In this document: positions 1 through 62,438 of the stretch, piece after piece
How positions within the stretch are numbered: position 1 is the first letter of the stretch
Layout: the number at the start of each line of letters is the position of its first letter
From: a virus
Taxonomy: Duplodnaviria > Caudoviricetes
DNA: 62,438 nucleotides
IMG/VR virus record: IMGVR_UViG_3300023174_000004
Location: 1-62,438 of that record
Reading direction: 5' to 3' (one strand)
Position numbers and translations under genes: made by a program
The notes under the pieces: generated by a model
What the model was told of the DNA's origin: nothing
What the model saw: only the letters and a program-made list of their open reading frames with translations
Databases searched by the model: none

Positions 1-75
1 TGCCAGCACGGGCGTAACCACCAATAATGTGGATAAGACCCATGCCATACGCCCCGAACCCAGGGATATAGTCAT
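1..75. repeat. Terminal direct repeat (identical to 62364-62438), probably assembly overlap of a circular or circularly permuted genome
   Basis: The first and last 75 nt are identical, and the portal ORF reads through the junction. Confidence 0.95.
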
Positions 76-1114
76 ACTGCACCAGATGCTGACGCTTTTG
101 GTAGTTCTCATCATCTTGCTCCCAGTTGCGATAGATTGCCAGAACCTCTTGTGTACCCTTGTCGATTGTCACGATGTAGGGGACAGCTACTTCATCTTCG
201 TCCTCATACCCTTTGAGGTTCCAGTCCACCTGAATCTCATACACCTGATACCGATCGTCGTCAGTAACTGAATAGCCTTGCTCCTCAGCTTTCTTCTTCT
301 CAACGTCCGTGTGGCTCATCACCGGCTCACCCAGATCAATGTCTCGGTAGAACCCAGCCACTTGCAACTTCTTGATGTCGTTCTTGGTCTTACGCATAAC
401 GTGCGTCACACGCTCAGCCATCCGCGCACCACTCGACCCGTAGGGGATGATCACATCTTCTGCTGGCACAAAGATCGAAGTCTGCCGTCCCAAGCCCGGA
501 TCAAAATACACCTTTTTGAACGCCGAGCCTGCAAGCCCCAAGTTAAACAGCATGCGCTCATGCTCTGGCCGGTACTCAGGCATTTCTTCAGTCAGCTTGA
601 AGTTCATGTCATCTTGAACACGCTGAGCCGCCTGTTCTTTGAGCTTGTCTATTGCTCCGATGATTTCTGTTTTAACTGGGCCTTGAGCCGGAAATGTCTC
701 AGTAATCGTTTCGCTCTGAAACCTAATCGCGGCTTCTGTAAGAACTGTTGAATATACTCCGCAAGCCCCGTTCCAAGGTTCTGTTCTCTCTTCATACTTA
801 GTCCCCAGTACTTCAAGACCTTTCACATACGTCTCAGTCCAATCCTTGCGGCTAGCAATGTCGGCATCCACTAGCTCCAGTAGGTCACTAGCTAAGTTGG
901 CCAACTCGCCCTCATCCATCTCTTCAGCAAGGTTTGCGCCAAAATCTCCGTCTTCTTTATCATCCCCTGGCTCAAGTGTGATCTCCATACTGCCGTCACT
1001 CAAAGTAACCGCATCAGGATTCTCAATCTCTATCTCCAGATCGGGCTCCATGCTATCCATCCCTAACCCTATAGGGGCTGCATACATACCCTTGTCCATC
1101 ATGTTCGTTGCCAT
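1..1114 (-). CDS. Portal protein, N-terminal part (continues into 61078-62438)
   Basis: Manual translation from ATG at 1114 (AAGGA upstream): MATNMMDKG...SRKDWTETYVKGLEVLG...TEPWNGACGVYSTVLTEAAIRFQSE...YDYIPGFGAYGMGLIHIIGG, in frame with the ORF at the window end; follows TerL. Confidence 0.85.
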   Translation of the reverse strand, partial: MATNMMDKGMYAAPIGLGMDSMEPDLEIEIENPDAVTLSDGSMEITLEPGDDKEDGDFGANLAEEMDEGELANLASDLLELVDADIASRKDWTETYVKGLEVLGTKYEERTEPWNGACGVYSTVLTEAAIRFQSETITETFPAQGPVKTEIIGAIDKLKEQAAQRVQDDMNFKLTEEMPEYRPEHERMLFNLGLAGSAFKKVYFDPGLGRQTSIFVPAEDVIIPYGSSGARMAERVTHVMRKTKNDIKKLQVAGFYRDIDLGEPVMSHTDVEKKKAEEQGYSVTDDDRYQVYEIQVDWNLKGYEDEDEVAVPYIVTIDKGTQEVLAIYRNWEQDDENYQKRQHLVQYDYIPGFGAYGMGLIHIIGGYARAG

Positions 1115-1123
1115 TTTGTGTCC

Positions 1124-2638
1124 TTAGTAAAACGCTGCGGTTCTGCGGCGAAAGAATTTAATGTCTTCAGGCTCATCACTCGGTAAGCGAATAAACCCTC
1201 CCTGCCTAAACCGCATTAATGCCTGTGTTGTCGAGTCCACCAAGTCATCGTTAGTACCTGAAGGAAAGTCATTGCACTCTTCAATGACCTCTCGTGCCCA
1301 CCTGCGGTCTGGAGCCCATACTATGCCAGAAGCCAGAAGGTCTGATACAGCATTCACTCTTGATATTTTGTCCTGTCCTTTGCCCGGTGTAAACTCCGCG
1401 ACCGGCACACCCATGCGCCTCAACTCTTGGTAGATCGCCGCGCCGTTGGACTTCTTCTCCACAACGAACGCATCTGGCTCCCACTCTTTGTACTCCTCCA
1501 GCACCAGCTTCTTTAACTCTGGAAACTCCAGACGCCGCTTAATCGCATTGAGCAAGATGATGTTGTAGTTGTTAGTCTTCTCGTTGAGGAACACTCCCCA
1601 CACAGTCAAAGCGTTGTAGTCAGCCCGGTTGTTAGCTTCTTGTGCAGCATCCAGACTCATGATGGTGAACTCGCAGTGGGGCGGGTCATCTTCCTCCCAT
1701 ATCTGCCACCACTCCCTCTTTAATAGCGCACCTTCTTCAGAGACAGGGTTCTGCATGTACTGGGCCTGCCAGTACCGGGGGTCCATACCTGCCTTCTTAG
1801 ACAGCAGTTCGTCCAAAGACCAGAAGTCGCTCCACAGTGGCTTATCGTTCAAGATGGCTGGGAACTCTACGATTTCCCATTGATCAACGTCCACTTCTTT
1901 GCTCATCTGGGACACAATCTGCCCAGTTAAGTCAAGTTTTGACCACCTTGTCATCACTATAACAATAGCGCCGCCCGGCATAAGCCGCTGCAAAGGGCCA
2001 GACTGAAACCATTCCCAAGCAGGAAGAAAGACATCGGGTCTGCCAGTCTTAGCGTCTTGTTCAGAATGAGGATCATCAATAATGAATAGGTCAGCACCGC
2101 GCCCAGCAAGAGCGCCACCCACACCAATTGCAAAGTACTCGCCATTGAAGTTCGTCCCCCACCTAGACGCAGACTTACTGTCCACTTGCAGTTCTACCTG
2201 CGGAAATATGTCTTTGTAGGGCTGCATTCCCACCAAATTTCGCACCCTACGACCAAAATTCACCGCCAAATCTGCGGTGTGGGAGGCCATAATGACCTTT
2301 TTATGAGGATATTTGCCCAAAAACCATGCTGGAGCCAGATAACTGATCAGTTCTGACTTACCGTGACGGGGGGCAATGTTGACAATTACCCGCTTCTTCT
2401 TACCAGCGGCAATGTCTTCAAATATTTTTGCCAAGCGGCGATGATGTGGGCCAACTTTGTAACCGGGATAGACATGATCTGCAAACTCCAGCAAGGAATC
2501 CTTGCCAACAACCTGAACTGACTGGGAATCCCACGCTTTTAACGCCTCCAACGTCCTGAGTTTCTCCTCCAAAGGCAAGTTTGGAAGAATTTGTCGCAAC
2601 TTTGCGATCTTTTCAGGCGTCAATTGCGTCTGAGTCAT
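1124..2638 (-). CDS. terL: Terminase large subunit
   Basis: Walker A APRHGKS, GRGADLFIIDDPH Walker B, C-terminal nuclease motif FPSGTNDDLVDS. Confidence 0.95.
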   Translation of the reverse strand: MTQTQLTPEKIAKLRQILPNLPLEEKLRTLEALKAWDSQSVQVVGKDSLLEFADHVYPGYKVGPHHRRLAKIFEDIAAGKKKRVIVNIAPRHGKSELISYLAPAWFLGKYPHKKVIMASHTADLAVNFGRRVRNLVGMQPYKDIFPQVELQVDSKSASRWGTNFNGEYFAIGVGGALAGRGADLFIIDDPHSEQDAKTGRPDVFLPAWEWFQSGPLQRLMPGGAIVIVMTRWSKLDLTGQIVSQMSKEVDVDQWEIVEFPAILNDKPLWSDFWSLDELLSKKAGMDPRYWQAQYMQNPVSEEGALLKREWWQIWEEDDPPHCEFTIMSLDAAQEANNRADYNALTVWGVFLNEKTNNYNIILLNAIKRRLEFPELKKLVLEEYKEWEPDAFVVEKKSNGAAIYQELRRMGVPVAEFTPGKGQDKISRVNAVSDLLASGIVWAPDRRWAREVIEECNDFPSGTNDDLVDSTTQALMRFRQGGFIRLPSDEPEDIKFFRRRTAAFY

Positions 2639-3182
2639 TAGGGATTACCCTCGATTGTACGTTAATTGTGCGTTTTTCCAAGCGTTCTAGAGTTTCGAGC
2701 AACTCTTTCTCCACCTCTTCCATAGATTGTTGTTTGTGAGTGACTTCGGTACGCTTCTTAAACGCATCTACGCCATCTACTTCGCCTAAAGCCTTGATGG
2801 CTCCCAGCCGAATTTTGGCATCGGGGTGATCACACTCCTTCACAAGTTTATTGACTACGAAACGCTTGTAATCTGCAAGTTCTTTTACAAGGTCAGCCTG
2901 ATACATGGACACCATGCCAGCCAAGTACGCCATTGTTTCGTTGGGGTACTGATTTAAATTAAGTTGGGTCTCAGGGTTAGTGATCACTTCGTTAGCCAAT
3001 TGAACCGCTCGGTCCCGATGTTCTTCGGTGGGTTCAATGGGTGTATCAGTTAGATCGGCAATGAGCTTGACGGTTCGACCTCGCATTTGAATTTCTTCAA
3101 AGTCGGTCATTTCAGGCATGGCATCCGTAGCGTTGAGAGGCAACGGAACGTCAGATTGCGGTAGTGATACTAGCGGCGTCAT
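2613..3182 (-). CDS. Putative terminase small subunit
   Basis: 189 aa directly upstream of and overlapping terL; helical with RLGAIKALGEVDGVDAF segment. Confidence 0.55.
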   Translation of the reverse strand: MTPLVSLPQSDVPLPLNATDAMPEMTDFEEIQMRGRTVKLIADLTDTPIEPTEEHRDRAVQLANEVITNPETQLNLNQYPNETMAYLAGMVSMYQADLVKELADYKRFVVNKLVKECDHPDAKIRLGAIKALGEVDGVDAFKKRTEVTHKQQSMEEVEKELLETLERLEKRTINVQSRVIPNDSDAIDA

Positions 3183-3288
3183 AGGAGGAAAGCGGGCACT
3201 CCGTATAAATATATGCCCATTATAGGCATGGAACCAGAAATGTAAAGGGGGGGTCTCCGCAGAAAAAGTGCAGAGTTAAACTGCGGAT

Positions 3289-3315
3289 AAAAAAAGACCC
3301 CCACCGGGGGGGTCT
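3289..3315 (-). terminator. Putative intrinsic terminator on the minus strand upstream of the terminase genes
   Basis: AGACCCCC/GGGGGTCT stem followed by a T run on the minus strand. Confidence 0.5.
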
Positions 3316-3463
3316 AAAGGAGGAGAAGGAGCAACTGCTCGGAGTGGAGTTTAGCATGGAAAAAAGTGTGGTGGTTTGTGTGGATTATGGGGTGTGGGGG
3401 CGGAGGAGTCCCTTCTGCTGTATTGGGGGGTGGCCGGGCGGTGGGGTCGCGCCCCCTGCAAAC

Positions 3464-3492
3464 TGGACATATCGCCCCCCCTTTGGTATATT
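3464..3492 (+). promoter_or_regulatory. Sigma70-like early promoter P1
   Basis: TGGACA-17bp-TATATT, then hairpin CACTGC-AACATC-GCAGTG (3498-3515) and RBS AACTGGAGATCA. Confidence 0.65.
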
Positions 3493-3532
3493 TAAACCAC
3501 TGCAACATCGCAGTGCTTAACTGGAGATCAAC

Positions 3533-3754
3533 ATGAACCAAGAGTTACAACACCTCGCAATCCAGATGTACACGCCACTCTTTGGAGAGCGTGACACTGT
3601 GAAAGAAGCATATGACTATGCAATGGCTATTGCCAAAGCAAGCGACAACCCTGCCGCAGTTACCACGGCAATCCATGTCCTGATGAACACCATCAGCAAG
3701 GACATTGAACTGTGGAACAGCGCACCACGCAAGGTTAGGAAAGAGAACAACTGA
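3533..3754 (+). CDS. Small early hypothetical protein (73 aa); its stop codon lies in hammerhead 1
   Basis: Strong GGAG RBS; TGA is part of CTGATGA. Confidence 0.8.
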   Translation: MNQELQHLAIQMYTPLFGERDTVKEAYDYAMAIAKASDNPAAVTTAIHVLMNTISKDIELWNSAPRKVRKENN

Positions 3755-3796
3755 TGAGACCTTAATGGTCGAAACCGCAGGGATGCGGTCTTGTTC
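3745..3796 (+). ncRNA. Type I hammerhead ribozyme, copy 1 (predicted cleavage after C3790)
   Basis: Stem I GAACAA/TTGTTC; core CTGATGA; stem II GACC-TTAAT-GGTC; GAAA; stem III CCGCA-GGGA-TGCGG; GUC cleavage triplet. Confidence 0.93.
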
Positions 3797-3814
3797 AACA
3801 AACTGGAGATCAAC

Positions 3815-4000
3815 ATGAAACCATGGAATGAAATGACTGCCATCGAGCAGAAACGTGCAGAGTACAGCGACTTGCACAAGGACACATTCGGACATCGCCC
3901 ATCAATGCAGGACTTTGAAAGAGTGGCTAAGTTAACTGATGATGAGTACATGAAAGAGTACACATACTTGGCTGAGTTGATGAGTAGACAGGACAACTGA
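3815..4000 (+). CDS. Small early hypothetical protein (61 aa) flanked by two hammerheads
   Basis: RBS AACTGGAGATCAAC before ATG 3815; YSDLHKDTFGHRP motif; TGA inside hammerhead 2. Confidence 0.8.
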   Translation: MKPWNEMTAIEQKRAEYSDLHKDTFGHRPSMQDFERVAKLTDDEYMKEYTYLAELMSRQDN

Positions 4001-4042
4001 TGAGACCTTAATGGTCGAAACCGCAGGGATGCGGTCTTGTTC
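3991..4042 (+). ncRNA. Type I hammerhead ribozyme, copy 2 (predicted cleavage after C4036)
   Basis: Core, stem II and stem III identical to copy 1; stem I GGACAA/TTGTTC, where a G-U wobble preserves pairing. Confidence 0.93.
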
Positions 4043-4060
4043 AACAAACTGGAGATTAGT

Positions 4061-4249
4061 ATGCAGGTATATATCGACCTTCGTAAAGTTTTTGTAGAAG
4101 CTATGAAACACATGGAAGACGAAAGCGATGTACGCTGGACTATCGGTATGGCGCTTCAAGAGCTATACGGAAACGAGTGGATGTACAGCCTTCAACAAAG
4201 CATGGTTGAAGAATTTGAAGCAACGCAAGCCTTACAGAAGGACAACTAA
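4061..4249 (+). CDS. Small early hypothetical protein (62 aa)
   Basis: RBS ACTGGAGA before ATG 4061; followed by a terminator. Confidence 0.75.
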   Translation: MQVYIDLRKVFVEAMKHMEDESDVRWTIGMALQELYGNEWMYSLQQSMVEEFEATQALQKDN

Positions 4250-4260
4250 ATGTAATTTAA

Positions 4261-4283
4261 GGGAGCTTCGGCTCCCTTTTTTT
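4261..4283 (+). terminator. Intrinsic terminator
   Basis: GGGAGC-TTCG-GCTCCC followed by T7. Confidence 0.9.
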
Positions 4284-4294
4284 ACGCCTATACC

Positions 4295-4338
4295 TTTTGA
4301 TGCCAGTCATTTGTTCCCGCGAGAGCGTAGGGCGCGAG
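4295..4338. repeat. Conserved post-terminator box, copy 1
   Basis: TTTTGATGCCAGTnATTTGTyCCCGCGAGwGyGTA..GCGCGAG; also at 4984-5030 and 5816-5862. Confidence 0.85.
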
Positions 4339-4369
4339 TGCCGAGATCGTGCATCAGACCCCTGTAAAC

Positions 4370-4398
4370 TGGACATAAGCGCCCATTTCACCTACAGT
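4370..4398 (+). promoter_or_regulatory. Sigma70-like early promoter P2
   Basis: TGGACA-17bp-TACAGT, followed by a long 5' hairpin at 4405-4446. Confidence 0.6.
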
Positions 4399-4472
4399 TG
4401 ACCCATGGACAGCAAAGTGCATCGTCTGGTGCAGTCTGTTGTTCATTCATTCTTTTCTTTTTTGGAGATCAC

Positions 4473-4928
4473 ATGAAAACACGCAAACTAAACCCCTTTA
4501 TTAGTGCACTCAACAGCGCATTGGACGACCGTCAAAAGTCAGTCAATGAGATGCGGAATAACATTAACGAGGTCAAATCCAAGAAATTGGAATTGAGAGT
4601 TAAGTATGGACGTTTGTTCACAGACTTGCCCGGCAGTTTTAGCATCAGTCTTTCCTGCGAAAAGCCGGTAGCTTATGTCAGCATGAGACGCCTTGAATCT
4701 TTTAAAGACGCAAGGTTGACCGATTTTTTGGATAAGCTAGTTGCGATGGAAGGTGAAATGTCTTCCACAGATTACGCGAGCATCATGAATCGCTCATTCA
4801 CCTGTAATTTTTCAGATTTTCAGGTTTATGTTGATGCCTATGTGAAAGACGACAGCCCAACCTGCCGTAAGGTGGTGATTGGTACGAAAATAGAGGAAGT
4901 GTTAGAGTACGAGATAGTCTGCGACTGA
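4473..4928 (+). CDS. Early hypothetical protein (151 aa)
   Basis: TTGGAGATCAC RBS before ATG 4473; has its own promoter and terminator. Confidence 0.8.
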   Translation: MKTRKLNPFISALNSALDDRQKSVNEMRNNINEVKSKKLELRVKYGRLFTDLPGSFSISLSCEKPVAYVSMRRLESFKDARLTDFLDKLVAMEGEMSSTDYASIMNRSFTCNFSDFQVYVDAYVKDDSPTCRKVVIGTKIEEVLEYEIVCD

Positions 4929-4941
4929 GACTGATCTTGCT

Positions 4942-4975
4942 AAGACCCTGGGCCTTGTGCTCAGGGTCTTTTTTT
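4942..4975 (+). terminator. Intrinsic terminator
   Basis: AAGACCCTGGGC/GCTCAGGGTCTT stem followed by a T run. Confidence 0.85.
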
Positions 4976-4983
4976 GTCCCTGC

Positions 4984-5030
4984 TTTTTGATGCCAGTTAT
5001 TTGTTCCCGCGAGAGTGTACCGAGCGCGAG
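4984..5030. repeat. Conserved post-terminator box, copy 2
   Basis: Near-identical to 4295-4338. Confidence 0.85.
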
Positions 5031-5068
5031 CGTGGCGGCTATATAACGACTCAGTCCCCCCTGAGGGG

Positions 5069-5097
5069 TTGACTTTCCCCTATGGATAGATTACATT
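5069..5097 (+). promoter_or_regulatory. Sigma70-like early promoter P3
   Basis: TTGACT-17bp-TACATT, followed by a hairpin at 5104-5146; CTCAG-N6-CTGAG site immediately upstream (5050-5065). Confidence 0.7.
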
Positions 5098-5173
5098 TAA
5101 TACATGGACAGCGCGGTGCATCGGTTTGGTGTAGTTTGGTGTCCATTAATTCAACTTTTTTTGGAGATTCACA

Positions 5174-5758
5174 ATGCAAAGCATTAATGTAAAAAACCTC
5201 ACCTATAAATTCGCTACTCTCAAAAGTGACGAATTAGATGTTGCAAAAGAGATTTACTCTGAGTACCCTGATTTTCATGAGCGTCAGAGTGACGAAGTTT
5301 TGCAAGCGGTTAAAGAGGGCGCGATGTTGAAATGGCAGGAATTGAACCCCGCAAAATCTTATTCTGCAAAGGATTGGACACCCGTCAAAGATGGGACAAA
5401 GGGCGCGATTCTCGCCACCGCTGAATGGGCCTTGAGTGTCAGCACTCAGAAAACAAACAGTATGAAAAAAGATGACCCAGGTCAACACGCGATTTTGCGT
5501 AGTGTGCAAATTCCATGCAATGCTTATATCTCAGCGACTAAGGTCGCATTGATCGCAAAGGTGAGAGAGCATCACAATGCGGTTACAGGGATTAAAAAAG
5601 AGAGAGCACCAACGGCATGGTTTACCGATCACTTGAAAACAACATTCGTTGCACTCAAGACCCGATGCAAGACAGCTAAGGGTAGGGGGGACGATGGTGC
5701 TGATAGTGATAAGTTAGATAAGGCAATCGCCGCATTCAATGCGGTTTGGTTAAAGTAA
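5174..5758 (+). CDS. Early hypothetical protein (194 aa)
   Basis: TTGGAGA RBS; monocistronic cassette. Confidence 0.8.
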   Translation: MQSINVKNLTYKFATLKSDELDVAKEIYSEYPDFHERQSDEVLQAVKEGAMLKWQELNPAKSYSAKDWTPVKDGTKGAILATAEWALSVSTQKTNSMKKDDPGQHAILRSVQIPCNAYISATKVALIAKVREHHNAVTGIKKERAPTAWFTDHLKTTFVALKTRCKTAKGRGDDGADSDKLDKAIAAFNAVWLK

Positions 5759-5768
5759 TTTAACCCCG

Positions 5769-5806
5769 AGACCCGATCAATCGCAAGGTTGATCGGGTCT
5801 TTTTTT
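5769..5806 (+). terminator. Intrinsic terminator
   Basis: AGACCCGATCAATC-GCAA-GGTTGATCGGGTCT followed by a T run. Confidence 0.9.
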
Positions 5807-5815
5807 CGTCCGAGA

Positions 5816-5862
5816 TTTTTTTGATGCCAGTGATTTGTCCCCGCGAGTGTGTACAGCGCGAG
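5816..5862. repeat. Conserved post-terminator box, copy 3
   Basis: Near-identical to copies 1 and 2. Confidence 0.85.
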
Positions 5863-5929
5863 TCTTAAATAGCGGGTCAGCCATGCCTGAGGCAATAGAT
5901 AAGGGTTTAGCTACCGAGCCTTCCCCCCG

Positions 5930-6560
5930 AGTTATGTCCAGTTAGTGTTCTAGGTCATATGTCCAGTTTGTTTTGAAAATAGAACATGTCAAGTTTGGTT
6001 TTGTTCTACTTTCAGGACAAACTGTACAAAAGAGTTAGAACATGTCAAGTTAGTGTTCTAAGTTATATGTCCAGTTTGTCTCGAAAATAGAACATGTCAA
6101 GTTAGTGTTCTAACTCTTTTGTCCAGTTTGTTCTGGAAATAGAACATGTTCTACTTTTTTTAAACTTTACAGAACAGAGTTGGACATATCTTTGTCTTAT
6201 AAATCAAGCACTTACAGCGTTCGACCCCTATTTGTTCTATTTGTTCTAGTGTTTTCGGGCAACAAAGGGATTTTTAATTAAAAGAGAGCAAGAGAGCATG
6301 TCAGCAAGTGCAAAGACTCAACTTTACACAACCCGCAAAAAAACATAAAAAAACCCCCGCCCCTCTAAAATCACTAGAACAAATAGAACATGTAAAGTTA
6401 TATATATTTTATATATATATATAGTAGTAATAAAACCCTTTTATTCGTAAAGTTAACCCCTCTTTTGAATACTTTATTACTTTGTTCTAATGTTCTATTT
6501 ACCTGATTAAAAATTAAGCACCGCCTAGAACATTTAGAACATGTCAAGTTACAGCCCTTT
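5930..6560. repeat. Non-coding iteron array with AT-rich tract, putative replication origin
   Basis: TAGAACATGTCAAGTT at 5980, 6036, 6088 and 6535; many TAGAACA/TGTTCTA and ATGTCCAGTT units; 29-bp inverted repeat 6014-6042/6106-6134; (TA)n tract near 6398-6424. Confidence 0.65.
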
Positions 6561-6582
6561 ATAAAAAACACACCTGCTTCCA

Positions 6583-6611
6583 TTGTATTATATGTAAAGT
6601 TACTATAAAAT
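6583..6611 (+). promoter_or_regulatory. Putative promoter
   Basis: TTGTAT-17bp-TAAAAT; the spacer contains an iteron-like ATGTAAAGTT. Confidence 0.5.
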
Positions 6612-6723
6612 GGGAGTTCGCTGGGAGAGAAAACTGCCTGAACAGGCTGGCTAACAGCGATCCGCAGTCTGTGCCGCTAGATAGTGGCTCAGACAACCCT
6701 GAGACTTTAAACTGGAGATCAGC

Positions 6724-7053
6724 ATGAAAGCTACCTTTGTTCAACACAAACTGAACCTGCCCTATCCCCTGCACCCTGCCACACATCAGTACCTGCCCCG
6801 CCGTATGCGTAAGGCGTTGCGCGTTGTGATACCCAAGGGTAAACCCCAGACCTATACCAACTGGGATGTGGATGTTGAATTGCGGACAGACCACATTGAC
6901 CCTGTGCTACACCAGAACCTAGAGTTCCTTGATCGTGCATACGACTTTGATGAGTTCGGTGACATTGACAATGAGTTCGATGGGCTGACGATCGTTGAGC
7001 CCATGAACGAGGTCGAGTTGTTTAACTTCTGCACTGGGTACGATGTGATCTAA
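6724..7053 (+). CDS. Hypothetical protein with acidic C-terminus
   Basis: AACTGGAGATCA RBS. Confidence 0.75.
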   Translation: MKATFVQHKLNLPYPLHPATHQYLPRRMRKALRVVIPKGKPQTYTNWDVDVELRTDHIDPVLHQNLEFLDRAYDFDEFGDIDNEFDGLTIVEPMNEVELFNFCTGYDVI

Positions 7054-7103
7054 ATGTGCAGAGTAATAAACGATGTCTCAGCCTACCCTGAGGAGATAAA
7101 CAA

Positions 7104-7325
7104 ATGAGCAAAAGAAAATGGATCAAGCCTGGGCCCATGACAGGCTATCCCCCTGGCTTACTGCAAGACGATGACCCTCAGTTGTCGAAGTGGTTTGCCA
7201 CACGCCTTGACGCACGGCGAGTAGTGCGTAGTGTTTGCAAGGAGATCGAAGATGAACGACTACACCATGTCCGAGCGCATACAGCGCGTTGTGGTTCTGG
7301 TAGCACTGATCGTGCTAATGCTTGA
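7104..7325 (+). CDS. Hypothetical protein
   Basis: GAGGAG RBS; TGYPPGLLQDD segment. Confidence 0.6.
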   Translation: MSKRKWIKPGPMTGYPPGLLQDDDPQLSKWFATRLDARRVVRSVCKEIEDERLHHVRAHTARCGSGSTDRANA

Positions 7326-7347
7326 TGTACTAATCTGGCGTCCGTGA
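7252..7347 (+). CDS. 31-aa single-pass membrane peptide (not in the ORF track)
   Basis: AAGGAGA RBS; MNDYTMSERIQRVVVLVALIVLMLDVLIWRP. Confidence 0.6.
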   Translation: MNDYTMSERIQRVVVLVALIVLMLDVLIWRP

Positions 7348-7521
7348 GGGTAAATCCCTACGAAAAAAACACGGACAAAAGCATAGGTTTATATGTCAAG
7401 TTGTCTTATAATGAGAACACTGGAGAAGCAAAGTAACAAGCGCCGATTCAGTAGTTCGTTCAGTAATCAATGCCTCAGCTAAGTCTGAGACACAGTTCAA
7501 CCATTCAGTTAGGAGTCAGTC

Positions 7522-7788
7522 ATGGGACAGATGAAACGCATTTACGAAGCCCTCTGCGAGTCACAAGAGTTGGAAGAGTTACTCAACCGCAGACCAGAAC
7601 CCAAACCCCTCACCCCTGTTGTGCATGTACTCACCTGCAATGGTGAGATCGTCAATGTCTTTGTTGACAAGCAAACCGCACTCTTTGAAATGCACCTCAC
7701 CATTCAGGGTGACGAGCATGAGGGTCTTACCCCCGCCGACTATGTACTGGAGACAGTACCCCTTCAAACTCATCGCTTTGATCAGTAA
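7522..7788 (+). CDS. Hypothetical protein
   Basis: AGGAG RBS; TATAAT at 7407 upstream. Confidence 0.7.
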   Translation: MGQMKRIYEALCESQELEELLNRRPEPKPLTPVVHVLTCNGEIVNVFVDKQTALFEMHLTIQGDEHEGLTPADYVLETVPLQTHRFDQ

Positions 7789-8003
7789 TGACAATGCGTA
7801 TGAAACCCCTATGCGCTCGGTGCGGAGATACCTTCTCCGCTAAGAGGGCTAACGCTGGCTATCACCTTTGCCTGATCTGTGGCGAAGAGGAAGCTAGGCG
7901 TAGGCGGCACACCATTGCCCCTATGCACAAGAGCAATTACATGCTCATCACCAACCTTGACGATCTCAAGGGTCTCAACAACAAAGGCGGTATGTTCCGC
8001 TAA
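7788..8003 (+). CDS. Small C4 zinc-finger protein (DksA/TraR-like finger spacing)
   Basis: CARC...CLIC; TAATG coupling to the upstream gene. Confidence 0.65.
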   Translation: MTMRMKPLCARCGDTFSAKRANAGYHLCLICGEEEARRRRHTIAPMHKSNYMLITNLDDLKGLNNKGGMFR

Positions 8004-8029
8004 ACAACTTCTCAGCATAGTCTGAGTCA

Positions 8030-8968
8030 ATGGAGAACGATATGAATTTTGAATTGCAAACCCCCGAGCATGTGATCAGCCTTGCATCTAGTGGACTGAT
8101 CGTCCATGTGGATGTGAATGTTTGGTCAGCAACCAAGCAAGACAAACGCATCAGCAATGAGGTGACTGAAGCATACAAAGCAGACGCAGACGCGGGCCGC
8201 TTCACAAAGAACCTCTTAGCCAAGAACCCACACCACAAGGCGTTGGTCAACTACAGACAGACCATAAACAATTGGTTACAGCGCCGCGCATACGATTGGC
8301 AAGCCAATCTGAAGTACCTGCCTGTGGTGGACATTGAGGTGTTCATGAAAGAGTATCGAGAGCATGAGACCGAGTTCAGGAAGTTGGTGGAGACATTCAA
8401 GACGCATTACCCGAGCATCCGTTCAGACATGGCGTTCAAGCAAGGCGACTTCTTCAATGCCTCAGACTACCCTGAGGTGGAGGAGATCGATGGCAAGTTC
8501 CGCATCAAGTTGTATGTGACCGAGGTTCCGACAAATGACTTCCGCAACAAGATCAGCGAAGAGATCATGGGCGACTTGAAAGATCACTTCCAAAAGCAAG
8601 CCAAGTCTAAGGTCGATGAGATCATGGCGGATGCGGCGGGGCGTCTGGTTACCTTTGCTGAGCGCATTTCCTATGCATGCGGTGAGCCTGAGGATGCGGA
8701 CGAGGTGGGGGAGGATGGCAAGAAGAAGCGCAAGCGCAAGATTTATGAGACAACGATACAACAGACCAAGGACTTGTGCCGCACCCTGAAGGACTTTAAC
8801 TTGACTAACAACGCTGAGTTGGAGGACGCGAGGGCGAGGCTGGCACAGGCACTGGAGGGTATCGATGCGGAGACATTACGAGACAGTATGGCGTTGCGCG
8901 ATAGCGTGAAGGCGCAGGTCGATGATGTGTTGGATGTGTTCAAGCTGAACACGAGTTTGTTTAACTAA
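8030..8968 (+). CDS. Coiled-coil phage protein (DUF3150-like) preceding the AAA/VWA pair
   Basis: 312-aa helical protein; position upstream of a MoxR ATPase. Confidence 0.55.
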   Translation: MENDMNFELQTPEHVISLASSGLIVHVDVNVWSATKQDKRISNEVTEAYKADADAGRFTKNLLAKNPHHKALVNYRQTINNWLQRRAYDWQANLKYLPVVDIEVFMKEYREHETEFRKLVETFKTHYPSIRSDMAFKQGDFFNASDYPEVEEIDGKFRIKLYVTEVPTNDFRNKISEEIMGDLKDHFQKQAKSKVDEIMADAAGRLVTFAERISYACGEPEDADEVGEDGKKKRKRKIYETTIQQTKDLCRTLKDFNLTNNAELEDARARLAQALEGIDAETLRDSMALRDSVKAQVDDVLDVFKLNTSLFN

Positions 8969-8981
8969 GTAAGGAGGATGT

Positions 8982-9176
8982 ATGTCAGAGTTTGAATGGG
9001 TTATGTTTCTTGCATGGGCAGTCATGCTGTTCATGTATTGGAGGGCGAATCGGAGGGCTAGGTTTCTGGCCCACTGTCTGATTGCCGTAGGTAAGGGTGA
9101 GATGAAGGTTCTTGTCAACGAAGAGGATCGCACTTATTCCCTTGAGAAGGTTGATCAATCGATCAGCCGTGTCTGA
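8982..9176 (+). CDS. Small membrane protein
   Basis: N-terminal hydrophobic helix; AAGGAGG RBS. Confidence 0.7.
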   Translation: MSEFEWVMFLAWAVMLFMYWRANRRARFLAHCLIAVGKGEMKVLVNEEDRTYSLEKVDQSISRV

Positions 9177-9201
9177 GTCTTAATTTAACTGGAGATCACA
9201 A

Positions 9202-10281
9202 ATGGCTAAAGTATCCACAATCCCGATGGTATCCATCAAAGAGTGCATCAACATCATCAAGCTGGTTGGTGCGAAGCTTACCCCAATGATTATGAGTGAG
9301 CCTGGGGTAGGCAAGTCGAGCATCCTTGAAGCGTTGCGCGTTGAGTTGGGTGAGGATGAGTATGACTTCATCTACCTCGACTGCCCGAACAAAGAGATCA
9401 TGGACATTGCGGCGAGCATACCAAACCATGCGACCAAGGCGCTTGAGTACTATGTGTCGAGCCTGTTCAAGCTGGGCAATGGCAAGAAGAAGGTCATCAT
9501 GCTTGACGAGATGCTCAAAGCACCGAAGATGTTACAGGTCTTGTTTACCCGCATGATCCTTGAACACATGGTCGGGGATGAGAAGTTACCCGATGGTTCG
9601 ATACTGTTTGCTACGAGTAACAACGCGACCGATGGTGTGGGCGACACAATGGCGGGTCATGTGGCGAACCGCTTGATGGTGGTGCGTATGCGTAAGCCTA
9701 GCGCATCCGAGTGGAATACATGGGCGAGTGCCAATGGCATCAATCGTGTTGTCCGCGCATGGGTAGCGATGTATGGTGCGAAGGTTATGGCATCCTATGT
9801 TGATGGAGATCAAGAGGACAACCCGTACATCTTCAAACCCTCCAGCATGGTCAAGCAGTTTGCTAGTCCACGGTCATTGGCAAAGGCATCACACATTGTT
9901 GATCAGGCCGATGCGTTGGGCGAGAACGCGACCATGTGTGCGCTGGCTGGCACGATCGGTGAGGCGGCGGCAAGAGACATGGCGGCGTTCCTGTCCTTGC
10001 AACATAAGGTCTCAGATGTGGCTGAGATCATAAAGCACCCGCTTACTACACCATGCCCGAACGATGATGTGGCGGCGTTACTGTTGATCATGTTCCAAGC
10101 GATTGACAAGATCAATGAGCACGATGAGTTGAGCAAGTTCATGGAGTATGTTGAGCGTATCAATTCCAGCGAGGTTCAATCCATCTTCTTTACCATGATG
10201 ATGAGAGCAAAGACTAAGCTGGCTAGACACAACGACAAGATCAAGTCATGGGCCAAAGACAACTACGAGTTGATGGCGTAA
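9202..10281 (+). CDS. MoxR/dynein-related AAA+ ATPase
   Basis: Walker A EPGVGKS, Walker B IMLDE, sensor ATSN, SPRS sensor II. Confidence 0.85.
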   Translation: MAKVSTIPMVSIKECINIIKLVGAKLTPMIMSEPGVGKSSILEALRVELGEDEYDFIYLDCPNKEIMDIAASIPNHATKALEYYVSSLFKLGNGKKKVIMLDEMLKAPKMLQVLFTRMILEHMVGDEKLPDGSILFATSNNATDGVGDTMAGHVANRLMVVRMRKPSASEWNTWASANGINRVVRAWVAMYGAKVMASYVDGDQEDNPYIFKPSSMVKQFASPRSLAKASHIVDQADALGENATMCALAGTIGEAAARDMAAFLSLQHKVSDVAEIIKHPLTTPCPNDDVAALLLIMFQAIDKINEHDELSKFMEYVERINSSEVQSIFFTMMMRAKTKLARHNDKIKSWAKDNYELMA

Positions 10282-10305
10282 GTAATTTTTAACAGGAGAT
10301 CAATC

Positions 10306-11565
10306 ATGCTAGTAGCAGACAAGGAAGAGGTGCGCCTCAAACGCGCCCACATTAAATTGATGAAGAGCCCACACACGGCGCTTTACTCAGGCGTTATGTT
10401 GTTGGGTTACTCAAGCGTTGAGGAGAATGTCCCCACGGCATGCACCGATGGTGTGAACAAACGCTATGGGCGCAAGTTCATGGCTAAGTTACCCGAGCCA
10501 CAGTTCAATGCCGTGGTCTTGCACGAGAACCTTCATGTGGCATTGAAGCACATCCCCTTCCATCGCCCAAAGTGGAAAGAGGATCACAAGACGGCGAACA
10601 TCGCCGCTGACTTGGTGGTTAACGACATCATCTATCTCATCTCTGAGGTAGCGCCTGACTTGGTGAAGTTACCCGAGAGTGCGATATGGCATCCGATGTT
10701 CCGCGATTGGTCATTCAATCAGATATACGACTTCTTGAGGAAGCAAGGCAAAGGGAAGACCGGCAAGGAGAAGGGTAACGAGAAGGGCAAGGGCAATGGG
10801 AGTAACCCCTCAGAGGGGTCTGAGCCGCAAGAAGACGGCGGCAATGGGCCCGAGCCTTTTGACATTGACAACCTCCCCGAGGGGTTCGATGAGCATGACT
10901 TCAGCAATGAGGACATTGGCAAAGAGACAGTCGATCGCATTGATCGTGCGTTGCGTGAAGGCGGCATCCTCGCAGGGCGCATGGGTGGTAACACACCTAG
11001 GGCTATCCAAGACCTGCTGACTCCCAGGGTCAACTGGCGTGAGGCGTTGCGTGACTTCCTGTCTGAGTACGGCGCGGGTAAGGATGAGTTCACATGGCGC
11101 AGGTTCAATCGGCGTATGTTGCCCAACGATATGTATCTGCCTAGCACCTACTCCGAGAAGGTAGGGGAGTTGATCTTTGCGTGTGACACATCAGGTTCGA
11201 TCGATCAAGAAGCTCTGACTGCTGTTGCTTCTGAGATGTGTGCAATATGTGATGACCTCAATCCGAGTGCGGTGCGTGTGCTGTGGTGGGACACGATGGT
11301 TGCGGGAGAGCAGAAGTTTGAGGACAAGTACGAAGGACTGGCATCGTTGTTAAAGCCGCAAGGAGGGGGCGGTACTAGGGTCTCAGCCGTACCTGAGTAC
11401 ATAAAGAGCAAGAACATTCAAGCACAAGCGATTGTGGTGTTCACCGATGGTTATGTGGAGAGCGATATCAAGTGGGACATAAACACTCCTACTCTGTGGT
11501 TGATCACACACAACAAGTCACTGAGCATCCCCGCTGGGCACAAACAAGTCATCTATGAGGAGTAA
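10306..11565 (+). CDS. Putative metallopeptidase plus VWA domain protein (DUF2201-like)
   Basis: TACTDG, HENLH (HExxH), MIDAS DTSGS, GGGGT, VFTDG. Confidence 0.85.
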   Translation: MLVADKEEVRLKRAHIKLMKSPHTALYSGVMLLGYSSVEENVPTACTDGVNKRYGRKFMAKLPEPQFNAVVLHENLHVALKHIPFHRPKWKEDHKTANIAADLVVNDIIYLISEVAPDLVKLPESAIWHPMFRDWSFNQIYDFLRKQGKGKTGKEKGNEKGKGNGSNPSEGSEPQEDGGNGPEPFDIDNLPEGFDEHDFSNEDIGKETVDRIDRALREGGILAGRMGGNTPRAIQDLLTPRVNWREALRDFLSEYGAGKDEFTWRRFNRRMLPNDMYLPSTYSEKVGELIFACDTSGSIDQEALTAVASEMCAICDDLNPSAVRVLWWDTMVAGEQKFEDKYEGLASLLKPQGGGGTRVSAVPEYIKSKNIQAQAIVVFTDGYVESDIKWDINTPTLWLITHNKSLSIPAGHKQVIYEE

Positions 11566-11568
11566 GCA

Positions 11569-12540
11569 ATGTACGACGATATATACCATTTTTCGTATTC
11601 AACCCTGTCAAGGATTGTCAAACAAGTCAAACCTATTCGGGGGACAAACGCCTATCCATTGGGTAGGCGCAAGTACAGCGCCCGACACTTTGTACCCCGA
11701 GAGGATGGGGCATTTGAGGTATGGTTTATTAACTTGTCTAACAAGCAACAGAAAGAGAAGAACATCCAAACAGGCGAGGAAGGCCCAAAGCCTTTGGCTG
11801 TTATACATCCAGACAACACGATAGAGATCACGCATCGAGGCATGTACTACTCAGACTATCTCATGCTAGAGGCAGGACTGAGTGGGTGTCTGCTAAGACA
11901 CGATGTCCATAAGGGTGGGTTGATTCTTAATAAGCATGGTGGTTACACGGAGAAACCCATCATTCGACCTGTGTTTGGTGGACTGCGGTTTGATTTGGAG
12001 ACCTTCAAGATTCCTGATGGACATAAGTTCACTGTGACCAAGCGGACTATTAACAGAGCCAAAGCCAAAGCTGTGCGCGAGGAGTTGAAGCCCTCCGCGA
12101 ACATTGCAAGGATGATGATCAGTCAGCTTGATGAGCGTAGCCTCAAGGCGCTAAGAGAGGAGGTGCTTGCGGACTTGAACCTCAGGAACTTGGCGATGAA
12201 CAAACAAGGATTTCCTACGTTTAATTGGGAGACCAAAGAGGTACAGGACTATGTCTTTGATCTAGTGGACAAAGACATGATGGGTGGCTTGTATGCATAC
12301 GGCATAGTGGTTGGTGCTCTGAGCCTTCATTGGGGTGGAGACCACTGGCTAAAGGTGGTGAGTCGATCGCCCAACTATGGGCTTGATGCACTACTAGAAG
12401 GGTTCACCGAAGCGTTATATAAGAAGAAGCAGGCGTTCAACTGCGAGGTGCATAGTTGTGATGAGGTAGGAGATATTACGCCCAACAGATGGGGCGGCAT
12501 CATAGCTATGCAAGACGGTTCAATTGTTAATCAACTTTAA
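11569..12540 (+). CDS. Hypothetical protein (323 aa)
   Basis: Long ORF in the operon; GAGGAG RBS. Confidence 0.75.
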   Translation: MYDDIYHFSYSTLSRIVKQVKPIRGTNAYPLGRRKYSARHFVPREDGAFEVWFINLSNKQQKEKNIQTGEEGPKPLAVIHPDNTIEITHRGMYYSDYLMLEAGLSGCLLRHDVHKGGLILNKHGGYTEKPIIRPVFGGLRFDLETFKIPDGHKFTVTKRTINRAKAKAVREELKPSANIARMMISQLDERSLKALREEVLADLNLRNLAMNKQGFPTFNWETKEVQDYVFDLVDKDMMGGLYAYGIVVGALSLHWGGDHWLKVVSRSPNYGLDALLEGFTEALYKKKQAFNCEVHSCDEVGDITPNRWGGIIAMQDGSIVNQL

Positions 12541-12551
12541 GGAGAGATCAA

Positions 12552-13529
12552 ATGTCAGTAATTCATGAACATGCACAACCTGAAATGCAAGCGGAGTTGA
12601 CCCAGTTGTTAAGCATTCAGCAACCCCTGAGTCTCTTTGTAAAGGAGATGCATAGCAGGTTCAAGTTCCATGCGATTAGCACTCAACCCGCGATCAGCCT
12701 GTCTTGGCATCGTAAGAATGCGTACCCCTCTGTATATATGGTTAACCCCGATGGGGTTTTCATGTGTGAGATTTGGTACGGCCCACAAGGAGAGGACAAG
12801 GGAGAGAAGACTGAGAATGTGTATGGCATCTATTCGCCTAGCGCAATCTGTAGAGACCGAGTGCCTCGCAACTTGTCGCGCAGCATTGCCCAGCATGTAC
12901 GAGAGTCTAAGAAACTATCGTCATTGTTCACGGCGTTGAAGAAGTGCGATGAGGACATCGTTACCTGTAGCAAACTAGAAGAACACGTTCTGCGTTGTGC
13001 GCGGGATGCAAGCAACTGTGTGGGTGAGATGAAGAAAGTCCATTGTGTAATTGGAGAATCGGAAGATGAATTATCTTTATTAAATTTTGTTTTGGGTATT
13101 GACAAAGACTTGACATTACAGCAAACTGGGCGCTTCAAACAAATGCAAGAGAAACTGATGAAGGCTTTCCATAAAGCCGAATTAGATTCTCGCAAGTTAC
13201 TTCAGTTCAGGAAAGAGTTGACCGTGTTAATGCCGTTGTACAAAGGTGGGTTCTATCTCACAAAGATAGAGGGTGAATCAGATGGGTCGAAGTTCACCTT
13301 TGTTGAGCCCATTCGGTATCTGTCGAACCTTGACGAGCATGATGATTTGAAGGTGGGTTTTCTCATGCTCAAGGAAGTCATGTCACAAGGCGAAGTCGAT
13401 AGCGTGACGAAGCTGAGGCATTCAGACATGTACTACAAAGACCTTGACATTGCTACATCCAGCAATGGGGACAAGGATGGAATGCTCACGCCGTTTTGCA
13501 TCTTCTTTCCAACACACACTAGCGCATGA
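12552..13529 (+). CDS. Hypothetical protein (325 aa)
   Basis: AAGGAGA RBS. Confidence 0.75.
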   Translation: MSVIHEHAQPEMQAELTQLLSIQQPLSLFVKEMHSRFKFHAISTQPAISLSWHRKNAYPSVYMVNPDGVFMCEIWYGPQGEDKGEKTENVYGIYSPSAICRDRVPRNLSRSIAQHVRESKKLSSLFTALKKCDEDIVTCSKLEEHVLRCARDASNCVGEMKKVHCVIGESEDELSLLNFVLGIDKDLTLQQTGRFKQMQEKLMKAFHKAELDSRKLLQFRKELTVLMPLYKGGFYLTKIEGESDGSKFTFVEPIRYLSNLDEHDDLKVGFLMLKEVMSQGEVDSVTKLRHSDMYYKDLDIATSSNGDKDGMLTPFCIFFPTHTSA

Positions 13530-13921
13530 GCACGATTGTTCCAATGCAACACCCTCAAAGGGCTGACCTTTGGCGCACTCCATTGATTGTGATAGACCAA
13601 GAAGAAGTCTATGAGGTGTACATGAATGGCAATGTGATCTTGCGGTACGACAAACCTCGACTGCCTAACTGCATCAAGGAAAAGATATCCATGATTAGTT
13701 CATTCCCCAATGCGCCTACACACGATCTCAATGGGTTGTTGGGTGGGCGACTAAGGGCTGAATTGGGCATGGACTTGTACATCAATCGACATGACCCAAG
13801 GCTAGATGACATAGGTTGGCAATGCGCGAAAGATGTTTACATAATCATCCTCTCAGAGGAAGAACACGAGCAACTAAAAGAGGACTACTTCCATGGCAAT
13901 GACACCCGAAGCAAAAGTTAA
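13526..13921 (+). CDS. Hypothetical protein
   Basis: ATGA overlap with the upstream gene. Confidence 0.7.
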   Translation: MSTIVPMQHPQRADLWRTPLIVIDQEEVYEVYMNGNVILRYDKPRLPNCIKEKISMISSFPNAPTHDLNGLLGGRLRAELGMDLYINRHDPRLDDIGWQCAKDVYIIILSEEEHEQLKEDYFHGNDTRSKS

Positions 13922-14189
13922 ATCTGTTGTAACCAATACGCTCAAGCAGATGAAGGCTTACATCGTGAAGCCGATGGGCGTTGGATATGGCAACTCAGGG
14001 GTGCCTGATTTAATAGTTTGCGTTCGTGGTCGGTTCATTGGAATAGAGTGCAAGGCGAAAGGAGGTAAGACAACGGCCTTGCAACTTCACAACCTAAATT
14101 CGATAGAGATGGCAGGGGGTGTCGCGTTGGTAATCAACGAGAACAACATGCATGATCTTGAACAACTCATAGAGGAACAAATGAAATGA
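13893..14189 (+). CDS. VRR-NUC (PD-(D/E)XK) nuclease, possible Holliday junction resolvase
   Basis: TPEAKVK, SGVPDLI, FIGIECK, TALQ motifs. Confidence 0.85.
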   Translation: MAMTPEAKVKSVVTNTLKQMKAYIVKPMGVGYGNSGVPDLIVCVRGRFIGIECKAKGGKTTALQLHNLNSIEMAGGVALVINENNMHDLEQLIEEQMK

Positions 14190-14359
14190 AACAACTGAAA
14201 CTAAAAGCTGTGCCGCCGATAGGTGTGATACACAGACCGAAGAGTATCTTAGACCCAGCGTTTAAGTACACCCCTTCCGCATCAACCGATGTGCAAGCAA
14301 CATGGATTAAGTTTGGGTGGAAACCACCTGAAAGGAAAAAAGATGAAAGCGGTTCTTGA
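14186..14359 (+). CDS. Hypothetical protein (57 aa, not in the track)
   Basis: MKQLKLK...SILDPAFKYTPSASTDVQATWIKFGWKPP; ATGA overlap. Confidence 0.6.
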   Translation: MKQLKLKAVPPIGVIHRPKSILDPAFKYTPSASTDVQATWIKFGWKPPERKKDESGS

Positions 14360-14546
14360 ATTCACATACCCCGAAGACCAAGACAAATTGCGTTGGGCTT
14401 TGAGCGGTGAGAAAGCAATCACTGCATTGCACGACATACAACAAGAAGTGCGTAAGCATTTCAAATACGATGCCGAACCAATCGCTGTGTTGGAGCGTGT
14501 GCGTAGTATGACTGACGAAGCACTCGCTGAGTGCGGAGAGGAATGA
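14343..14546 (+). CDS. Hypothetical protein
   Basis: MKAVLEFTYPED start after AAGGA. Confidence 0.65.
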   Translation: MKAVLEFTYPEDQDKLRWALSGEKAITALHDIQQEVRKHFKYDAEPIAVLERVRSMTDEALAECGEE

Positions 14547-14668
14547 TGGAGACGATTGCAACAACAATTATCTTGGGGTTCATAGGTGTGATCGTTGCCG
14601 GCCTTGTGCTGGTGGCACTGATGCGCTTGTGGTTCTGGATGGATGAGAACGAGAGGGGGGACAGGTGA
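14543..14668 (+). CDS. Small membrane protein (41 aa, not in the track)
   Basis: Hydrophobic TIILGFIGVIVAGLVLVALMRLWFW; overlapping start/stop on both sides. Confidence 0.55.
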   Translation: MMETIATTIILGFIGVIVAGLVLVALMRLWFWMDENERGDR

Positions 14669-14898
14669 CACCCCAAGAACAACTTGCACAAGCCAAAGCA
14701 CAGCTTAAAGAAATTGTCGATGGTAGGCCAAAGTTTTATCGTGCATGGGCAGACACATGGGCTACGTTTCACGAAGACCCCGCCGCTTACCACGAGGCAC
14801 ACGCCATATTGCTTGAATACGACATTGCGAAGAACGAAGTTGTGGACGAAGTGAAGCGTTTGCAAAAGGTAGTCGATGGACTTGAGGAGAAGACATGA
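14665..14898 (+). CDS. Hypothetical protein
   Basis: Translationally coupled ORF. Confidence 0.6.
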   Translation: MTPQEQLAQAKAQLKEIVDGRPKFYRAWADTWATFHEDPAAYHEAHAILLEYDIAKNEVVDEVKRLQKVVDGLEEKT

Positions 14899-15083
14899 GC
14901 CCAAAAATTGAAGCCCTGATAAAAGCAACTGGATGTGCTGACGTAGGTGAATTGTTTGATCGTTCAATTCGGCTAGGTCAAGTGTTGCATCAATTCAAAC
15001 AGGAACATGGGCGCATCATGAATGCCACTGAACTGAGATACCTTGAAGCCGTATTACACGCAAAACCACAGGAGAGAACATGA
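14895..15083 (+). CDS. Hypothetical protein
   Basis: ATGA coupling. Confidence 0.6.
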   Translation: MSPKIEALIKATGCADVGELFDRSIRLGQVLHQFKQEHGRIMNATELRYLEAVLHAKPQERT

Positions 15084-15385
15084 AAGACCCGGAAGACGAA
15101 GCATTTGAACAACTAGCTTTGAGGCAAGGTAGCTGGCATCACATCAGTGGTTGGCGCAAGAAACAGATTGAGCGGGACTTTGCCGCCATAGATGATGCAA
15201 ACAACATCCGCAAGAAACAAATCGCACACATGGATGTCCACTCACACCCCGCAGAGTTTGTACACCTGCACCGCAACGACACCATCGAAGAGGTGGCAAA
15301 GGAATTGGAGACGAAATTCACTGGCGCGTTTGGTCGTGACACAGTGCAAAGCTTTGTGGCGTACATCAGGGGGATGAAGAAATGA
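15080..15385 (+). CDS. Hypothetical protein
   Basis: AGGAG RBS; RNDTIEEVAKELE segment. Confidence 0.65.
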   Translation: MKDPEDEAFEQLALRQGSWHHISGWRKKQIERDFAAIDDANNIRKKQIAHMDVHSHPAEFVHLHRNDTIEEVAKELETKFTGAFGRDTVQSFVAYIRGMKK

Positions 15386-15528
15386 TGCCCCCACCGAGTA
15401 AAGAACTGTGCCTGATGATGGCAAAGATTAACTACACACGCGATGAGAAACTCAGTTGGACGTGGCTGATTGCTTGGGGATTCCATGAGGCGTATGTCGA
15501 GGGCTGGTATGAAGGAGTGAAGCTGTGA
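15382..15528 (+). CDS. Hypothetical protein (48 aa, Trp-rich, not in the track)
   Basis: Fills the gap with ATGA/GTGA overlaps. Confidence 0.5.
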   Translation: MMPPPSKELCLMMAKINYTRDEKLSWTWLIAWGFHEAYVEGWYEGVKL

Positions 15529-15851
15529 CACCACAACAAATTGAAGCATTGAAGCTGGCGCTTGATGCGTTGGAAACGCTAATGATTGAACATGGATCAA
15601 TCTATGAAAAAGCCATCGCCGCACTCAAAGAACAATTGGCACAGCCAGAGCAAGAGCCTACCCCTGAGATTAAGTACAAAATGATTGTGATTGATGACCT
15701 GCATCCACAGGGCATACCGGTCGAGCAGTGGGTAAACCCACCACAGCGCACAGAGCCGCCACAGAAAAAAGTTTGGACATTTTGGGACTTATCGGGCGGT
15801 GATATTACTGACGCTATTAAGGCCAAACTCAAGGAGAAGAACAATGGATAA
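15525..15851 (+). CDS. Hypothetical protein
   Basis: EALKLALDALE...LAQPEQEP...AKLKEKN mosaic small phage protein. Confidence 0.65.
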   Translation: MTPQQIEALKLALDALETLMIEHGSIYEKAIAALKEQLAQPEQEPTPEIKYKMIVIDDLHPQGIPVEQWVNPPQRTEPPQKKVWTFWDLSGGDITDAIKAKLKEKNNG

Positions 15852-16065
15852 ACCAACAGCATGGTATGACCCAAGCAACGGCGTGGTCAGTACAGACAGA
15901 GACTGTCCTTTGTTCACGCCGCTTGGTCAGGTGTGGGCTTTGTATCCAAAGGGTGAATGGGTTGGGCTGACATTGGAGCAATATGTTGCAATAAATTCAT
16001 CATGTACAACAGTTGACCAAGCAGTCGGCTCTACCGAAAGACAACTTAAGGAAAACAACGCATGA
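15844..16065 (+). CDS. Hypothetical protein
   Basis: AAGGAG RBS; EWVGLT segment. Confidence 0.6.
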   Translation: MDKPTAWYDPSNGVVSTDRDCPLFTPLGQVWALYPKGEWVGLTLEQYVAINSSCTTVDQAVGSTERQLKENNA

Positions 16066-16247
16066 AAGGTGGCGCAAGACCGGGGAGTGGGCGCAAGCCT
16101 ACTCTTATTGATGAGCGCCGAACACTTGTGTTGCACGAGCAAGGCGTATCCATGCGGGAGATTGCCGAGCGATTCAATGTGAGTCTTCAGGTAATAAAGT
16201 ATTTCTTCAAAAAGCGAAGAAAAAATCTTAGGAAGGAGTCATCGTGA
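16062..16247 (+). CDS. Small HTH DNA-binding protein
   Basis: GGARPGSGRKP plus VSMREIAERFNVS helix-turn-helix. Confidence 0.7.
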   Translation: MKGGARPGSGRKPTLIDERRTLVLHEQGVSMREIAERFNVSLQVIKYFFKKRRKNLRKESS

Positions 16248-16309
16248 ACACTTGAAAAACAACCAACACCCACAAACTGAACTAACCTTTTTAATTTTTG
16301 GAGAGAGAA

Positions 16310-16891
16310 ATGAGCAAAAGAACACCGCGCCGTAAATCAAACATGATACGGGCATATATGTACGCTAACCCTGATGTGTCTTTAAAAACAATAGCGGACA
16401 TGTTTAAGGTAAACATACATACTATCTATGGGATACGCCACTTTGATAAGAAGAACTCAACTGCGGCAACCATTGCCTCAGGGGGGTCTGAGCCACCTAA
16501 CTGCACAGTAACGCATCAACCTGATGGACTTGTAGAAGTCAAAGGTAAGTACAACTCTATGCTTATCACTGAGAAACAGTTTAATGGCCTTAGTCCCGCG
16601 CAACGGTCTAACATTTCTTACAACTTGAACAAGCTACCTGCGCGTATGCAAGGCGTGACATCCACAGTGCATGATCCGGTGAACCAACCCTCTCACTACA
16701 AGGTAGGGGGCGTAGAGACCATTGACTTTATTGAAGCCAAAGGTCTGGGGTATCACTTGGGTAATGTGGTCAAGTACATAACCAGAGCAGGGCACAAAGG
16801 TACAAACCAAGGTCTTGAAGACCTCAGAAAAGCGCGATGGTATCTTGACAGAGCCATTGAGAAGAACGAGTATCACAACCCTGAGAATTGA
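16310..16891 (+). CDS. DUF3310 (SaV-like) domain protein with N-terminal HTH-like region
   Basis: DPVNQPSHY..GGVETIDFIE...GNVVKYITRAGHKG...EDLRKARWYL. Confidence 0.8.
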   Translation: MSKRTPRRKSNMIRAYMYANPDVSLKTIADMFKVNIHTIYGIRHFDKKNSTAATIASGGSEPPNCTVTHQPDGLVEVKGKYNSMLITEKQFNGLSPAQRSNISYNLNKLPARMQGVTSTVHDPVNQPSHYKVGGVETIDFIEAKGLGYHLGNVVKYITRAGHKGTNQGLEDLRKARWYLDRAIEKNEYHNPEN

Positions 16892-16893
16892 TC

Positions 16894-17151
16894 ATGAGAA
16901 AACTTAACCACCCACACCACACTCTTTTGACTAGGGCACAGCAAGACATCCTAAGAGAGGCGGCGTTATCTGAGCGATTGGATTTCGTTGAACTAGCGAT
17001 AGAAACCGTAAGAGGTTTAACACCCGATAAATTCTTTAGGGATGACGACGTAGAGGCGTTGCGTAAAAGGATGTTCTACGATGAACCTAGCCCTGCTGGT
17101 AAGCCTATGCAGATAGCAGGGTTCATTCGCCCTGCACCTAAACGCATGTGA
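16894..17151 (+). CDS. Hypothetical protein
   Basis: ORF between the DUF3310 gene and the polymerase. Confidence 0.55.
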   Translation: MRKLNHPHHTLLTRAQQDILREAALSERLDFVELAIETVRGLTPDKFFRDDDVEALRKRMFYDEPSPAGKPMQIAGFIRPAPKRM

Positions 17152-17156
17152 TTAAC

Positions 17157-17182
17157 GAGGGGGCGACACGCCCCCTCTTTTT
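17157..17182 (+). terminator. Terminator-like hairpin abutting the polymerase RBS
   Basis: GAGGGGGCG-ACA-CGCCCCCTC-TTTTT, then GGAG. Confidence 0.65.
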
Positions 17183-17192
17183 GGAGTTCCCT

Positions 17193-19088
17193 TTGTCCCT
17201 AATTACCCTTGACTTTGAAACTTACTATTCAAAGTCGTTCAGTCTAAGTAGATTACCTACGGAGGAGTACATACGCTCTCCCGAGTTTGAAGTCATTGGA
17301 GTTGGTATCAAGATTGATACTGATCCTGTGCAGTGGTACTCAGGCAGTCGTGAGTCTTTGCGTAAGACCCTGCTATCCCTTGATTGGCGCAACAGCAATC
17401 TGCTCTGTCACAACACGATGTTTGATGGGGCCATCCTCAAATGGTTCTTTGGCATCTCGCCCAAGTTTTATCTTGATACTTTGTGCATGGCAAGGGCGAT
17501 GCATGGCGTTGAGGTGGGTGGGTCTCTACGAGCGTTAGCCGAGCGTTACGAGTTGGGCGTCAAGGGCGATGAGGTACTCAAGGCGATCGGTAAATACCAA
17601 GCAGACTTTACCCCGATAGAGTTGGCAGAGTACGGCCAGTACTGCATGAACGATGTCCAGTTAACCTACGACTTGTTCTTTAAGTTGGTTCCGGCCATGC
17701 CTGAATCCGAACTTGATCTAATAAATATGACACTCCGGATGTTCACACATCCTAAGCTGATGATCGATGAGCCTGTGTTGTACGAGCGTTTACAAGCTTT
17801 GAACAAAGAGAAACAGGAGTTGCTCTCATCCCTCAAGGACAAGTTGGAGTGCGAGGATGAGGAGGCAGTACGCAAGAAGCTGGCGAGTAACCCCCAGTTT
17901 GCCAAGGTGTTGCGTGACTTTGGCGTTGAGCCTGAGATGAAGATCAGCAAGACAACAGGCAAGCCCACACTCGCGTTGGCTAAAGGCGACCCACAGTTTA
18001 TAGCGTTGACTGAACACGAGGATTCATTCATCCAACACCTGTGCGCGGTAAGGCTGGGCACTAAGTCCACGATCGAAGAGTCCCGCATCCAGCGGTTCAT
18101 TGACATAGGTAAGCGCAACCGAGGGACTATCCCCATCCCTTTGAAATACTACGGCGCACACACGGGTAGATGGGCTGGCTATGACAAGGTTAACTTCCAG
18201 AACTTACCCAGCCGCGACCCCAAGAAGAAGGCGCTCAAACGTGCCATCGTTGCGCCAGAGGGCTATGTAGTAATTAACTGCGATTCATCCCAGATTGAGG
18301 CCCGAGTGTTAGCTTGGCTCTCAGGGCAGTCTGATCTGGTAAAAGCCTTTGCAGACAAAGAGGATGTCTACAAGATCATGGCGTCCAAGATATATGCCAA
18401 AGCGGTTGAGGGCATTGACAAGGACGAGAGGTTCGTAGGTAAAACAACCATCCTTGGATGCGGCTACGGCATGGGCGGCAGTAAGTTTATGCATCAACTG
18501 AAGTCAATGGGGCGCACCCTGACCGAGAAAGAATGCAAGGACATTGTTACTGTCTATCGGGATACCTATCCTAGTATAAAAAATCTATGGACAGAAGGCG
18601 ATACTGTCCTGAAGAAGTTGGTCACGCAAGACTTTGGAGATGCCCCCTATTACTTTGGGGTGCAGAAGTGCGTGAAGGTAGATGAGTCAGGGGTTACCCT
18701 GCCCAACGGTCTGGGTATACGCTACAAAGACTTAAGGCATATCGATGAGATCATTGAGTCCGGATCAGAAGAAGAGGCTGACACAGTAAGGCAACGCACC
18801 ATCTACTCATCCCGCAAGGGAGATGTGTCCATATGGGGTGGGACATTCGTAGAGAACGTGGTGCAAGCCTTGGCGCGGATCATTGTGGGTGAGCAGATGA
18901 ATGAGATCAACAAGAAGTATCAGGTGGTCTTAACTGTCCACGATGCGGCGGTGATCGTTGCCCCCGAGGATGAGGTGGACAAGGCTATAGCCTTCGTGAC
19001 TGGCATCATGTCTACGCCGCCAGCTTGGGCCCCTGGACTGCCTGTTGCATGCGAGGCTGGGTTTGCACAAAATTACGGCGACTGCTAA
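17193..19088 (+). CDS. polA: DNA polymerase, family A (3'-5' exonuclease plus polymerase domains)
   Basis: Exo LDFET and HNTMFD; HTGRWAG; motif A DSSQIEAR, motif B RFVGKTTILGCGYG, motif C TVHDA; likely TTG start at 17193. Confidence 0.93.
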   Translation: MSLITLDFETYYSKSFSLSRLPTEEYIRSPEFEVIGVGIKIDTDPVQWYSGSRESLRKTLLSLDWRNSNLLCHNTMFDGAILKWFFGISPKFYLDTLCMARAMHGVEVGGSLRALAERYELGVKGDEVLKAIGKYQADFTPIELAEYGQYCMNDVQLTYDLFFKLVPAMPESELDLINMTLRMFTHPKLMIDEPVLYERLQALNKEKQELLSSLKDKLECEDEEAVRKKLASNPQFAKVLRDFGVEPEMKISKTTGKPTLALAKGDPQFIALTEHEDSFIQHLCAVRLGTKSTIEESRIQRFIDIGKRNRGTIPIPLKYYGAHTGRWAGYDKVNFQNLPSRDPKKKALKRAIVAPEGYVVINCDSSQIEARVLAWLSGQSDLVKAFADKEDVYKIMASKIYAKAVEGIDKDERFVGKTTILGCGYGMGGSKFMHQLKSMGRTLTEKECKDIVTVYRDTYPSIKNLWTEGDTVLKKLVTQDFGDAPYYFGVQKCVKVDESGVTLPNGLGIRYKDLRHIDEIIESGSEEEADTVRQRTIYSSRKGDVSIWGGTFVENVVQALARIIVGEQMNEINKKYQVVLTVHDAAVIVAPEDEVDKAIAFVTGIMSTPPAWAPGLPVACEAGFAQNYGDC

Positions 19089-19123
19089 GATTCACCGTCT
19101 AAAACTACCAGTACGGATTCAGT

Positions 19124-19783
19124 ATGCAGGAGCTCAAATGGTCTTACTCCGGTCTCAAGGACTTCATAAATTGCCCTAGACAGTACCATGAGGTCAAGGT
19201 ACTCAAGCGGTTTAACAAAGCCCCGACCAAACAGACGCTGTATGGCAACGTAGTACACAGAGCCCTTGAAGATTATGTCAAGGACGGCACTCCCCTAGAA
19301 CGTAACTACGAGAGATTCAAGCCCATGCTTGACATCTTCCGCGAGATGGATGGGGAGAAGTACCCAGAACATCACATGGCGGTTAGGTACGATTTGACCC
19401 CATGCAGTTTTGGCGCAAAGGATTACTGGGCGCGGGGCATTGCTGACTTGTTGGTCGTTGATAAGTCCGATGGTTTCATCGTTGACTATAAAACTGGAAG
19501 CAATCGCTACGCTGATCCCAAACAGTTGCAGTTGATGGCGCTAATGGCGTTCGCTCATTTTCCGGAGTTGGAGTACATAAAGGCTGGATTGCTGTTCGTT
19601 GCACACAATGACTTTGTTACTTGTGAATTCCAGCGCGAGAATCTAAAAGAGTTGTGGGAAGATTTCCACCCCTCGCTGAAACGCTTGAGCCTCTGCATGG
19701 AGACAGGCGTATGGCAAGAGAACCCAACGCCCCTGTGCGGTTGGTGTCCTGTATCAACCTGTGATCACTATAAGGATAAATGA
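19124..19783 (+). CDS. PD-(D/E)XK exonuclease (RecB/Cas4-like, with Cys cluster)
   Basis: WSYS..CPR, GIADLL, IVDYKTG, QLQL, LCGWCPVSTC. Confidence 0.85.
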   Translation: MQELKWSYSGLKDFINCPRQYHEVKVLKRFNKAPTKQTLYGNVVHRALEDYVKDGTPLERNYERFKPMLDIFREMDGEKYPEHHMAVRYDLTPCSFGAKDYWARGIADLLVVDKSDGFIVDYKTGSNRYADPKQLQLMALMAFAHFPELEYIKAGLLFVAHNDFVTCEFQRENLKELWEDFHPSLKRLSLCMETGVWQENPTPLCGWCPVSTCDHYKDK

Positions 19784-19977
19784 TGGAAGAAGGAGTTTTG
19801 ATTGACTACGCACGGCCCTGCATGATGGCAGAGAAGGCGCTCAAAAACGCGCACGATGCCATGTTAGACCGTGACTATGATGTAGCCCTAGGCGAAGCCC
19901 TTGCGGCGATTGCGGAGGCTAAGATGATGTACAACTCTATCAAACACCAAATGGAGGTGGATCGTGGCTTATGTTAA
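19780..19977 (+). CDS. Hypothetical protein
   Basis: Coupled ORF. Confidence 0.6.
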   Translation: MMEEGVLIDYARPCMMAEKALKNAHDAMLDRDYDVALGEALAAIAEAKMMYNSIKHQMEVDRGLC

Positions 19978-20218
19978 TAAACCCAGACCCTATAAAAAAG
20001 AGTACGAACAGCAGAAAGAACGCGGTGAGTTAGCCAACCGCATGGAGCGTCAACGTGCTAGGCGCAAACTAGACAAAAAGGGTGTTGACCGCACAGGCAA
20101 GGACGTTGCCCATGTCAAGGCATTGTCTAAAGGCGGGTCTAACAAGGACGGGGTTCGCTTAGAATCCCCACGAAAAAATCGTTCCTTCAGTAGAAACCCC
20201 GATAGTTCGATGAAATAA
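19964..20218 (+). CDS. Small HNH-like protein
   Basis: RPYKKEY, GKDVAHVKALSKGGSN...NRS. Confidence 0.65.
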   Translation: MAYVNKPRPYKKEYEQQKERGELANRMERQRARRKLDKKGVDRTGKDVAHVKALSKGGSNKDGVRLESPRKNRSFSRNPDSSMK

Positions 20219-20223
20219 ATAAC

Positions 20224-20251
20224 TTGACAAATGCAAAACTGCCCCTATACT
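20224..20251 (+). promoter_or_regulatory. Sigma70 promoter upstream of the helicase operon
   Basis: TTGACA-16bp-TATACT. Confidence 0.75.
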
Positions 20252-20399
20252 TAGGGGTGTGGTCGTAAGGCATGAGTGGGCCACAAGGTTTTCTTAGGTT
20301 TGACCTATTAACCGTGTCAGTCAAGCGGCGTTCCAATTAGTAAGCATACTGATCTCCAACGCGACAGGCTTGACACCAACAATCAGTTCAAGGACAGTA

Positions 20400-21980
20400 A
20401 TGGAAATAGTGTTAGACAGTGCAGTGCGATTCAAGGCTCCATACGAGGATGCTCAGTTCATCACATCATGCATTGAGAAGAGTGAAATACTGAACAACGC
20501 CTCAGGGTTGTCTGAGGTGCTGGTTAACTGGCAACTCCCTGAGATGGAGCGCCTTGCAGGCATCGTGCCGCGAGAAATCAAAGTGCCATCTCCCATCACT
20601 CGGGATTATGACTGGCCCGGTTTGTTCAAGCCCTTTGATCACCAAGTTGAAACAGCGGAATTCTTGACGTTGCGTAAACGTGCTTTCTGCTTCAACGAGG
20701 CAGGTACAGGCAAAACATCAGCGGCGATATGGGCGGCTGACTACTTGATGAAAAAAGGATTGATCCATAGAGTCCTTGTCATCTGCCCTCTGTCTATCAT
20801 GTTTTCAGCATGGCAAGCCGACCTATTCAAAACTGCTATGCACCGCACCTGCGCCGTGTGCTATGGCACCCCAGACAAACGCAAGAAAATTATTGCTGGC
20901 AACTATGAGTTTGTCATCATCAACTATGACGGCGTTAGCGTTATCCAGAAAGAGATTGCCGCAGGTGGCTTTGACTTGATCATTGTGGATGAGGCAAACG
21001 CATACAAGAACGCCACTACGCAACGCTGGAAGACCCTATCAAGAATTATTCAGGTCAACTCCTACCTGTGGTTGATGACAGGAACCCCCGCGAGTCAGTC
21101 TCCCCTTGACGCCTATGGGCTAGGGCGGCTGGTTAACCCAAGCGGTGTGCCGAAATTCGTAACGGCGTGGCGCGACAAGGTGATGCAACAGATCACACGC
21201 TTTAAGTGGATACCAAAGCCTCAGGCCAAAGAAGTCGTGTTCAACGCTTTGCAACCTGCCATACGCTTTGAGAAGGCCCAGTGCCTTGACCTACCCGATG
21301 TTGTGTACCAGATCAGAGAAGTGCCACTCACACCGCAGGCAAAGGCTTACTACAGACTGCTGAAGAAAGAGATGATGGTTCAGGCGGCAGGGGAGCAGGT
21401 CAGCGCAGTCAATGCGGCGGCTTCCCTGAACAAGTTACTTCAGCTATCCGGTGGCGCAGTCTATACGGATAGCGGTGAGGTGTTGGAGTTTGATGTGTCA
21501 CCACGCAAACAGGCTCTGCGCGAAGTGATGGAGGAGACAGAACATAAGGTGATTGTGTTTGTGCCTTACCGCCACACCATCAGTGTTGTAAGTGATTTTC
21601 TAACCAAGGAGGGATACTCATCAGAAATCATATCCGGTAGCGTTTCAGCAAGGGAACGCAATGAAATCTTCATCAGGTTTCAGACGGCAACTAACCCGAA
21701 GGTGCTGATCATTCAGCCCCAAGCGGCTTCACACGGTGTCACATTGACTGCCGCAAACACTGTGGTCTTTTGGTCTCCTGTCATGTCGGTTGAAACATAC
21801 CTTCAATGCATAGCCCGAATGGATCGCGTAGGACAACAAAATAAGATGACTGTCGTACACCTTCAAGGCTCTGACGTAGAGCGTCGGGTCTTTGAGATGC
21901 TACAAAACAAAGTTGACATGCACAACAAATTAGTTGATCTCTATCAAACGGAAATAGGAATAGGAGAAGACGATGACTAA
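20400..21980 (+). CDS. SNF2-family (SF2) helicase
   Basis: AGTGKT, IIVDEA, LMTGTP, HGVTLTAA, QCIARMDRVGQ. Confidence 0.9.
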   Translation: MEIVLDSAVRFKAPYEDAQFITSCIEKSEILNNASGLSEVLVNWQLPEMERLAGIVPREIKVPSPITRDYDWPGLFKPFDHQVETAEFLTLRKRAFCFNEAGTGKTSAAIWAADYLMKKGLIHRVLVICPLSIMFSAWQADLFKTAMHRTCAVCYGTPDKRKKIIAGNYEFVIINYDGVSVIQKEIAAGGFDLIIVDEANAYKNATTQRWKTLSRIIQVNSYLWLMTGTPASQSPLDAYGLGRLVNPSGVPKFVTAWRDKVMQQITRFKWIPKPQAKEVVFNALQPAIRFEKAQCLDLPDVVYQIREVPLTPQAKAYYRLLKKEMMVQAAGEQVSAVNAAASLNKLLQLSGGAVYTDSGEVLEFDVSPRKQALREVMEETEHKVIVFVPYRHTISVVSDFLTKEGYSSEIISGSVSARERNEIFIRFQTATNPKVLIIQPQAASHGVTLTAANTVVFWSPVMSVETYLQCIARMDRVGQQNKMTVVHLQGSDVERRVFEMLQNKVDMHNKLVDLYQTEIGIGEDDD

Positions 21981-22374
21981 CATGGAAGAATTGGTGGAAA
22001 CCTACTTGACAATACGCGCAGAGCGTGAGAAGCTTAAAGCAACTTACGAATCTGAAGACGAAGAATTAAAGACAGACATGGAAGGATTAGAACGCTCAAT
22101 GCTACAAGCATGTAGCGACATCAATGCGGATAGCATACGAACCCAACACGGCACTGTGATGCGCTCAATCAAAGAGCGTTTCTTTTGCAGTGATTGGGAC
22201 AACTTCAAAAAATTCGTTCTTGAACATGGCGCGGTCGATCTGTTTGAACGCCGCATCCATCAAAAGAACTTCAAAGAATTCATGACCGAGCACAAAGGCG
22301 AGGGCTTACCGCCCGGTGTGAATGCAATGCGTGAGATGGCGATTACAGTCCGTAAAGCCACCGAGCGTGCTTAA
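21973..22374 (+). CDS. Conserved phage replication-module protein (coiled coil)
   Basis: SIRTQHGTV, DWDNFKKFV, LFERRI, LPPG; lies between the helicase and the SSB-like gene. Confidence 0.65.
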   Translation: MTNMEELVETYLTIRAEREKLKATYESEDEELKTDMEGLERSMLQACSDINADSIRTQHGTVMRSIKERFFCSDWDNFKKFVLEHGAVDLFERRIHQKNFKEFMTEHKGEGLPPGVNAMREMAITVRKATERA

Positions 22375-22402
22375 CAGTAAATACAGTTTGGAGAAAACTA
22401 AC

Positions 22403-23257
22403 ATGAGCAACGAACTTGCTAACTTTTTTGAGAACAACCCTGCCTTGGTCGAACAAGGTTTGGATGAGGATACCCTTGCCGTTGCTGGCGGCGCAACCAA
22501 AGGCAGCAAACGCATCTCTATCAAGGGTCGTGTGTTTCGTAAGATTGTTGGCGGCAAAGAAGTCAGCGTCAACGAAGAGAACTGGATGAACGTCATCTTT
22601 GTGAAGATGTCGCATGAGGCTTCACGCACTTGCTACGATGGGGCATATCGTGAAGGTGAGAAGACCTCGCCCTCATGCTGGTCTAGTAACTCTAAGACCC
22701 CCGATGAGGCTGTGCCTAACCCCGCCGCCGTATCATGCGATGACTGTCCCAACTCTGTGAAGGGTAGTGGTCAGGGCGGTAGTGGTACTAAGTGCAAGCT
22801 GTCTTGGCGCACTGCGGTGGTGTTGCCTAATGATCCATCAGGCGATGTGTATCAGTTGGTGCTCCCTGCAATGAGCGCATTTGGTAAGGAAGAGAATGGT
22901 CGTTGGCCTTTCCGTCCCTACATCCAGATGCTTGCCAACAACAACGTGTCGGCTGGTCGTGTAGTGACCAAGATGCAGTTTGACATCAAAGCACCTGTAC
23001 CCCGAGTGCTGTTCTCTCCTGCGCAAGCAGTCCCAGAGGATGTGAAACCCATCATCTTGCGCCAGAGCAAGTCCCCTGCCGCTGAGTCTGCCATCAAGCT
23101 GACAGTGTTCCAAGCGGATGCGCCTGACATGCCCGAGGCAACCGAAGCCCCAGCATCTGTTGACGAACCCGCAAAGCGTGAGAGCGTGAAGAAGGTTCCA
23201 GCGGAGCCTGTGGAAGATGTTGTGAACATCGTTAAAAAGTGGACTAAAAAAGGTTGA
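22403..23257 (+). CDS. Putative single-stranded DNA-binding protein
   Basis: RISIKGRVFR, PSCWS, CDDCP Zn motif, low-complexity acidic tail; GGAG RBS. Confidence 0.55.
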   Translation: MSNELANFFENNPALVEQGLDEDTLAVAGGATKGSKRISIKGRVFRKIVGGKEVSVNEENWMNVIFVKMSHEASRTCYDGAYREGEKTSPSCWSSNSKTPDEAVPNPAAVSCDDCPNSVKGSGQGGSGTKCKLSWRTAVVLPNDPSGDVYQLVLPAMSAFGKEENGRWPFRPYIQMLANNNVSAGRVVTKMQFDIKAPVPRVLFSPAQAVPEDVKPIILRQSKSPAAESAIKLTVFQADAPDMPEATEAPASVDEPAKRESVKKVPAEPVEDVVNIVKKWTKKG

Positions 23258-23580
23258 TGATGACAAGGACATACGGTAAAGAATTGCAGAAGCTGATTAG
23301 CAGAGAAGATGACAGTAGGCTTGGGGTTGAGTTAGCTAGGGTTTGCGTCAACGCTAACCTTCCAGCCATCCATGTTGCTGGTATTTTTGGCGTGTCTCGC
23401 ATGACGATACATAGCTGGTTCAGAGGAGGCATGATCCGTATGTCCTATCGTCCCACTATTGACCGATTCATGGATCAGGTTGAGGATGATATGGGGAAGG
23501 AAAGACTGCCAGCAGAGTCAGTCGCAGAAGCAAAATCATACCTAGACCGGATTCGTAGCACAGTTAATAGCGGTAAGTAA
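23254..23580 (+). CDS. HTH DNA-binding protein
   Basis: VAGIFGVSRMTIHSWFRG. Confidence 0.7.
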   Translation: MMMTRTYGKELQKLISREDDSRLGVELARVCVNANLPAIHVAGIFGVSRMTIHSWFRGGMIRMSYRPTIDRFMDQVEDDMGKERLPAESVAEAKSYLDRIRSTVNSGK

Positions 23581-23629
23581 TTTCGCTCTGGGCGGGGTGA
23601 TCCCCCGCCCTAATTGTCTCTGCAATCCA

Positions 23630-26566
23630 ATGACTAAACAATTTTATGAAGCAATTTTGCCGACGCAGGGGTACTACTGTGTGGCAGGGATCACGGTACA
23701 AGGTAAGATTTCTACCCGGTTCTGTGAGAGTGTAGATGAGGTACTTGAGTTAGTTGATCACTTCAACGCTCAAAACGGAATGAATACGTACTTCACACCG
23801 AGTACGTATGAAAGCTACTCGCGCAAACAGGAAGCAAGCCTGTTCACGAGGTCGTTATTTCTGGACATTGACTGCGGGGAAGACAAGCCCTACGCAGATC
23901 AAGCTGAAGGTATGGCGGCATTGGACAAGTTCATCGTTGACTCAGGGTTGCCTGAGCCTATGCGATTGAATTCTGGTAGGGGGTTGTACGCCTATTGGAT
24001 TTTTGAATCCGAGGTCGCAACGTCTGTATGGCAACCCTATGCAGATAGGTTCAAACAACTTACTGTTGATCTTGGGTTTGAGGTTGACCCTGCTGTGCCA
24101 GCAGATTCGGCTAGGTTAATCCGATGCCCTGCAACCTTAAATTGGGGCAAAGCGAAACGTCCCAACGTCCCGCCGTTGCCTTCGGAGTTACTCAGTGAGA
24201 TCGTCACATATCCATTCGAGCAGCTTACATCTATTTTGGATGCAGTAAAAGTTGAACCCAAGACAGACAATGTTCTGGACTTCAACCTTAAGAGGGTTGC
24301 TAAGGGTTTGGATGATGAGACCCGCAAGATGTTGGGCATGGACAACTACGAGTTCAGATTTGACAAGATCGCCGTAGACAGTCTTGAGGATAGAGGATGC
24401 GCTCAGATCAAGTGGGCTATTGAAAACGCCAAGACATGCCCTGAACCTATGTGGCGCTCTGCGCTGTCAATTGCAATTGCTTGCGTTGATGGCGACGAGG
24501 CTATACACCTTTTATCAGAAGAACACCCAGATTACACACCAGAAGAAACTGAGAAGAAAGCCGATGACATACGCAAAGCGATCGACGGTACGCATACCTG
24601 CGCTACTTTTCAAAGCCACAGACCTAAGGGATGTGATGGTTGCCCCCACCGAGGCAAATTCAAATCCCCCTACGCCCTCGGCAAAACATTCATCATTGCC
24701 AAACCCCCAGTTGAAGAGCCAGAAACCGCCCCCGAGGAAGCGGAGTCAGTTCGGGAGGTTCCGAAAAATACACCTCTCCACCTACCGGAGTACATGAGGC
24801 CGTTTGTAATGGGGATTCATGGTGGCATCTACTATCAACCGCAATCCAAGACAAAGAAGGATGGATCGGTTGAGTCCTTTGATCCGGTGCTGGTGGTTAA
24901 GCATGATCTGTATCCCACACAGAGATTGTTCAGTCCCTACGAAGGTGAGTGTCTCAACATGCGGCTTGTGTTGCCCAGAGATGGGGTGCGTGACTTCCTG
25001 CTTCCCATGAAGTCTGTATCAGCACAGGAAGAGTTCAAGAAGGTGATGTCCAGCAATGGCGTGTTTACAACTGACAAACAGAAAACGGATTTACTCATGA
25101 AGTATGTAACGAAGTGGGCAGACTATCTACTAGAGACCTCTGCCGCACAGTCAATGCGCTTCCAGCAGGGCTGGTCGCAAGACAAGCAGGGCTATCTTGT
25201 TGGTAGGACAGAGTACCGCATGGACGGTTCAACTGCTGAATGCCCCCCATCTACGCTGGCAAAGCCTGTTGTAGACTTGATCAAGCCCTCAGGCACGTAT
25301 GAGGCTTGGCGCACAGCGGTGGATATGCTCAATGATCCAGGCTATGAGTACCACGCTTTCTGTTTGCTTATGGGGTTTGGCTCCCCCCTGCTTAGATTTA
25401 CCAACGTGCATGGCGCAGTGATTGGGCTACTGGGAGAAAAGGGCGCTGGTAAGACAGGTGCGCTGTTTGCAGGTCTGAGTGTTCATGGCAGCCCCGAAGA
25501 GTTAAGCGTCATGGATGCAACAGAGAATGGATTGGTTCAACGCATGATCACGCTTAAGAACCACATGTTTGGTCTGGATGAGTTCTCTAACGCATCAGGC
25601 GAGGCGCTATCCAAACTGATCTATTCTCTGTGCGCTGGCAAGGGAAAGATCAGGCTTCAATCGTCAACTAATGCCGAGCGTCCGCTGTCTTTTATGTCTG
25701 CCCTGCTATCTCTGATCACAATGAATCAGTCTGCTAGGGACAAGGTGGCGGCATACAAGAAGGACTCAGGAGCAGAGGAGGTGCGCTACCTTGAGTTCAC
25801 AGTCCGCAAACCTATGGTCAAGGGCTACGAGTTAGACGATGCCCGAGGCATAGCGATGTTTCAAACGCTGGTCAAAAACTATGGGCATGCAATGCCTCGC
25901 TTTGTCAAAGTGCTTGCAGAATTGGGTGAGGATGAAATCCAGAGCCGGGTTGACAAGTGGCGTGAGAGAGGTCGCTTGGAGTTGACTACAGACTCAGGCT
26001 ATCGGTTTGTGAACAGTGAGTTCTCCGCCGTATTTGCCGCAGGGGAGATAGCTGTTGAGCACGACATCATCAACATAGACATTGAGCGCATCTACAAGTT
26101 CATGCTTGCAGAAACTCATAAGGTTATTGACACAAGCAATAAAGGTATTGATTATGAAAGCGTGTTGGGTGACTTCATCAACAGTAACCTTCAGAACCTA
26201 CTTGCCCTAAAAGAAGGCAAGGTTGTCATGGAACCCCGAGGCCCATTGGTAATGAGAGCAGACGCAGAGCGGGGCATTTTGCAAATTTCCAAAACTCCGG
26301 TGAAAGACTTCCTCGCCCGATCGCAGATAGGGGTTAGAGCGTTTGAGATGGCCCTTAAGGAGCGCGGTGTCTTGCTGACCGCTGACAAGAAGGTTCGCCT
26401 TGGGTCTGGTTGGAAGGCTGGCACTGGGGTTGCGCTTGTCTATGCCTATGAGTTCAAGACGGATTTAACAGAGGTATTCAAGAATGTCGAAGAAGCAATC
26501 GGATCAGAGACCGATGGGGGAACCGGAGTGGATATTCCCCTTCCAGATCATGAAGATCGGGGATAG
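23630..26566 (+). CDS. Primase-helicase (AEP-type primase plus DUF927-like NTPase)
   Basis: LFLDIDC, NSGRGLYAYW, DSARLIRCP, Cys cluster CATF..CDGCPH, Walker A GEKGAGKT, Walker B GLDE. Confidence 0.8.
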   Translation: MTKQFYEAILPTQGYYCVAGITVQGKISTRFCESVDEVLELVDHFNAQNGMNTYFTPSTYESYSRKQEASLFTRSLFLDIDCGEDKPYADQAEGMAALDKFIVDSGLPEPMRLNSGRGLYAYWIFESEVATSVWQPYADRFKQLTVDLGFEVDPAVPADSARLIRCPATLNWGKAKRPNVPPLPSELLSEIVTYPFEQLTSILDAVKVEPKTDNVLDFNLKRVAKGLDDETRKMLGMDNYEFRFDKIAVDSLEDRGCAQIKWAIENAKTCPEPMWRSALSIAIACVDGDEAIHLLSEEHPDYTPEETEKKADDIRKAIDGTHTCATFQSHRPKGCDGCPHRGKFKSPYALGKTFIIAKPPVEEPETAPEEAESVREVPKNTPLHLPEYMRPFVMGIHGGIYYQPQSKTKKDGSVESFDPVLVVKHDLYPTQRLFSPYEGECLNMRLVLPRDGVRDFLLPMKSVSAQEEFKKVMSSNGVFTTDKQKTDLLMKYVTKWADYLLETSAAQSMRFQQGWSQDKQGYLVGRTEYRMDGSTAECPPSTLAKPVVDLIKPSGTYEAWRTAVDMLNDPGYEYHAFCLLMGFGSPLLRFTNVHGAVIGLLGEKGAGKTGALFAGLSVHGSPEELSVMDATENGLVQRMITLKNHMFGLDEFSNASGEALSKLIYSLCAGKGKIRLQSSTNAERPLSFMSALLSLITMNQSARDKVAAYKKDSGAEEVRYLEFTVRKPMVKGYELDDARGIAMFQTLVKNYGHAMPRFVKVLAELGEDEIQSRVDKWRERGRLELTTDSGYRFVNSEFSAVFAAGEIAVEHDIINIDIERIYKFMLAETHKVIDTSNKGIDYESVLGDFINSNLQNLLALKEGKVVMEPRGPLVMRADAERGILQISKTPVKDFLARSQIGVRAFEMALKERGVLLTADKKVRLGSGWKAGTGVALVYAYEFKTDLTEVFKNVEEAIGSETDGGTGVDIPLPDHEDRG

Positions 26567-26705
26567 CTTCTTCATACCAACACTGCGCCCAGCTTACATG
26601 CGCTATGCCATAGACAATGGCGCAAAGCGGGTGCAGATTAAGGTCAAGATATACACGGTCACCGAGGAGGGATACCTTGGTGTCCGCACTTGGCGCGTTG
26701 GTTAA
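26484..26705 (+). CDS. Small putative DNA-binding protein
   Basis: FPFQIMKIGDSFFIP...GVRTWR; last gene of the + arm. Confidence 0.65.
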   Translation: MSKKQSDQRPMGEPEWIFPFQIMKIGDSFFIPTLRPAYMRYAIDNGAKRVQIKVKIYTVTEEGYLGVRTWRVG

Positions 26706-29700
26706 AAGTCAATACCTGAGTTTGTGAGGAAGTTCGTGAGGTTGTGTTTAATGATGTTCTCACCCACAGTCAGGGTACGCAGGATTTGATCTCGTTCTTT
26801 TGGCGATATGTCCATGCGACGGAATTCATTTTTCTGCTCACGAATTTTCTTTAGGTCACCATTGATCTCTTTGTTATACAGTTCGCTGACGATCTCATAG
26901 GTGGGGTTGTTCTCCACGTATTGAGCGTAGCGTTCTGGGTAATCTTTCAACGTCTTGATCGTGTCATGAATTTTTCGCATCTGGTTGGACACCTTGGCAA
27001 ACTCACGCGCATCTACGTCGGAGTAAGAGCCAAAGAAACGATCGAACAGCACGGTGTCTGTGCGGGGGTTAAATTCCTTTTCCCCCATTGCCAACTGTAA
27101 AGTATTGACACCGTTACTGGCAAGTCTTGCCAAACCATCAGCGTAGTTGTTGGCAAAAAAGTGGACCACATTGGGCCGCACAGAGATGCCCAGGTTGTCA
27201 TACATCCACTTAGAAGTCATCTTGTACATCTCAGGCACTGAGTCTGACCCCATCAATGCTTCGCTCACATCGCTCTTGTTTTCGTTGTATATGTCCCGAC
27301 CCAGAGCGTCTGTATTCATAGCGTACTCGACCATAGGTCTAAGCACAGACGGAATGAGGGTGTCCACAAACGCCTTGATGGTGTCTTCAGATTTATCAAT
27401 GCGCGAGGGCTGAAGGGGCAGGAAAGAATCAGCACCAATCTCAGCGATATTGCCAAGCATCGACCAGAAATTACGATCGCCTTCGGGCCTACTGATAACG
27501 CCATGCGTGTATGCCGCTATCTGAGCGCCAGACGCTGCAATTGCGCCCAGACCAAAACCCCAAGGAAGCTGGAACACAAAGTCCCTGTCACCTATGCTGT
27601 AGTGGAACCGAGCATAACGAGTCCAACGTGCGGGGTCATCAGTCAGATTTTTATTGCGCCCTTGGTCATCGTCATCTCCAAACGCCGCGCCCATAGCATA
27701 AACAACCATCCCCATACCAAGCAGAGCCCCCACAGTATTGCGAGCGTGAACACGTTTTTCGTTGTGCGCTTTCTTGTAGGTTTCTATTGCTTCAGGATTT
27801 TTATATTCTTTTTTACCCGTATCTCTAAATATTTTTTCATCGTAAGCAAACAACCCAGAGTTAGGCAGTTGATCTACGGCTCGCTGCGCAGTCAGCAACG
27901 CAGGGGCAAGGGCTTCAACTGCCCTCGCTGCGCCCGTTGCGGCGGGTCTAAAGAACATAAAAGCCGCGCCCATAGCTTGACCCCACTGACCCACTTGTTC
28001 AAAGTTGGCAAGGGCTTTGGCGTAGCCTATAGCTTTGGCAGACGCCTCTTCGCTGGTCATGTTTTTATCTTCAGACATGAATTGTGCTTTGGCGATACGG
28101 AAGGCGGCTACCCGGCTTGCAAGTTCAAAAGAGTCTGACCAGATGTCAACTACTTTATCAATACCTTTTTTACCTTTAACAAAAACATTCTGCCCTTTAA
28201 CCACGGCATCGAATTCTTTTGCCAGCCCTTGAGTTGTCAAACTCTGGGCGTAGGAGACTTTGCCCCCAGCTTTAACATACTCATTGAGGTCTCTGTAGAA
28301 GGGGTCCTCTGCCGCTAATTGATCTATGGCATCAAACTTCTTAGCGGCGTACAAAGAAGCAAAGTGACCAGCCTTGTACAGACCGCCATGTCGGGTACTA
28401 CTACCGATCAACTCTTTCATGTACTTAGCGCCTACGCCCAAACCAAACTGGGCTGATATGTTGAAGGCATTGGTCAGTCCGTCGATCAAGAAGTTGGCAG
28501 GCGCAAAGGGAATGTTGTACCGAGTATGAAACTGCCCGATGATACTTGTACCCTTGTTTAAAAAGTCTACAACAGGACTAGATTCCCGGTAGGTACGACG
28601 GATAGCTTCCATTAACCGAGGATCGTTAATTCTTAACAGCGTGATAGTCCCATCTGGTTCGTAATGGAATATGACGTTCTGAGCGCGGAGTTTGGCAAGG
28701 TCTACCCCACCCATGTAACGCTCCTCAAACAGAATCCTATCTTTGGCGCTACCTTCAATAACCCCCGTGGCAATTGCATTTTTAATTGCCAGCGTCACAC
28801 CTTGACCATATTCGCTAGGCTTTAAGTCTCTTGAACCGCTTCTACCTGCTCGCGCTGCGGCGTGGGTTGCATCAAGCATTGTTTGCACAATGACGTTGTT
28901 GGAGTCCGATATACGGCCTTCCATAGTATTCTGTGCGTCTTGCAGTTCCTTACCCGCCCCAGTTCTAACGTCAAACTGAAAATCTGTTTTTTCGTTTACA
29001 GGCTTGCCCTTTAAAGGTACGTAGTGTTGGAAGTTGTAGAGCTTGACAACATTGTCAACAGGGGTTGACCAATAGTTAGCCCGCTTGTTGAGTTTAATTG
29101 TTTCTTTTTGCAAGTCTTCAACCATCGTAAACACATTAGCGTACTTAGCATTTTTTAATTTTTCTTCTGCTTGTTTCTGCGCTTCTATGCGTGACTCAGT
29201 GTCATAGTTAGCCACTACGTTGTATTGTTCACTTTGCTCATCCGCGCTTGTGTATGTACTACCCGCAGTGCCAATTTTAGAGAGGCTTGTGGGGTCAGTA
29301 GTCCAAGACAATCCATTTACACCATCTAAGTCGTTCTTGAGGAACCCTTCAAGGTCACTACGATCTTGCTTTATTTGTGCCTCAGATATGGGCGTACCTT
29401 TACGATACCGCTGGATAATCTCACCGCGTTTTTCTGCCGCTGCTTGAGTCAAAGGCGCATAGAACAGAAACTTCCAATGACGGCGCTCTACCTCATGGAC
29501 TGTGCGCCCAATAACATGGAGTTCTTTTAGAATTTCTTCTGGGTCTACACCACGATCTTTGGCAATGCTTTTAATTTCTTCGTGGATGTTTTCAATTTTT
29601 TGTTCAATATCCCGGTCGTAGTAGTCTTTGCCCCGGCCCATGGCTAAAGAAATTTGGTCGTAGAAAGCATTTACATCTTTACCTGCATAGGTAATTTTTC

Positions 29701-32700
29701 TAAGCATCTCTGCGCTGGCTTGGGTCATCTTGGAGTAATGACGATCATTGACAAAACGTTTTAAAATTTCCCTGCCACCACCAACGGTGCTAAACAACTT
29801 AGCAATAGTCTTAGCTGGACGGGGTAAATCTGACCCTGGTGCTTCAGCTACTTGTTGGTCAAAACTAGCAGTCCGTTCTGTTGGGATAGTTGGCGCTGCG
29901 ATCGACGGCAGGGGAGCCAGTGGGATTCCACCTTTAGGTACTGCAATGATGTGCTCAAACGCAGCAAACAGTTCAGGTATGAGGTTCTCTGCTTTGACCG
30001 TGCCCTTTTTACCAAAGATAACGGTGTCCAGCCCAAACAGTTTAGCTACGTTCAAAACAAATTGTGACCACAAAGACTTTGTCTTGGGGAGCGTTGATGC
30101 TTTTACTCGCTTGTCCAGTTTAGCAAGGTCATTTTGGAGCCGACGGTCCGTCAAAGCATAAGCAACAAACTCATAGATGTCTTTGTACGCATCAGGATAG
30201 ACGTCGCTAAGTTCTTCCCTAGAGACCTTCATGATGTTTTCAAGTTGCTGAACAGCTTCAATTTGTTGTTCTGTTAGCGGTTTGTCAGAAACTTCTCTAG
30301 TTTCTACACCCAGCGCCTTTGCTTGCGCGGGAGTTAGTTTCTGCCCTTTGCTGGAGTAGTATCTAAACAAGACATCAACTGTGGCGGCATGGGTTGTTTC
30401 ATGTAACAGGACTACATCCTTTAGGCCGTCAGGAGTTACCTTGATAGTGTCTGAAGCTGGGTCATAGACTGCCAGGTCACCGTTAGGTAAGCTGTCTACC
30501 AACTCAATCTTGGTGTTCAGGTTTGTCTCAAACAAACGCTGTGCCAAAGCTTTGAACAGAGGGTTTTTGCTTCCAGAACGAAGATACTGCAAGACTCCTT
30601 TGAGGTTGTTCTTTTTAATCTGCTCAACAACATTGTCAGGAATTTTGTTTTTGTTTTCTTCTTCGCGTCTGTACTTTGCAAAGTCAGCATCAAACTTAGC
30701 CTCTTGTTCATCCGTCATGGTGCTGGGCTTAGCAAACGGATTTTCACCCAGGTAGTCTGGAATGTCCTCGTCTTTTACTTTTTTAGGTGCTCGCTCTTGC
30801 GTTTGTTCAGCCTTGTCTTGCTCGCGTTTAATCTCTTCTTGAGCGCGTGTCTTGGCCTTGGACTCGCTTTCTTTGAGCCGCGCAGCAGCTAAATCCGCAT
30901 TGGTTTTGCCAGGAGGTAGCGCCCGGCCTTCCTGCCTCATGCTGTCTGCAACAGTTTTAAACGCTGCGTTGTGTTGCAAGACTGTCGTTTTACCCAACAA
31001 AACTCCAGTTGCCGCCAAAGAATCCTTGAATCCCTTACGTTGTTTCTCTGTGAGGTCTGTCCATAAAGGATACGCCACGCCGTCTTTGCGCTTTTGTTCG
31101 TTGCGGTTGCGCTCGTAGATACCCGCTTCTGGGGCAGCAAGAAGTTGTTTAGGAGTCTCTTTCTTAAGAGTCTCTTTTTCCATCTCTACAGCAGCTTCTT
31201 CAGGGAAACCTTGCTCCCGTATTAATTTTGCCGCCTCTGCCGCTTTCTTTTTAGCGGATTCAGCCTGCATGGTTTTAAGTGCTTTTACATACGCAAACGT
31301 TGCTGAGATAGCGCGTCTACGGCTAGTAGGATCATTTGGCTTGTAGTAAGAGAGATATATCTCTTTGGCATCGCTTGTTAGCCCGCCACCCGTCCAAGAA
31401 GGTAGAGGAACCCGGCGGGCTTTAAGTATTCGGTTAATACGATTAATAGGGGATTTGTCTGCATAGACATCAGTTGGGATGATGTTGTTTTCTTTGAGTA
31501 TGTTGTTTAACCGCGCAGACTCCAAAGGCATGTCGTCTGGCAATTTTCCTTGGGATACTTCCTTGAACAAACGGTCAGTGTCTTCGTTTTCAAATTTAAT
31601 TAGATCACGATCAGCGTTGTACGCTTCACCCGCAGCTTTTTTAGCAGCCTGAATATCTTCTTTTGCCAATGCCTCAGTGGTTTTAAAAGCAGTGGGGCGT
31701 ACAGGTTTTTCAGGTTCAGGAGGAGCAGGGGGAGTGGGCTTCTCGTAAGTGCCATACGGACGCCGTAGTTCTCCATCCACAATTTCTATTGGGGTGTAGG
31801 GCGCTGTTGCTTGTCCTTGCGTTTCTGCTTGCTGGGCTTTAAGGGTTTCAATGCCACTTGGGGTTCCTTGGGTAGTTACTGTAGGGGGCTTTCCCGTTTC
31901 TCCTGCAACAGAGCTTGCAGCATCCGTTCCAGTAGGAACCACTCCAGTGGGTCCAGCTTGTCCAGTTCCTGCGGCGGGTGTGTCTGTACTGGTTGCGCCA
32001 GCCAGTGGAGCGCCTTCTCCACCTGTTGTACTGATAGGTTGTCCAGCATTTTGCTCTCCTTGTACTAAAGCCTGAAGCTGGGCCTTCTTTTGTTCAATTT
32101 CAAGTGCCGTCCGTTTGTATTTTTCTTTTCTTTTTGGGTGGTCTTGCCCCTGAGCTATTTTTGTAGCCCGATCAAGATTTTCTGCTTCTAACTCAGCGAT
32201 CTCAGCTTTAAGTTTTTCTACGTCAGGCGTAAACGCAGTAACTGCCTCAGGGATGTCTTTTAATTCTTCAGTTGGTTGCCCCACTGCCTGTGGTTTAAGT
32301 TCTTGCGCTGGGGGCGGCGCTTCATTTGGAATTAAAGGAGCAGGGGGAGGAGCCTCACCAACAGGGGGAACAGGTGCGGCAGGGGGAGCCGGGGGCGCAC
32401 CGCGCCCAGCCAATACACCAGCAGCACCACCCATACCCACAGCACCAACAGCTGCCATACCAGCGGTTTCACCCAGCCCTTGTGTAAGAGACTGCTGAGC
32501 GTTGACATCGCGCATGGCAAGGTTCTGACTAAACTTGCCGCCTGTCTCTTCAACAATCTCACCGGGAGTCTCTTTAATTGCACCAGTAACGCCGCCCATG
32601 ATGACGCCAGCGCCAGTTTTCTGTCCTGCAAGTGCTCTCTCAAACGCCTGCGCTCCAGGCAGTCGTTGAGCTAATATGGATATGAGCGCACCAGACGCAC

Positions 32701-33424
32701 CAGCAGCCCGCGCTAGGTTGATCGTCTCAGCCGCAGCTTGCTCAGGTGACTTGTTCTGTTCTTTAACAAGATACTCATAGATAGAGTCGTAAGACCCAGC
32801 GCCAACATCAGCGCCTTGTTGCACAGCCCCAGCACCCACCGCTGCCCGAGTGCCAGATTTAACTGCCGCAGCTTCCACTGCTTCTTTACCCAACCCAGCA
32901 GCCGCTGCTTTAGCCGCCGCACTGCGCCCAGCCGTCACCGCTGCACCACCGGGTATGAGCATGTTGGGGAGTTGTTCAGCAAGGAACGAAACTAAGAGGG
33001 CAGGGTTGCCAATGGTCTGCGAAATCGCCGTACCCATCGCGCTAAGTTGACCTTTCTTTTCCGCTTCCTCAATGGCTCTGCTTCTTGCAGCTTCTTGGGC
33101 TTGCAAACCCTTTGACTTCATGGACTGACCGTACTCTTCTATGTCTTTGCCCAGACCCAGTGTGCCTGTGCGTTCCATGTTGCCAGTAGCCAACCCATAC
33201 AGTTGACCCGGCAATTGAGTAAGCGAACCGATGCCAGAGACTAAGCTGGCCCCTACGTCTTTTGTAGCCTCACCAAACGTACGTTCTTTTGCTTTTGCTT
33301 CTAAGGTAGGTAACTGCCGACTGAATATTAGTTCTGCTTGTTCAGGCGTAGTTCCCTCAGGTACTTCAAACCGCGCAATGCGGCCATCAGGCATTTCAAA
33401 ACGTGCGATAGGCATGTTATTCAA
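26702..33424 (-). CDS. Very large internal virion or polyvalent protein (2240 aa; zincin-like HETTH, LPD38-like C-terminus)
   Basis: LLHETTHA followed by YEFVAY; C-terminal LPWGFG, PSVLRPMVEYAMNTDALGRDIY. Confidence 0.7.
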   Translation of the reverse strand: MNNMPIARFEMPDGRIARFEVPEGTTPEQAELIFSRQLPTLEAKAKERTFGEATKDVGASLVSGIGSLTQLPGQLYGLATGNMERTGTLGLGKDIEEYGQSMKSKGLQAQEAARSRAIEEAEKKGQLSAMGTAISQTIGNPALLVSFLAEQLPNMLIPGGAAVTAGRSAAAKAAAAGLGKEAVEAAAVKSGTRAAVGAGAVQQGADVGAGSYDSIYEYLVKEQNKSPEQAAAETINLARAAGASGALISILAQRLPGAQAFERALAGQKTGAGVIMGGVTGAIKETPGEIVEETGGKFSQNLAMRDVNAQQSLTQGLGETAGMAAVGAVGMGGAAGVLAGRGAPPAPPAAPVPPVGEAPPPAPLIPNEAPPPAQELKPQAVGQPTEELKDIPEAVTAFTPDVEKLKAEIAELEAENLDRATKIAQGQDHPKRKEKYKRTALEIEQKKAQLQALVQGEQNAGQPISTTGGEGAPLAGATSTDTPAAGTGQAGPTGVVPTGTDAASSVAGETGKPPTVTTQGTPSGIETLKAQQAETQGQATAPYTPIEIVDGELRRPYGTYEKPTPPAPPEPEKPVRPTAFKTTEALAKEDIQAAKKAAGEAYNADRDLIKFENEDTDRLFKEVSQGKLPDDMPLESARLNNILKENNIIPTDVYADKSPINRINRILKARRVPLPSWTGGGLTSDAKEIYLSYYKPNDPTSRRRAISATFAYVKALKTMQAESAKKKAAEAAKLIREQGFPEEAAVEMEKETLKKETPKQLLAAPEAGIYERNRNEQKRKDGVAYPLWTDLTEKQRKGFKDSLAATGVLLGKTTVLQHNAAFKTVADSMRQEGRALPPGKTNADLAAARLKESESKAKTRAQEEIKREQDKAEQTQERAPKKVKDEDIPDYLGENPFAKPSTMTDEQEAKFDADFAKYRREEENKNKIPDNVVEQIKKNNLKGVLQYLRSGSKNPLFKALAQRLFETNLNTKIELVDSLPNGDLAVYDPASDTIKVTPDGLKDVVLLHETTHAATVDVLFRYYSSKGQKLTPAQAKALGVETREVSDKPLTEQQIEAVQQLENIMKVSREELSDVYPDAYKDIYEFVAYALTDRRLQNDLAKLDKRVKASTLPKTKSLWSQFVLNVAKLFGLDTVIFGKKGTVKAENLIPELFAAFEHIIAVPKGGIPLAPLPSIAAPTIPTERTASFDQQVAEAPGSDLPRPAKTIAKLFSTVGGGREILKRFVNDRHYSKMTQASAEMLRKITYAGKDVNAFYDQISLAMGRGKDYYDRDIEQKIENIHEEIKSIAKDRGVDPEEILKELHVIGRTVHEVERRHWKFLFYAPLTQAAAEKRGEIIQRYRKGTPISEAQIKQDRSDLEGFLKNDLDGVNGLSWTTDPTSLSKIGTAGSTYTSADEQSEQYNVVANYDTESRIEAQKQAEEKLKNAKYANVFTMVEDLQKETIKLNKRANYWSTPVDNVVKLYNFQHYVPLKGKPVNEKTDFQFDVRTGAGKELQDAQNTMEGRISDSNNVIVQTMLDATHAAARAGRSGSRDLKPSEYGQGVTLAIKNAIATGVIEGSAKDRILFEERYMGGVDLAKLRAQNVIFHYEPDGTITLLRINDPRLMEAIRRTYRESSPVVDFLNKGTSIIGQFHTRYNIPFAPANFLIDGLTNAFNISAQFGLGVGAKYMKELIGSSTRHGGLYKAGHFASLYAAKKFDAIDQLAAEDPFYRDLNEYVKAGGKVSYAQSLTTQGLAKEFDAVVKGQNVFVKGKKGIDKVVDIWSDSFELASRVAAFRIAKAQFMSEDKNMTSEEASAKAIGYAKALANFEQVGQWGQAMGAAFMFFRPAATGAARAVEALAPALLTAQRAVDQLPNSGLFAYDEKIFRDTGKKEYKNPEAIETYKKAHNEKRVHARNTVGALLGMGMVVYAMGAAFGDDDDQGRNKNLTDDPARWTRYARFHYSIGDRDFVFQLPWGFGLGAIAASGAQIAAYTHGVISRPEGDRNFWSMLGNIAEIGADSFLPLQPSRIDKSEDTIKAFVDTLIPSVLRPMVEYAMNTDALGRDIYNENKSDVSEALMGSDSVPEMYKMTSKWMYDNLGISVRPNVVHFFANNYADGLARLASNGVNTLQLAMGEKEFNPRTDTVLFDRFFGSYSDVDAREFAKVSNQMRKIHDTIKTLKDYPERYAQYVENNPTYEIVSELYNKEINGDLKKIREQKNEFRRMDISPKERDQILRTLTVGENIIKHNLTNFLTNSGIDF

Positions 33425-35198
33425 AACCTAAAAATTTACCCTTAGGGGCCGCTCCCTTTGATGCAGCAGCCACGCCGGGTGCGCTTGTAATCCCACCTTG
33501 CAAAGCCTCTGACCGCCCCGCGATCGGAGCCAAAATATTAGCCCGTTTAGATTGCAGTTCGTCTAATTGTTCTTGAAAACTGTCTGCTTTTTCAAGCTCG
33601 CCTTTATTCATTGCAACACCACGTTGAATTTCAAGCATTCTTTCTCTACTAGCTAACTCATCCAAAACTTTTTTGTTGGCCCCTACATCTGCTTTAGCAT
33701 ATTGAAATGCAAGTTGTTCTTTCCTTAGGTCGTAGGCTCTTTGGTTTTGTCTGATTCGTTCCTTTAGTGCATCCCTTTGCGCTGAATATCTTTGCGCCAT
33801 GTCTTGTTGGTGCGTTCTAAAACCAAGCACCGCTTTATTGAAGTCCATGGCTTTATTGTCGCCATGCTTCAGGTAGGCAATTGCCTGCTCAAACGTACCC
33901 AATCGGAGTTCAGCCAACTTACCTGCCATAGTGGTAAGAGCTTTTTCAGCATCTGACCGCAAAGCAAGGGCTTTGTCTCGATTACCCATAGCCAACTCTT
34001 CACGATACTTCATCTGATCAAGTTGCATTTTTTCTTGGGCCATAGAGAACTCTTCATCAGCGTCCTCATATTTCTGTTTTAGCGCACTACGCGCTTTAGA
34101 CATGTCACCAGCCCTTGCCCCGGGCGTAACAAACGCGTCGAGCATGGAGTCAATTATTTTGTCACTGCGACCTTTTTTGGTTTCTTCGTAACGCTTAGCA
34201 CGTTCTGTACGAGTCTTTTCCAACTCGTCGCCGTATTTACCAATGCCTAACTGTTTATCAAGCAATTGCATTTCTTGTGCAGACTCAAGTAAGGGACGCT
34301 CAGCTTTTGTTCGTTGCGCGTCAACAGTTTTACCGTAGGCGTCCGCGACACCTTTGGAGTCAGCAAGTAATCTCAAATAGTCCGGATCAGTCTTTGGACG
34401 CATTGCCTCAAGTTCAGGGGGCAGGGCTTGGGCAATACCAACATTACCTGCGGGACGAGGCCCAGCAGGGGGACGTTGACCGCCAGCAGAGGGGCCACCA
34501 GAAGGTGGAGGGGCAGAACCTCCAGCAGGGGGAGGAGGGGGGGCCGCAGAGGTAGGGGGTCTTCTTGCCTCCTCCGCAGCTTTTATTTTTGCCGCTTCTT
34601 CAGCTTTTATCCTTGCCGCAACTTCTGGCGCTGATTGCTCTAAAAACGCCATTCTTTCTTTGTCTTCTTTTTCTTTTTTGTTTTGCTTTATTTGTTCAAC
34701 TCTAAGTTTGTCAAGCGAAAGTTCAGTTTCGTCAGACCCTGTATCAAACTCACCGCCTCCAGCAAACGAAACAATACCACCAGGGGCAAAGCTAAACATG
34801 CGGGGGTCAACACGAGCACGCATTAAACCGCCACCTGCACTTGCCTGTACTTCTTCCGGCTGGGGTTGCATTTGTGGCTGGGGTACGCTTTCTGGGACAG
34901 GCATAGCTTGCGGAGTGGCCTGAGCCATCTGCTGGGCGGCTTGTTGTTGCTGACCGCCTTGTAATGCCATGACCCCAGCCGCTTGCATGGTTTTGTCTTT
35001 TACCGTGCCTTGAGGTGGTTGAGGAGCTTCTTTCTCCATCTCATGCTTCATCTGCTCCAGACGGCCCAGTGCCATGTAGGGCGGAATCTCTGGGTTAGAC
35101 CCATTGACCAGCGCCATCAAATACTTAATGGCTTCCGGAGTTGCTGGTAAATCGTCAAGCTTTGCTTGCGCTCTGAAGGGACTTAATCCGAGTGACAT
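33417..35198 (-). CDS. Putative internal virion (ejection) protein
   Basis: Helical, Q/P-rich, FAPGGIVSFAGGG motif; position among ejection-type genes. Confidence 0.55.
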   Translation of the reverse strand: MSLGLSPFRAQAKLDDLPATPEAIKYLMALVNGSNPEIPPYMALGRLEQMKHEMEKEAPQPPQGTVKDKTMQAAGVMALQGGQQQQAAQQMAQATPQAMPVPESVPQPQMQPQPEEVQASAGGGLMRARVDPRMFSFAPGGIVSFAGGGEFDTGSDETELSLDKLRVEQIKQNKKEKEDKERMAFLEQSAPEVAARIKAEEAAKIKAAEEARRPPTSAAPPPPPAGGSAPPPSGGPSAGGQRPPAGPRPAGNVGIAQALPPELEAMRPKTDPDYLRLLADSKGVADAYGKTVDAQRTKAERPLLESAQEMQLLDKQLGIGKYGDELEKTRTERAKRYEETKKGRSDKIIDSMLDAFVTPGARAGDMSKARSALKQKYEDADEEFSMAQEKMQLDQMKYREELAMGNRDKALALRSDAEKALTTMAGKLAELRLGTFEQAIAYLKHGDNKAMDFNKAVLGFRTHQQDMAQRYSAQRDALKERIRQNQRAYDLRKEQLAFQYAKADVGANKKVLDELASRERMLEIQRGVAMNKGELEKADSFQEQLDELQSKRANILAPIAGRSEALQGGITSAPGVAAASKGAAPKGKFLGFE

Positions 35199-35209
35199 GT
35201 GAATACCTC

Positions 35210-36034
35210 TTAAATTACACCCAGTTGTTTTAATAAAGCAGTTATATCTTTAGCACCGCCAACAACTTGTTGGGCTGTAGATTGTCCTTGCGGTATGTTT
35301 GCAACGGTAGAAATCGGTAGACCTTGCAGCATAGACTGTTGGAACTGCAACTTTTTCATTGGGTCATCGCGTTGCTGCAAGAACTCGTTGTAGTCAGCGG
35401 TCACGCCCTGCTGCTCAAGCCCTTGCTGCTGCTGACCAACGTTACTCATCAATGCCGCAAGCTGTTGGCCCTGTCCTTGTTCGGTGTTGAACTGCTGGCG
35501 GCCCATGTCAAACGCATTGGAGTACCCAGTGCCAATGGCTTTGTTCTGCTCCATTGCCATGTTGCGTTGAGTCTCAGCGTCCATGATTGCCTGACGGCCA
35601 CCACCAAACGCACCGGCCTGAGTAAGCCTGCCAGCATTGCCTACCTGAGTGATCTGAGCTTGCCTACGCATTTCGTCCAGTTGGGGGTTGAGCACATTTT
35701 GCAAGTACGGGTTCATGTACTGTGCAGCCACACCCGTTCCACCCATGGGTTGCCCAGCCGTCCCTGCGGTAGGAGCGCCTGCACTAGTAAAGCTCTGCCC
35801 CATATTAGAAGGCACTGTTAAGCCACCAATACCACTAAACAGGTTTTGTTGAATCTGCCCGGGGCCAGCAGTCAGCGGGCCTTGGTATGTTTGATAGGGT
35901 GTCTCTGACAGGGCTTGGGCTTTACCCAGCATCCCCGTTACATATGGGCCAGCATACTCAGAAAGAGTGGATGTGTTCGTCCCTCTTGATTGAGGAGAGC
36001 CTTGTGCGCCCGGTGTTGGTGTTTCGCCTGCCAT
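35210..36034 (-). CDS. Putative DNA ejection (pilot) protein
   Basis: PYQTYQG, QYMNPYLQNV, AGAFGGGRQA; G/Q-rich. Confidence 0.6.
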   Translation of the reverse strand: MAGETPTPGAQGSPQSRGTNTSTLSEYAGPYVTGMLGKAQALSETPYQTYQGPLTAGPGQIQQNLFSGIGGLTVPSNMGQSFTSAGAPTAGTAGQPMGGTGVAAQYMNPYLQNVLNPQLDEMRRQAQITQVGNAGRLTQAGAFGGGRQAIMDAETQRNMAMEQNKAIGTGYSNAFDMGRQQFNTEQGQGQQLAALMSNVGQQQQGLEQQGVTADYNEFLQQRDDPMKKLQFQQSMLQGLPISTVANIPQGQSTAQQVVGGAKDITALLKQLGVI

Positions 36035-36043
36035 GATTGCCCC

Positions 36044-37231
36044 TTATCTTGGAAGATACTTGTCTGCCTTGGTGTTGGCAGCAACGTTTTTAATGCTCTT
36101 CTTGCGAGCTTTTTGGATGCGGTCCATCATTGCATAGAGCTTACGCGCACCTGCTTCAGAAGAGCCGTTACCGATCTCAGAAACAATTCGTGCAGGAATG
36201 ACAAACTCCCCATCTGCAAGGCGAGCAGGTTGCTTTCCCCCAATAGTAGCAGGGATCGAGTCAGATACGCCATCCCCTGGGCCACGGAGCATACGCCCGC
36301 CGTCTGAGTAACCACCCAGCGCAGAGATTCCCCCGCCAGCCGCCATTTTTGGTAGGTTTTTGCCCGCCCACTGTTCATAGGCTTCGTCTCTTGGACCAAC
36401 CATGCTTCCACTGCCGGGTTCAAACCCATACTTAGATTGCCGCATGTCAGCGGTCTGCTCCGCAGGAAGTGTTTTCATAAAGTCCTGATAAGCAGGACTA
36501 CGCAAATAATTTTGAATTGAATAGTCGCCTTCTTTGTATGCAGGTTCTCGGGTTTGCGTCTGCCTAAGCAAGTCGTTAATACCCCCAGTAGGCGCACTTG
36601 ATTGTGTGGGCGCACTTGATTGTGTGGGCGTTACGGGTACTTGTTGGGCCGCAATATTTTTAGCTTCTTGAGTTTGAGCAGCTTGCGCTATGCCAGCATT
36701 ACCTGGGGCCACGTATTTTGTTGGCGTAAAGTAAGTGCGCCCACCTTGGCCAGGACGGTAATTTGTGGTGTCGCCCAGTGGCACTTGTTGGCGCTCAGCA
36801 ACTAAACTGGGGATACCGCCTTCGTATCCTTTATAGATACCCTGCTGCCCATCGTTGACAAGCCCCAGTTTCTTTGCCGCCGCGCCTAGAGCAGCATATC
36901 CAGCCAACTGCGCTGGCATTCCGTAACCGCCTGAAAGAACTTTCTTTGCCGCATCCCCCCCGGCGTTTAAGTATTTAAGCCAGTCAGGGGTGTCTTTGGC
37001 AAGACCAGTAATAGGGTCTGTGTCCGTCCTAATTTCACCTGTTTTTGGGTCAAGCGTGTACGCGTTCTGCCAATAGTCATCCATCTGCGTTGCAGTGGAA
37101 AATTTATTTTCATCCAGAGCAGTATTTAAATCTGCTGCGTCTTGGTCTAAATCTACCCACTCGTAGATATTGTCACCCTCTTCATTTACTCCAGTTATTT
37201 CATAGCGCCCAGCCATATTAATTCCTTCCAA
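36044..37231 (-). CDS. Putative virion protein
   Basis: C-terminal GPGDGVSDSIPA..ARLADGEFVIPA domain. Confidence 0.6.
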   Translation of the reverse strand: MEGINMAGRYEITGVNEEGDNIYEWVDLDQDAADLNTALDENKFSTATQMDDYWQNAYTLDPKTGEIRTDTDPITGLAKDTPDWLKYLNAGGDAAKKVLSGGYGMPAQLAGYAALGAAAKKLGLVNDGQQGIYKGYEGGIPSLVAERQQVPLGDTTNYRPGQGGRTYFTPTKYVAPGNAGIAQAAQTQEAKNIAAQQVPVTPTQSSAPTQSSAPTGGINDLLRQTQTREPAYKEGDYSIQNYLRSPAYQDFMKTLPAEQTADMRQSKYGFEPGSGSMVGPRDEAYEQWAGKNLPKMAAGGGISALGGYSDGGRMLRGPGDGVSDSIPATIGGKQPARLADGEFVIPARIVSEIGNGSSEAGARKLYAMMDRIQKARKKSIKNVAANTKADKYLPR

Positions 37232-39374
37232 AATAATTCATAAAATCTTGCTGTGAGTTTTGGTCACTCTCTTTACCCAAGACTTGCGACAGTAACTTTG
37301 TAACGTCATTTTCCTCTGATCCGTCTTGTAGTGCAAGGGGAGATGCCGTTTGAGGTTTAGCCCCACCTAGCAGGGGGTTCTTTTGCACCAACTGCCCTTG
37401 TTCATCTAGTTTTTGGGGCGTACTAGAAAAGTCTTTCCCGCCATAGAACACTTTAGCCAGTTCAGGCATAACCGTCTGATAGGTTACCGGAGTTTGTTGC
37501 TGCCCCATGATTGCGGCAAGAGGGTCAGTTGACGTTGGCGTTGTAGTTGGCGTTGTGGTTGTGGGTTTTTTGGTTGGTAACTTGACAGACGGAATTACGC
37601 CGCTTGGAAGTTTTGGTAGCCTTATATTGCCTGTTTTTTCATCAGTCAACCCAGCCCAAGATGTGTCTGTGGCCTCTGTAACACCAGTGATATTACCGTC
37701 ACCGTCAAGCGTCAGCGTAGAACCATCATCACTTGTATACGTGTAGGTTCCAGATGTGGGATCGTACTTGTACGCGCCCATCCCAGAAGAGTCTTTGTCA
37801 TAGAAACCTGTGTTTGTATCTACGGGTCCTAAGTCTTGAACGCCCCCACCGGGCAGGTCTTTGCCAAAGTCCGCAACACGTTTGGCCTGTTCTTCGGCTT
37901 CTTTGGCTTCTTGTGCCGCTCGAGCGGTCTCCGCATCTATGGCTGCTTGCGCGTCTGCTTGGGCTTTAGCTTGAGCAGCGGCGGCTTCTTCCTGCGCTTT
38001 AGTTTGGGCAGCAGATTCCTCGTCCGCTTTGCGTTGAGTCTCGGCTTCTTCTGCGGCTTTTTTGTCCGTCAGGTGTGTATCGTAGGCTTCAGGCGTTGTA
38101 AATCCAGCCGCTGTTGCCGCCTTTTGCTGGGCAAGATTGTCCCAGCCCTGCTCTTGAAGAGTTGATACACTTTTAATAAATGGTTCAGCATCGGCTTGTG
38201 CAGCTTTATACGTTTGCTCTGCCGCCGCCACTACATCTGGCGTGTGGTAGTTACTAGGGTCTTGTAGCCAGCCCCATTGATTATTCAATGAGTTGTACAT
38301 GCCCATTTTTTCCCCGTATGGGTATGAAGGGTCTAGCCTGACTGCGTTATATTTATTCAATAAAGCGCCATAGGCATCGTTCTTAGCAAACCAAGCATCG
38401 TTTTTTTCTTTTAATGGCGTATAAGCGCCATAGGCATCCTGAATCTTTTGCTCATATTGTTTTAAAGCATCAATGTCTTCCGTGCTACCTTGATCTTGAA
38501 CAAAATTATTGACGGCGTTTTGCTGACCTAAATCTTTATATCCAAGTGATTTGGCTGCTTTGTCTAAACCTTTTATGGTGGCATCAAACCCCTGATTGAA
38601 CAGTTGGTAGGCGGCGTTGCTGTCTTTGTTGAATGCCGTTTTAAATGCATTGACTGTGGCTGACTGCTCTGCCTTGCTTAGCCCATCAAACCCAGGCATT
38701 TGTTTAAACGCTTCGTTTAACGCTTCGCTGGTGATTGCCCCGGTGACAATTTGAGCGCTGTTTATATCTGTATTGCCTTGGCGTGCGGCGGTGGCAAAGA
38801 TGTTCCTGGAGATGTTCCCTGCAATCGCTCCGGCTTTGGCCGATTCTGTTGCTCCGGTCACGCCCGTGCCTGCAAATGTCTCGCCCGTGGTAATGTCTGT
38901 TTGGGGGCCAACGCCAGTTACATTGTTTGCAACGTACTCACCCCCGGCAGAGATAACGTAAGCTTTAGCCCCTTCAGTGAGCCATTCTTCGGGGCTACTG
39001 TTCTTCTTGGTAACAGCCGCCGCTCCGTTGATGTATGGGATTAAATAGACCTGACCCGTTGCCACAGCCGCCGCAATAGCAATCCATTTGGCCGGGTCTG
39101 CGGCCATGTCCTTGCCAATATTGTTGACAACTTTGCCAGCAACAGAGTCAGGGTTGTATGGGTTTAGTGCGCCCAAATCTTTGGTCAGTTGACCAACTGC
39201 GGATTGAGAGTTGAGTGGGTTTAAACCACCAGCACCGGGTAGCCAAACAGTCTTCCCGCTTTGGAATGGGTTGTCTAGGCCAGGGACAATATTCCCAGGA
39301 GTCGCCGAACCAGGATCATTGAAAAATGCTGTTGTAGCCCCGGCGGGGTCTTGGAAAAATCCCATATCAACCAA
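37218..39374 (-). CDS. Putative internal virion protein (718 aa)
   Basis: Ala/Gly-rich helical ORF in the structural operon. Confidence 0.55.
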   Translation of the reverse strand: MVDMGFFQDPAGATTAFFNDPGSATPGNIVPGLDNPFQSGKTVWLPGAGGLNPLNSQSAVGQLTKDLGALNPYNPDSVAGKVVNNIGKDMAADPAKWIAIAAAVATGQVYLIPYINGAAAVTKKNSSPEEWLTEGAKAYVISAGGEYVANNVTGVGPQTDITTGETFAGTGVTGATESAKAGAIAGNISRNIFATAARQGNTDINSAQIVTGAITSEALNEAFKQMPGFDGLSKAEQSATVNAFKTAFNKDSNAAYQLFNQGFDATIKGLDKAAKSLGYKDLGQQNAVNNFVQDQGSTEDIDALKQYEQKIQDAYGAYTPLKEKNDAWFAKNDAYGALLNKYNAVRLDPSYPYGEKMGMYNSLNNQWGWLQDPSNYHTPDVVAAAEQTYKAAQADAEPFIKSVSTLQEQGWDNLAQQKAATAAGFTTPEAYDTHLTDKKAAEEAETQRKADEESAAQTKAQEEAAAAQAKAQADAQAAIDAETARAAQEAKEAEEQAKRVADFGKDLPGGGVQDLGPVDTNTGFYDKDSSGMGAYKYDPTSGTYTYTSDDGSTLTLDGDGNITGVTEATDTSWAGLTDEKTGNIRLPKLPSGVIPSVKLPTKKPTTTTPTTTPTSTDPLAAIMGQQQTPVTYQTVMPELAKVFYGGKDFSSTPQKLDEQGQLVQKNPLLGGAKPQTASPLALQDGSEENDVTKLLSQVLGKESDQNSQQDFMNYFGRN

Positions 39375-39690
39375 CCTTCCAATTTGTGCCGTCTGAATAC
39401 ACAGGGGTGGCTACAGCGCCACCTGTCACTACCGTTGCTCCAAACACTGGAGCCAGAGCATCAGACACAAATGTCCTAGCGCCCTTGCCGCTGGTTACCG
39501 CGCTGGGCAGGGTAGCTACCGTGTAAACAGAATACAGCAGGTTGTTGTTTGTGATGAGTTGCTGGGTTGCGCTGTCAATCTGATTGAAGTACAGGCGCAA
39601 CATATTGCGAAACAAATCTTCGTTTACCTTCTCATACTCAGGGGGTACAGTTGATAGCGCAGGCGCTACAAACTTGCGAATGTCAGTCAT
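39367..39690 (-). CDS. Small virion structural protein
   Basis: LRLYFNQID...YTVATLPSA...YSDGTNW. Confidence 0.6.
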   Translation of the reverse strand: MTDIRKFVAPALSTVPPEYEKVNEDLFRNMLRLYFNQIDSATQQLITNNNLLYSVYTVATLPSAVTSGKGARTFVSDALAPVFGATVVTGGAVATPVYSDGTNWKVG

Positions 39691-41813
39691 CGTCTGCCAT
39701 CCTGACGAATGTCAATCCGTGGTGATCCAGCTTGCCACTGAACGCCCAAGGTGGTTGACCTGTACTCCATGGCTATTTGACGGCCACGCACCCTGATGTA
39801 CACCTGACCTGTAAACGCTTCAATTGGAACAGTTGCCGTGCGAGTGACAGTGGCGTTGTCTGACCCACCTAATGATGAGGGGCTGTTGTACCCAGAACCT
39901 GAGTTTTGCATGGGCTTGAGATACATGGTCATCTGGGGGTTTGCTGCGGTAGAGCCAACAAACTTCACATCAGGCAACACACGCCAGATAAACCCAAACC
40001 TGTCCCCGTCTTCCACATCAAACTCTGCGGAGGTAATGAAGGACTCCATTGCCACAGCCGTTCCAGTGGTGTTGTCATCCACCCCAACCTCATGGTCAAC
40101 CAGATTTCTCTCATAGGTGGCAGCAAGAGGGTAGTCCCTCAAACCAGAGTCCAGCCATGCTGTACGGGCCAAAGAGCCGTAGTACCAACAGCCCTGGCCT
40201 TGGTTTTCTGCGTAGTTGAAGATCACATAGCTGTCCACCGTGGTGCTTGTGCCCGAGCAGTAGAACCACCAGATTTCATTGAAGCCTTCATTTGTCCCAG
40301 CAAACACTTGATCAAACTGCTGCTTGTTGATGTCTTGGAAGACATACTGCCACAGGTCACAGTTCAGAGTCTGGGTTGTTCCCTGGTACTTGTAGAACTT
40401 GTCCACGCCCATCCAGTAGGCCACGCCGTTGGCATATGCCACTGAGTTTTCAGATGCTATGGAAACGTTGTCGCCCACAAGCTGAGAACCCCACACAACG
40501 GGCGCACCAACATATTGCAGGGAATACAAGGATGAGTCCGTCCAGACCAGCACCTCTTGACGGGCTTGCATGGCTGTAATGATCTCAGAGCCATGTGACA
40601 GGCGAAGGCTACCGGCCTGATTGGTGGCGGCAGGTGTCCAGTTCACCACAGATTCCTGATCAGACCAACGGATCAGCATGGGGTCTTGAGTGGTTGAGCC
40701 GTAGTCATTAGTTCCAAAAGCAAACACGAACCGGCTTGTATCAGACACCGTGATGTAGTTTTGGATGATTGGGCAAGCAGAAGCGCTTGCCAAACTGACG
40801 ATGTTTATGCCCCGTGGAGAGACAGAATGAGTGCCAGACTGTGTCCCGGTGGTGATAATGTTTACACCGCCAAAGGTGGCGGTCAGATTACAGGTTGCCC
40901 CAGAGGAGCCAGCCACATAGTAGACCGTGCCTACAGCCAAGCCAGTTGGCAAAGCACCCGTAGTGGTGAGTTGGATTGCTGTTCCATTGGGAATTCCGCT
41001 CAAAGAGGCAAACGTTACAACCGCAGGGTTTGCGATGGTCACTGTGAACTCTGAAGCCGCCACGCCAAGGTTGGCGTTCCAATAATAAATAGCCCCAACC
41101 CGTGGGCCAAATATTAAGTCCTGACCGAAGTTAACTTGACTCCACAACCGCATAGCATCGGTCTGTACTTGGCCGTTACCCCATGTTCCATAGCCCCAAG
41201 GGCCAGTGCCCCAGCCTGTCAGCGGAACAGTGAATGAAGGCCCAGTGTTGATTTGGTACTGGGTAACGACTGACCCACCACCGGGAGAGCCTGACGCATC
41301 TGTGGCATTGGCTGTGGCCGACACCGTGATGGTGTAACTGTTTATGTTAATGACCGTAACCTGGAATTCACCCTTTAGGACTGCGGCGGTAATGTTCCCG
41401 CCAAGGCCGGTAATACCTGCGCCACTGTAGGTGACGTAATCGCCTGTAATGCACCCGTGGGCTGTGTCAGCCACCGTAATGGTGGTGGAGCCATTTGTTG
41501 CTGTAAACGGGTTGGTCAGGGTTACCGTTTCACGGATGGGAGTGATGTCGTTGTAAACACCGCCCCGCTCAATGTAGAACTTCAGGTTTGTGCCAACACC
41601 CAGCAGGTTTAAATTGCCCAGAGTCACCCAGGCCCACAGAGAGCGGCAAAACCCAAGAAACGTGGTTGCAGAGATTTGTTGCCAGCCACCAATTTTTTCT
41701 GGCGTACCCTGGCGAAAGCGAATCTTGTCGCAGTCATACCACCCATTCTCACTGGTGTAACGTGTGTTTTCTCTGTTTACACCGGGCTTGAGTTGAATCT
41801 TTTTGAGTGGCAT
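39687..41813 (-). CDS. Tail tubular/nozzle (head-closure) protein
   Basis: W..CDKIRFRQGTPEKIGGW, IRWSDQE, beta-propeller-like, RVRGRQ C-terminus. Confidence 0.7.
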   Translation of the reverse strand: MPLKKIQLKPGVNRENTRYTSENGWYDCDKIRFRQGTPEKIGGWQQISATTFLGFCRSLWAWVTLGNLNLLGVGTNLKFYIERGGVYNDITPIRETVTLTNPFTATNGSTTITVADTAHGCITGDYVTYSGAGITGLGGNITAAVLKGEFQVTVININSYTITVSATANATDASGSPGGGSVVTQYQINTGPSFTVPLTGWGTGPWGYGTWGNGQVQTDAMRLWSQVNFGQDLIFGPRVGAIYYWNANLGVAASEFTVTIANPAVVTFASLSGIPNGTAIQLTTTGALPTGLAVGTVYYVAGSSGATCNLTATFGGVNIITTGTQSGTHSVSPRGINIVSLASASACPIIQNYITVSDTSRFVFAFGTNDYGSTTQDPMLIRWSDQESVVNWTPAATNQAGSLRLSHGSEIITAMQARQEVLVWTDSSLYSLQYVGAPVVWGSQLVGDNVSIASENSVAYANGVAYWMGVDKFYKYQGTTQTLNCDLWQYVFQDINKQQFDQVFAGTNEGFNEIWWFYCSGTSTTVDSYVIFNYAENQGQGCWYYGSLARTAWLDSGLRDYPLAATYERNLVDHEVGVDDNTTGTAVAMESFITSAEFDVEDGDRFGFIWRVLPDVKFVGSTAANPQMTMYLKPMQNSGSGYNSPSSLGGSDNATVTRTATVPIEAFTGQVYIRVRGRQIAMEYRSTTLGVQWQAGSPRIDIRQDGRR

Positions 41814-41821
41814 GGTCTACC

Positions 41822-42298
41822 TTATGACAAGAACATGGCTCGTTCATCGATACGCCGATTTTGCAGCCCTTTGAGTATTTTCCCACCAGCCATGCAATAC
41901 TTCAAGAGTTCTTCCGCAGCACCCGCTTTATCGCCCCGAAGCAGCTTCTGACGAAGCGTTGAACGCTGGAGTGTTCCAAGACCGACATTGAAACTAAAGC
42001 TAACAAGGCTATCATACATACCTTGTGTAAGGGGAACGGGGCAGAACTGAGCCACTCCACGCTCAAACCTTGCAAGATCGCTTCTGAGAATCCCATCTAC
42101 TTCATCCTTTGAAAAAACCCGGTTATCTTCTGGCCGAAGCGGGTAAGCTCCTCTTTGATCCATTGGTATCTTAGCTTGGTCTGGGTAAAGTACATGTCCA
42201 ACTCCTATTGTCCAAAGCAGGGCTGGGCACCGATACGGCTTGTATCGAATGCCCTCATGGTGACAGATGACCTTGATGGCCTCTGGGCTGAGCTTCAT
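41822..42298 (-). CDS. Endolysin, GH24 phage lysozyme
   Basis: HHEG-PYRCPA-WTIGVGH, LVSFSFNVG, GLQNRRIDE. Confidence 0.9.
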   Translation of the reverse strand: MKLSPEAIKVICHHEGIRYKPYRCPALLWTIGVGHVLYPDQAKIPMDQRGAYPLRPEDNRVFSKDEVDGILRSDLARFERGVAQFCPVPLTQGMYDSLVSFSFNVGLGTLQRSTLRQKLLRGDKAGAAEELLKYCMAGGKILKGLQNRRIDERAMFLS

Positions 42299-42810
42299 TT
42301 GCCGAACGCCCTGCCACCGAAGTGAAACGCAATAATCGAAGCGAACAGAGCCTGGGTTTCATCATCCCACAGTTGGTTTGCCATTTCCGCAAAGCTTACG
42401 CTGTTGGTGAAGCCATGCCAGATCAAGGCACAGTCAATGCCCACCAGAAGCAGGAAGAAGCCGTAGGTAATGACCGGGCGCACGCTGGCACGCAGGTTTT
42501 TCATCCAAGTGCTTGTGCCTTCATTTAAGCTAGTGTCGTGAGCGTATATGGCCTGCATCTCAGCCTGTTGAGCGCCGATCAGGGCTTGCTTCTCATTGGA
42601 TTTGGTTTCCATCTCCAGTTGCTCTGACTTGATATGCTCGACCCGCTCTTGGGCCTCAAAGCCCAGTTTTCGCATCTCCAACTCCCGCTGAATCTGAAGC
42701 TGGGCCAGGGCCATCTCATGCTTCTTGTCGCTGCGGTCTTGGAAGAACTCCAGCAACTTGGGCAAGCCACCCATCAGGAAAGAGATCAGGGTTGAAAATA
42801 GGGTCAGCAT
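42295..42810 (-). CDS. Putative holin (3TM/GTA-holin-like)
   Basis: LRASVRPVITY, FHFGGR, transmembrane segments; adjacent to the lysozyme. Confidence 0.65.
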   Translation of the reverse strand: MLTLFSTLISFLMGGLPKLLEFFQDRSDKKHEMALAQLQIQRELEMRKLGFEAQERVEHIKSEQLEMETKSNEKQALIGAQQAEMQAIYAHDTSLNEGTSTWMKNLRASVRPVITYGFFLLLVGIDCALIWHGFTNSVSFAEMANQLWDDETQALFASIIAFHFGGRAFGK

Positions 42811-43436
42811 TACTGTTTACTCCTTGAAAGCATTGTTGCCGCTATGAGCAGCAGGTTGTTAATCTTTTCCATGTCTTCAGGCTGTTCGGCCCATCCAACG
42901 GTAATCTGTCCAATGAACCTGCTGGGGTCAGGTGGAACACCCACTCTACACCCATAGGTCATTCCCTTCTCAATGTACCAAAGGCCAATCTCACTCTGCG
43001 CCTGGGTGTAGCTGCCGCAGGGTATCTCCCCCGCCATCAGCGCCACCACATCCTTGTTGTTGGCCGCATTGGATGTAAACAGCCCAATGTCCAGCCCGTC
43101 ATTAATCTTGTCCCGGCCTTCCTTTGTGTAGGCTCTGTGTAGCACCCGTGTGCCAAACATGGGGTTGACCTTGAACACTGCCACAACCACTGCCCCAGTA
43201 TGCTTGAACAGGTGTGACGCCGCATCCTCAATTCTGTCTTCTGCAATGGAGGGCATCTTCTGGTTCTCCCGGTATGCCCCCACCAACAATTCTTGGTTCT
43301 GCCAAAGAAAATACCCTGTAAACGTTACCACCCCCATCACCAGGATGGCGATTAGCTTGAATGGGCTGTCCACATAGGCCAGCACCTTGCTCAAGGTGTC
43401 ATCTGGGTTCGGCTTCTCGTTTGGCATCTTCTTCAA
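42810..43436 (-). CDS. Membrane-anchored protein in the lysis region
   Basis: N-terminal TM helix followed by a soluble domain. Confidence 0.6.
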   Translation of the reverse strand: MKKMPNEKPNPDDTLSKVLAYVDSPFKLIAILVMGVVTFTGYFLWQNQELLVGAYRENQKMPSIAEDRIEDAASHLFKHTGAVVVAVFKVNPMFGTRVLHRAYTKEGRDKINDGLDIGLFTSNAANNKDVVALMAGEIPCGSYTQAQSEIGLWYIEKGMTYGCRVGVPPDPSRFIGQITVGWAEQPEDMEKINNLLLIAATMLSRSKQ

Positions 43437-43623
43437 CCTGTTTACGCAGCTTCTCCACCTTCTCCATCTGGGCCTTGGCCTCCCGTTTCACAACCATGGT
43501 ATCCACATATAGCATCCCCACCAGAGGGATCATCAGCACAAAGACCAGTGCAAACAGTGTCAGGACAAAAAGGTATCCAAACGACCCCGATGATGAAGAC
43601 TGATCATCCACATTAGGCATATC
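43399..43623 (-). CDS. Small membrane protein (start uncertain)
   Basis: TM segment YLFVLTLFALVFVLMIPLVGML followed by a coiled coil. Confidence 0.5.
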   Translation of the reverse strand, partial: DMPNVDDQSSSSGSFGYLFVLTLFALVFVLMIPLVGMLYVDTMVVKREAKAQMEKVEKLRKQVEEDAKREAEPR

Positions 43624-44129
43624 AGGTATCCGATTACGAAAACCACCACCAGCGTTTCCAGCACCCTGTCCAATATCTGATTTTTTAACCTTTGTCGCCG
43701 CCATGCCTTCACCCGCTTTTCGTGCAACTCCCGTGCCGCCTGCTCCGATTTCTGATCCAACAGCTTTTGATACTCTTCAACAATTTCACGCCAGAGATCG
43801 GGTTGACCCATCTCCCAGCGCACCATTCTCTCAAGATCGGCATAGAACTGCTTGGTCTGCCGCAGATACATCACATTGTCTATGGCTTGTGTGGCAAGAT
43901 CGTCTTTGACCCCCTTCTTTTGATTCTCTTCACGCTGATACTGGGCCTTTTCATGGCTGGCCTCCAACTCTGCGTGGCCCTTGAAAAAACTTGAAAGGGC
44001 TGAACCAACTTCACCTGTGATCTTTGACAGATCAGACCCGGTTTTCTTCAGGTCTTGGTAAACGCTGATACAGCCCTTGATTCCTTCATATGCCCCTTTG
44101 CACAGGGCAAACGCCGTTATTGGGTCAAT
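43560..44129 (-). CDS. Coiled-coil membrane protein, probable AUU start (189 aa)
   Basis: Frame open 54 codons upstream of the tracked TTG: ATT-GAC-CCA-ATA-ACG (xDPITAFALCK) with GGAG upstream and an in-frame TGA just before. Confidence 0.65.
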   Translation of the reverse strand: MDPITAFALCKGAYEGIKGCISVYQDLKKTGSDLSKITGEVGSALSSFFKGHAELEASHEKAQYQREENQKKGVKDDLATQAIDNVMYLRQTKQFYADLERMVRWEMGQPDLWREIVEEYQKLLDQKSEQAARELHEKRVKAWRRQRLKNQILDRVLETLVVVFVIGYLICLMWMISLHHRGRLDTFLS

Positions 44130-44278
44130 GGCTGCTCCACGGTTTCAGGTGGCACTTGGGGGTCAGCCTGTTCCTTGATGTGCAACATCAAAGCCATTGC
44201 ATTGGTCTTGGCTGGGAGTTCCCCCAAAGCCCCAAGGATCATGTTTACAGCGTCAATTGGCAGTTCTAGTTTTATCAT
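44117..44278 (-). CDS. Hypothetical protein (53 aa, not in the track)
   Basis: MIKLELPIDAVNMILGALGELP...; GGAG RBS; ATGA overlap. Confidence 0.65.
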   Translation of the reverse strand: MIKLELPIDAVNMILGALGELPAKTNAMALMLHIKEQADPQVPPETVEQPLTQ

Positions 44279-45402
44279 TTGTTCTCCAAAACAGTTATAC
44301 GGGCGGTGAGTGATTGAATGATGGCTTGTTGTTCTTTGATTGCGGCGACCAACAAGGGCATTACATCTGTGTATTGCAAGCCCAGTTTTCCATTTTCGTT
44401 TTCATTAACTGCTTCTGGCAAAACTTCTTTAACATCTTGTGCAATCAAGAAAGCCCTGCGTGTTCCTTCTTCATCTGTTTTGTATTTGCCAATTACAGTT
44501 CTAAGTGTCGATATTTTTTGTGATGCGTTTTCAATCGGCTCAATAATATCTTTCATTGTTTCATCAGAAAGACCAGACCAAGCCGTAGCACCGCTTGTTA
44601 AATAAACACCTGTTGTTCCATCTTTTAATACATTAAAACCACCATTACTACCATTAGGGCCGGTATCCCATTGAACGCCACCCTTTTTAAGTTGCATTAA
44701 TGCTGATGTTGATGATGCCCCTGTCGTAGTCCCCACCAGCAAGTTACCGCTGGAGTCGATACGGGCGCGTTCTGTAACTGAAGGTGTTCCGCTTCTAAAA
44801 ATAATGTTTCCACTACCGTTTAAGTTAAAGTAACCGTCATTGGTATTGGACTGAATTTGAAAATTAGACGATGAGTTAGTTACTGTTATCGTGCAGTTAT
44901 TAGAGGAATCAGCAACGTTGAATTTAGTTGCAGGACTTGTAGTACCAACACCCAAATTCCCACTAGCATCAAGCGTCATTGCTTGGGTGAAGGTGACTGT
45001 GTTTCCTGCTGTGCCAGAGGGGGCGTTGTACCACTCATGCTGACCATTAAACTGTCTGTATCGACTTGCGTAATTGGTTGCAATATATTTGTAATCTCCA
45101 GCACTATTTACAAATGTATTTGTCTGCACATGAGCCACTTGAGCATTGTTTTGTGAACCAAAAAATGCTTCATTTATTTGCAAACCTTTATAAACACTTA
45201 TCCAAGCACTAGGCGTAACACCCAAGCCAAAGTTACCAGAGCTATCAAACCTTGCACACTCCACACCGCCTTCAGCAAAGGCAATGGTGTCAGCCGCAGG
45301 GAAGAAGATGCCTGTGTTTGCGTCCGTTCCCCTGATAGCAGGGGTTGCGGCAGAACCGTCAACATCCGACAGCCCGTCTGTTCCAGAAAGAATCAGTGAC
45401 AT
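44275..45402 (-). CDS. Tail fibre protein with C-terminal intramolecular chaperone (peptidase S74-like)
   Basis: DSSGNL repeats; SDETMKDII...FLIAQDV..VLPEAV...YTDVMPLLVAAIKEQQ. Confidence 0.85.
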   Translation of the reverse strand: MSLILSGTDGLSDVDGSAATPAIRGTDANTGIFFPAADTIAFAEGGVECARFDSSGNFGLGVTPSAWISVYKGLQINEAFFGSQNNAQVAHVQTNTFVNSAGDYKYIATNYASRYRQFNGQHEWYNAPSGTAGNTVTFTQAMTLDASGNLGVGTTSPATKFNVADSSNNCTITVTNSSSNFQIQSNTNDGYFNLNGSGNIIFRSGTPSVTERARIDSSGNLLVGTTTGASSTSALMQLKKGGVQWDTGPNGSNGGFNVLKDGTTGVYLTSGATAWSGLSDETMKDIIEPIENASQKISTLRTVIGKYKTDEEGTRRAFLIAQDVKEVLPEAVNENENGKLGLQYTDVMPLLVAAIKEQQAIIQSLTARITVLENK

Positions 45403-45404
45403 GG

Positions 45405-45653
45405 TTATGCTCCAGCTTGTTGTGCTTGTGCTTGATACGCCGCAATGACTTCAGCAGTCCAAGCCACATTGCAGATTGCAACGACATTGGCAGGGATACC
45501 CGTCAAGTCTTGACCCGGCGCAAGGCTTGAACGATGGTAGGTCTTGCTCAGTTCGTTGCCATCTTCCATGATCTTGGTGGCTTCACGGTAGAGAACAGTG
45601 CCATTCTCAGTGACGGTGATTTGATCGATTGAGGTGGTTTTGGTGATTGGCAT
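45405..45653 (-). CDS. Small tail-fibre-associated protein
   Basis: Located between fibre genes; AAGGA RBS. Confidence 0.6.
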   Translation of the reverse strand: MPITKTTSIDQITVTENGTVLYREATKIMEDGNELSKTYHRSSLAPGQDLTGIPANVVAICNVAWTAEVIAAYQAQAQQAGA

Positions 45654-45700
45654 GGTGGTTCCTTTTTAAAAGTCCATTTGTTTAATTCAATGCAGATAAT

Positions 45701-46528
45701 TTATGCTATTTCGTAACAGCCAGTAAAAATTAAAACTGTTGAATTTCCAAAAATGTTTAGTGCACTCATTGTTGCGCCAGAAGAGGCAATTCCAACGGCA
45801 GTTATTGTTGTGGAGTTACCTATGACACGAGGTGCTAAAAAAGTAGTGTTTACTGCTAGGTCTCCAAAATATCCAACGGATAAGCCTTGTTCTTGAAAAT
45901 TTGCTTTTGATGTAAATGGCAATCCTGATATTGTGGAATTTGATCCAGTCCCTAATGAAGTCAAATCAATTCTTCCAGTGATGTAAACGATGCGGCCAAT
46001 TTTTGTATAAGTACCTTGCTGTCTTCCGTAAGTTGTATTTCCTCCTAAACTAGGCGTCCAAGTCCCCTCCTCATAATCATCTAGCGTGTTTGCGTCAGTT
46101 GATGCTGATTGAGTTGCGGGGAAGGTGATGCCAGCACCAGAGGTTGAGGGGGTTGCGTTACCAACGCCAATGGTATTTATGACTTTAAGACCACCAACGG
46201 CATTAATCTGCATAACTTCAGAATTCGAAATTGCAAACTGAATGGCTCCGCTAGATCGGTTTGTTTGAATCCAGTTGTAATATGCACCATCAGCATCAAA
46301 ACCAAAACGCACATTTCCAGAAGTTGTTGTAGACGCACGAACTTCCACATCAGCACCTGCGCTTGAGATGTTCAGTTTTGTGGCAGGAGAAGCAGTACCA
46401 ATCCCCACCCTTTGTGAAGCGTCTACAGTAACCGCCGTTGTCCCAGCAGTTTGGATGTTTAACACCCCGCTGGTGTCAGCAGTCGTTACTACCCCGGCGG
46501 TAGTGGATGCGTTGATTGATGAGGCCAT
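45701..46528 (-). CDS. Tail fibre-like protein
   Basis: VGIGTASP, ANTLDDYEEGTWTP, YTKIGRIV, ISGLPF. Confidence 0.75.
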   Translation of the reverse strand: MASSINASTTAGVVTTADTSGVLNIQTAGTTAVTVDASQRVGIGTASPATKLNISSAGADVEVRASTTTSGNVRFGFDADGAYYNWIQTNRSSGAIQFAISNSEVMQINAVGGLKVINTIGVGNATPSTSGAGITFPATQSASTDANTLDDYEEGTWTPSLGGNTTYGRQQGTYTKIGRIVYITGRIDLTSLGTGSNSTISGLPFTSKANFQEQGLSVGYFGDLAVNTTFLAPRVIGNSTTITAVGIASSGATMSALNIFGNSTVLIFTGCYEIA

Positions 46529-46593
46529 TATGCGGCTCCTTTAAGTGCCGCTACATCGGCTTGCAGTTGGGTGATGAGGGCTTGTTGTTTCAT
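46528..46593 (-). pseudogene. 21-aa remnant of a fibre chaperone C-terminus (mini-ORF)
   Basis: MKQQALITQLQADVAALKGAA; TAATG overlaps at both ends. Confidence 0.55.
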
Positions 46594-47939
46594 TACGCCA
46601 CCTTCACAATAATGCGTGCTCGGCCATCGGCTTCAATTGCAATGACTTTTCCGACCGCTTGTTGATACTGTTCAAAAGTTGGGTTACTGACTGCTTCGCC
46701 TTTGATAGCGCCATTGTCGTTCACGGGAACAATATATTGACCAGCAATTGCGCCTGTCACATTAACGGGAACTTGACCCGCAAAAGCAATACGGTCAACA
46801 ACTTGACGAGCATCTTCTAATTCATCTCCAGCTAACCCGACTCCCCATGTATCACCGCCAACATAAGATGGGTCTGTTGATTTAACAACAAATGACACAG
46901 CGTCAGCAAATACATTAGTCAGCTTACCTTCAACATTAATACCAACAACATCACCTTTGGCAATAGTAAAGTCGTCAGCCTTGGTCATGTATTCAGCATA
47001 GTCTGCGCCTGATGCGTTTACAGTTCCTGCGGCATTGATTGAGCGACCAGTTCCAGTATTTTTACCAATTATTTGAACAGTATTTGCCCCGTTCCAACCT
47101 TGGTTGTCTGCCGTAGCCCATGCAACAGATGTATATGCGCCGCTGTTTTCACCTTGAAAAGCAATAATTCTTGAAGCAACAGCAGCATTTTTATAAATTA
47201 TGTGGTTAGACCCACTCGTAGTCCCCACCAGCAAGTTACCACTAGCATCAAGCGTCATTGCTTGAGTCCAAGTAATAGCCGTTCCTATTGAAGAAACGCC
47301 GCCTTGTGGAGCGTTGTAAAAAGCATGTTGTCCATCACGCTGTGCATACTGCGTTGCATACTGGCTGTTTGCTGAATATTTCCAACCAGAATTGTAATAA
47401 GCATTGGTCATCAAAATTGTTTCGTTGGTAGCATTACCCCAAATGCCATGACCAACATATCCAACTTCAATTGCTTTACCCAAACTCCAAGCACTAGGCG
47501 TAACACCCAATCCCAAGTTACCGCTGGAGTCAAGGGTCATTAAATCCACTGAATCCGCAGGGTCTGTGAATTTCAATCCAGACGATGTTGACCCCATCTT
47601 GATGTAGCTGTAAGGCACACCCGCACTGTATCTACCAATTTGAAATTTTGAGGATGAATCTGGTGTAATGCTTATGCCACCAGCAACAGTAAGTTTTCCA
47701 TAAGTTGCAGAGACAGTGCCTGTATTTACAGTTAAATTTGTGCCATCCCAAGTCAGAGAACTGCCCGATGTTGGCTGACCGCTGGAATTAATATAAGCCA
47801 CACCGTTGGCAGTTACAGAGGCCAAAGATGCCATCGTCCCCGATGTGGACGGCAAGGTCACAGTCACAGTACCAGCCACTGCTGGTGCGCTCAGAGTCAC
47901 TGCCCCTGATGTATCGCCTGAAACAACAATTGAACTCAT
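46593..47939 (-). CDS. Tail fibre/spike with autoproteolytic chaperone (peptidase G2-like)
   Basis: DSSGNL repeats; NASGADYAEY, RIAFAGQVPVNV. Confidence 0.75.
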   Translation of the reverse strand: MSSIVVSGDTSGAVTLSAPAVAGTVTVTLPSTSGTMASLASVTANGVAYINSSGQPTSGSSLTWDGTNLTVNTGTVSATYGKLTVAGGISITPDSSSKFQIGRYSAGVPYSYIKMGSTSSGLKFTDPADSVDLMTLDSSGNLGLGVTPSAWSLGKAIEVGYVGHGIWGNATNETILMTNAYYNSGWKYSANSQYATQYAQRDGQHAFYNAPQGGVSSIGTAITWTQAMTLDASGNLLVGTTSGSNHIIYKNAAVASRIIAFQGENSGAYTSVAWATADNQGWNGANTVQIIGKNTGTGRSINAAGTVNASGADYAEYMTKADDFTIAKGDVVGINVEGKLTNVFADAVSFVVKSTDPSYVGGDTWGVGLAGDELEDARQVVDRIAFAGQVPVNVTGAIAGQYIVPVNDNGAIKGEAVSNPTFEQYQQAVGKVIAIEADGRARIIVKVA

Positions 47940-47948
47940 ATTCTTTCC

Positions 47949-48851
47949 TTAAAGGACAACCCAGCGTGAGCCGCTGGAAACAGTAACTACAGCACCGCCA
48001 GAAATAGTGATCGGGCCTGCGGATGAGCCTGAATACCCAGCCGCAATTGTGTAGCTGGTAGCCACCGTCAAACTGTTCACCACAATCCCGTTGCTTGCCA
48101 CTGGCACTCTGGCTTGGAATTCACCCGTGGAGGGCTTGTACAGCAGGAAAGCGTTCCCGGTGTACAGGTTCTCTGCCGTGCCTGTCGTTGCCCCGGCAAA
48201 CACTGGGTACAAGTTGCTTGCGGTGCTGGTGTCGTTGCTAAGAGCCGATCCACCAATTGATTTCCAAGCAGGAGATGCCCCGCTGTAGCCTTCAAACTGA
48301 TTGGTCGTGCTGTTGTAGCGCATCATGCCCGTTACAGGCGAGCCGGGCTGTTGCCCAGTCGTTCCCTTGCTGATCGTCAATGCACCCGTGGAGGTGAAGC
48401 TGGAGTCAGCCGTTGCTGTCAGGGTGGTAAACGATACCGCCCCGTTGGTGTTGCTGATCTTGATGAAGTCAGTGCCGTTCCACGCACAGACTGCGTATTC
48501 ATTGGCAACGATGGTGACCCCGGTGGTTGGGCCTACGCCCACCAGCTTGATGCTCTGGGTGCTACCGGTCTTGTTGATGACGATGTATATCTTGGATTGA
48601 GCCGGGGCCGTGATGGTGCGGGTAGCTGTCCCGCTGGCCGTCCACAGAAGAACAGCTTGCCGTGATGTGTTGGCAGCAAGGGTTGTAGTGGTGAGCGTTA
48701 CATCCGCATCAGAGGTGATGGTGGTTGTGCCTGCAATAGCCGTGTCCAACAGCGCCGTGATGCTGTTGTTGACCGTGTCGCCCCATGTGCCACTTAGCTC
48801 TCCCGTGACCGGAAGGGCCAAACCCAATAGTGATGTTGCTGCTGTTGCCAT
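47949..48851 (-). CDS. Proximal tail fibre / virion structural protein
   Basis: GELSGTWG, GMMRYNSTTNQFEGY, AGPITISGGAVVTVSSGSRWVVL. Confidence 0.65.
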   Translation of the reverse strand: MATAATSLLGLALPVTGELSGTWGDTVNNSITALLDTAIAGTTTITSDADVTLTTTTLAANTSRQAVLLWTASGTATRTITAPAQSKIYIVINKTGSTQSIKLVGVGPTTGVTIVANEYAVCAWNGTDFIKISNTNGAVSFTTLTATADSSFTSTGALTISKGTTGQQPGSPVTGMMRYNSTTNQFEGYSGASPAWKSIGGSALSNDTSTASNLYPVFAGATTGTAENLYTGNAFLLYKPSTGEFQARVPVASNGIVVNSLTVATSYTIAAGYSGSSAGPITISGGAVVTVSSGSRWVVL

Positions 48852-48860
48852 GTTTAAACC

Positions 48861-49688
48861 TCAAGTTACGACTTCTGCCCAAGCTGGAGTCTGTACATCT
48901 GATACATCTCCCCAGCCCGGTGTCTGCGGGTTGTTGATATTTTGCCACGAAGGTATCTGCGTGTCATCTATGATCTTCCAGTAGACGGCAATCACACTGC
49001 CCACCGATCCTGTTGCGTTTACACCTGTCAGGGCAAATGTCCTTGCCGCCATCGACATGGTTCCAACTGCCGCATCTGCTGAGACACCTGTCAGGGCAAT
49101 CGACACCTCTTTGACAACTGTTCCAACCGCCCCATCCGCTTGGTTACTGTTCATTGGGACAATAACCCCGCCGGGGAAGCCAGACGCAAAATTCCCGGTC
49201 AGTTCAACCTGTGCGCTCTGGACAACTGTGCCAACCGCCCCAGATGCTGAAACCCCAGTCAGGGCCGTTGCTTTGTCCCCAATAACGGTTCCAACCGCCC
49301 CAGATGCTGCATTGCCCGTCAACGCCAGAGAACGAGTCCCTACCGCCACAGTCCCGTCATCGCCGGTAGCCAAGTTGCCACTCAGGGCAATCTCTTTGCC
49401 GTGGTCAACCGTTCCAACCGCCCCAGCCGCAGTAACACCAAACAGGGCAATCTCTAGGGCTGTCCCTACACTGCCAACCTCACCAAAAGCTACATCGCCA
49501 TCCTCGCCTTCTGATGTGCTGGGAGCCATCGTCCCAACTGCACCAGAAGCTGACACGCCCGTTAGGGCAAGAATCAGTTCAGGCGAGACTGATCCAACAA
49601 AGCCATTTGCCTCATTGCCTGTTGGATATACCGTCCCTCCACCCCAAGGGCCGCTACTCCATGTACCGTCACCCCAGCCAAGAGACAT
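48861..49688 (-). CDS. Repetitive virion structural protein
   Basis: About 19-aa ALTGVSASGAVGT repeats. Confidence 0.65.
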   Translation of the reverse strand: MSLGWGDGTWSSGPWGGGTVYPTGNEANGFVGSVSPELILALTGVSASGAVGTMAPSTSEGEDGDVAFGEVGSVGTALEIALFGVTAAGAVGTVDHGKEIALSGNLATGDDGTVAVGTRSLALTGNAASGAVGTVIGDKATALTGVSASGAVGTVVQSAQVELTGNFASGFPGGVIVPMNSNQADGAVGTVVKEVSIALTGVSADAAVGTMSMAARTFALTGVNATGSVGSVIAVYWKIIDDTQIPSWQNINNPQTPGWGDVSDVQTPAWAEVVT

Positions 49689-49698
49689 GAACTACCTC

Positions 49699-50175
49699 TT
49701 AGGTGGTAGCCAAGCGCAACAAAGCGGTTGATGTGGTGTTGGAGGGCATCGTCAAGGTGAAGGTTCCAGCCGTGATCGTCTGGGAGCCAAAGGTGTGGAC
49801 ACTGACCGCCTTGTTGCTTTGTGTTGAGTTATAGATTAACACCGCATCAAACGCCGTGGTCAAAGTTACCGTGGTATAGGTGATTGAAGCCGAAGGAGTG
49901 AAGAAGGCTACGCCAGCGGTTGCAGAACTATTGGTTGCCGTAGGAGGAGTTGCAGCCGTTACGGCTACCCCACCCGCTGTATACCCAGTACCTGACACTT
50001 CCCCAGTAGCGGAATATGCCGTAGTTGCGGCATTGTAAGTGGCTGAAGTTAGATACAGCGCAGCTTTAAACGTGTCAGTAGCGCTAGTGCCCCGTGTGGG
50101 AGCAGTGCCAAAGTTGTGCGTTGCTGTCAGCAACTCACCCATAAACGAAGTGGTCATTGATTGTGTGTTTGCCAT
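49699..50175 (-). CDS. Virion structural protein (paralogue of 50377-50796)
   Basis: FKAALY...LIYNST..NKAV. Confidence 0.65.
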   Translation of the reverse strand: MANTQSMTTSFMGELLTATHNFGTAPTRGTSATDTFKAALYLTSATYNAATTAYSATGEVSGTGYTAGGVAVTAATPPTATNSSATAGVAFFTPSASITYTTVTLTTAFDAVLIYNSTQSNKAVSVHTFGSQTITAGTFTLTMPSNTTSTALLRLATT

Positions 50176-50185
50176 GATGTTTCCT

Positions 50186-50380
50186 TTAACCTATTGATGC
50201 GGCTTCAGCACCGGCAAAAACCGGCATTTTCTTCAACTGGACATGGGCAGAACGATGTACAAGTTCGCCCTCCAACCAATACTCAACCCAAGTGGTCAGT
50301 TCATTGTCATTGTCCACGGTTCCTTCCCGCTTCTCAAGCAAGGAATCATCCATATCGCCTTTGGTGGTTGTGACTATCAA
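50186..50380 (-). CDS. Hypothetical protein
   Basis: WVEYWLEGELVHRSAHV. Confidence 0.65.
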   Translation of the reverse strand: MIVTTTKGDMDDSLLEKREGTVDNDNELTTWVEYWLEGELVHRSAHVQLKKMPVFAGAEAASIG

Positions 50381-50796
50381 TTTGAACTCCTGATCAATGC
50401 TGTAGTTGATGTGTTGGCTGGCATTGTGATTAAAAACGTGGTGGTTGATGTTTTGTCAGACCCAAAGTCCAGCACGGCTACCGATTTATTGCCCTGGGTC
50501 GAGTTGTAGATCAAGGCGCATCGGGCCGTCAGGGCCGCTGTCCACGATACATTGTCAAACCCTACATAGGCCGTATAGCCAGATGTGCTGACCGTGATGC
50601 CGGTCATTGTTGCTCCACCAGCCACATAAGTGCCTGTAGCCGCCACTTCAGCGGTTGAGGTATACACCGTGGTGTCCTCGTTTAGATTGGCATTGCCTGT
50701 GTACAGAGCAATCTTGATCACATCCGTGGTCAAGTCATGGATGCCCTGATAAAGCTGAGCCTTGAAGCTGGTGGTTTGGGTTTGGACAATACTCAC
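50377..50796 (-). CDS. Virion structural protein
   Basis: TSFK..L...IKIALYT...ALIYNST..NKSVAVLDFGSDKTS. Confidence 0.7.
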   Translation of the reverse strand: MSIVQTQTTSFKAQLYQGIHDLTTDVIKIALYTGNANLNEDTTVYTSTAEVAATGTYVAGGATMTGITVSTSGYTAYVGFDNVSWTAALTARCALIYNSTQGNKSVAVLDFGSDKTSTTTFLITMPANTSTTALIRSSN

Positions 50797-51452
50797 GATA
50801 CAGAAACCCTAACTTGCCCGTCACGATAAGCATCCATACGCTGTTTGCCGTCACCCAAGTTTTTGAGCAGAGCAATCGCCTGGACATACCGTTGATTGAC
50901 CAATGCAACCATGTCTGGCTCACCCTTCATGTAGGTGTAAGCCTCGCACAGAGTTCCGTACAGCAGCGCAGAATCAAAGTTATCCCCCAACCATGTGGTC
51001 AAGGCGGTCACAATAGACTCTGGGTAGTAGTAGTAATGCAGTTCAGCGCCATAGGCGGTGTTTGGTGTTGGGCCAACAATGAACGACAACTCGTTCACAT
51101 TGGTAGACTGAGGGCCAAAAATGGCGTAATGCTTGGGTGTACCCGTTGTGGCGGGGTTGGGATACGCATCCCGCATGAAGTTCACATCTTTGTTGAGCAA
51201 GTAGATGTAGCTCCCCCCGCCGCTTGGATAGATAGCCAGCGAATACACAGACAAGAAATCATCTGGACACGCCAAATACTTATTACTAGCCGTGAGCGTT
51301 CCTGTCACATTCTTGCGAAGGTTTGCAATCTGGACAGTGTTGTAGATACGCTGCTCCGCCTGCTTGATCATTGTGTTCATGTCCGTTGTGTTGAACGTGT
51401 TTTCACAATAATCGCTGACAGCGACTACAAGCTGGGCATAAGTCAGTGCCAT
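50793..51452 (-). CDS. Putative head-tail adaptor
   Basis: IKQAEQRI, GPTP, LLYGTLCEAYTYMKG. Confidence 0.65.
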   Translation of the reverse strand: MALTYAQLVVAVSDYCENTFNTTDMNTMIKQAEQRIYNTVQIANLRKNVTGTLTASNKYLACPDDFLSVYSLAIYPSGGGSYIYLLNKDVNFMRDAYPNPATTGTPKHYAIFGPQSTNVNELSFIVGPTPNTAYGAELHYYYYPESIVTALTTWLGDNFDSALLYGTLCEAYTYMKGEPDMVALVNQRYVQAIALLKNLGDGKQRMDAYRDGQVRVSVS

Positions 51453-51459
51453 GGTTATA

Positions 51460-51711
51460 TCAACCCATTGGGCCTCGTGACATCACACCTTTGGTGGCCG
51501 CGCCAGTACCACGCATCTTGATACCGCTGGTTTTGACTTCGTCATTGATGCCAATGCTCACGCCGTCCATGGGAGTCCAATCAGCTTTGCGGCTGATGGG
51601 GTTTTTGGGGCGCATAGGTACACCGGGTTTGCCGTCCATGGTGTGCGGTTGAGCATAGACGCTGGCAGAACCAACCTCTTTACCCATCATCTTTTTGCTG
51701 AATTTACCCAT
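51460..51711 (-). CDS. Small basic virion-associated protein
   Basis: RGTGAATKG C-terminus. Confidence 0.55.
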   Translation of the reverse strand: MGKFSKKMMGKEVGSASVYAQPHTMDGKPGVPMRPKNPISRKADWTPMDGVSIGINDEVKTSGIKMRGTGAATKGVMSRGPMG

Positions 51712-51902
51712 TACTTGCTCCCAGATTTCTGGTTCATTGCGCGAGAAAGATTCTTCCCGTATGTTTTACGGTCCATGCTGGTGGGCCCACCTTTTTTAAG
51801 TTTCAAGGCAGTGCCCTTGCCACCCTTGTGTTTTTGGGCGTCGTGCTGTGAAAAGGCTTTTTTAATCATAGCCTTGTCTTGTGCCATATCTTTCTTGTCC
51901 AT
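51711..51902 (-). CDS. Small basic protein
   Basis: K-rich, LKKGG motif; GGAG RBS. Confidence 0.55.
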   Translation of the reverse strand: MDKKDMAQDKAMIKKAFSQHDAQKHKGGKGTALKLKKGGPTSMDRKTYGKNLSRAMNQKSGSK

Positions 51903-51910
51903 GTTCGCTC

Positions 51911-52300
51911 CTAAGTTACGCTTACCGTTACTGTACCAACACTTGCCGTTGCCACCAAGTAGTTTGGCGTTAAATCTACATCAAAGAAGCTAGACCCACC
52001 CACCGGCCTCCAGCCCCACTGAATATCTCTTGACCCACCAGATGGAAACCCACCCACGTTAATACCCGAAGTCACATAAGTCGTATCCGGACGGGGTTGA
52101 CGAACCGCTTGAGGATCATCCACCGGATACATACCCAACTGTAACTGCGGTTGGTCTGGGTCCCAGCACTCTGGGCACACCTTGATCTGGAACAGCTTGG
52201 TCTTAATGACCTCGTTTTTAAGCTGCTTGAGTTTAAAACGCTGCCCGCACCGATCGCACTCGGCAATTGAAAACTTGCCAGAGGAGAACCGATTACCCAT
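51911..52300 (-). CDS. Zn-ribbon protein
   Basis: CDRCG...VCPECWDPDQPQL. Confidence 0.7.
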   Translation of the reverse strand: MGNRFSSGKFSIAECDRCGQRFKLKQLKNEVIKTKLFQIKVCPECWDPDQPQLQLGMYPVDDPQAVRQPRPDTTYVTSGINVGGFPSGGSRDIQWGWRPVGGSSFFDVDLTPNYLVATASVGTVTVSVT

Positions 52301-53232
52301 TACGGAGTACTCCCCCCGATGAAGGACTGCCTGGGCACTAAGCGGATCGCGGCTTTCTCATGGTCTTCACCTGCGGCAAGGTTGAACTGCTCGTCATAGA
52401 CCGCTTTGAGCATGTCCATGCGCCCTTGTAGTTCAGGAACCTTCATTGCAATGTAGTACGCCAAGCCCGCCACAACGCACGGCAGGAAGCGGAAATTCAT
52501 GTCCGCAGTCTCCACACCAGCACCAGCGTCTTGAACTCGACGCATGCGGTAATAGACAAACTCGTATGAGGTAGACCCATCAGGGGTTGGCCACACAGTC
52601 ACAGCGGGTAGCTGGGGCACATAGACGGCTGTTGAGGCGGTGTGAGCCGCTGCCGTAGTGTTGTTTTGCCCGCGAAACACACTGTTCAAAGTGTTCCCGT
52701 CAATGTAGCCGTAGTACATGGTCTCATTGTCCAGCTTGATGTAGCCAGATGATGCCAGTCCCACAGTCGAACTTAGAGTAAGTGTGGTGGCTGTGCTGGT
52801 AATGGTGCTCGCCAAAGTCAAAGTGGTCGTGCTGGTCTCACCAGACAGACGTTGAATCCAGACCTGAATAGGCCGGGCTTGGGTTAATTTGTTGGGGATT
52901 GTGGCGTAGGTAGAAACACTAATACGCGTGATGGACAAGTCAGCTTGAGTGGTGGCGCTGTTGCCGCCCGTGCGGATCACATGATCCAGCAGGTCAATCG
53001 TATCCAACGGCAGCGGGTACGTGTTCAACCCCTGCACCAGCGGGAAAGACCCAGCCTCAATCGTCCACATGTTTAGACCACGGTTGGCCCACTCAATGGT
53101 CATCAGGTTCATAGACCTGCGTGCAGTACGCAGATCGTAACCAGAGCGCATCTCACGGCCAGCCCTCTCCCACGCTTCCTCGGCAATCTCCGTGAAGTCA
53201 GGGTTAAACGCTGTGGAGCCGGTTGTGGTCAT
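52300..53232 (-). CDS. Tail tubular/adaptor-like protein with a beta-rich insertion
   Basis: EEAWERAG..GYDLRTARRSMNLM..EWANRGLNMW; WPTPD; RFLPCVVAGLAYY. Confidence 0.65.
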   Translation of the reverse strand: MTTTGSTAFNPDFTEIAEEAWERAGREMRSGYDLRTARRSMNLMTIEWANRGLNMWTIEAGSFPLVQGLNTYPLPLDTIDLLDHVIRTGGNSATTQADLSITRISVSTYATIPNKLTQARPIQVWIQRLSGETSTTTLTLASTITSTATTLTLSSTVGLASSGYIKLDNETMYYGYIDGNTLNSVFRGQNNTTAAAHTASTAVYVPQLPAVTVWPTPDGSTSYEFVYYRMRRVQDAGAGVETADMNFRFLPCVVAGLAYYIAMKVPELQGRMDMLKAVYDEQFNLAAGEDHEKAAIRLVPRQSFIGGSTP

Positions 53233-53462
53233 CTAAATCCTGCCGTTTTCTTTGCAATGTTTTTGGGCTGCGCCACAAACTGTTTACCTGCCGCCTTACC
53301 CGCACGTTTGGCTTTGGTGGTTGCTGCGTACTCCGAAGAAGACAAAGACTTGATTGCTGCTTCAGGTAAGTATCTCTCACCTGTTTTTGACGAGGGCTTC
53401 CCCGACTTGGTACGCCATTTCTGGTCACCCCAGTTTTTAAGGGAAGTCTGCGGTGCTTTCAA
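53229..53462 (-). CDS. Small basic conserved phage protein
   Basis: QKWRTKSGKPS.KTGERYLP. Confidence 0.65.
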   Translation of the reverse strand: MKAPQTSLKNWGDQKWRTKSGKPSSKTGERYLPEAAIKSLSSSEYAATTKAKRAGKAAGKQFVAQPKNIAKKTAGFR

Positions 53463-53734
53463 TCTTTGTATCCCCCACCAGCAGCTTTGTACTTCTTAGC
53501 CACAAGTTGTGCCTTACGGGCTGACCACTGACCCGCGCCTGTTCCCTGTGTAGCCGCAGCTTTTACCTGAGACACAATCCGTTTACGCATGCCCGGCTTA
53601 GTGTAGTTTCCAGCCGCATTCACCGTTCCGCCTTCAGCGTACTCAGTAAAGTTAGTGTCATCCCGACGGGCCTTCTTAACGCCTTTGGGCATCTTGGACG
53701 GGTTCATGGCCCCCATGCCGCGACTAGCAATCAT
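53459..53734 (-). CDS. Small basic conserved phage protein
   Basis: GQWSARKAQL..KKYKAAGGGY. Confidence 0.65.
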   Translation of the reverse strand: MIASRGMGAMNPSKMPKGVKKARRDDTNFTEYAEGGTVNAAGNYTKPGMRKRIVSQVKAAATQGTGAGQWSARKAQLVAKKYKAAGGGYKD

Positions 53735-54177
53735 ACAAACTTCCCACGGGTTTTACCCTTGGTAGCAATGCCATCTGCACGTTTGGAAGCAGTCATGCCG
53801 CCTTTGGCGTACTTCTGCTCTGGCCTTTCCTTGGTGTACTTTTCTTCTTCCCGCATCTGTCTAGCGGCTTCCCGCGCTTTTTCAGTGCCAGACTTTTCTT
53901 TTTCTTGCCCTTGCCCACGAGAAACCTCACGGGTCAATTCATTCAAATCTTCGTTACTTCTAGGCTTGCGTCCTGTCACAGCAGTTCGAGCAAGGTCCGC
54001 TATTATTGTCGGCCCCATAGCAGCCAAGCCCAATCCAGTAGCAATTGCTCTGCCCGGTTCGTTTTCAATTTTGTCTATCCGTGAACCCACAGTATCAACA
54101 AACTTTTTTGTAACCGGCATGTTTTGCTCATCGTTTATGTCCCGTGCTATTTGCCGTGCGGTTTTTCTATCAGCCAT
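53731..54177 (-). CDS. Hypothetical virion-associated protein
   Basis: C-terminal YAKGG..ASKRADGIATKGKTRG. Confidence 0.6.
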   Translation of the reverse strand: MADRKTARQIARDINDEQNMPVTKKFVDTVGSRIDKIENEPGRAIATGLGLAAMGPTIIADLARTAVTGRKPRSNEDLNELTREVSRGQGQEKEKSGTEKAREAARQMREEEKYTKERPEQKYAKGGMTASKRADGIATKGKTRGKFV

Positions 54178-54188
54178 GATTTACCCCT

Positions 54189-54620
54189 TTAGCAGGCGCG
54201 ACCGCCCTTAGCCATCATCTTGCCTTTGGTCTTGCCTTTTTGAGCAATACCATCAGCGCGACTAGATGCAGAGCCACCTTTGGCGTAGGCCATGCCGCCG
54301 CCCATCATCTTTTTAGCCATGCCGCCGTGTTTCATTTTGCCTTCGCCATCAGCAGCAAAAGCTGGCATTTTCTTGCCGTCTTTCATAACCATGGGCATAC
54401 CGCCACTGGCCATCTTTGTAGATTTTTTCTTGGCCATCATGGCCATCATGCCGGGGTTCATTTTGCCTGCCATATCACCACCTCTTCTAAAAGTTTTGCC
54501 TTTATCGGCGTTGCTGAACTCTTTTCCCACGGACTGTGGGACTCCTACTTTCTTGGCAAACGATGGGTTGTGGGCCACCGCCTCCATGAACCTGTGCTGC
54601 TTACCCGATGAGCTAGGCAT
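54189..54620 (-). CDS. Met/Lys/Gly-rich protein
   Basis: Repeated MxxGG; ASSRADGIAQKGKTKG. Confidence 0.6.
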   Translation of the reverse strand: MPSSSGKQHRFMEAVAHNPSFAKKVGVPQSVGKEFSNADKGKTFRRGGDMAGKMNPGMMAMMAKKKSTKMASGGMPMVMKDGKKMPAFAADGEGKMKHGGMAKKMMGGGMAYAKGGSASSRADGIAQKGKTKGKMMAKGGRAC

Positions 54621-55288
54621 TAGTACATCCGACCTTTGGTCCTACCACGCTGGGCAATACCATCAGCACGAGATGATGCGGAGGAGACTCCACCGCCACG
54701 CTTGTACCCAATTGCTCCACCCGAAGTATCAGCTTCAGACATACCTTTTTTGGGTTCTTTAAATTTACTGGCTTTCTTGGGTCCAGCCATCCACATCAGG
54801 GGGTTGGTAACTTCTTCACGACCTTTAGCGGCGACTTCCGAAGCTTGTTTAGCCACTGTTTCCATCGGCTTCTTAGCATCTCGGGCAGCTTTCAGTGCTT
54901 TGAGTGATTTAAAGGCAGCTGCTGCGCCAAGGCCAAGACCTGTGGCTCCAAGAGCAGCTTCAATGTTACGGCTGGTCTCAGTGCTACGTTCACCACCAGA
55001 AGACTCCGGAGCCTTTGCACTCTGACCAGGAATCTGACCAGCGGGCTCTTCAGCTTTAGGAGTAGCTTTAGGGGCAGGTTTAGCCGCAGGCTTGCTACGA
55101 GGCTTCGATGCTTTTGGACTCATCTCTGAGGTGTACATCTCACCTGTTTCTTTGTTGCGTTTCATCACCGGGTTATACAACTCACCCGTTTCTGGATTGC
55201 GTTTTGATTTTGACTCTGCGCCTGTCTCATCCATAACGTCAAGACCGACATCACCGCCATCATCAAATTTAAATTTGCGCTTCTTCAT
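54620..55288 (-). CDS. Hypothetical virion-associated protein
   Basis: C-terminal ASSRADGIAQRGRTKG. Confidence 0.6.
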   Translation of the reverse strand: MKKRKFKFDDGGDVGLDVMDETGAESKSKRNPETGELYNPVMKRNKETGEMYTSEMSPKASKPRSKPAAKPAPKATPKAEEPAGQIPGQSAKAPESSGGERSTETSRNIEAALGATGLGLGAAAAFKSLKALKAARDAKKPMETVAKQASEVAAKGREEVTNPLMWMAGPKKASKFKEPKKGMSEADTSGGAIGYKRGGGVSSASSRADGIAQRGRTKGRMY

Positions 55289-55297
55289 GATTGCTCC

Positions 55298-55546
55298 TTA
55301 GCTAATAGCACTGCGTTGTTCTTTCATATACAGGTCAATTTTGTTCTCTAACCTGTCCAACCTGTCCATTATTCTGTTGATATCCGTGTGCAAGTCTACC
55401 TTCGTCACGTACTCTTTGGGAAGCTCTTCCCGAGTCTTGTTCAGAAGGATTGTGATCCTTGCCAACTCTGCTGACTTCTCCCTCAGATTCCAACCTAGCA
55501 ACCCGAGCAATGTAGTCAGCAAGAGATTCCATATCATCAGTTCCAT
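55298..55546 (-). CDS. Small membrane plus coiled-coil protein
   Basis: N-terminal TM helix; LNKTREE...RLDRLENKID. Confidence 0.65.
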   Translation of the reverse strand: MELMIWNLLLTTLLGLLGWNLREKSAELARITILLNKTREELPKEYVTKVDLHTDINRIMDRLDRLENKIDLYMKEQRSAIS

Positions 55547-55547
55547 C

Positions 55548-55802
55548 TCAACACTTCCAAGCCCGAAGGCTCTTGTTAATCCGGCTGTTTGGGTCTTTGG
55601 CTGTCTTCTCGGATGTGAGCTTTTTCTTCATCCCAGTCATCCTTGCACAGAAAGAGTCGCGCCTGCTGCCGCCCTCGGGCTGCGGTGCTTTCAAGCCCGG
55701 CTTGCCGGGATTGGCTTTGTTGTAGGAAGCTCGGCCTTTGGCGTTCAAGCCGCCCTTCTCCGATTTGCCTTCTTTGCGTTGCCATGCTGGTGACTTAGCC
55801 AT
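55548..55802 (-). CDS. Small basic conserved phage protein
   Basis: GGLNAKGRASY...RRDSFCARM...SLRAWKC. Confidence 0.7.
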   Translation of the reverse strand: MAKSPAWQRKEGKSEKGGLNAKGRASYNKANPGKPGLKAPQPEGGSRRDSFCARMTGMKKKLTSEKTAKDPNSRINKSLRAWKC

Positions 55803-56538
55803 TTGCTACTTTCAAGTGCGGTTTTGCATGCTCCTTGAGGAGTGGTTGCAAAGCGTCTTGCTCAAAGTTACGGGTGAATTCTTGTGTGCCGATGTGCGGC
55901 AAGCTGATCATTGGGTCGAGGTAAATCTTGTACCCGTGCTCTCTGGCCCTGCGGCAGAACAGGTAGTCTTCCCCAATGTACTCTCCATTGACAATAGCAA
56001 AGTCAAAGACCGCGTACTCATCTGCGCCGTCGCCGTCGCCTTTGTACTTCCACTCAGGGTGAGCTGCGATCAGGGACTCAATGACATGGCGGCGGATTAA
56101 CATGAACCCGGTTGCCACGCTCTCAACCCGCATTAGGCCGTTCTCGTCAAACTCCAACTGGTTGTGTTTATCCAGATAGAAGTCTAGGAAGAACTTGGCA
56201 TCTGCTGCCCTGCGGGGGTACGTCCCAGCCACAATGTCCCGGTCTGTAGACAGAGCCAGCAAGCGGGTTACAGCGTCCACATTGATGACCACATCAGCGT
56301 CTACAAACAGCAGATCAGTGCAGTCTGAGTCCATGAAGTTCATCACCAGCTTGTTCCGAGCCTTGGTGATGATTGAGCAGCCAGACAGGTGCACCAGATG
56401 AATCTGGACACCCATCTTGTCCAACTTGGGGACAAGTTGCGCTATGGCAAAGCAGGTCTTGATGTTGACCTTACCATCGTAACAAGGGATCGCAATCATA
56501 AGCTTGCGTCCCACCAAGTTGAAGCTCTTATCAGCCAT
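55795..56538 (-). CDS. Glycosyltransferase-like (GT-A fold) protein
   Basis: IAIPCY, ARNKLV, LLFVDAD (DxD), ATGFMLI, GEDYLFC, LPHIG. Confidence 0.75.
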   Translation of the reverse strand: MADKSFNLVGRKLMIAIPCYDGKVNIKTCFAIAQLVPKLDKMGVQIHLVHLSGCSIITKARNKLVMNFMDSDCTDLLFVDADVVINVDAVTRLLALSTDRDIVAGTYPRRAADAKFFLDFYLDKHNQLEFDENGLMRVESVATGFMLIRRHVIESLIAAHPEWKYKGDGDGADEYAVFDFAIVNGEYIGEDYLFCRRAREHGYKIYLDPMISLPHIGTQEFTRNFEQDALQPLLKEHAKPHLKVANG

Positions 56539-56812
56539 AGAACACCACTGCGGTTGTTGTTGCGCCTACCACTGCGGAGATGTTGGTATTACATTTAATA
56601 CCTTCTCCAGGGAACAGAATGTAGATAGAACCCGCCGCCGCTGGCGCAGTGAATGAAAACATAGCTGTCCCGCCTGTTCCGTCATTTAATACAACCGTTG
56701 CGCCCGTTGAGTAACTGATTGATATACCTTTAATGCGGGCGGGCCCACCAAAGATAGTAGTAGTCGCTCCAGCAGCCGCAGCCGCTGACTTAACGTCTGT
56801 TTGCATTGCCAT
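56531..56812 (-). CDS. Small virion structural protein
   Basis: Beta-rich, FPGEGI motif; AGGAG RBS. Confidence 0.65.
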   Translation of the reverse strand: MAMQTDVKSAAAAAGATTTIFGGPARIKGISISYSTGATVVLNDGTGGTAMFSFTAPAAAGSIYILFPGEGIKCNTNISAVVGATTTAVVFYG

Positions 56813-56855
56813 AATTAATCTCCTGTGAAGCGGGGGCCGAAGCCCCCTGGATCAA

Positions 56856-57380
56856 TTAAGCGGATGCTGGAAACTGCGTACCGTTAGAGTCGGCAACCAC
56901 ATACACGATGGTGTACTGCACAGTACCAGCGGTAACAGCAGCCACAGTGGGAGTCATTGTGGCAATCACTTTAACGTCCGTTGCGCCAATACCAATCCCG
57001 TTGGGGGATGCAGTAGAAGCTGCGCCACACCATGCGCCCAATTTGGCGGCTGCGTTGCTGATAGCCGCACGGCCAGCAGAAGTCACATCTGTAGCGGCCC
57101 AGTACAAAGCGGCGGTAGTGCCATCCCCAATGCTGACGTTGGCGGCGGTTGAACCTGTAAACGCAACAATGGTGTCAATGTTGATTTCAAGGATTTGAGC
57201 GCCAGCAGGCAGCACACAAATGGTGTCGGTAGTAGCTGAAGCAGCTTGACCGGTGTAGTTCTTTTTGAAGGTTTGAGAAACAACGGTTGCGCCGCAGTTT
57301 TCCATAGTACCGACAGTGGTGCCGGTGGTGTTACGAACAGTGCCCAACAGCCAGGGGCCAAGGTGAGTAGCGAAACCCAT
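56856..57380 (-). CDS. Putative capsid decoration/minor structural protein
   Basis: Ala/Thr-rich, LPAGAQILEI; directly follows the capsid gene. Confidence 0.6.
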   Translation of the reverse strand: MGFATHLGPWLLGTVRNTTGTTVGTMENCGATVVSQTFKKNYTGQAASATTDTICVLPAGAQILEINIDTIVAFTGSTAANVSIGDGTTAALYWAATDVTSAGRAAISNAAAKLGAWCGAASTASPNGIGIGATDVKVIATMTPTVAAVTAGTVQYTIVYVVADSNGTQFPASA

Positions 57381-57389
57381 AATCAATTC

Positions 57390-57460
57390 TCCATGCGTTA
57401 AGGCGTATCAATCTTGCATGACAGTCAGCCGGGACTGTTTGATACACCGGTTTTCCCGGA
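57390..57460 (-). ncRNA. Structured RNA downstream of the capsid gene (candidate Mu-gpT-DE-type motif)
   Basis: GGTGTATCAA/TTGATACGCC stem enclosing an ACAGTC/GACTGT hairpin; loop CATGC complementary to GCATG at the RBS. Confidence 0.55.
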
Positions 57461-57482
57461 ATAAATGCAATATACACTAAAA

Positions 57483-57509
57483 GAAAAAGGGGCACAAGGC
57501 CCCTTTTTC
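57483..57509 (-). terminator. Intrinsic terminator after the major capsid gene (possibly bidirectional)
   Basis: GAAAAAGGGGC-ACAAG-GCCCCTTTTTC. Confidence 0.8.
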
Positions 57510-57516
57510 AGTTTCA

Positions 57517-58425
57517 TCAAGCGCCAGGGGACCCGAAGATACCCAAGGGGTCTGACACGCCGAAGCTATAACGCTCACGGGCCTTGTAACGGACGTTACC
57601 AGTGTCGAAGTCACCATCCATCTTGGTGTCCAAAGGCATACGCACAAAGTGCTTCAGCCCGTTAGGCACGTCGGTAGACAGGAACCACGCATTGGTGTCG
57701 GTCAGGTAGTGGTTGACACAGTAGCCCTGGGGGATAGAGCCGTTGTTCTTCAACGCGTTGATGTCGTTGTCGGTCGTGCCAACACGCAATTCGGTCTCCA
57801 AGAGACGAGTTGCAACGAACATCAGAGCAGGAGGAACAATCAACTTCTTGGGCTTGGCTGCGATCAACAGGCCACGCTCGTCCGTCCATGCAGCGATCTG
57901 AATAACTGCGTTTTCCAACGAAGTCTCATTCAAGTCAGCGGCGGTAGCCGGGCGATTGCTGTTGGTTCCACCAGAGATCAACGGGTGGGCGGTAGAGCAT
58001 AAGCTCACGCCGTCACCGTAAGTCACCGTGGTGTTGAACGCATTGTTCAACACAAAGGCAGCTTTGACCTGTTTGGTGTAAGCCATACCGCGAGCCAGCG
58101 ATTTGGTGTAGCGGCTGGACAACGAGTCATACAAGTTGTCTTCCACTGCTTCTTCCGTGATGGCGAAGCCCATTGCGATGGTTTCATGGTTGTAGCGAGC
58201 AGTCCATGCTTCCTGGGCGTTGTCGTACTGGATCGCAGAACCTTCGTTCTTGACCGGTGCGGCAGAGAAGCCCGACAGTTTGGTCTCTTCCTCAAAGGAA
58301 CGCTCAGAAGTCTCGGTTTCGTAGATTTCTTTGTGCTCTTCAGGGTAGGTCGCATACTGCAAGCCGAACAAAGCGTTCAGGCCGGGGAGCAGTTCTTTAA
58401 GTAGTTGTGCGCGTGAAATTGCCAT
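57517..58425 (-). CDS. Major capsid protein (Mu gpT-like family)
   Basis: MAISRAQLLKELLPGLNALFG, SERSFEEE, EAVEDNLY, DGDFDTGNVRYKARERYSFG. Confidence 0.85.
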   Translation of the reverse strand: MAISRAQLLKELLPGLNALFGLQYATYPEEHKEIYETETSERSFEEETKLSGFSAAPVKNEGSAIQYDNAQEAWTARYNHETIAMGFAITEEAVEDNLYDSLSSRYTKSLARGMAYTKQVKAAFVLNNAFNTTVTYGDGVSLCSTAHPLISGGTNSNRPATAADLNETSLENAVIQIAAWTDERGLLIAAKPKKLIVPPALMFVATRLLETELRVGTTDNDINALKNNGSIPQGYCVNHYLTDTNAWFLSTDVPNGLKHFVRMPLDTKMDGDFDTGNVRYKARERYSFGVSDPLGIFGSPGA

Positions 58426-58435
58426 TTCTTACTCC

Positions 58436-59032
58436 TTAAACACCAGTGGTGTTGTTGTATTGGTGAGTGTTGATCTTCACCAAGAGTTCAGTGTAAGTGT
58501 CGGCAGCAGTGGCGGTCTCAGGCACAACGTCGATCACACGGATTGGGATGGTAGCGGTCGTACCAGCACCGGTCAGGGTCACAGCGTAAGCAGAATTACC
58601 AGTGGTAGTGCTGCCAGCGTTGAGAACCAGAGCCAAGTTAGTGCCGACAACAGTCCGTCCAGCGGAACTCATGGTAGTGCCAGAAGACACAACGGCGACC
58701 TTGAACAGGGCCATGGGGTCATCCACAACATACGCATAAGCATAGTTGCTAGTCGTGCTGATTGAAGCGGGAATATATTGGCTCTGAACGGTTTGGCCGC
58801 TAGAGTTCACATATTGACCGCCAACAACTACGCCAACAATAGTGCCAGAGTTGGTGGTGGTTGAGAGAATCAGATAGCCGGTGCTGTCGATTTGAACCGT
58901 ATCTCCAGAGAAGATAGCAGTACCAAAAGAAGCGGCAACGGGAATCTGTCGAATAGCACCAGCGTATGGCATGCCGTCAATACGATTGACAGGCTTTAGG
59001 CCATAGGGTGCGGAGACAGTGGGGTAAGCCAT
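58436..59032 (-). CDS. Putative capsid-associated (cement) protein
   Basis: APYGLKPV...VVDDP; directly upstream of the capsid gene. Confidence 0.6.
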   Translation of the reverse strand: MAYPTVSAPYGLKPVNRIDGMPYAGAIRQIPVAASFGTAIFSGDTVQIDSTGYLILSTTTNSGTIVGVVVGGQYVNSSGQTVQSQYIPASISTTSNYAYAYVVDDPMALFKVAVVSSGTTMSSAGRTVVGTNLALVLNAGSTTTGNSAYAVTLTGAGTTATIPIRVIDVVPETATAADTYTELLVKINTHQYNNTTGV

Positions 59033-59049
59033 TGAAAGACTCCTAAAGA

Positions 59050-59517
59050 TTAAGAACCAGAACCGAAAGCTCGTCCCTTAGTCACTGTTGAGCGGCGCTC
59101 ATTAAACAGCGGCATACGGGCATCGCTCTCGCGCATGTAGGTGTTGTCTACCGAATCAATTTGCGAATCAGTAATATTTTGGAAAAACTGACTACGCTGA
59201 CCGACAAACTCCACCGGGGTTTTACAGAGGATGAGTCCACCTACTTCGATCGCATCTTTAAACCGACTATTGGGTTCGGCAAAAAGCTGCGCCTCAGGGT
59301 GATCCGAAGCCTTCACAGGCTCCCAGCCCTCGCGGAATTTTGAAGATACATTCTTGGCATCAGCTTGACCCATCATGCTGGTACGAATCCAGCGAAACGC
59401 ATAGCCCGGCTCTTCGTCAACTTCGGGTAGAAGTTCAGCGGGTGCCCATTTGGTTATTGGGCGCACTTCACGAGCGCGAGATTCTGCAATACGATTGGTT
59501 CTAGTCTGTTCAGTCAT
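59050..59517 (-). CDS. Conserved head-module protein
   Basis: GYAFRWIR, REGWEPV, VGGLILCK. Confidence 0.65.
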   Translation of the reverse strand: MTEQTRTNRIAESRAREVRPITKWAPAELLPEVDEEPGYAFRWIRTSMMGQADAKNVSSKFREGWEPVKASDHPEAQLFAEPNSRFKDAIEVGGLILCKTPVEFVGQRSQFFQNITDSQIDSVDNTYMRESDARMPLFNERRSTVTKGRAFGSGS

Positions 59518-60485
59518 GTTTTCCTCATTTCTTCCGCAACCTTACGAGCATAGAGTTCCAAAGGAATTCCAAGCCGCTTGGCGATATTCACCTGCGACGG
59601 GCTGAGCACGATTTTTTTAGATGCAGTGCTGCGCGTTGCGGGTGCAACAACATTTGCTTTCGGGCGCTGAGAAGAGTTAGCTTCAGCGGGATCATCGGAC
59701 GCAAATTTATCCGAGAACCTTTGGCGAATCTCTCCGTTGAGTCTCTTGTAGTACTCATCCGAAGTAGGGTCAACACCATCTTCCAAAACCAGCTTTTCAT
59801 GCAACGCGAGAGCATAGCTGGTCATTAGCCGGTCTTTTCCGAACCATGGATTCTTAGCTTGCCAAGCATCCACTTTAGGATCAGACGGTGCTTCCCGCGT
59901 GATTGGTGTAGTTTGTACCTCAACATCATCCGTTTGTAAAGGGGTAGCTTTAAAATTACTTACCTTGTCCGCACGAATCTTGGCGGTGGTCAGGTTTTCC
60001 TGGGCTTCCACAAGCCTGTCAGAGTCTCCAGACTCATACGCTTCTTTGTAAGCACGCTTGGCTGTCTCAACTTCGTTGGCAACAACCCGTTTAGCCTGCT
60101 CAAGTAGTGCTTCTTGGTTAGTATTCAACGATCCTTTGAGCTTTTTATTCTCATCTACGACCGTCTGCGCCAACCGCAAAGCCTCTTCTTTTTCACGGAA
60201 AGCCGCCTCTTTTGCCCGGCGTTCATCGTGATAGCCACGCCCCAAGTGAGCCAATCGCTCCTTGAGTCGCTTGTCGCTGTATTTAGACAGTTCCTCGTCC
60301 GTCACCTCATCAGGGGGGGTGTCCAGGGGCTTACGGCCTCTGTCCTGTGCGGGTGTATCGTCAACGATTTCTATCTCAGGCTCGCTTATAGAGACTCCAG
60401 ACTCTTCCAAGTCCTTTGCCGCCTTTGCTTCAGCCTCTTCCTTTTCGTCCGGAAACTCGAACGTAGTCTTTTCAAATTCGGCCAT
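59514..60485 (-). CDS. Putative scaffolding protein
   Basis: Acidic N-terminus, long coiled coil, W..KNPWFG, IAKRLGIPLELYA. Confidence 0.6.
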   Translation of the reverse strand: MAEFEKTTFEFPDEKEEAEAKAAKDLEESGVSISEPEIEIVDDTPAQDRGRKPLDTPPDEVTDEELSKYSDKRLKERLAHLGRGYHDERRAKEAAFREKEEALRLAQTVVDENKKLKGSLNTNQEALLEQAKRVVANEVETAKRAYKEAYESGDSDRLVEAQENLTTAKIRADKVSNFKATPLQTDDVEVQTTPITREAPSDPKVDAWQAKNPWFGKDRLMTSYALALHEKLVLEDGVDPTSDEYYKRLNGEIRQRFSDKFASDDPAEANSSQRPKANVVAPATRSTASKKIVLSPSQVNIAKRLGIPLELYARKVAEEMRKT

Positions 60486-60495
60486 GAGTTACTCC

Positions 60496-60897
60496 TTATG
60501 CACGGGAAATACCACGCGGGTCTTGAACCACAGCTTCGACCGAGTCATCGTTGATGATGCGGAACTCTTTGCCATGAATCTTGATCCGTGTACCGGTGTT
60601 GGGTCTAACCAACACAAAGTCCCCTGTCTTGCATGACGCACCACTGGGGAAACGCTTTTCATCTTTGTACGCATCAGGTCCCATCTTGACGACATACAAC
60701 ACAGGGGAGAGGACCTCCTCGTAGTGCAGCGTCTGACTAGCTTTCACTATGCCGCTGTCGTAGGACTCATCGATTTCAGGTAAAACACACAGAAGATGGA
60801 AGGTGGCGGGATCGGGAACCTGCCGTGCTTTCTCTTCAGCCGTTTCGGGAAGGACAGTTGATGTTGCACCGTCTTGGCTTACGAGGATTTCACTCAT
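60496..60897 (-). CDS. groES: GroES-like co-chaperonin
   Basis: VVKMGPDAY, CKTGDFVL, GKEFRIINDDSVEAVV. Confidence 0.75.
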   Translation of the reverse strand: MSEILVSQDGATSTVLPETAEEKARQVPDPATFHLLCVLPEIDESYDSGIVKASQTLHYEEVLSPVLYVVKMGPDAYKDEKRFPSGASCKTGDFVLVRPNTGTRIKIHGKEFRIINDDSVEAVVQDPRGISRA

Positions 60898-61081
60898 TGT
60901 CTAATTGCTCCATTCGTTTAGCGAAGTCTTGAAGTGTTAAGTTGGCGTGGTCAAGACCTCGAATCACCCCCACCAACTCTCGGTACTCGGCATAGTCTTT
61001 AGCTGCGCCCGTACAAAGCCTGTCTACCGCCTGCTGGCGGTACTCGTCGTTTTGTTTCTTTAAAAACTCTATTTCTGTCAT
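60890..61081 (-). CDS. Hypothetical protein
   Basis: DYAEYRELVGVIRGL; lies between the portal and GroES genes. Confidence 0.65.
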   Translation of the reverse strand: MTEIEFLKKQNDEYRQQAVDRLCTGAAKDYAEYRELVGVIRGLDHANLTLQDFAKRMEQLDNE

Positions 61082-62438
61082 TTATTCCCTCTTGAGGTAG
61101 TGATGTGCTTAACAGCATCAAGCTTTATCTTCTTGTCAGCTTGCCGTTCTTGTGCGGTGACACGAGTGTTTTCTTTCTGCAAGTCGGCTGCAACACGGGC
61201 CTGCTCTAGCTGGAGTTTCTGCTGGTTCAACTGAATATCAGCCTTCATTTTCTGCGCCCGAGTCTGAGCTTCTTGCTGCTTGATCTGCAACTCAGCCTGC
61301 TGCATCTGGAGGATCGGGTCTTTTGCCAACTCCTGGTTCTTCTGCTGCTGTGCCATAGCCATGTTCTGCTGGAGCAACTGAGTAGACGCCTGCGCTACAA
61401 GCTGTGACAACTGGACTTCTACATCTTCAGGCAACTGTGCATTAGGCTTGGGCAAAGCCACACCCAACTGTTCCTCAATCTTCTTGCGGTACAGATACGC
61501 CAAGTGCTCAGCAATGTGAGCCTGGATCGCCCCCATCATCTGCTGCGCCATCGGGTTCTGCCCCATCTGTTGCATGATCATCGGGTCCTGCATAAACGTC
61601 GAGTGCGTCGCAATGTGTGCGTCATGATCCTGGTAGATAAACGCCTTGGTTGGCTCTCCGTTCAGGAACGCCATGTTCTCACTGATCGGGTCACGCGGGG
61701 TCTGATCATCTTCAATCGGAACTAACTTCTCCGCATTCTTAACCCCCAGTACCTCAATCATCTGTCTGTGCAAGTTAGGCAGGTTGTATATCTGAGGAGC
61801 TTGCTGAGCCAACTGAATCACAGCTTGATACTGCATGATCCGCTGAGCCATCGTGCTGCTGTTGGGGTCACTGACTGGAATGACCTCCACCATGTCATAG
61901 TCTTCTTGCTTAGCAGACGCATCTCCTGACTCAGGTTCATAGTCATACTGGCTCGGAGTGTTATCCCTGATGATGGCCTTGAGTATCTTGAACTCCTGCT
62001 TCATCGAGTTGTGTACCCGCGCCTGCACAGCACCCATGATCTTTAACTGCCGCTCAAGCAACGCCAGCGTCGTACCAACAGGAGCCTGAGCACTCATGTC
62101 ACTGACCTTCATGTCAGCAATAGAACCCAGCCGTCGGCCTTCATCAGTGATTTGGTTGAGCAGGCCCATCAATACTTGGCTTGGCTCTTTGTAAGGCAGA
62201 GTCATGATGTTATCCTTGATGCTCCCAGAGGGGACATCCACATCTCTGAACTCTCCTGGGGCGATCGGGGTATCGTCTCCCTTAACCCTTAAACCCCTAG
62301 ATTTCAAGCCGCCCGGCAAATTGCTTAAAGTGCCTGCATCTACCAACTGCCGGATAAGACTTGTGCCAGCACGGGCGTAACCACCAATAATGTGGATAAG
62401 ACCCATGCCATACGCCCCGAACCCAGGGATATAGTCAT
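61078..62438 (-). CDS. Portal protein, C-terminal part
   Basis: LRQLVDAGTLSNLPGG-type segment, PGEFRDVDV, LPYKEPS and a Q-rich C-terminal coiled coil typical of podovirus-like portals; joins 1-1114. Confidence 0.85.
   Translation of the reverse strand, partial: DYIPGFGAYGMGLIHIIGGYARAGTSLIRQLVDAGTLSNLPGGLKSRGLRVKGDDTPIAPGEFRDVDVPSGSIKDNIMTLPYKEPSQVLMGLLNQITDEGRRLGSIADMKVSDMSAQAPVGTTLALLERQLKIMGAVQARVHNSMKQEFKILKAIIRDNTPSQYDYEPESGDASAKQEDYDMVEVIPVSDPNSSTMAQRIMQYQAVIQLAQQAPQIYNLPNLHRQMIEVLGVKNAEKLVPIEDDQTPRDPISENMAFLNGEPTKAFIYQDHDAHIATHSTFMQDPMIMQQMGQNPMAQQMMGAIQAHIAEHLAYLYRKKIEEQLGVALPKPNAQLPEDVEVQLSQLVAQASTQLLQQNMAMAQQQKNQELAKDPILQMQQAELQIKQQEAQTRAQKMKADIQLNQQKLQLEQARVAADLQKENTRVTAQERQADKKIKLDAVKHITTSRGNK
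62364..62438. repeat. Terminal direct repeat (copy of 1-75)
   Basis: Exact 75-nt match to the window start. Confidence 0.95.

What the first reader, a model, noticed from the sequence alone, without database searches (positions are those of the whole stretch)
3745..4042. Tandem hammerhead ribozymes punctuate the first early operon and double as stop codons
Seen: two copies of GAACAA/GGACAA-CTGATGA-GACC-TTAAT-GGTC-GAAA-CCGCA-GGGA-TGCGG-TC-TTGTTC. The upstream gene's stop (TGA, followed by a second TGA) lies inside the CUGAUGA core, and the next gene's RBS (ACTGGAGA) starts about 12 nt after each cut site. The one stem I difference (A to G) keeps pairing through G-U. Established: this matches the hammerhead consensus (CUGANGA, GAAA, NUH) in type I topology, and cleavage yields 5'-OH and 2',3'-cyclic phosphate ends. 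Inference: the phage uses self-cleaving RNA, rather than host RNase III as in the T7 early region, to split a three-gene early transcript into monocistronic mRNAs. The 5'-OH ends would be poor substrates for 5'-monophosphate-dependent RNase E decay. A ribosome terminating on the catalytic core could also couple cleavage to translation.
Basis: partly seen in the sequence, partly recalled or inferred. Interest (0 to 1): 0.92.

Follow-up and report, generated by a model that had tools for sequence, protein, structure and literature searches.

The report
Two hammerhead ribozymes between phage genes
Two almost identical self-cutting RNA motifs (type I hammerhead ribozymes) sit between three small genes of a phage, most likely cutting one transcript into single-gene messages; they look genuine, but clustered hammerheads around phage genes were already described in 2011.

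Summary
Window 3745-3796 and 3991-4042 (+) are two 52-nt copies of a canonical type I hammerhead: 6-bp stem I, CUGAUGA, 4-bp stem II, GAAA, 6-bp stem III, GUC then the cut. They differ only at A3746/G3992. Relatives support a selected structure: 11 of 80 loci fetched with the terminase carry one copy at the same place. These show compensatory changes in all three stems, and the only core change is at the free position N7. A wider scan found 202 matches in 115 of 118 viral contigs, with same-strand arrays among the 80 loci tallied, 99.4% pairing over the first 133 matches and strong covariation. Rfam's curated thresholds miss all of them. The stop codon inside the core is real here but not conserved: 7 of 13 in this lineage, 31 of 129 in the class. 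The position just before a ribosome-binding site is common (98 of 128). Cleavage itself is untested. Clustered hammerheads flanking single prophage genes, and the transcript-processing idea, were published in 2011 (PMC3088659). Verdict: real, a new member of a known kind. New here: a conserved flanking A on each side, indel and homology breakpoints that fall at the ribozymes, and one cultured phage carrying a copy.

The parts
3464..3492 (+). sigma-70-like promoter candidate of the three-gene unit (TGGACA, 17 nt, TATATT, with TG before the -10)
   Evidence: 10 of 12 consensus positions. The motif CTGGACATA plus a -10-like hexamer recurs at 4369-4398. A consensus match only.
3533..3754 (+). gene 1 (P0001, 73 aa, no known family). 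Its last two codons form the 5' strand of stem I and its stop is U4-G5-A6 of the ribozyme core.
   Evidence: No Pfam hit. 93-94% identical homologues in L003 and L004 (L110 is the same contig as L003) are followed 90 nt later by the hammerhead.
3744..3797 (+). hammerhead 1, type I: A3744, stem I 3745-3750 with 3791-3796, core 3751-3757, stem II 3758-3761 with 3767-3770, GAA 3771-3773, stem III 3774-3779 with 3784-3789, C17 = 3790, A3797. Predicted cut between 3790 and 3791.
   Evidence: (82.6 bits with model R1). Flanking A's.
3802..3817 (+). ribosome-binding region ACTGGAGATCAACATG of gene 2. After the cut the leader would be 24 nt (3791-3814).
   Evidence: The same 19-nt block stands before all three genes (3519, 3801, 4047).
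3815..4000 (+). gene 2 (P0002, 61 aa, orphan), flanked by both ribozymes. Together with one ribozyme it forms the 246-nt unit that is absent from L004.
3990..4043 (+). hammerhead 2, type I, same anatomy as hammerhead 1. G3992-U4041 wobble. C17 = 4036. Predicted cut between 4036 and 4037.
   Evidence: (80.9 bits).
4061..4249 (+). gene 3 (P0003, 62 aa, orphan). Ends GGACAAC-TAA, i.e. the stem I 5' strand without a ribozyme behind it.
4259..4285 (+). intrinsic-terminator-like hairpin plus T run that closes the unit
   Evidence: 8 pairs, 5 of them G-C, loop of 4, TTTTTAC tail. Homology with L003 resumes at 4278.

Best explanation
Both elements are functional type I hammerhead ribozymes, transcribed as part of one short transcript running from the promoter-like site at about 3464-3492 to the terminator-like hairpin at 4259-4285.

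Each folds once its 3' stem I strand has been made and cuts after C17 (3790, 4036). This would give three single-gene RNAs.

- Type I topology leaves the whole ribozyme, together with the upstream gene's stop codon, on the 5' product. That product ends in two hairpins and a 2',3'-cyclic phosphate.
- The 3' product starts with a 5'-OH and a short unstructured 24-nt leader carrying a standard GGAG site.
- The effect would be to uncouple the stability and translation of each small accessory gene from its neighbours, much as the synthetic insulator RiboJ does.

Shown here: the sequence, the fold, conservation with covariation, and placement between a stop codon and a ribosome-binding site. Inferred: transcription as one unit, cleavage itself, the chemistry of the ends, and the effect on expression.
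For: Canonical core and topology
- Established.

Conservation in the window's own lineage
- One copy stands at the same place, 1144-1675 nt upstream of the terminase gene, in 11 of the 80 loci fetched with the terminase.
- The model scores separate cleanly: 13 matches at 77.9-82.7 bits, and the next best at 13.4 bits.
- A sequence-only pattern found the same 11 loci.
- In that alignment 8 of 16 pairs change on both sides and 100% of cells pair. None of 500 shuffles reached these values, and slid controls pair at 23-45%.
- The only core difference is U to C at N7, the position the consensus leaves free.

Conservation in the wider class
- 133 matches in 80 viral loci pair at 99.4%, against 65.4% when shuffled and 32-40% when slid. 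606 cells change on both sides against 149 in shuffles.

Placement
- All 13 copies of the lineage have a GGAG-like site and an ATG 13-20 nt after stem I.
- In the class, 98 of 128 have a Shine-Dalgarno-like word, a start codon and an ORF of at least 30 codons within 45 nt.
- The longest upstream frame stops before the cut site in 113 of the 122 cases that have a frame of at least 40 codons.

Arrays
- 30 of 77 loci hold 2-6 copies, always on one strand, with a median spacing of 604 nt.

Ribozyme in place of terminator plus promoter
- In L058 the ribozyme precedes a homologue (29% identity, E 1e-12) of window gene 4473-4928. In the window that gene follows a terminator-like site and has its own promoter-like site.

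Precedent
- Tandem prophage hammerheads cleaved in vitro, and one set also in E. coli (PMC3088659, section 6 read).
Against: - No cleavage or RNA-end evidence exists for this element.
- The only RNA-library data were assembled contigs. One 258-nt contig from a relative with the L004 arrangement bridges the second cut site in RNA library X1. So an uncut template, either RNA or contaminating DNA, exists there.
- The element is dispensable. Of 44 relatives with at least 2000 nt upstream of the terminase gene, 36 lack it. Rfam found no other ribozyme in 9 such loci.
- The ribosome-binding site is 12 nt from the ribozyme and looks accessible even without cleavage, so a gain in translation is not evident.
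- No Rfam hammerhead family reaches its threshold.
- The promoter and terminator are consensus matches only.
- The rows of alignment A1 came from a scan that required paired stems.
Confidence: 0.6

Rival explanations
1. The ribozyme plus ribosome-binding-site module is kept mainly as a standard junction at which phages exchange small gene cassettes by homologous recombination. This would resemble the promoter-terminator cassettes (PeSLs) of T4-type phages. RNA cleavage would be secondary. This reading can coexist with the best explanation.
For: - Window versus L004 (identical terminase protein, flanks 92-96% identical): the only large difference after gene 1 is the 246-nt unit of gene 2 plus one ribozyme, bounded by the two ribozyme copies.
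- L003 has a different gene between the ribozyme and the terminator.
- L098 is otherwise barely alignable, yet it holds a gene 2 with 100% protein identity between two ribozymes. Homology to the window covers 3744-4056. Read by eye from the two printed sequences, the near-identical stretch runs only from the gene 2 start codon to the CTGATGAG of the second ribozyme, and the leader after the first ribozyme differs.
- L008 versus L006: the ribozyme lies inside a replaced segment of about 490 nt.
- The genes downstream of the ribozyme differ among the 13 copies of the lineage.
- PeSL precedent: PMC2839356 (abstract read).
Against: - Recombination needs only DNA identity. It does not explain compensatory changes that keep all three stems paired, or the invariant catalytic core.
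- Breakpoints at any repeat are expected without selection for that role.
- Only four comparisons were made.
Confidence: 0.15
2. Cleavage is coupled to translation. A ribosome terminating on the UGA inside the core unfolds stem I and the core, so the cut rate reports how heavily the upstream gene is translated.
For: - In the window both upstream genes end on the core UGA and their last two codons form the stem I 5' strand.
- Stops lie inside or within 3 nt of the ribozyme in most class members. Offsets relative to the first C of the core: -9, 15 cases; -8, 16; -3, 18; +1, 31; +11 to +14, 16; out of 122.
Against: - The overlap is not conserved: 7 of 13 in the lineage and 31 of 129 in the class end on the core UGA.
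- In L011, L053 and L067 a TAA stands before stem I.
- CUGAUGA, the frequent UAA at the end of stem I and the U-N-A loop put stops in all three frames. Any frame that runs in must therefore end there, so tight packing explains the overlap.
Confidence: 0.1
3. The two cuts release the 246-nt segment 3791-4036, and a host RtcB-type ligase closes it into a small circular mRNA for gene 2, as in retrozymes.
For: - There are two same-strand ribozymes 246 nt apart.
- The cut ends would be the substrates of RtcB (established chemistry).
- PMC3088659 names circular products as a possibility.
Against: - That paper looked for circular or spliced products and found none.
- 11 of 11 relatives with the element in this lineage have one copy, not two.
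- The ORF has a stop, and spacing in the close homologue L098 is 247 nt.
- Spacings in arrays range from 53 to 7018 nt.
Confidence: 0.04
4. The elements are inactive hammerhead look-alikes: structured repeats that serve as a protein or RNase site or as a 3' stabiliser, without self-cleavage.
For: - Scores are below threshold against every Rfam hammerhead family.
- There is no obvious long stem I or pseudoknot. The highest mutual information between a loop II position and a flanking position is 0.24 bits.
- PMC3088659 reports some inactive candidates.
Against: - Every core position needed for catalysis is kept across about 200 copies while the stems vary freely.
- The conserved loop II (U-N-A-N-U) and the flanking A's fit a tertiary contact.
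Confidence: 0.06

Closest known systems
Clustered hammerhead ribozymes flanking single genes in prophages (Perreault et al. 2011, PMC3088659)
   Same: - Several same-strand hammerheads lie close together around individual small genes of changing identity in phage DNA.
- The proposed role is processing of long phage transcripts into single-gene mRNAs.
- Tandem sets were shown to cut in vitro, and one set also in E. coli (passages and section 6 read).
   Different: - That paper stresses type II ribozymes and pseudoknot contacts. This element is a compact type I with a fixed 6-bp stem I, conserved unpaired A's on both sides and a U-N-A-N-U loop II.
- I could not check whether this exact subclass is in its Dataset S1, because supplements are closed.
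- Here the element sits in a complete 62.4-kb phage genome with terminal repeats, not a prophage.
Rfam RF03152 RAGATH-1-hammerhead and RF02275 Hammerhead_HH9
   Same: The alignments cover the whole core, a short stem I, stem II beginning GAC, and GAAAC then GUC.
   Different: - Scores are 21.5-23.5 bits against a cut-off of 56.3, and 22.3 bits against 52.
- The 5' hairpin of RAGATH-1 and the outer stem I extension of HH9 are not matched.
- No Rfam family reached its gathering score anywhere in 8 loci where model R1 found 41 copies.
Synthetic ribozyme insulator RiboJ
   Same: A hammerhead placed just upstream of a ribosome-binding site, so that the mRNA gets a fixed short 5' leader whatever lies upstream. 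PMC6206723 was seen as a search listing and abstract start only. The design details are recalled.
   Different: - RiboJ is engineered from a plant satellite ribozyme and adds a hairpin after the cut.
- The phage element is natural, type I, leaves 6 nt of stem I plus an A-rich spacer, and overlaps the upstream gene.
PeSL promoter-terminator cassettes of T4-type phages (Arbiol et al. 2010, PMC2839356)
   Same: Short repeated regulatory modules that flank non-essential orphan genes. Insertions, deletions and replacements between close relatives begin and end at them (abstract read; compare).
   Different: - PeSLs act at transcription (promoter plus terminator). Here the module is a self-cleaving RNA plus a ribosome-binding site.
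- Mini-circles were not examined.
Type I hammerheads in intergenic regions of RNA mycoviruses (PMC13725137)
   Same: A type I ribozyme with a long helix III fills a short intergenic region and cuts a few nucleotides before the next start codon (passages read).
   Different: Those are RNA viruses of eukaryotes, where the ribozyme is proposed to help cap-independent initiation. Here the context is a DNA phage with Shine-Dalgarno initiation.
RNase III processing of the T7 early transcript
   Same: One early transcript is cut between cistrons into separate mRNAs.
   Different: - That cut is made by a host protein enzyme at hairpins and leaves 5'-phosphate and 3'-OH ends.
- Here the RNA would cut itself, leaving 5'-OH and a 2',3'-cyclic phosphate.

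Membership tests
Hammerhead ribozyme (any type) | Three helices meeting at a junction, kept by compensatory change | tested here: met
   - The minimum-energy fold is the three-way junction.
- Lineage alignment: 16 pairs, 100% paired, 8 pairs changed on both sides.
- Class alignment: 99.4% paired, 14 of 16 pairs changed on both sides, 606 cells.
Hammerhead ribozyme (any type) | Core C3 U4 G5 A6 N7 G8 A9 and G12 A13 A14 | tested here: met
   - CTGATGA and GAAA are present in both copies.
- Both are invariant in 12 of 12 lineage rows except N7, which is C in L054.
- In the class N7 is U 71, C 39, A 9, G 2. In that set the other core letters were fixed by the search pattern.
Hammerhead ribozyme (any type) | A15.1-U16.1 pair and a non-G residue (H17) before the cut | tested here: met
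   - A3774-T3789 with C3790; A4020-T4035 with C4036.
- The A-U pair is kept in 11 of 11 distinct rows and 123 of 123.
Hammerhead ribozyme (any type) | Tertiary contact between stem I and stem II or loop II, needed for fast cleavage at cellular Mg2+ | tested here: inconclusive
   - No covarying pseudoknot was found. The highest mutual information between a loop II position and a flank position is 0.24 bits.
- Conserved features fit a docking contact: loop II U1 in 120 of 121, A3 in 114, U5 in 100; A before stem I in 121 of 121; A after it in 115 of 121. These flanking positions were not fixed by the search pattern.
Hammerhead ribozyme (any type) | Site-specific self-cleavage giving 2',3'-cyclic phosphate and 5'-OH ends | not testable with these tools
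   Only assembled contigs of RNA libraries were available, and they cannot show RNA ends.
Type I topology | Stem I open, stems II and III closed by loops | tested here: met
   Stem I joins 3745-3750 to 3791-3796. The loops are TTAAT and GGGA.
Rfam hammerhead families (RF00163, RF00008, RF02275, RF02276, RF02277, RF03152; the first, second, fourth and fifth accession numbers are recalled) | Score at or above the family's gathering threshold | tested here: not met
   - No matches at gathering score in the window or in 8 array loci.
- Best sub-threshold scores are 23.5 bits against 56.3 and 22.3 bits against 52.
- This speaks to Rfam's models, not to ribozyme identity.
Clustered phage hammerheads (Perreault 2011) | Two or more same-strand hammerheads flanking single genes or short gene blocks in phage DNA, with varying gene identities | tested here: met
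   - The window has 2 copies around gene 2.
- Arrays of 2-6 copies occur in 30 of 77 viral loci, always on one strand.
- Flanked genes differ.
PeSL-like shuffling cassettes | Indel and replacement breakpoints between close relatives coincide with the repeated module | tested here: met
   Four comparisons only, with no background rate.
PeSL-like shuffling cassettes | The module is a promoter plus a terminator stem-loop | tested here: not met
   The module is a ribozyme plus a ribosome-binding site. The promoter-like and terminator-like sites lie elsewhere in the unit.

The most novel reading that the evidence does not exclude
The compact type I hammerhead plus ribosome-binding site is a standard 'connector' used by many aquatic phages.

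- At the RNA level it insulates each small accessory gene as its own message.
- At the DNA level its conserved roughly 50-80 nt provide the homology at which single-gene cassettes are swapped between unrelated phages.
- This would be a ribozyme-bounded, integron-like cassette system.

The window (gene 2 with a ribozyme on each side), L004 (no cassette), L003 (a different cassette) and L098 (the same gene 2 in a foreign genome, with near-identity breaking off at the two ribozymes) would be snapshots of this exchange.
Probability: 0.3. Interest if true: 0.6.

Novelty: new member of a known kind. Interest (0 to 1): 0.4.

Why it matters
- The biological role of hammerheads encoded in phage and bacterial DNA is still described as open (review PMC6765202, passages read).
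- This locus is a clean small case. It is a complete phage genome with one promoter-like site, three orphan genes, one terminator-like site, and ribozymes as the only punctuation.
- Close relatives exist with none, with one, and with a different gene behind the ribozyme.
- Rfam's thresholds do not detect it, so these elements go unannotated. In one cultured phage record a minus-strand 'hypothetical protein' is called across the ribozyme.
- That phage, Flavobacterium phage vB_FspP_elemoA_7-9A, gives a tractable system for testing what the cut does.

Tried and rejected
- **Rfam at gathering score.** It found nothing in the window, in 9 relatives without the ribozyme or in 8 array loci. So no alternative known ribozyme replaces the hammerhead where it is absent, as far as Rfam can see.
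- **First viral scan with fixed stems.** The pattern from the window's own copy found nothing. It was too specific, so I replaced it with a core-only pattern.
- **DNA search of cultured phages.** The 1.1-kb region gave no match.
- **Expression evidence.**
  - Only small shares of the stretch were found, all as assembled contigs of relatives, and no starts or ends could be read.
  - Parts without cover, including the first ribozyme, say nothing.
  - The habitat labels of these runs are not used as evidence.
- **Pseudoknot search.** I looked for covariation between loop II and 20 nt upstream or 25 nt downstream and found none.
- **Identity of the flanked genes.**
  - There was no Pfam hit, and only one weak PHROG hit for P0002 (E 0.0011).
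  - P0002 has 4 database relatives. None carries a functional name: two are labelled 'hypothetical protein' by a source and two have no label.
  - P0003 has no usable Atlas look-alike.
  - Anti-defence or host-takeover roles therefore remain a guess.
- **A phage RNA polymerase.** None was seen among 20 larger proteins scanned. The 2240-aa protein has no PHROG match, so this does not exclude one.
- **Closest cultured relatives by terminase.** These are DSL-LC04, 023Pt_psg01 and Pelagibacter phages HTVC027P and HTVC023P, at 48-53% identity. None has a match to the model.
- **Genome collection scan.** Only 5 of 80 listed loci held true copies, all on contigs of metagenome-assembled genomes. The rest are chance matches to the 16-letter pattern, so I draw no host from these labels.
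- **Column-identity lines.** They were thrown off by a 1-nt indel and are not used. The BLAST rows and the two printed sequences are used instead.
- **The single extra hit of my stem scan** (L065, stems of 4, 4 and 4 pairs). The model did not confirm it, and I treat it as chance.
- **Limits of my counts.**
  - picks the longest upstream frame by a simple rule and has no random-position control.
  - One search dropped rows that did not fit fixed stem lengths, lay within 20-25 nt of a contig end or were duplicates (142 identifiers reduced to 121).
  - One search dropped duplicates and rows without a core in the first 16 nt (135 reduced to 129).
- **Papers.** Supplements were closed, so I could not check whether Dataset S1 of PMC3088659 already lists this subclass. 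A stop codon inside the core or a stop-to-RBS placement in phages was not found in print, nor in PMC3088659, where 'stop codon' occurs 0 times. These searches cover the held library only.
Full report
**What is there**

The window is a complete 62,438-bp virus record with direct terminal repeats. It encodes a large terminase on the minus strand at 1124-2638. On the plus strand it has a family A DNA polymerase, a DUF927 primase-helicase and a helicase. Structural genes lie on the minus strand beyond 26.7 kb.

The plus-strand block opens with a short unit:
- a sigma-70-like promoter candidate at 3464-3492
- three small genes: 3533-3754 (73 aa), 3815-4000 (61 aa) and 4061-4249 (62 aa)
- a terminator-like hairpin with a T run at 4259-4285.

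A 52-nt element stands between genes 1 and 2 (3745-3796) and between genes 2 and 3 (3991-4042). It reads stem I (6 bp), CUGAUGA, stem II (4 bp, 5-nt loop), GAAA, stem III (6 bp including A15.1-U16.1, GGGA loop), C17, then the return strand of stem I. The copies differ at one base (A3746 versus G3992), which keeps pairing as G-U. The repeat extends through the ribosome-binding region.

**More than chance**

- The core pattern occurs twice in the window. The mean was 0.05 in 100 shuffles.
- Each element folds into the hammerhead junction as its minimum-energy structure, alone and within 111 nt of context. Only the isolated elements have clearly low z-scores.
- No Rfam family reaches its threshold.
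- The nearest families, RAGATH-1-hammerhead and Hammerhead_HH9, align the full core at 21.5-23.5 bits against cut-offs of 52-56.

**Relatives of this phage**

A terminase search of IMG/VR gave at least 599 related stretches, of which 80 were kept.
- A sequence-only pattern, my stem-requiring scan and a covariance model built from the copies agree. Eleven relatives carry one copy each, on the same strand as in the window, 1144-1675 nt from the terminase start.
- Model scores are 77.9-82.7 bits for these 13 copies and 13.4 bits for the next best hit.
- Stem II reads GACC/GGUC, GGCU/AGCC, GGGU/ACCC or GUCU/AGAC. Stem III reads CCGCA/UGCGG, CCGCC/GGCGG or CUGCA/UGCAG. Stem I reads GAACAA, GAGUAA, GAGUGA or GAACAU with matching partners.
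- 8 of 16 pairs change on both sides, all cells pair, and no shuffle reaches this.
- The one core change, U to C in L054, is at N7.
- Caveat: the rows were found by a scan that asked for pairing. The sequence-only pattern found no additional unpaired copies.
- The element is patchy. Of 44 relatives with at least 2000 nt upstream of the terminase gene, 8 have it.

**A widespread compact subclass**

- The model confirmed 133 copies in 77 of the 80 listed loci and 69 more in all 38 remaining loci.
- The same pattern in bacterial and archaeal genomes was confirmed in only 5 of 80 loci, all contigs of metagenome-assembled genomes. This serves as a control for chance matches.
- Over 124 distinct rows, 99.4% of cells pair, against 65.4% when shuffled and 32-40% when slid. 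606 cells show double changes against 149.
- Features the pattern did not impose:
  - an A directly before stem I in 121 of 121
  - an A directly after it in 115 of 121
  - loop II reading U-N-A-N-U.
  I read these as a likely docking contact; this is inference.
- Thirty of 77 loci hold 2-6 copies, always on one strand, at a median spacing of 604 nt. L168 has 7 copies and L271 has 8.
- Rfam's thresholds detect none of the 41 copies in eight such loci.

**Placement**

- In all 13 copies of the lineage a GGAG-like site and an ATG follow 13-20 nt after stem I.
- In the class, 98 of 128 have a Shine-Dalgarno word, a start codon and an ORF of at least 30 codons within 45 nt.
- The longest upstream frame (at least 40 codons, 122 cases) ends, relative to the first C of the core, as follows:
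  - on the core UGA: 31
  - on the last three bases of the stem I strand: 18
  - at -8: 16
  - at -9: 15
  - at -10 to -19: 17
  - in stem II or loop II: 16
  - beyond the cut site: 9.
- So the rule is tight packing, with the stop kept on the 5' product. It is not use of the core as the stop.
- In this lineage 7 of 13 upstream genes end on the core UGA. L011, L053 and L067 have a TAA directly before stem I.

**How it most likely works**

Type I topology puts the whole catalytic fold and the upstream stop codon on the 5' fragment. Only six stem I bases go onto the 3' fragment.
- The 3' fragment would start with a 5'-OH, a short A-rich leader and the ribosome-binding site.
- The 5' fragment would end in two hairpins and a cyclic phosphate.
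- I infer that the cuts turn one transcript into three independent messages with standard leaders.
- One observation fits the ribozyme as an alternative to starting a new transcript. In L058 it precedes a homologue of window gene 4473-4928, which in the window follows a terminator-like site and has its own promoter-like site.
- Nothing here shows cleavage. The RNA-library material available was assembled contigs from relatives, and one of them bridges the second cut site.

**Cassette boundaries**

- Compared with L004 (identical terminase protein), the window has an extra 246 nt, made of gene 2 plus one ribozyme and bounded by the two ribozyme copies.
- L003 has a different gene between the ribozyme and the terminator. 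Both L003 and L004 also carry an extra 90 nt at the end of gene 1, directly before the ribozyme.
- L098 aligns with this region of the window almost nowhere else. Yet it carries gene 2 at 100% protein identity between two ribozymes. The 93% alignment spans 3744-4056. Within it, by eye from the printed sequences, near-identity runs only from the gene 2 start codon to the CTGATGAG of the second ribozyme.
- In L008 versus L006 the ribozyme lies inside a replaced segment.
- This resembles PeSL-mediated shuffling in T4-type phages (PMC2839356, abstract). It is my most novel reading. The evidence is four comparisons with no background rate.

**Comparison with what is known**

- Perreault et al. 2011 (PMC3088659; passages and section 6 read) report that multiple hammerheads often flank individual genes of varying identity in prophages. 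They propose processing of long phage transcripts, showed cleavage of tandem sets in vitro and of one set in E. coli, and looked in vain for circular or spliced products.
- A 2019 review still calls the role open (PMC6765202).
- Type I ribozymes that fill short intergenic regions just before a start codon are described in RNA mycoviruses (PMC13725137).
- The kind is therefore known. This is a well-supported new member, in a subclass that Rfam does not capture.
- I could not check the 2011 supplement for this subclass.

**A tractable relative**

- Nine records of Flavobacterium phages of the vB_FspP_elemo group matched part of the element.
- In MT497017.1 the model confirms one copy at 47.9 bits (E 5.6e-13). 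It lies between two small plus-strand genes, with an A before stem I and AA after it. A minus-strand 'hypothetical protein' is annotated across it.
- The window's closest cultured relatives by terminase (48-53% identity) have no copy.

**Verdict**

- The ribozyme identity is strongly supported by structure and covariation.
- The processing role is plausible, already published as a hypothesis, and untested here.
- The stop-codon and translation-coupling idea is not supported as a conserved feature.
- Interest is moderate.

Noticed in passing
window 4279-4340 and 4969-5030, with promoter-like sites 4370-4398 and 5069-5097: After each of two terminator-like hairpins comes a conserved block of about 45 nt (TTTTGATGCCAGTYATTTGTTCCCGCGAGAG...), followed by a promoter-like site. 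The block recurs several times in L003 and L004. It looks like a repeated terminator-promoter cassette, reminiscent of PeSLs.
   Followed up: partly
window 3498-3515: A 6-bp hairpin (CACTGC-AACATC-GCAGTG) starts about where the promoter-like site 3464-3492 would begin transcription. It could be a 5' stabilising stem-loop for the first gene, which is the only one of the three without a ribozyme in front of it.
   Followed up: no
window 4240-4249: Gene 3 ends GGACAAC-TAA. These are the same seven bases as the stem I strand plus C3 of hammerhead 2, but no ribozyme follows. It may be a remnant of a former junction.
   Followed up: no
window 3340-3460: A markedly G-rich tract lies on the plus strand, with runs of GGGG, between the minus-strand terminator-like site (3295-3315) and the plus-strand promoter candidate.
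   Followed up: no
L271:535-4571 (+), L168:6226-11139 (-): These are the densest arrays seen. L271 has eight model matches in a 5.8-kb contig of a metagenome-assembled genome, and L168 has seven in about 5 kb of a viral contig. All are on one strand.
   Followed up: partly
L321:2962-3069 (MT497017.1 17275-17382): The record of the cultured Flavobacterium phage annotates a minus-strand 35-aa 'hypothetical protein' (elemo79Aphanotate_43) exactly across the plus-strand hammerhead. This is probably a false gene call.
   Followed up: partly
L003 and L004 versus window 3738-3744: Gene 1 of L003 and L004 carries about 90 extra nt (about 30 residues) at its 3' end, directly before the ribozyme. The upstream side of the ribozyme is therefore also an indel boundary.
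   Followed up: partly

Follow-up and report, generated by a model that had tools for sequence, protein, structure and literature searches.

Hammerhead ribozymes that flank single genes in clusters were described in phage and prophage transcripts by Perreault et al. in 2011, who proposed that such transcripts are processed into single-gene mRNAs (PMC3088659). According to the available text of that paper, tandem arrays were cleaved in vitro, one array was also cleaved in E. coli, and spliced or circular products were considered for such arrays, none of which was detected (data not shown there). Tandem ribozymes yield circles in retrozymes, and the predicted circular RNAs of totiviruses are characterized, in the available part of the report, by a rod-like fold, a size that is a multiple of three and an ORF without stops, the 'never-ending ORF' (PMC13725137). 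Two other systems are close to the locus described here: the RiboJ insulator, which according to the accessible text raises the expression of the insulated genes (PMC6206723), and the PeSL repeats, which in the accessible portion of the paper mediate a comparable shuffling in T4-type phages (PMC2839356). Our literature search, which covered the text of the 2011 paper, found no report of natural circular mRNAs from phage hammerhead arrays.

Here, we analysed the complete virus record IMGVR_UViG_3300023174_000004, a stretch of 62,438 nt with direct terminal repeats that we call the window. Its source is an uncultured aquatic tailed phage, represented by a complete genome. The window contains two hammerheads among three small genes, and this arrangement is a layout of a kind known since 2011. 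The two hammerheads most likely divide an early transcript of three genes into messages of one gene each. What is added here beyond the known layout is a polymorphism of the gene cassettes and a clean set of natural controls.

The early operon and its two hammerheads

The large terminase subunit gene of the phage is located on the minus strand (1124-2638), and the cultured phages nearest to it by terminase are the lake Phage DSL-LC04, phage 023Pt_psg01 and the Pelagibacter phages HTVC027P and HTVC023P, with 48-53% identity. On the plus strand, a predicted σ70-like promoter at 3464-3492 (TGGACA, a 17-nt spacer and TATATT, with TG before the second hexamer), identified as a consensus match at 10/12 positions, would initiate the three-gene transcript at ~3499. 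The predicted 5' end of this primary transcript folds into a hairpin, CACUGC-AACAUC-GCAGUG (3498-3515), which was read from the sequence and is kept in the close relatives L030 and L005; it may serve as a 5' stabiliser. Downstream of it on the same strand are ORF1 (73 aa, 3533-3754), hammerhead 1 (3745-3796, predicted cut at 3790|3791), ORF2 (61 aa, 3815-4000), hammerhead 2 (3991-4042, predicted cut at 4036|4037), ORF3 (62 aa, 4061-4249), which is the last cistron, and an intrinsic terminator at 4259-4285 that consists of an 8-bp hairpin with 5 G-C pairs (4259-4278) followed by a T run. The promoter and the terminator thus bracket exactly the series ORF1, hammerhead, ORF2, hammerhead and ORF3.

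Both ribozymes are encoded between cistrons, on the strand of the genes; each overlaps the stop codon of the preceding gene, and 24 nt separate its cut from the start codon that follows. The stop codon of ORF1 is the first TGA of the hammerhead 1 core. As the preliminary description had pointed out, the three ORFs that start at 3533, 3815 and 4061 share one frame, and the sequence confirms that the sole breaks between them are the TGA TGA within the CUGAUGA cores. ORF3 ends with GGACAACTAA, which is similar to the 5' strand of stem I, yet no ribozyme follows it.

None of the five ORFs searched against Pfam, all three small proteins included, gave a family, and PHROG gave only weak matches, with ORF2 hitting phrog_21968 at an E value of 0.0011; ORF1 has neither a Pfam nor a PHROG family. 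The homologue of ORF3 in L030 is 93.5% identical. A structure prediction of the 61-aa protein, which had been suggested earlier as a check, yielded a three-helix bundle with a pLDDT of 85, and the comparison of this model with the PDB returned no match at E ≤ 0.001.

Several features around the operon were also observed. A G-rich tract with GGGG and GGTGG runs (3360-3455) separates the early promoter from the divergent unit on the terminase side, and it is kept in L030, L005, L132 and L134, where we saw it through shared spurious 'ORFs'. The promoter box AAACTGGACATA, which holds the -35-like TGGACA, is found at 3460-3471, reappears at 4366-4377 ahead of the next unit and occurs elsewhere, giving 20 matches at ≤2 mismatches vs 5.3 expected. 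These matches include a minus-strand cluster of five at 5933-6129, and the boxes are probably the early promoters of the phage. Two pairs of direct repeats with 78% identity (4279-4341 vs 4969-5031 and 4393-4424 vs 5092-5123) come after the terminators at 4259 and 4942 and before the next promoters and leaders. They are reminiscent of PeSL cassettes, as terminator-promoter modules between successive early units.

The hammerheads are contained in an 81-nt direct repeat detected by a repeat finder (3737-3817 vs 3983-4063, 91% identity, 246 nt apart), within which 3747-3810 and 3993-4056 are identical over 64 nt, as read by eye from the two alignment rows. The CUGAUGA core occupies 3751-3757 in the first copy and 3997-4003 in the second, and in each copy it is accompanied by stem II (GACC-UUAAU-GGUC), GAAA, stem III (ACCGCA-GGGA-UGCGGU) and C17. 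Stem I is formed by UUGUUC with GAACAA in copy 1 or with GGACAA in copy 2, the latter having one G.U pair, so that stems I, II and III comprise 6, 4 and 6 bp around the core in each copy. The defining core elements of a hammerhead, CUGANGA, GAAA, A15.1-U16.1 and an H17 that is not G, are all present in both copies as CUGAUGA...GAAA...U-C17. Stem I is open-ended while stems II and III are closed by loops, which gives both copies the type I topology.

A structural scanner run over both strands of the 62,438 nt found these two as the only type I matches, together with one weak type III-like match at ~17677 whose stems have 3, 2 and 5 bp; 30 shuffles of the genome gave 0-2 weak matches each. With a covariance model trained on 78 family members, both window copies included, the hammerheads scored 72.9 and 72.8 bits vs 13.2 bits for the next-best match. 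Run with its filters off, this model located no further, degenerate hammerhead, whether ahead of ORF1 or past ORF3. Rfam returned no match in the window at its gathering thresholds, which are an annotation criterion and not a biochemical one, and under permissive settings the best scores were 23.5 bits for RAGATH-1-hammerhead (cut-off 56.3) and 22.3 bits for HH9 (cut-off 52). The RAGATH-1 alignment hinted at an upstream CAAGG element, which we rejected as a feature since the family members do not share it.

In isolation, copy 1 has the three-stem junction as its minimum-energy fold (-18.5 kcal/mol), and copy 2, folded as a 61-mer, has a minimum-energy fold with a shifted stem I (-18.6 kcal/mol) and a near-isoenergetic alternative. 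The minimum-energy fold of the whole precursor contains stem I of neither hammerhead, so co-transcriptional folding would be required. Both ribozymes of the window are very probably real and active.

The hammerhead family and its gene cassettes

The compact type I form is plentiful in viral contigs. A search pattern that fixed only the core and stem II matched at least 119 stretches in IMG/VR, and 109 of the 132 matches listed also had a stem I of ≥5 bp and a stem III of ≥4 bp, a count that is independent of the pairing bias of the scanner. Between them, these 109 matches show 37 distinct sequences for the stem I strand and 66 for the stem III hairpin. In an alignment of 78 rows, 12 of the 15 pairs vary on both sides, and the covariation score is 0.680 vs 0.141 for shuffles and ≤0.07 for slid partners. 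Because the scanner that chose the alignment rows demands pairing, the '100% paired' state of these rows is a product of their selection, and only the range of different pair types carries weight.

The family is highly uniform among the matches listed, with a 6-bp stem I, a 4-bp stem II and a 5-nt U-rich loop, and loop II is of the type U-N-A/G-A/U-U. Among the same matches, an A precedes stem I at position -7 in 119 of 127 family members and AA follows stem I in 86 of 127. This uniformity would fit a conserved tertiary contact that joins stem I to loop II. A contact of this kind is needed for fast hammerhead cleavage at cellular Mg2+.

Arrays are common: across the 119 loci among the matches listed, the scanner recorded a total of 213 hammerheads of type I. 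The highest number per locus among these matches was observed in L037, where positions 2297-8601 contain 13 type I hammerheads in 6.3 kb, one ahead of almost every small gene; most copies in this densest array share the stem I GUAAUA/UAUUAC. Routine annotation would miss the compact form, because the window copies fall below every Rfam gathering score (Rfam having been run on the window). Neither 3300-4500 nor 3743-3830 had a nucleotide match in the collection of cultured phages. The family model was also run on 34,253 of the 61,547 nt of DSL-LC04 and on 38,703 of the 60,878 nt of HTVC023P, and it detected no hammerhead in either part.

Comparison with the closest relatives shows that the unit between the two cuts comes and goes. 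L030, which is 97.2% and 95.1% identical on either side, has the order ORF1, hammerhead, ORF3, and L005, with flanks of 95.9% and 94.5% identity, has ORF1, a hammerhead, an unrelated 71-aa ORF and a different terminator; the 246-nt unit is missing from both. Conversely, in phages with a terminase region of only 74.5-76% identity, the ORF2 cassette and its two ribozymes are 88-93% identical, and ORF2 has five different upstream and downstream partners. Eleven related architectures combine about a dozen small gene families in varied ways on either side of a ribozyme, and the 64-aa MKTYISPF family and the NTGLR family each precede a ribozyme in one phage and follow a ribozyme in a different phage.

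The ribozymes themselves may also be exchanged. Their stem II and stem III variants form a mosaic among the related architectures, and hammerhead 2 of the window-like contig L134 has a different stem III, while the window copies are identical over 64 nt, which would indicate ongoing exchange or conversion between modules. The locus behaves as a variable early-gene region in these comparisons, and the hammerhead-plus-leader module appears to mark the borders of swappable cassettes, because phages that are 95-97% identical lack the unit or hold another gene there.

ORF1 has 73 aa in the window vs 100 aa in L030 and L005, because 27 codons immediately ahead of the hammerhead (3705-3754) are lost in frame, and the last ~20 nt before the ribozyme resemble the more distant L033 and L088, not L030 and L005. 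This similarity points to a recombination junction within ORF1. On its left side, the segment exchanged in the window would then begin ~20 nt upstream of the ribozyme, and the exchange would not be strictly cut-to-cut.

The 246-nt unit and the matching of its ends

Double cleavage would free a 246-nt RNA (3791-4036, plus strand) that consists of a 24-nt leader with a single GGAG (3805-3808), a single ORF (3815-4000) and the hammerhead 2 body. The structural scanner places the cuts as the preliminary description had them, 246 nt apart around exactly one RBS and the 61-aa ORF. The pairing proposed there between the 5' UUGUUC and a GGACAA near the 3' end was also recovered, in that nt 1-6 pair with nt 201-206 in the minimum-energy fold of the 246-nt RNA, with pair probabilities of 0.23-0.37. 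An extended end pairing, AUCAAC/GUUGAU, is present in the fold of the window fragment; we rejected it as a conserved feature, since it is absent in L128 (leaders read by eye).

These ends raise the question of a circle. The middle fragment, with its 5'-OH and 2',3'-cyclic phosphate, might be closed into an exonuclease-resistant circular ORF2 mRNA, either by self-ligation across the re-formed stem I or by a host RtcB. As expected from hammerhead chemistry, the middle piece alone would have both ligatable ends, its ends do pair in the predicted fold, and tandem ribozymes give circles in retrozymes. We nevertheless regard this reading as improbable in light of the following observations, several of which concern the window itself and the others its relatives.

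In the predicted circle junction, the 3' end of ORF2 and the ribozyme would be followed by the leader variant GAUCAACAUGAAA / UUGUUCAACAAACUGGAGAUCAACAUGAAA, the latter leading into the ORF2 start; the linear genomic neighbour after hammerhead 2 is GAUUAGUAUGCAG, leading into the ORF3 start, and is unlike the circle junction. One turn of the hypothetical circle meets 2, 6 and 9 stops in the three sense frames, and endless translation around the circle is excluded for the sense strand because the ORF2 frame has two in-frame stops (TGA TGA). On the minus strand, a 165-aa antisense ORF (3616-4113) crosses the entire 246-nt unit and one antisense frame is stop-free around the hypothetical circle; the antisense ORF most likely arises as a side effect of the repeat and of the coding frame on the sense strand. 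A search of the phage genome found no RtcB, RNA_ligase or RVT_1 (reverse transcriptase), although a host may supply an RtcB, and the available text of Perreault et al. reports that circular products were not detected (PMC3088659).

Public sequence data were also inspected. None of 14 sequencing runs contained half of the sampled words, the best RNA run reaching 0.15, and four runs of unrecorded kind shared 0.26-0.29 of them. X1, X6, X7 and X11 provided contigs of relatives from aquatic metatranscriptomes; these are assembled sequences in which RNA ends and rare junctions are invisible, and they contained no back-joints. Some of the RNA-library contigs of relatives, namely X1 records 2-4 and X7 record 17, continue past the sites of cleavage, which fits uncleaved RNA or DNA carry-over.

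The matching of ends was then compared across the family. The loci were de-replicated into 65 clusters, 11 of the 213 scanner hits were dropped before the pairs were counted because of weak stems or too little upstream sequence, and 62 neighbouring hammerhead pairs were kept among the matches listed. Fully compatible ends were found in 29 of these 62 pairs vs 294 of 5000 random between-cluster pairs, and the stem III equivalent of this compatibility was found in 8 of 62, which means that stem I varies less than stem III within a genome. If closure by re-forming the ribozyme had been selected, the 5' end released by one hammerhead would be expected to pair with stem I of the following one wherever the arrangement is kept. 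The neighbours do no better than non-neighbours in the same array (96 of 224 compatible), and 14 of 32 arrays have no compatible pair at all, again among the matches listed. With 29 of the 62 pairs compatible, over half of the fragments would be unable to close by re-forming stem I. That 246 is a multiple of three, as had been noted, is correct for the window; as a meaningful property it was rejected, since only 16 of the 62 neighbouring pairs among the matches listed have a spacing divisible by three and the spacing is 247 nt in L120.

ORF2 was also compared in its different surroundings; the gene or a close homologue sits between two hammerheads in five distinct architectures. The ends are compatible in the window type (window, L132 and L134; spacing 246), in the type with a 93-aa upstream gene (L120 = L124 = L133, and L131; spacing 247) and around a 59%-identical ORF2 homologue (L137; spacing 246). 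In architecture C, with an 83-aa upstream ORF (L121 = L128 = L136, and L122; spacing 246), UUACUC faces GGACAA, and in architecture D, with a 54-aa upstream gene (L135; spacing 246), AUGUAC faces GGACAA; in both cases only 4/6 pairs can form, and the predicted end-pairing probability in L128 is 0.0. In C and D the protein is 93% identical, both ribozymes are intact and stem II shows compensatory changes. Thus, the property that the monomer ends re-form the ribozyme, found in the window, is lost in 2/5 of the ORF2 architectures. In addition, the 59-aa ORF2 homologue of L127 is a first cistron with the next ORF directly after it and has no flanking ribozymes.

The downstream stem I strand, GGACAA, travels with ORF2 because it encodes the last residues of ORF2, and the upstream stem I goes along with whatever gene sits upstream. 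The end-matching of the window therefore looks like a by-product of the single stem I sequence of the lineage rather than a requirement of the gene.

Taken together, the reading of the circular mRNA as a conserved function is contradicted by the ends with 4/6 pairs in 2/5 ORF2 neighbourhoods, by the in-frame stops and by L127. A circular mRNA is possible for the window phage, where a minor circular by-product may possibly arise, and the comparative data reduce the odds of natural circular phage mRNAs while pinpointing the lineages that would still be able to make them. We think there is a small chance that, where neighbouring hammerheads share stem I, part of the ORF2 message is closed by self-ligation or host RtcB into a translatable circular mRNA during infection, which would be a longer-lived template for the early protein. 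If so, it would be the first case of a DNA phage with a natural circular mRNA, and the uniformity of stem I within arrays (29 of 62 vs 8 of 62 for stem III, among the matches listed) would partly reflect selection for closure.

Proposed transcript processing and comparison with known systems

We consider it likely that the ribozymes cut the promoter-to-terminator early transcript into three linear single-gene mRNAs, with insulation and exchangeable cassettes as the benefit. The release of a single-gene RNA by double cleavage, which had been proposed at the outset, finds backing in the motifs, the covariation of the family and the promoter/terminator context. A single early transcription unit would extend from ~3464-3492 through the three small ORFs to 4259-4285, and the hammerheads would cleave themselves after transcription. 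The first RNA (~3499-3790) would have a 5' triphosphate with the hairpin and, at its 3' end, a ribozyme body with a 2',3'-cyclic phosphate; the second (3791-4036) would start with a 5'-OH and a short leader that is unstructured and contains the RBS, and would close with a 3' ribozyme body; the third (4037 to ~4285) would have a 5'-OH and end with the terminator hairpin.

Cleavage into these three RNAs would give every downstream gene the same short leader regardless of the upstream sequence, namely an invariant leader of 24 nt that is rich in A and C and begins with a 5'-OH, and the upstream genes would retain a structured 3' end made of the compact ribozyme body and the cyclic phosphate. By analogy with RiboJ, the expression and stability of each small gene may in this way be insulated from its neighbours. 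Such insulation would make cassette exchange tolerable and the genes exchangeable, and the conserved hammerhead-plus-leader module would provide the DNA homology through which cassettes are gained, lost and swapped.

The same cassette data could be taken to mean that the repeats are kept mainly as DNA linkers for recombination, which shuffle ORFan cassettes as PeSL repeats do, with RNA cleavage being incidental. This would agree with cassettes that are present, absent or replaced among 95-97% identical phages, with the mosaic of stem II and III variants among relatives and with window copies that are identical over 64 nt while the orthologous L134 copy differs in stem III. However, pure linkers would not keep a catalytic core and compensatory changes in three helices over hundreds of copies, and we find this explanation unlikely.

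Another thought is that the cleavage is conditional. Translating ribosomes would unfold the ribozyme because the upstream stop lies in the core and the 5' strand of stem I is coding, so that ribosomes finishing the upstream ORF could make the cutting report on, or tune, the translation of the neighbouring gene. The stop codon lies within CUGAUGA here, and among the matches listed the stem I 5' strands of the family often have TAA at their end or stand before CUGA with in-frame stops, an impression from inspection and not a count. Regulated cleavage of phage hammerheads was also raised in the available text of Perreault et al. (PMC3088659). The overlap with the stop codon may, however, merely reflect genome compaction, and we judge conditional cleavage to be quite unlikely. 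That the motifs are inactive relics or chance matches, as the missing Rfam match at threshold might imply, is highly improbable given the perfect core, the 0-2 weak matches in shuffles, the covariation across the family and the retention of the motifs beside the same gene in diverged phages.

If linear processing into insulated, exchangeable single-gene messages is right, it would explain why such ribozymes gather in variable early regions of phages, and the locus would be nature's equivalent of a part in wide use in synthetic biology. Its single promoter, three very small genes, pair of identical ribozymes and terminator make it a compact natural test bed, and it comes with natural controls, namely relatives without the middle cassette and relatives that have the same gene between ribozymes with non-matching ends.

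When compared with the available text on retrozymes and viroid-like circular RNAs (PMC7761336, PMC13725137), the window shares the tandem hammerheads of the same polarity, the monomer of a few hundred nucleotides and the ends that re-form the ribozyme. Unlike those RNAs, it carries an ordinary protein gene with an RBS and in-frame stops, is not rod-like, encodes no reverse transcriptase and has lost the end-matching in 2/5 contexts. Of the three features listed for the totivirus circles in the accessible part of PMC13725137, the window unit shares the size only.

As in RiboJ, to judge from the available text (PMC6206723), a self-cleaving ribozyme is located just upstream of the RBS, where it would strip the upstream context and leave a standard leader; unlike RiboJ, the window ribozymes are natural, lie between cistrons and overlap the upstream stop, and the insulation is assigned to them by analogy. 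The PeSL cassettes, in the portion of the report at hand (PMC2839356), likewise have short conserved regulatory repeats that flank ORFans, and close relatives differ there by insertion, deletion or replacement, although the repeat of the window is a ribozyme with a leader within an operon and not a promoter-terminator element.

The closest match remains the arrays of Perreault et al. (PMC3088659), in whose available text, as in the window, several hammerheads of the same strand surround single small genes in a phage transcript. Compared with the text of that paper, the window differs in its compact and uniform type I form (6-bp stem I, 4-bp stem II and 5-nt loop), which would be cut 24 nt before the start codon. 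It also differs from the arrays in that text by belonging to an uncultured aquatic phage lineage, and it adds two lines of evidence: a cassette that is present in some phages and absent from others, and a matching of ends that is not conserved.

Follow-up and report, generated by a model that had tools for sequence, protein, structure and literature searches.

A 16-base palindrome conserved along the early/replication genes of an uncultivated freshwater phage

Introduction

Knowledge of multi-copy regulatory sites in phage genomes comes mainly from a small number of temperate model phages. The conserved inverted repeats of Streptomyces phage phiC31 are a multi-copy palindromic early operator that is read by a phage regulator, in a temperate phage with a known repressor. 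Stoperators, also from temperate phages, are 13 bp long and orientation-dependent. One account of the mycobacteriophage cluster A stoperators (PMC9283540) describes many copies of a short repressor site spread genome-wide, including transcribed regions that are not promoters, and presents these sites as asymmetric, read by a monomer, and active on elongation as well as on initiation.

Here we describe a 16-base palindrome that occurs about 17 times along the early/replication genes of an uncultivated freshwater phage and is a real, conserved signal. The window we analyzed is the complete 62.4-kb genome (62,438 nucleotides), in which a rightward early/replication arm faces a leftward structural arm ending in the gene for a 2240-aa virion protein. 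Scans of this phage against PHROG or Pfam did not find an integrase or repressor family.

Results

The first-pass annotation had listed 12 perfect copies of CTCAG-N6-CTGAG and called the motif over-represented. All 12 are present at those positions, against 0.13 expected, and none of 100 dinucleotide shuffles contained 12 or more. Allowing up to one mismatch gave 21 sites (2.0 expected), which include the five imperfect copies noted earlier (5876, 9162, 13994, 17339 and 18320) and additional copies at 12616, 25288, 56053 and 56314. The conserved core is TCAG-N6-CTGA, found 20 times in the whole genome where 1.26 are expected. Seventeen of these 20 core sites fall within 5051-23955 and 3 in the remaining ~40 kb, and no perfect copy was found in the leftward structural arm, in line with the original description of an element confined to the early arm. 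The 17 sites extend over ~19-20 kb, both between and within genes, as a multi-copy site dispersed through transcribed DNA, and all sites of the arm (5050-23956) lie on a segment transcribed in one direction, rightward. Codon shuffling, which had been proposed as a control, did not reproduce the intragenic copies: 7 perfect sites lie inside genes against 0.088 expected (500 synonymous-codon shuffles, maximum 1), and 11 core sites against 1.0 (500 shuffles, maximum 4).

The sites and the features beside them are given below. Sites carry no strand, and conservation refers to G001, a relative that is 66% identical overall, unless another relative is named.

5050..5065, perfect site CTCAGTCCCCCCTGAG, 3 nt 5' of the -35 box of the promoter of gene 5174-5758
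5069..5097, + strand, sigma-70-like promoter TTGACT-17-TACATT of gene 5174-5758, called by consensus scan only
5174..5758, + strand, P0002, basic immediate-early protein of 194 aa, candidate regulator binding the sites, predicted to homodimerize
5876..5891, site GTCAGCCATGCCTGAG with intact core and an outer-base mismatch, bordering the iteron region on the left; conserved
6688..6703, perfect site, 20 nt 5' of the ATG at 6724, bordering the iteron region on the right; compared with G001
7077..7092, perfect site, 11 nt 5' of the ATG at 7104
7474..7489, perfect site, 32 nt 5' of the ATG at 7522; compared with G001
8011..8026, perfect site, taking up the 26-nt space ahead of gene 8030-8968 (DUF3150-like)
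8461..8476, perfect copy within gene 8030-8968
9162..9177, core-intact site ATCAGCCGTGTCTGAG, 24 nt 5' of the ATG at 9202 (MoxR-like ATPase)
10011..10026, perfect copy within the ATPase gene; not conserved
10809..10824, perfect copy within the VWA/DUF2201 gene; conserved
11382..11397, second perfect copy within the VWA/DUF2201 gene; conserved
12616..12631, site TTCAGCAACCCCTGAG with intact core, within gene 12552-13529; conserved
13994..14009, core-intact site CTCAGGGGTGCCTGAT, encoding S-G-V-P-D of a nuclease
16477..16492, perfect intragenic site in gene 16298-16891
17339..17354, copy CTCAGGCAGTCGTGAG mismatched at an inner base, within the DNA polymerase gene; membership doubtful
18320..18335, site with intact core, within the DNA polymerase gene; conserved
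20501..20516, perfect copy within the helicase gene; conserved in both G001 and L015
23941..23956, perfect copy within the primase/DUF927 gene; conserved

As had been reported, sites occur both near promoters or ribosome-binding sites and in coding sequence. The 5050 copy adjoins a -35 box, five intergenic copies lie 11-32 nt 5' of start codons, and 10 core-intact copies lie within conserved replication and other genes, 8 of them positionally conserved in G001. Sigma-70-like promoters and intrinsic terminators occur in the early arm. The 5050 site, aligned with a G001 site, is ~80 nt 3' of a strong intrinsic terminator (4942-4970), and the 5876 site is ~75-80 nt 3' of another (5768-5801). An iteron-rich, AT-rich region (5930-6600) is flanked by palindrome sites. 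At the G001 position aligned with site 7077 there is no site, and the CTGA half alone is present. The position orthologous to site 8011 carries a lineage-specific palindrome in most relatives, and the G001 counterpart of site 8461 keeps its spacer unchanged while both outer bases differ (C..G to A..T). Site 13994, which encodes S-G-V-P-D, also occurs in distant relatives that do not have the motif, so protein sequence alone can explain that copy.

G001 retains 14 of the 17 core sites at the same aligned position, and its 24 sites all fall within 8605-29161 of a 47,842-bp record. One G001 copy has a Shine-Dalgarno sequence within its spacer and a 3' half that overlaps the ATG. Conservation at synonymous positions had been set beforehand as a test capable of refuting a functional site, and the reading was not refuted: third-codon core bases are identical at 17 of 17 positions between the window and G001, against a background of 49% (P about 6e-6). 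Intergenic core bases are identical at 47 of 48 positions versus 62% in the flanks. Among six fragments from close relatives (4.0% diverged over 51,136 positions), we counted 0 changes at 208 core positions and 5 at 156 spacer positions. Judged by these alignments, the palindrome sites are under selection.

The geometry of the element is strict. In the arm, inverted core half-sites are separated by 6 bases in 17 cases, by 9, 10 or 11 bases in one case each, and never by 0-5, 7, 8 or 12; direct or everted arrangements number 0-1 in the whole window. N6 is the only enriched spacer, its bases change at the background rate, and the core is invariant, so the half-sites are inverted at a fixed distance around a free spacer. 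The symmetry extends outward to a two-fold consensus of ~36 bp, TAnnYAnYGnn[TCAG-N6-CTGA]nnCRnTRnnTA, that is mirrored both at the 17 intergenic and at the 24 intragenic sites contributed jointly by the window and G001 (flank mirror score 0.334 versus 0.25-0.26 when shifted). Watson-Crick pairing across flank positions is about that given by independent consensus, with no base-pair covariation. Outer-base variants and mismatched copies are uncompensated, as was first observed, and no bias to G-U over A-C was found among outer-pair variants. For eight of the 12 perfect copies, folding is no stronger than in shuffled sequence (z about -1 or higher); stems in the window are 5 bp, rarely 7-9, with a 6-nt loop and a dG of -4.5 to -14 kcal/mol. 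The strict N6, free spacer, symmetric flanks without covariation and weak folding agree with the earlier preference for a dimeric DNA-binding protein over an RNA hairpin.

Half-sites change across phage lineages. Relatives keep the 4-N6-4 layout with altered half-sites (ATCAG..CTGAT, GTCAG..CTGAC, TTCAC..GTGAA), and closely related lineages range over C/A/G-TCAG, TTCAC and TTTCTTC-N4-GATGAAA. More distant lineages have wholly different palindrome sequences. The complete distant genomes G006, G008, G009 and G010 contain 1-3 copies of TCAG-N6-CTGA each, and loci of the last three and of other distant relatives carry palindromes at orthologous positions. These are long, true hairpins (stems 6-15 bp, loops 3-5 nt, dG -7.5 to -27 kcal/mol, z -3 to -10), some with 6-7 bp stems and 3-nt loops, and their inner stems vary by lineage yet stay complementary. 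Of 21 distant loci, 18 have an inverted repeat (5 bp or longer) 17-58 nt 5' of the ATG of the 8030-8968 ortholog, and in 16 of the 21 it recurs 2-8 times within the locus. The hairpins of G005 would be transcribed because they are located 3' of sigma-70-like promoters, which were chosen by eye; 4 of 6 copies share the same T-T stem mismatch. The variable yet complementary stems of the distant hairpins fit a structural role, in RNA or single-stranded DNA, at least as well as they fit an operator.

Because the half-site shifts between phage lineages, the reader is probably phage-encoded rather than a host factor. The first-pass annotation had suggested operators for a phage HTH protein; the operator is the reading we favor, and the three proteins it named as binders are not supported. 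HTH 16062 has no counterpart in G001 despite the 24 sites there. The recognition helix of HTH 23254 is nearly constant across lineages with quite different palindromes. The protein of 16298/16310 matches only DUF3310 (Pfam) and nucleotide-kinase PHROGs.

The most likely binder of the palindrome, its own promoter included, appears to be the 194-aa protein encoded at 5174-5758. Family members are present in the window, G001 (2 copies), G005 and G006 (2 copies) and absent from the complete distant genomes G008, G009 and G010. In four lineages, 6 of 6 family promoters carry their own lineage's palindrome 1-4 nt 5' of the -35 box, which by arithmetic from the promoter scans puts the site centre at about -45 to -47. 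Around residues 86-97, family members that share a core motif are identical and those with different motifs differ, a co-variation that is not independent evidence because it also tracks phylogeny. The protein has a pI of 9.2, equal to the family median. Its homodimer prediction scored 0.84, versus 0.01 for the best of 3 controls. Of proteins solved as pairs of one chain, 20 of 30 reached that score, as did 1 of 23 solved as single chains; these counts are only rough because our own alignment was used. Across homodimer runs at least 87% of contacts agree, partner pLDDT is at least 86, and the named interface residues exclude 58-121. The protein matched no Pfam or PHROG family, and a Foldseek search with its predicted structure returned nothing at E<=0.001 and no recognizable DNA-binding fold; VIA-align reached a Z of 6.1 at best, a value without meaning for a helical protein. 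In metagenomes this family of candidate regulators is widespread (297 representative clusters), and it has no known fold.

Discussion

We lean toward reading the palindrome as an operator in double-stranded DNA, through which a symmetric dimer encoded by the phage would control the early arm. From the patterns above we infer protein binding, the identity of the binder and the direction of its regulatory effect. The operator would comprise the TCAG-N6-CTGA core and a lineage-specific outer base within the ~36-bp symmetric consensus, and each subunit of the dimer would contact one half-site, with the half-sites one helical turn apart. One copy would adjoin the -35 box of an immediate-early sigma-70-type promoter, and ~16 further copies would stand along the rightward arm, in short gaps before ribosome-binding sites and inside genes. 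Binding may tune or shut off transcription of the arm by host RNA polymerase through promoter control and roadblocks, leaving the leftward structural arm unaffected. The 194-aa protein would be the binder and would also act on its own promoter.

A bolder form of this proposal is that the sites are operators of an undescribed family of basic, all-helical, homodimeric immediate-early regulators whose specificity co-evolves rapidly with the operators. Such a regulator would repress or time the whole 20-kb arm of a virulent phage from ~17-24 promoter and intragenic roadblock sites, as a lytic counterpart of the stoperators. We offer it tentatively, as a possibility with perhaps one chance in a few.

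An RNA or structural role for the palindrome is a serious rival. As an RNA element, it would be a hairpin in polycistronic rightward transcripts, 5' of ribosome-binding sites, serving in processing, stabilization or translational control and read by a phage-specific RNA-binding protein or endoribonuclease, or by RNase III in distant relatives. The operator reading leaves the role of copies inside genes without explanation, and the five intergenic sites before start codons are where an mRNA element would sit. All arm sites are transcribed in one direction, and the G001 copy that spans a Shine-Dalgarno sequence and an ATG points the same way, as do the distant relatives, with recurrent repeats before an orthologous ATG, very stable hairpins whose stems vary but remain complementary, and, in G005, hairpins downstream of promoters. 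Within the window, however, the stem is 5 bp, most perfect copies show no folding beyond that of shuffles, the flanks have symmetry without pairing, and outer pairs show no preference for G-U. The loop is fixed in length and free in sequence, the opposite of most protein-recognized RNA hairpins. Copies at -35 boxes just 3' of terminators would be poorly transcribed, and the shared T-T mismatch in G005 also weighs against this reading. We consider an RNA element unlikely.

It is very improbable that the phage recruits a host protein to the sites, for instance a dimer of the CRP/FNR type or a nucleoid-associated one. The 5-N6-5 layout is like that of CRP-type sites, and the symmetric Y-R flank steps suggest bent DNA. 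The specificity of global host regulators is stable across broad taxonomic ranges, whereas here half-sites change among closely related lineages and are entirely different in distant ones.

We rank last, as a slim prospect, a structure-dependent DNA element, either a cruciform or single-strand hairpin acting as an N4-type promoter or a priming/replication signal from the iteron region. N4 early promoters resemble the 6-7 bp stems and 3-nt loops of some distant relatives, the early/replication arm faces a structural arm that ends in a very large virion protein gene, and sites flank the iterons. Against such an element, no phage RNA polymerase was detected. A six-frame genome search with PF00940 gave one 14.3-bit fragment, below the cut-off. 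The 2240-aa virion protein carries HExxH and LPD38 and lacked DxDxD, motif-B and HD[SA] signatures; PHROG gave no hit for it, and among PDB sequences nothing matched it at an E-value below 0.24. Full symmetry keeps the palindrome from setting a direction, the arm contains sigma-70-like promoters and intrinsic terminators, and a priming signal would be needed genome-wide, yet the sites lie in one arm. The parS-like, protective-site and host-factor readings in the first-pass annotation gained no positive support, and the half-site changes by phage lineage.

This phage has no detectable lysogeny genes and keeps ~17 copies of the palindrome across its early/replication genes, even though they constrain synonymous positions, and certain amino-acid ones, in the genes for polymerase, helicase and primase. 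The different palindromes that relatives carry at the same places form a natural series of matched operator variants, probably with matched regulators, in which co-evolution of DNA specificity can be studied. They also offer a way to test how the timing of early genes is achieved in such phages with host polymerase alone. Should the binder be confirmed, the matched pairs would be usable as orthogonal repressor/operator parts.

Several described systems share features with the element. The promoter-early stem-loops (PeSLs) of T4-type phages lie in near-identical cassettes repeated between early genes, are intergenic and are tied to gene shuffling; in contrast, 10 core-intact window sites are intragenic and 8 of these are positionally kept in G001. 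RNase III requires double-stranded RNA in a stem that spans roughly a helical turn or longer. The 5-bp window stems are too short for this enzyme, and the distant relatives, with up to 15 bp, have the feature. A T7-type polymerase promoter is asymmetric, ~23 bp long and paired with a cognate polymerase, whereas the window element is palindromic and no polymerase was detected. N4-type hairpin promoters, used by a phage-encoded, T7-like virion RNA polymerase, combine a 5-7 bp stem with a loop of 3 nt, and their conserved flanks are asymmetric and give the direction. The N4 strategy has been described (PMC4496689, PMC13492108). Both elements are phage-specific inverted repeats 5' of early genes and the distant relatives share the 3-nt loops, but the window has a 5-bp stem, a 6-nt loop, symmetric flanks and no detectable phage RNA polymerase.

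Mor/C of Mu and Ogr of P2 are small dimeric activators that use a dyad just 5' of or overlapping the -35 box, at few sites, all at promoters. The window shares the dyad just 5' of a -35 box, while most of its sites are far from recognizable promoters. CRP/FNR-type operators (TGTGA-N6-TCACA) resemble the element in their 5-bp half-sites (here with a 4-bp core), free 6-bp spacer, one-turn separation and a copy at a -35 box. They differ in half-site sequence and from the ~17 copies in 20 kb, coding sequence included; no CRP/FNR-like protein was detected in the phage genome. The phiC31 repeats share a multi-copy early-region palindrome, to which the window adds conserved intragenic copies; where phiC31 has a known repressor, the window has a candidate binder. 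Like the stoperators, the sites are present in many copies in transcribed DNA, but here they form a strict palindrome and occupy one arm of the genome.

The palindrome and its distribution

The palindrome CTCAG-N6-CTGAG is a real, strongly selected motif that is specific to the early arm of this phage. The window covers a complete IMG/VR virus record, 62,438 bp long and carrying direct terminal repeats. Between about 3.5 and 26.6 kb its genes point rightward and include small early genes and those for a MoxR-like ATPase, a VWA/DUF2201 protein, DNA polymerase A, an exonuclease, a helicase and a DUF927 primase. The rest runs leftward and contains terminase, portal, head, tail fibre and endolysin genes together with the gene for a 2240-aa virion protein. 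Scans of the window's genes turned up no integrase or repressor family. DNA runs containing this stretch are labeled mostly as freshwater or lake metagenomes, and two RNA runs contain small shares of it as assembled contigs, without RNA ends or strand.

The first-pass annotation reported 12 perfect copies of the motif, and we recovered every one where it had been placed (0.13 expected). The core, TCAG-N6-CTGA, occurs 20 times against an expectation of 1.26, and 17 of these copies lie between 5051 and 23955. Within genes there are seven perfect and 11 core copies, compared with 0.088 and 1.0, respectively, in synonymous-codon shuffles; codon usage or protein sequence thus does not account for the excess. 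One exception is site 13994 (sites are named by start coordinate), which encodes the S-G-V-P-D motif of a nuclease and is itself also present in distant relatives in which the palindrome is otherwise absent.

The geometry of the motif is narrowly defined. Only the N6 spacer is enriched in the arm: spacers of 0-5, 7, 8 and 12 nt gave no site, and those of 9, 10 and 11 nt gave one each. Direct or everted arrangements of the half-sites occur zero or one times in the whole window. Nine of ten intragenic sites share one reading frame, but we discarded this bias as uninformative because the half-sites CTCAG and CTGAG are equally frame-biased across the arm's genes. At site 5050, contigs of two runs have C in place of T at spacer position 5055. 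One DNA run has an additional C in this site, which would give a 7-nt spacer and may reflect misassembly of a homopolymer or the presence of a diverged relative.

Conservation of sites among relatives

A search with the polymerase returned 80 related loci. By polymerase protein, the nearest isolates (about 35% identical) are KPP25, phiR18 and Rhizobium phages. Megablast of 5000-25000 against phage records gave no match, and keyword searches of a limited literature collection found no description of the motif or the phage group. The collinear relative G001 (66% identical; record of 47,842 bp) contains 24 core sites, all inside 8605-29161, and 14 of 17 window sites align onto one of them in a MAFFT alignment.

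Conservation at synonymous positions, a point raised in the first-pass annotation, was borne out. In the eight intragenic sites common to the window and G001, third-codon core bases were identical at 17 of 17 positions against a background of 49% (P about 6e-6). In the six intergenic sites common to both, 47 of 48 core bases were identical, compared with 62% in the flanks. Fragments from close relatives (n=6, 4.0% divergence) showed no core changes (0/208) and five spacer changes (5/156). At site 8461, the spacer is unchanged in G001 and both outer bases are altered from C..G to A..T, with amino-acid changes incurred.

Recognition as DNA or as RNA

Several features favor double-stranded DNA with a two-fold symmetric reader, in line with the initial preference for a dimeric DNA-binding protein over an RNA hairpin. 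Site spacing is rigid and spacer sequence is free. In intergenic and intragenic sites alike, the left flank follows the consensus TAnnYAnYGnn and the right flank its complement; this mirror symmetry scores 0.334, compared with 0.25-0.26 in shifted controls. Mirrored flank positions pair no more often than independent consensus predicts. Outer-base variants occur without compensation and without G-U bias, and for eight of the 12 perfect sites folding is no stronger than in shuffled sequence. Strong intrinsic terminators precede sites 5050 and 5876 by about 75-80 nt. Site 5050 is also 3 nt upstream of a promoter (TTGACT-17-TACATT), and a sigma-70 promoter scan found none adjoining any other site.

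The main rival is a hairpin function in mRNA, which we consider fairly unlikely; findings in more distant loci nevertheless weaken the double-stranded DNA reading. Of 21 distant loci, 18 have an inverted repeat (5 bp or longer) no more than 90 nt from the ATG at the position equivalent to site 8011, just before the DUF3150-like gene (the automatic pick was wrong for the window and for the related loci L017 and L010, where sites are visible by other inspection). This repeat recurs 2-8 times per locus in 16 of the 21. The distant repeats form true hairpins: stems reach 15 bp, loops span 3-5 nt, and dG and z fall as low as -27 kcal/mol and -10, respectively. Three lineages have an outer GGACA...TGTCC in common, and the inner stems differ yet remain complementary. 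These hairpin-bearing genomes lack the family of the 194-aa protein encoded at 5174-5758. The conserved property of the wider family is therefore hairpin potential before ribosome-binding sites, and an RNA-level or structure-dependent role may apply even in the window.

A candidate reader

On balance, the motif is more likely than not a palindromic operator, present in many copies, for a dimer that the phage itself encodes. The half-site varies by phage lineage within a constant 4-N6-4 layout: CTCAG in the window, ATCAG in the related genomes G001 and G002, GTCAG in G004 and TTCAC in G006. Another relative, G005, has the palindrome TTTC(A/T)TC-N4-GA(T/A)GAAA. The complete distant genomes G006, G008, G009 and G010 contain only 1-3 copies each of TCAG-N6-CTGA. 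Judged from sequence, the shifts in half-site between lineages and the scarcity of this core in distant genomes point to a phage-encoded reader.

The best candidate binder is the immediate-early 194-aa protein encoded at 5174-5758. Its family comprises 297 representative clusters, has no Pfam or PHROG assignment, and is present in the window, G001 (two copies), G005 and G006 (two copies). In all six promoters of these family genes, the palindrome of the phage's own lineage lies 1-4 nt upstream of the -35 element and is preceded by a CGCTAnnTAGCG-like element. The protein is basic. A first structure model, built from eight sequences, was of low quality (pLDDT 68) and gave no hit in a fold search; a model from 82 sequences was helical and confident (pLDDT 95.8), with no fold match above Z 6.1. 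Structure prediction pairs the protein as a symmetric homodimer, scoring 0.84 against 0.01 for the best of three controls. Among proteins of solved structure, 20 of 30 that are pairs of one chain attained this mark, as did 1 of 23 that are single chains (rough counts, own alignment used). Contact agreement among homodimer runs was at least 87%, and partner pLDDT was at least 86. Residues ~86-97 are identical in same-core lineages and different where the core differs, a pattern that also tracks phylogeny.

Two helix-turn-helix (HTH) proteins that the first-pass annotation had put forward as binders did not hold up. The HTH protein at 16062-16247 has an HTH_7 match but no counterpart in G001, despite the sites in that genome. 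The one at 23254-23580, present in 41 loci, is unlikely, as its recognition helix (SRMT[IV][HY]xWF) is nearly constant across lineages with unrelated palindromes. We also weighed, as a possible alternative binder, the 71-aa C4 zinc-ribbon protein at 7788-8003 (CxxC-x17-CxxC). It is found family-wide, with a strongly conserved C-terminal motif, APMHKSNYMLIT, and a finger region that differs among lineages.

A phage RNA polymerase was considered and rejected, and none was found in the window. The PF00940 match in the 101-aa ORF at 15080-15385 is weak and local, a 60-residue fragment of 14-16 bits that covers model positions 324-382 of T7-type RNA polymerase, and it probably arose by chance. The 2240-aa virion-type protein (26702-33424, minus strand) has an N-terminal part rich in Ala, Gly and Pro, HExxH near residue 1008 and an LPD38 domain at its C terminus, and contains no polymerase motifs. 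PDB sequence searches with this protein, 11569-12540 and 12552-13529 gave no match.

Other elements of the early arm

The rightward arm contains the following additional elements.

3737-3817 and 3983-4063: intergenic repeat of 81 nt (91% identity) in the gaps between three small immediate-early genes, containing an ACCGCA-GGGA-TGCGGT hairpin
4279-4341, 4969-5031 and 5803-5865: 63-nt module TTTTGATGCCAGTnATTTGT..CCCGCGAG, after each of three intrinsic terminators and before the next early promoter
5930-6600: non-coding, with iterons (62-nt unit three times, at 5934, 6042 and 6094; 27-nt TAGAACATGTCAAGTTA-type unit five times) and an AT-rich run near 6395-6435
8030-11565: conserved triad of a DUF3150-like protein, a MoxR-like ATPase and a DUF2201/VWA protein
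17157-17177: terminator-like hairpin and T-run directly before the likely TTG start (17193) of DNA polymerase
19964-20218: very basic 84-aa protein (25 K+R) with an HNH-like motif by eye
20224-20251: near-consensus sigma-70 promoter TTGACA-16-TATACT with a leader of ~140 nt, before the helicase gene

Flanked by motif sites 5876 and 6688, the region 5930-6600 looks like a replication origin. A 54-nt part of the 81-nt repeat is ~90% conserved in G001, where the surroundings are unalignable, and a module similar to the 63-nt one occurs in G005. The DUF3150-like assignment is an Atlas lead, with PF11348 in 12-17% of neighboring-cluster members; this protein and the DUF2201/VWA protein are found across the phage family. 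The gene for the 84-aa protein is among the arm's most conserved, with 47-81% identity over 60 more distant related loci.

Comparison with known systems

The motif resembles the inverted repeats of phage phiC31. It also resembles stoperators (PMC9283540). It differs in being strictly palindromic and in belonging to a phage without detectable lysogeny genes. A further difference is that the intragenic copies are conserved here and the variants are lineage-matched.
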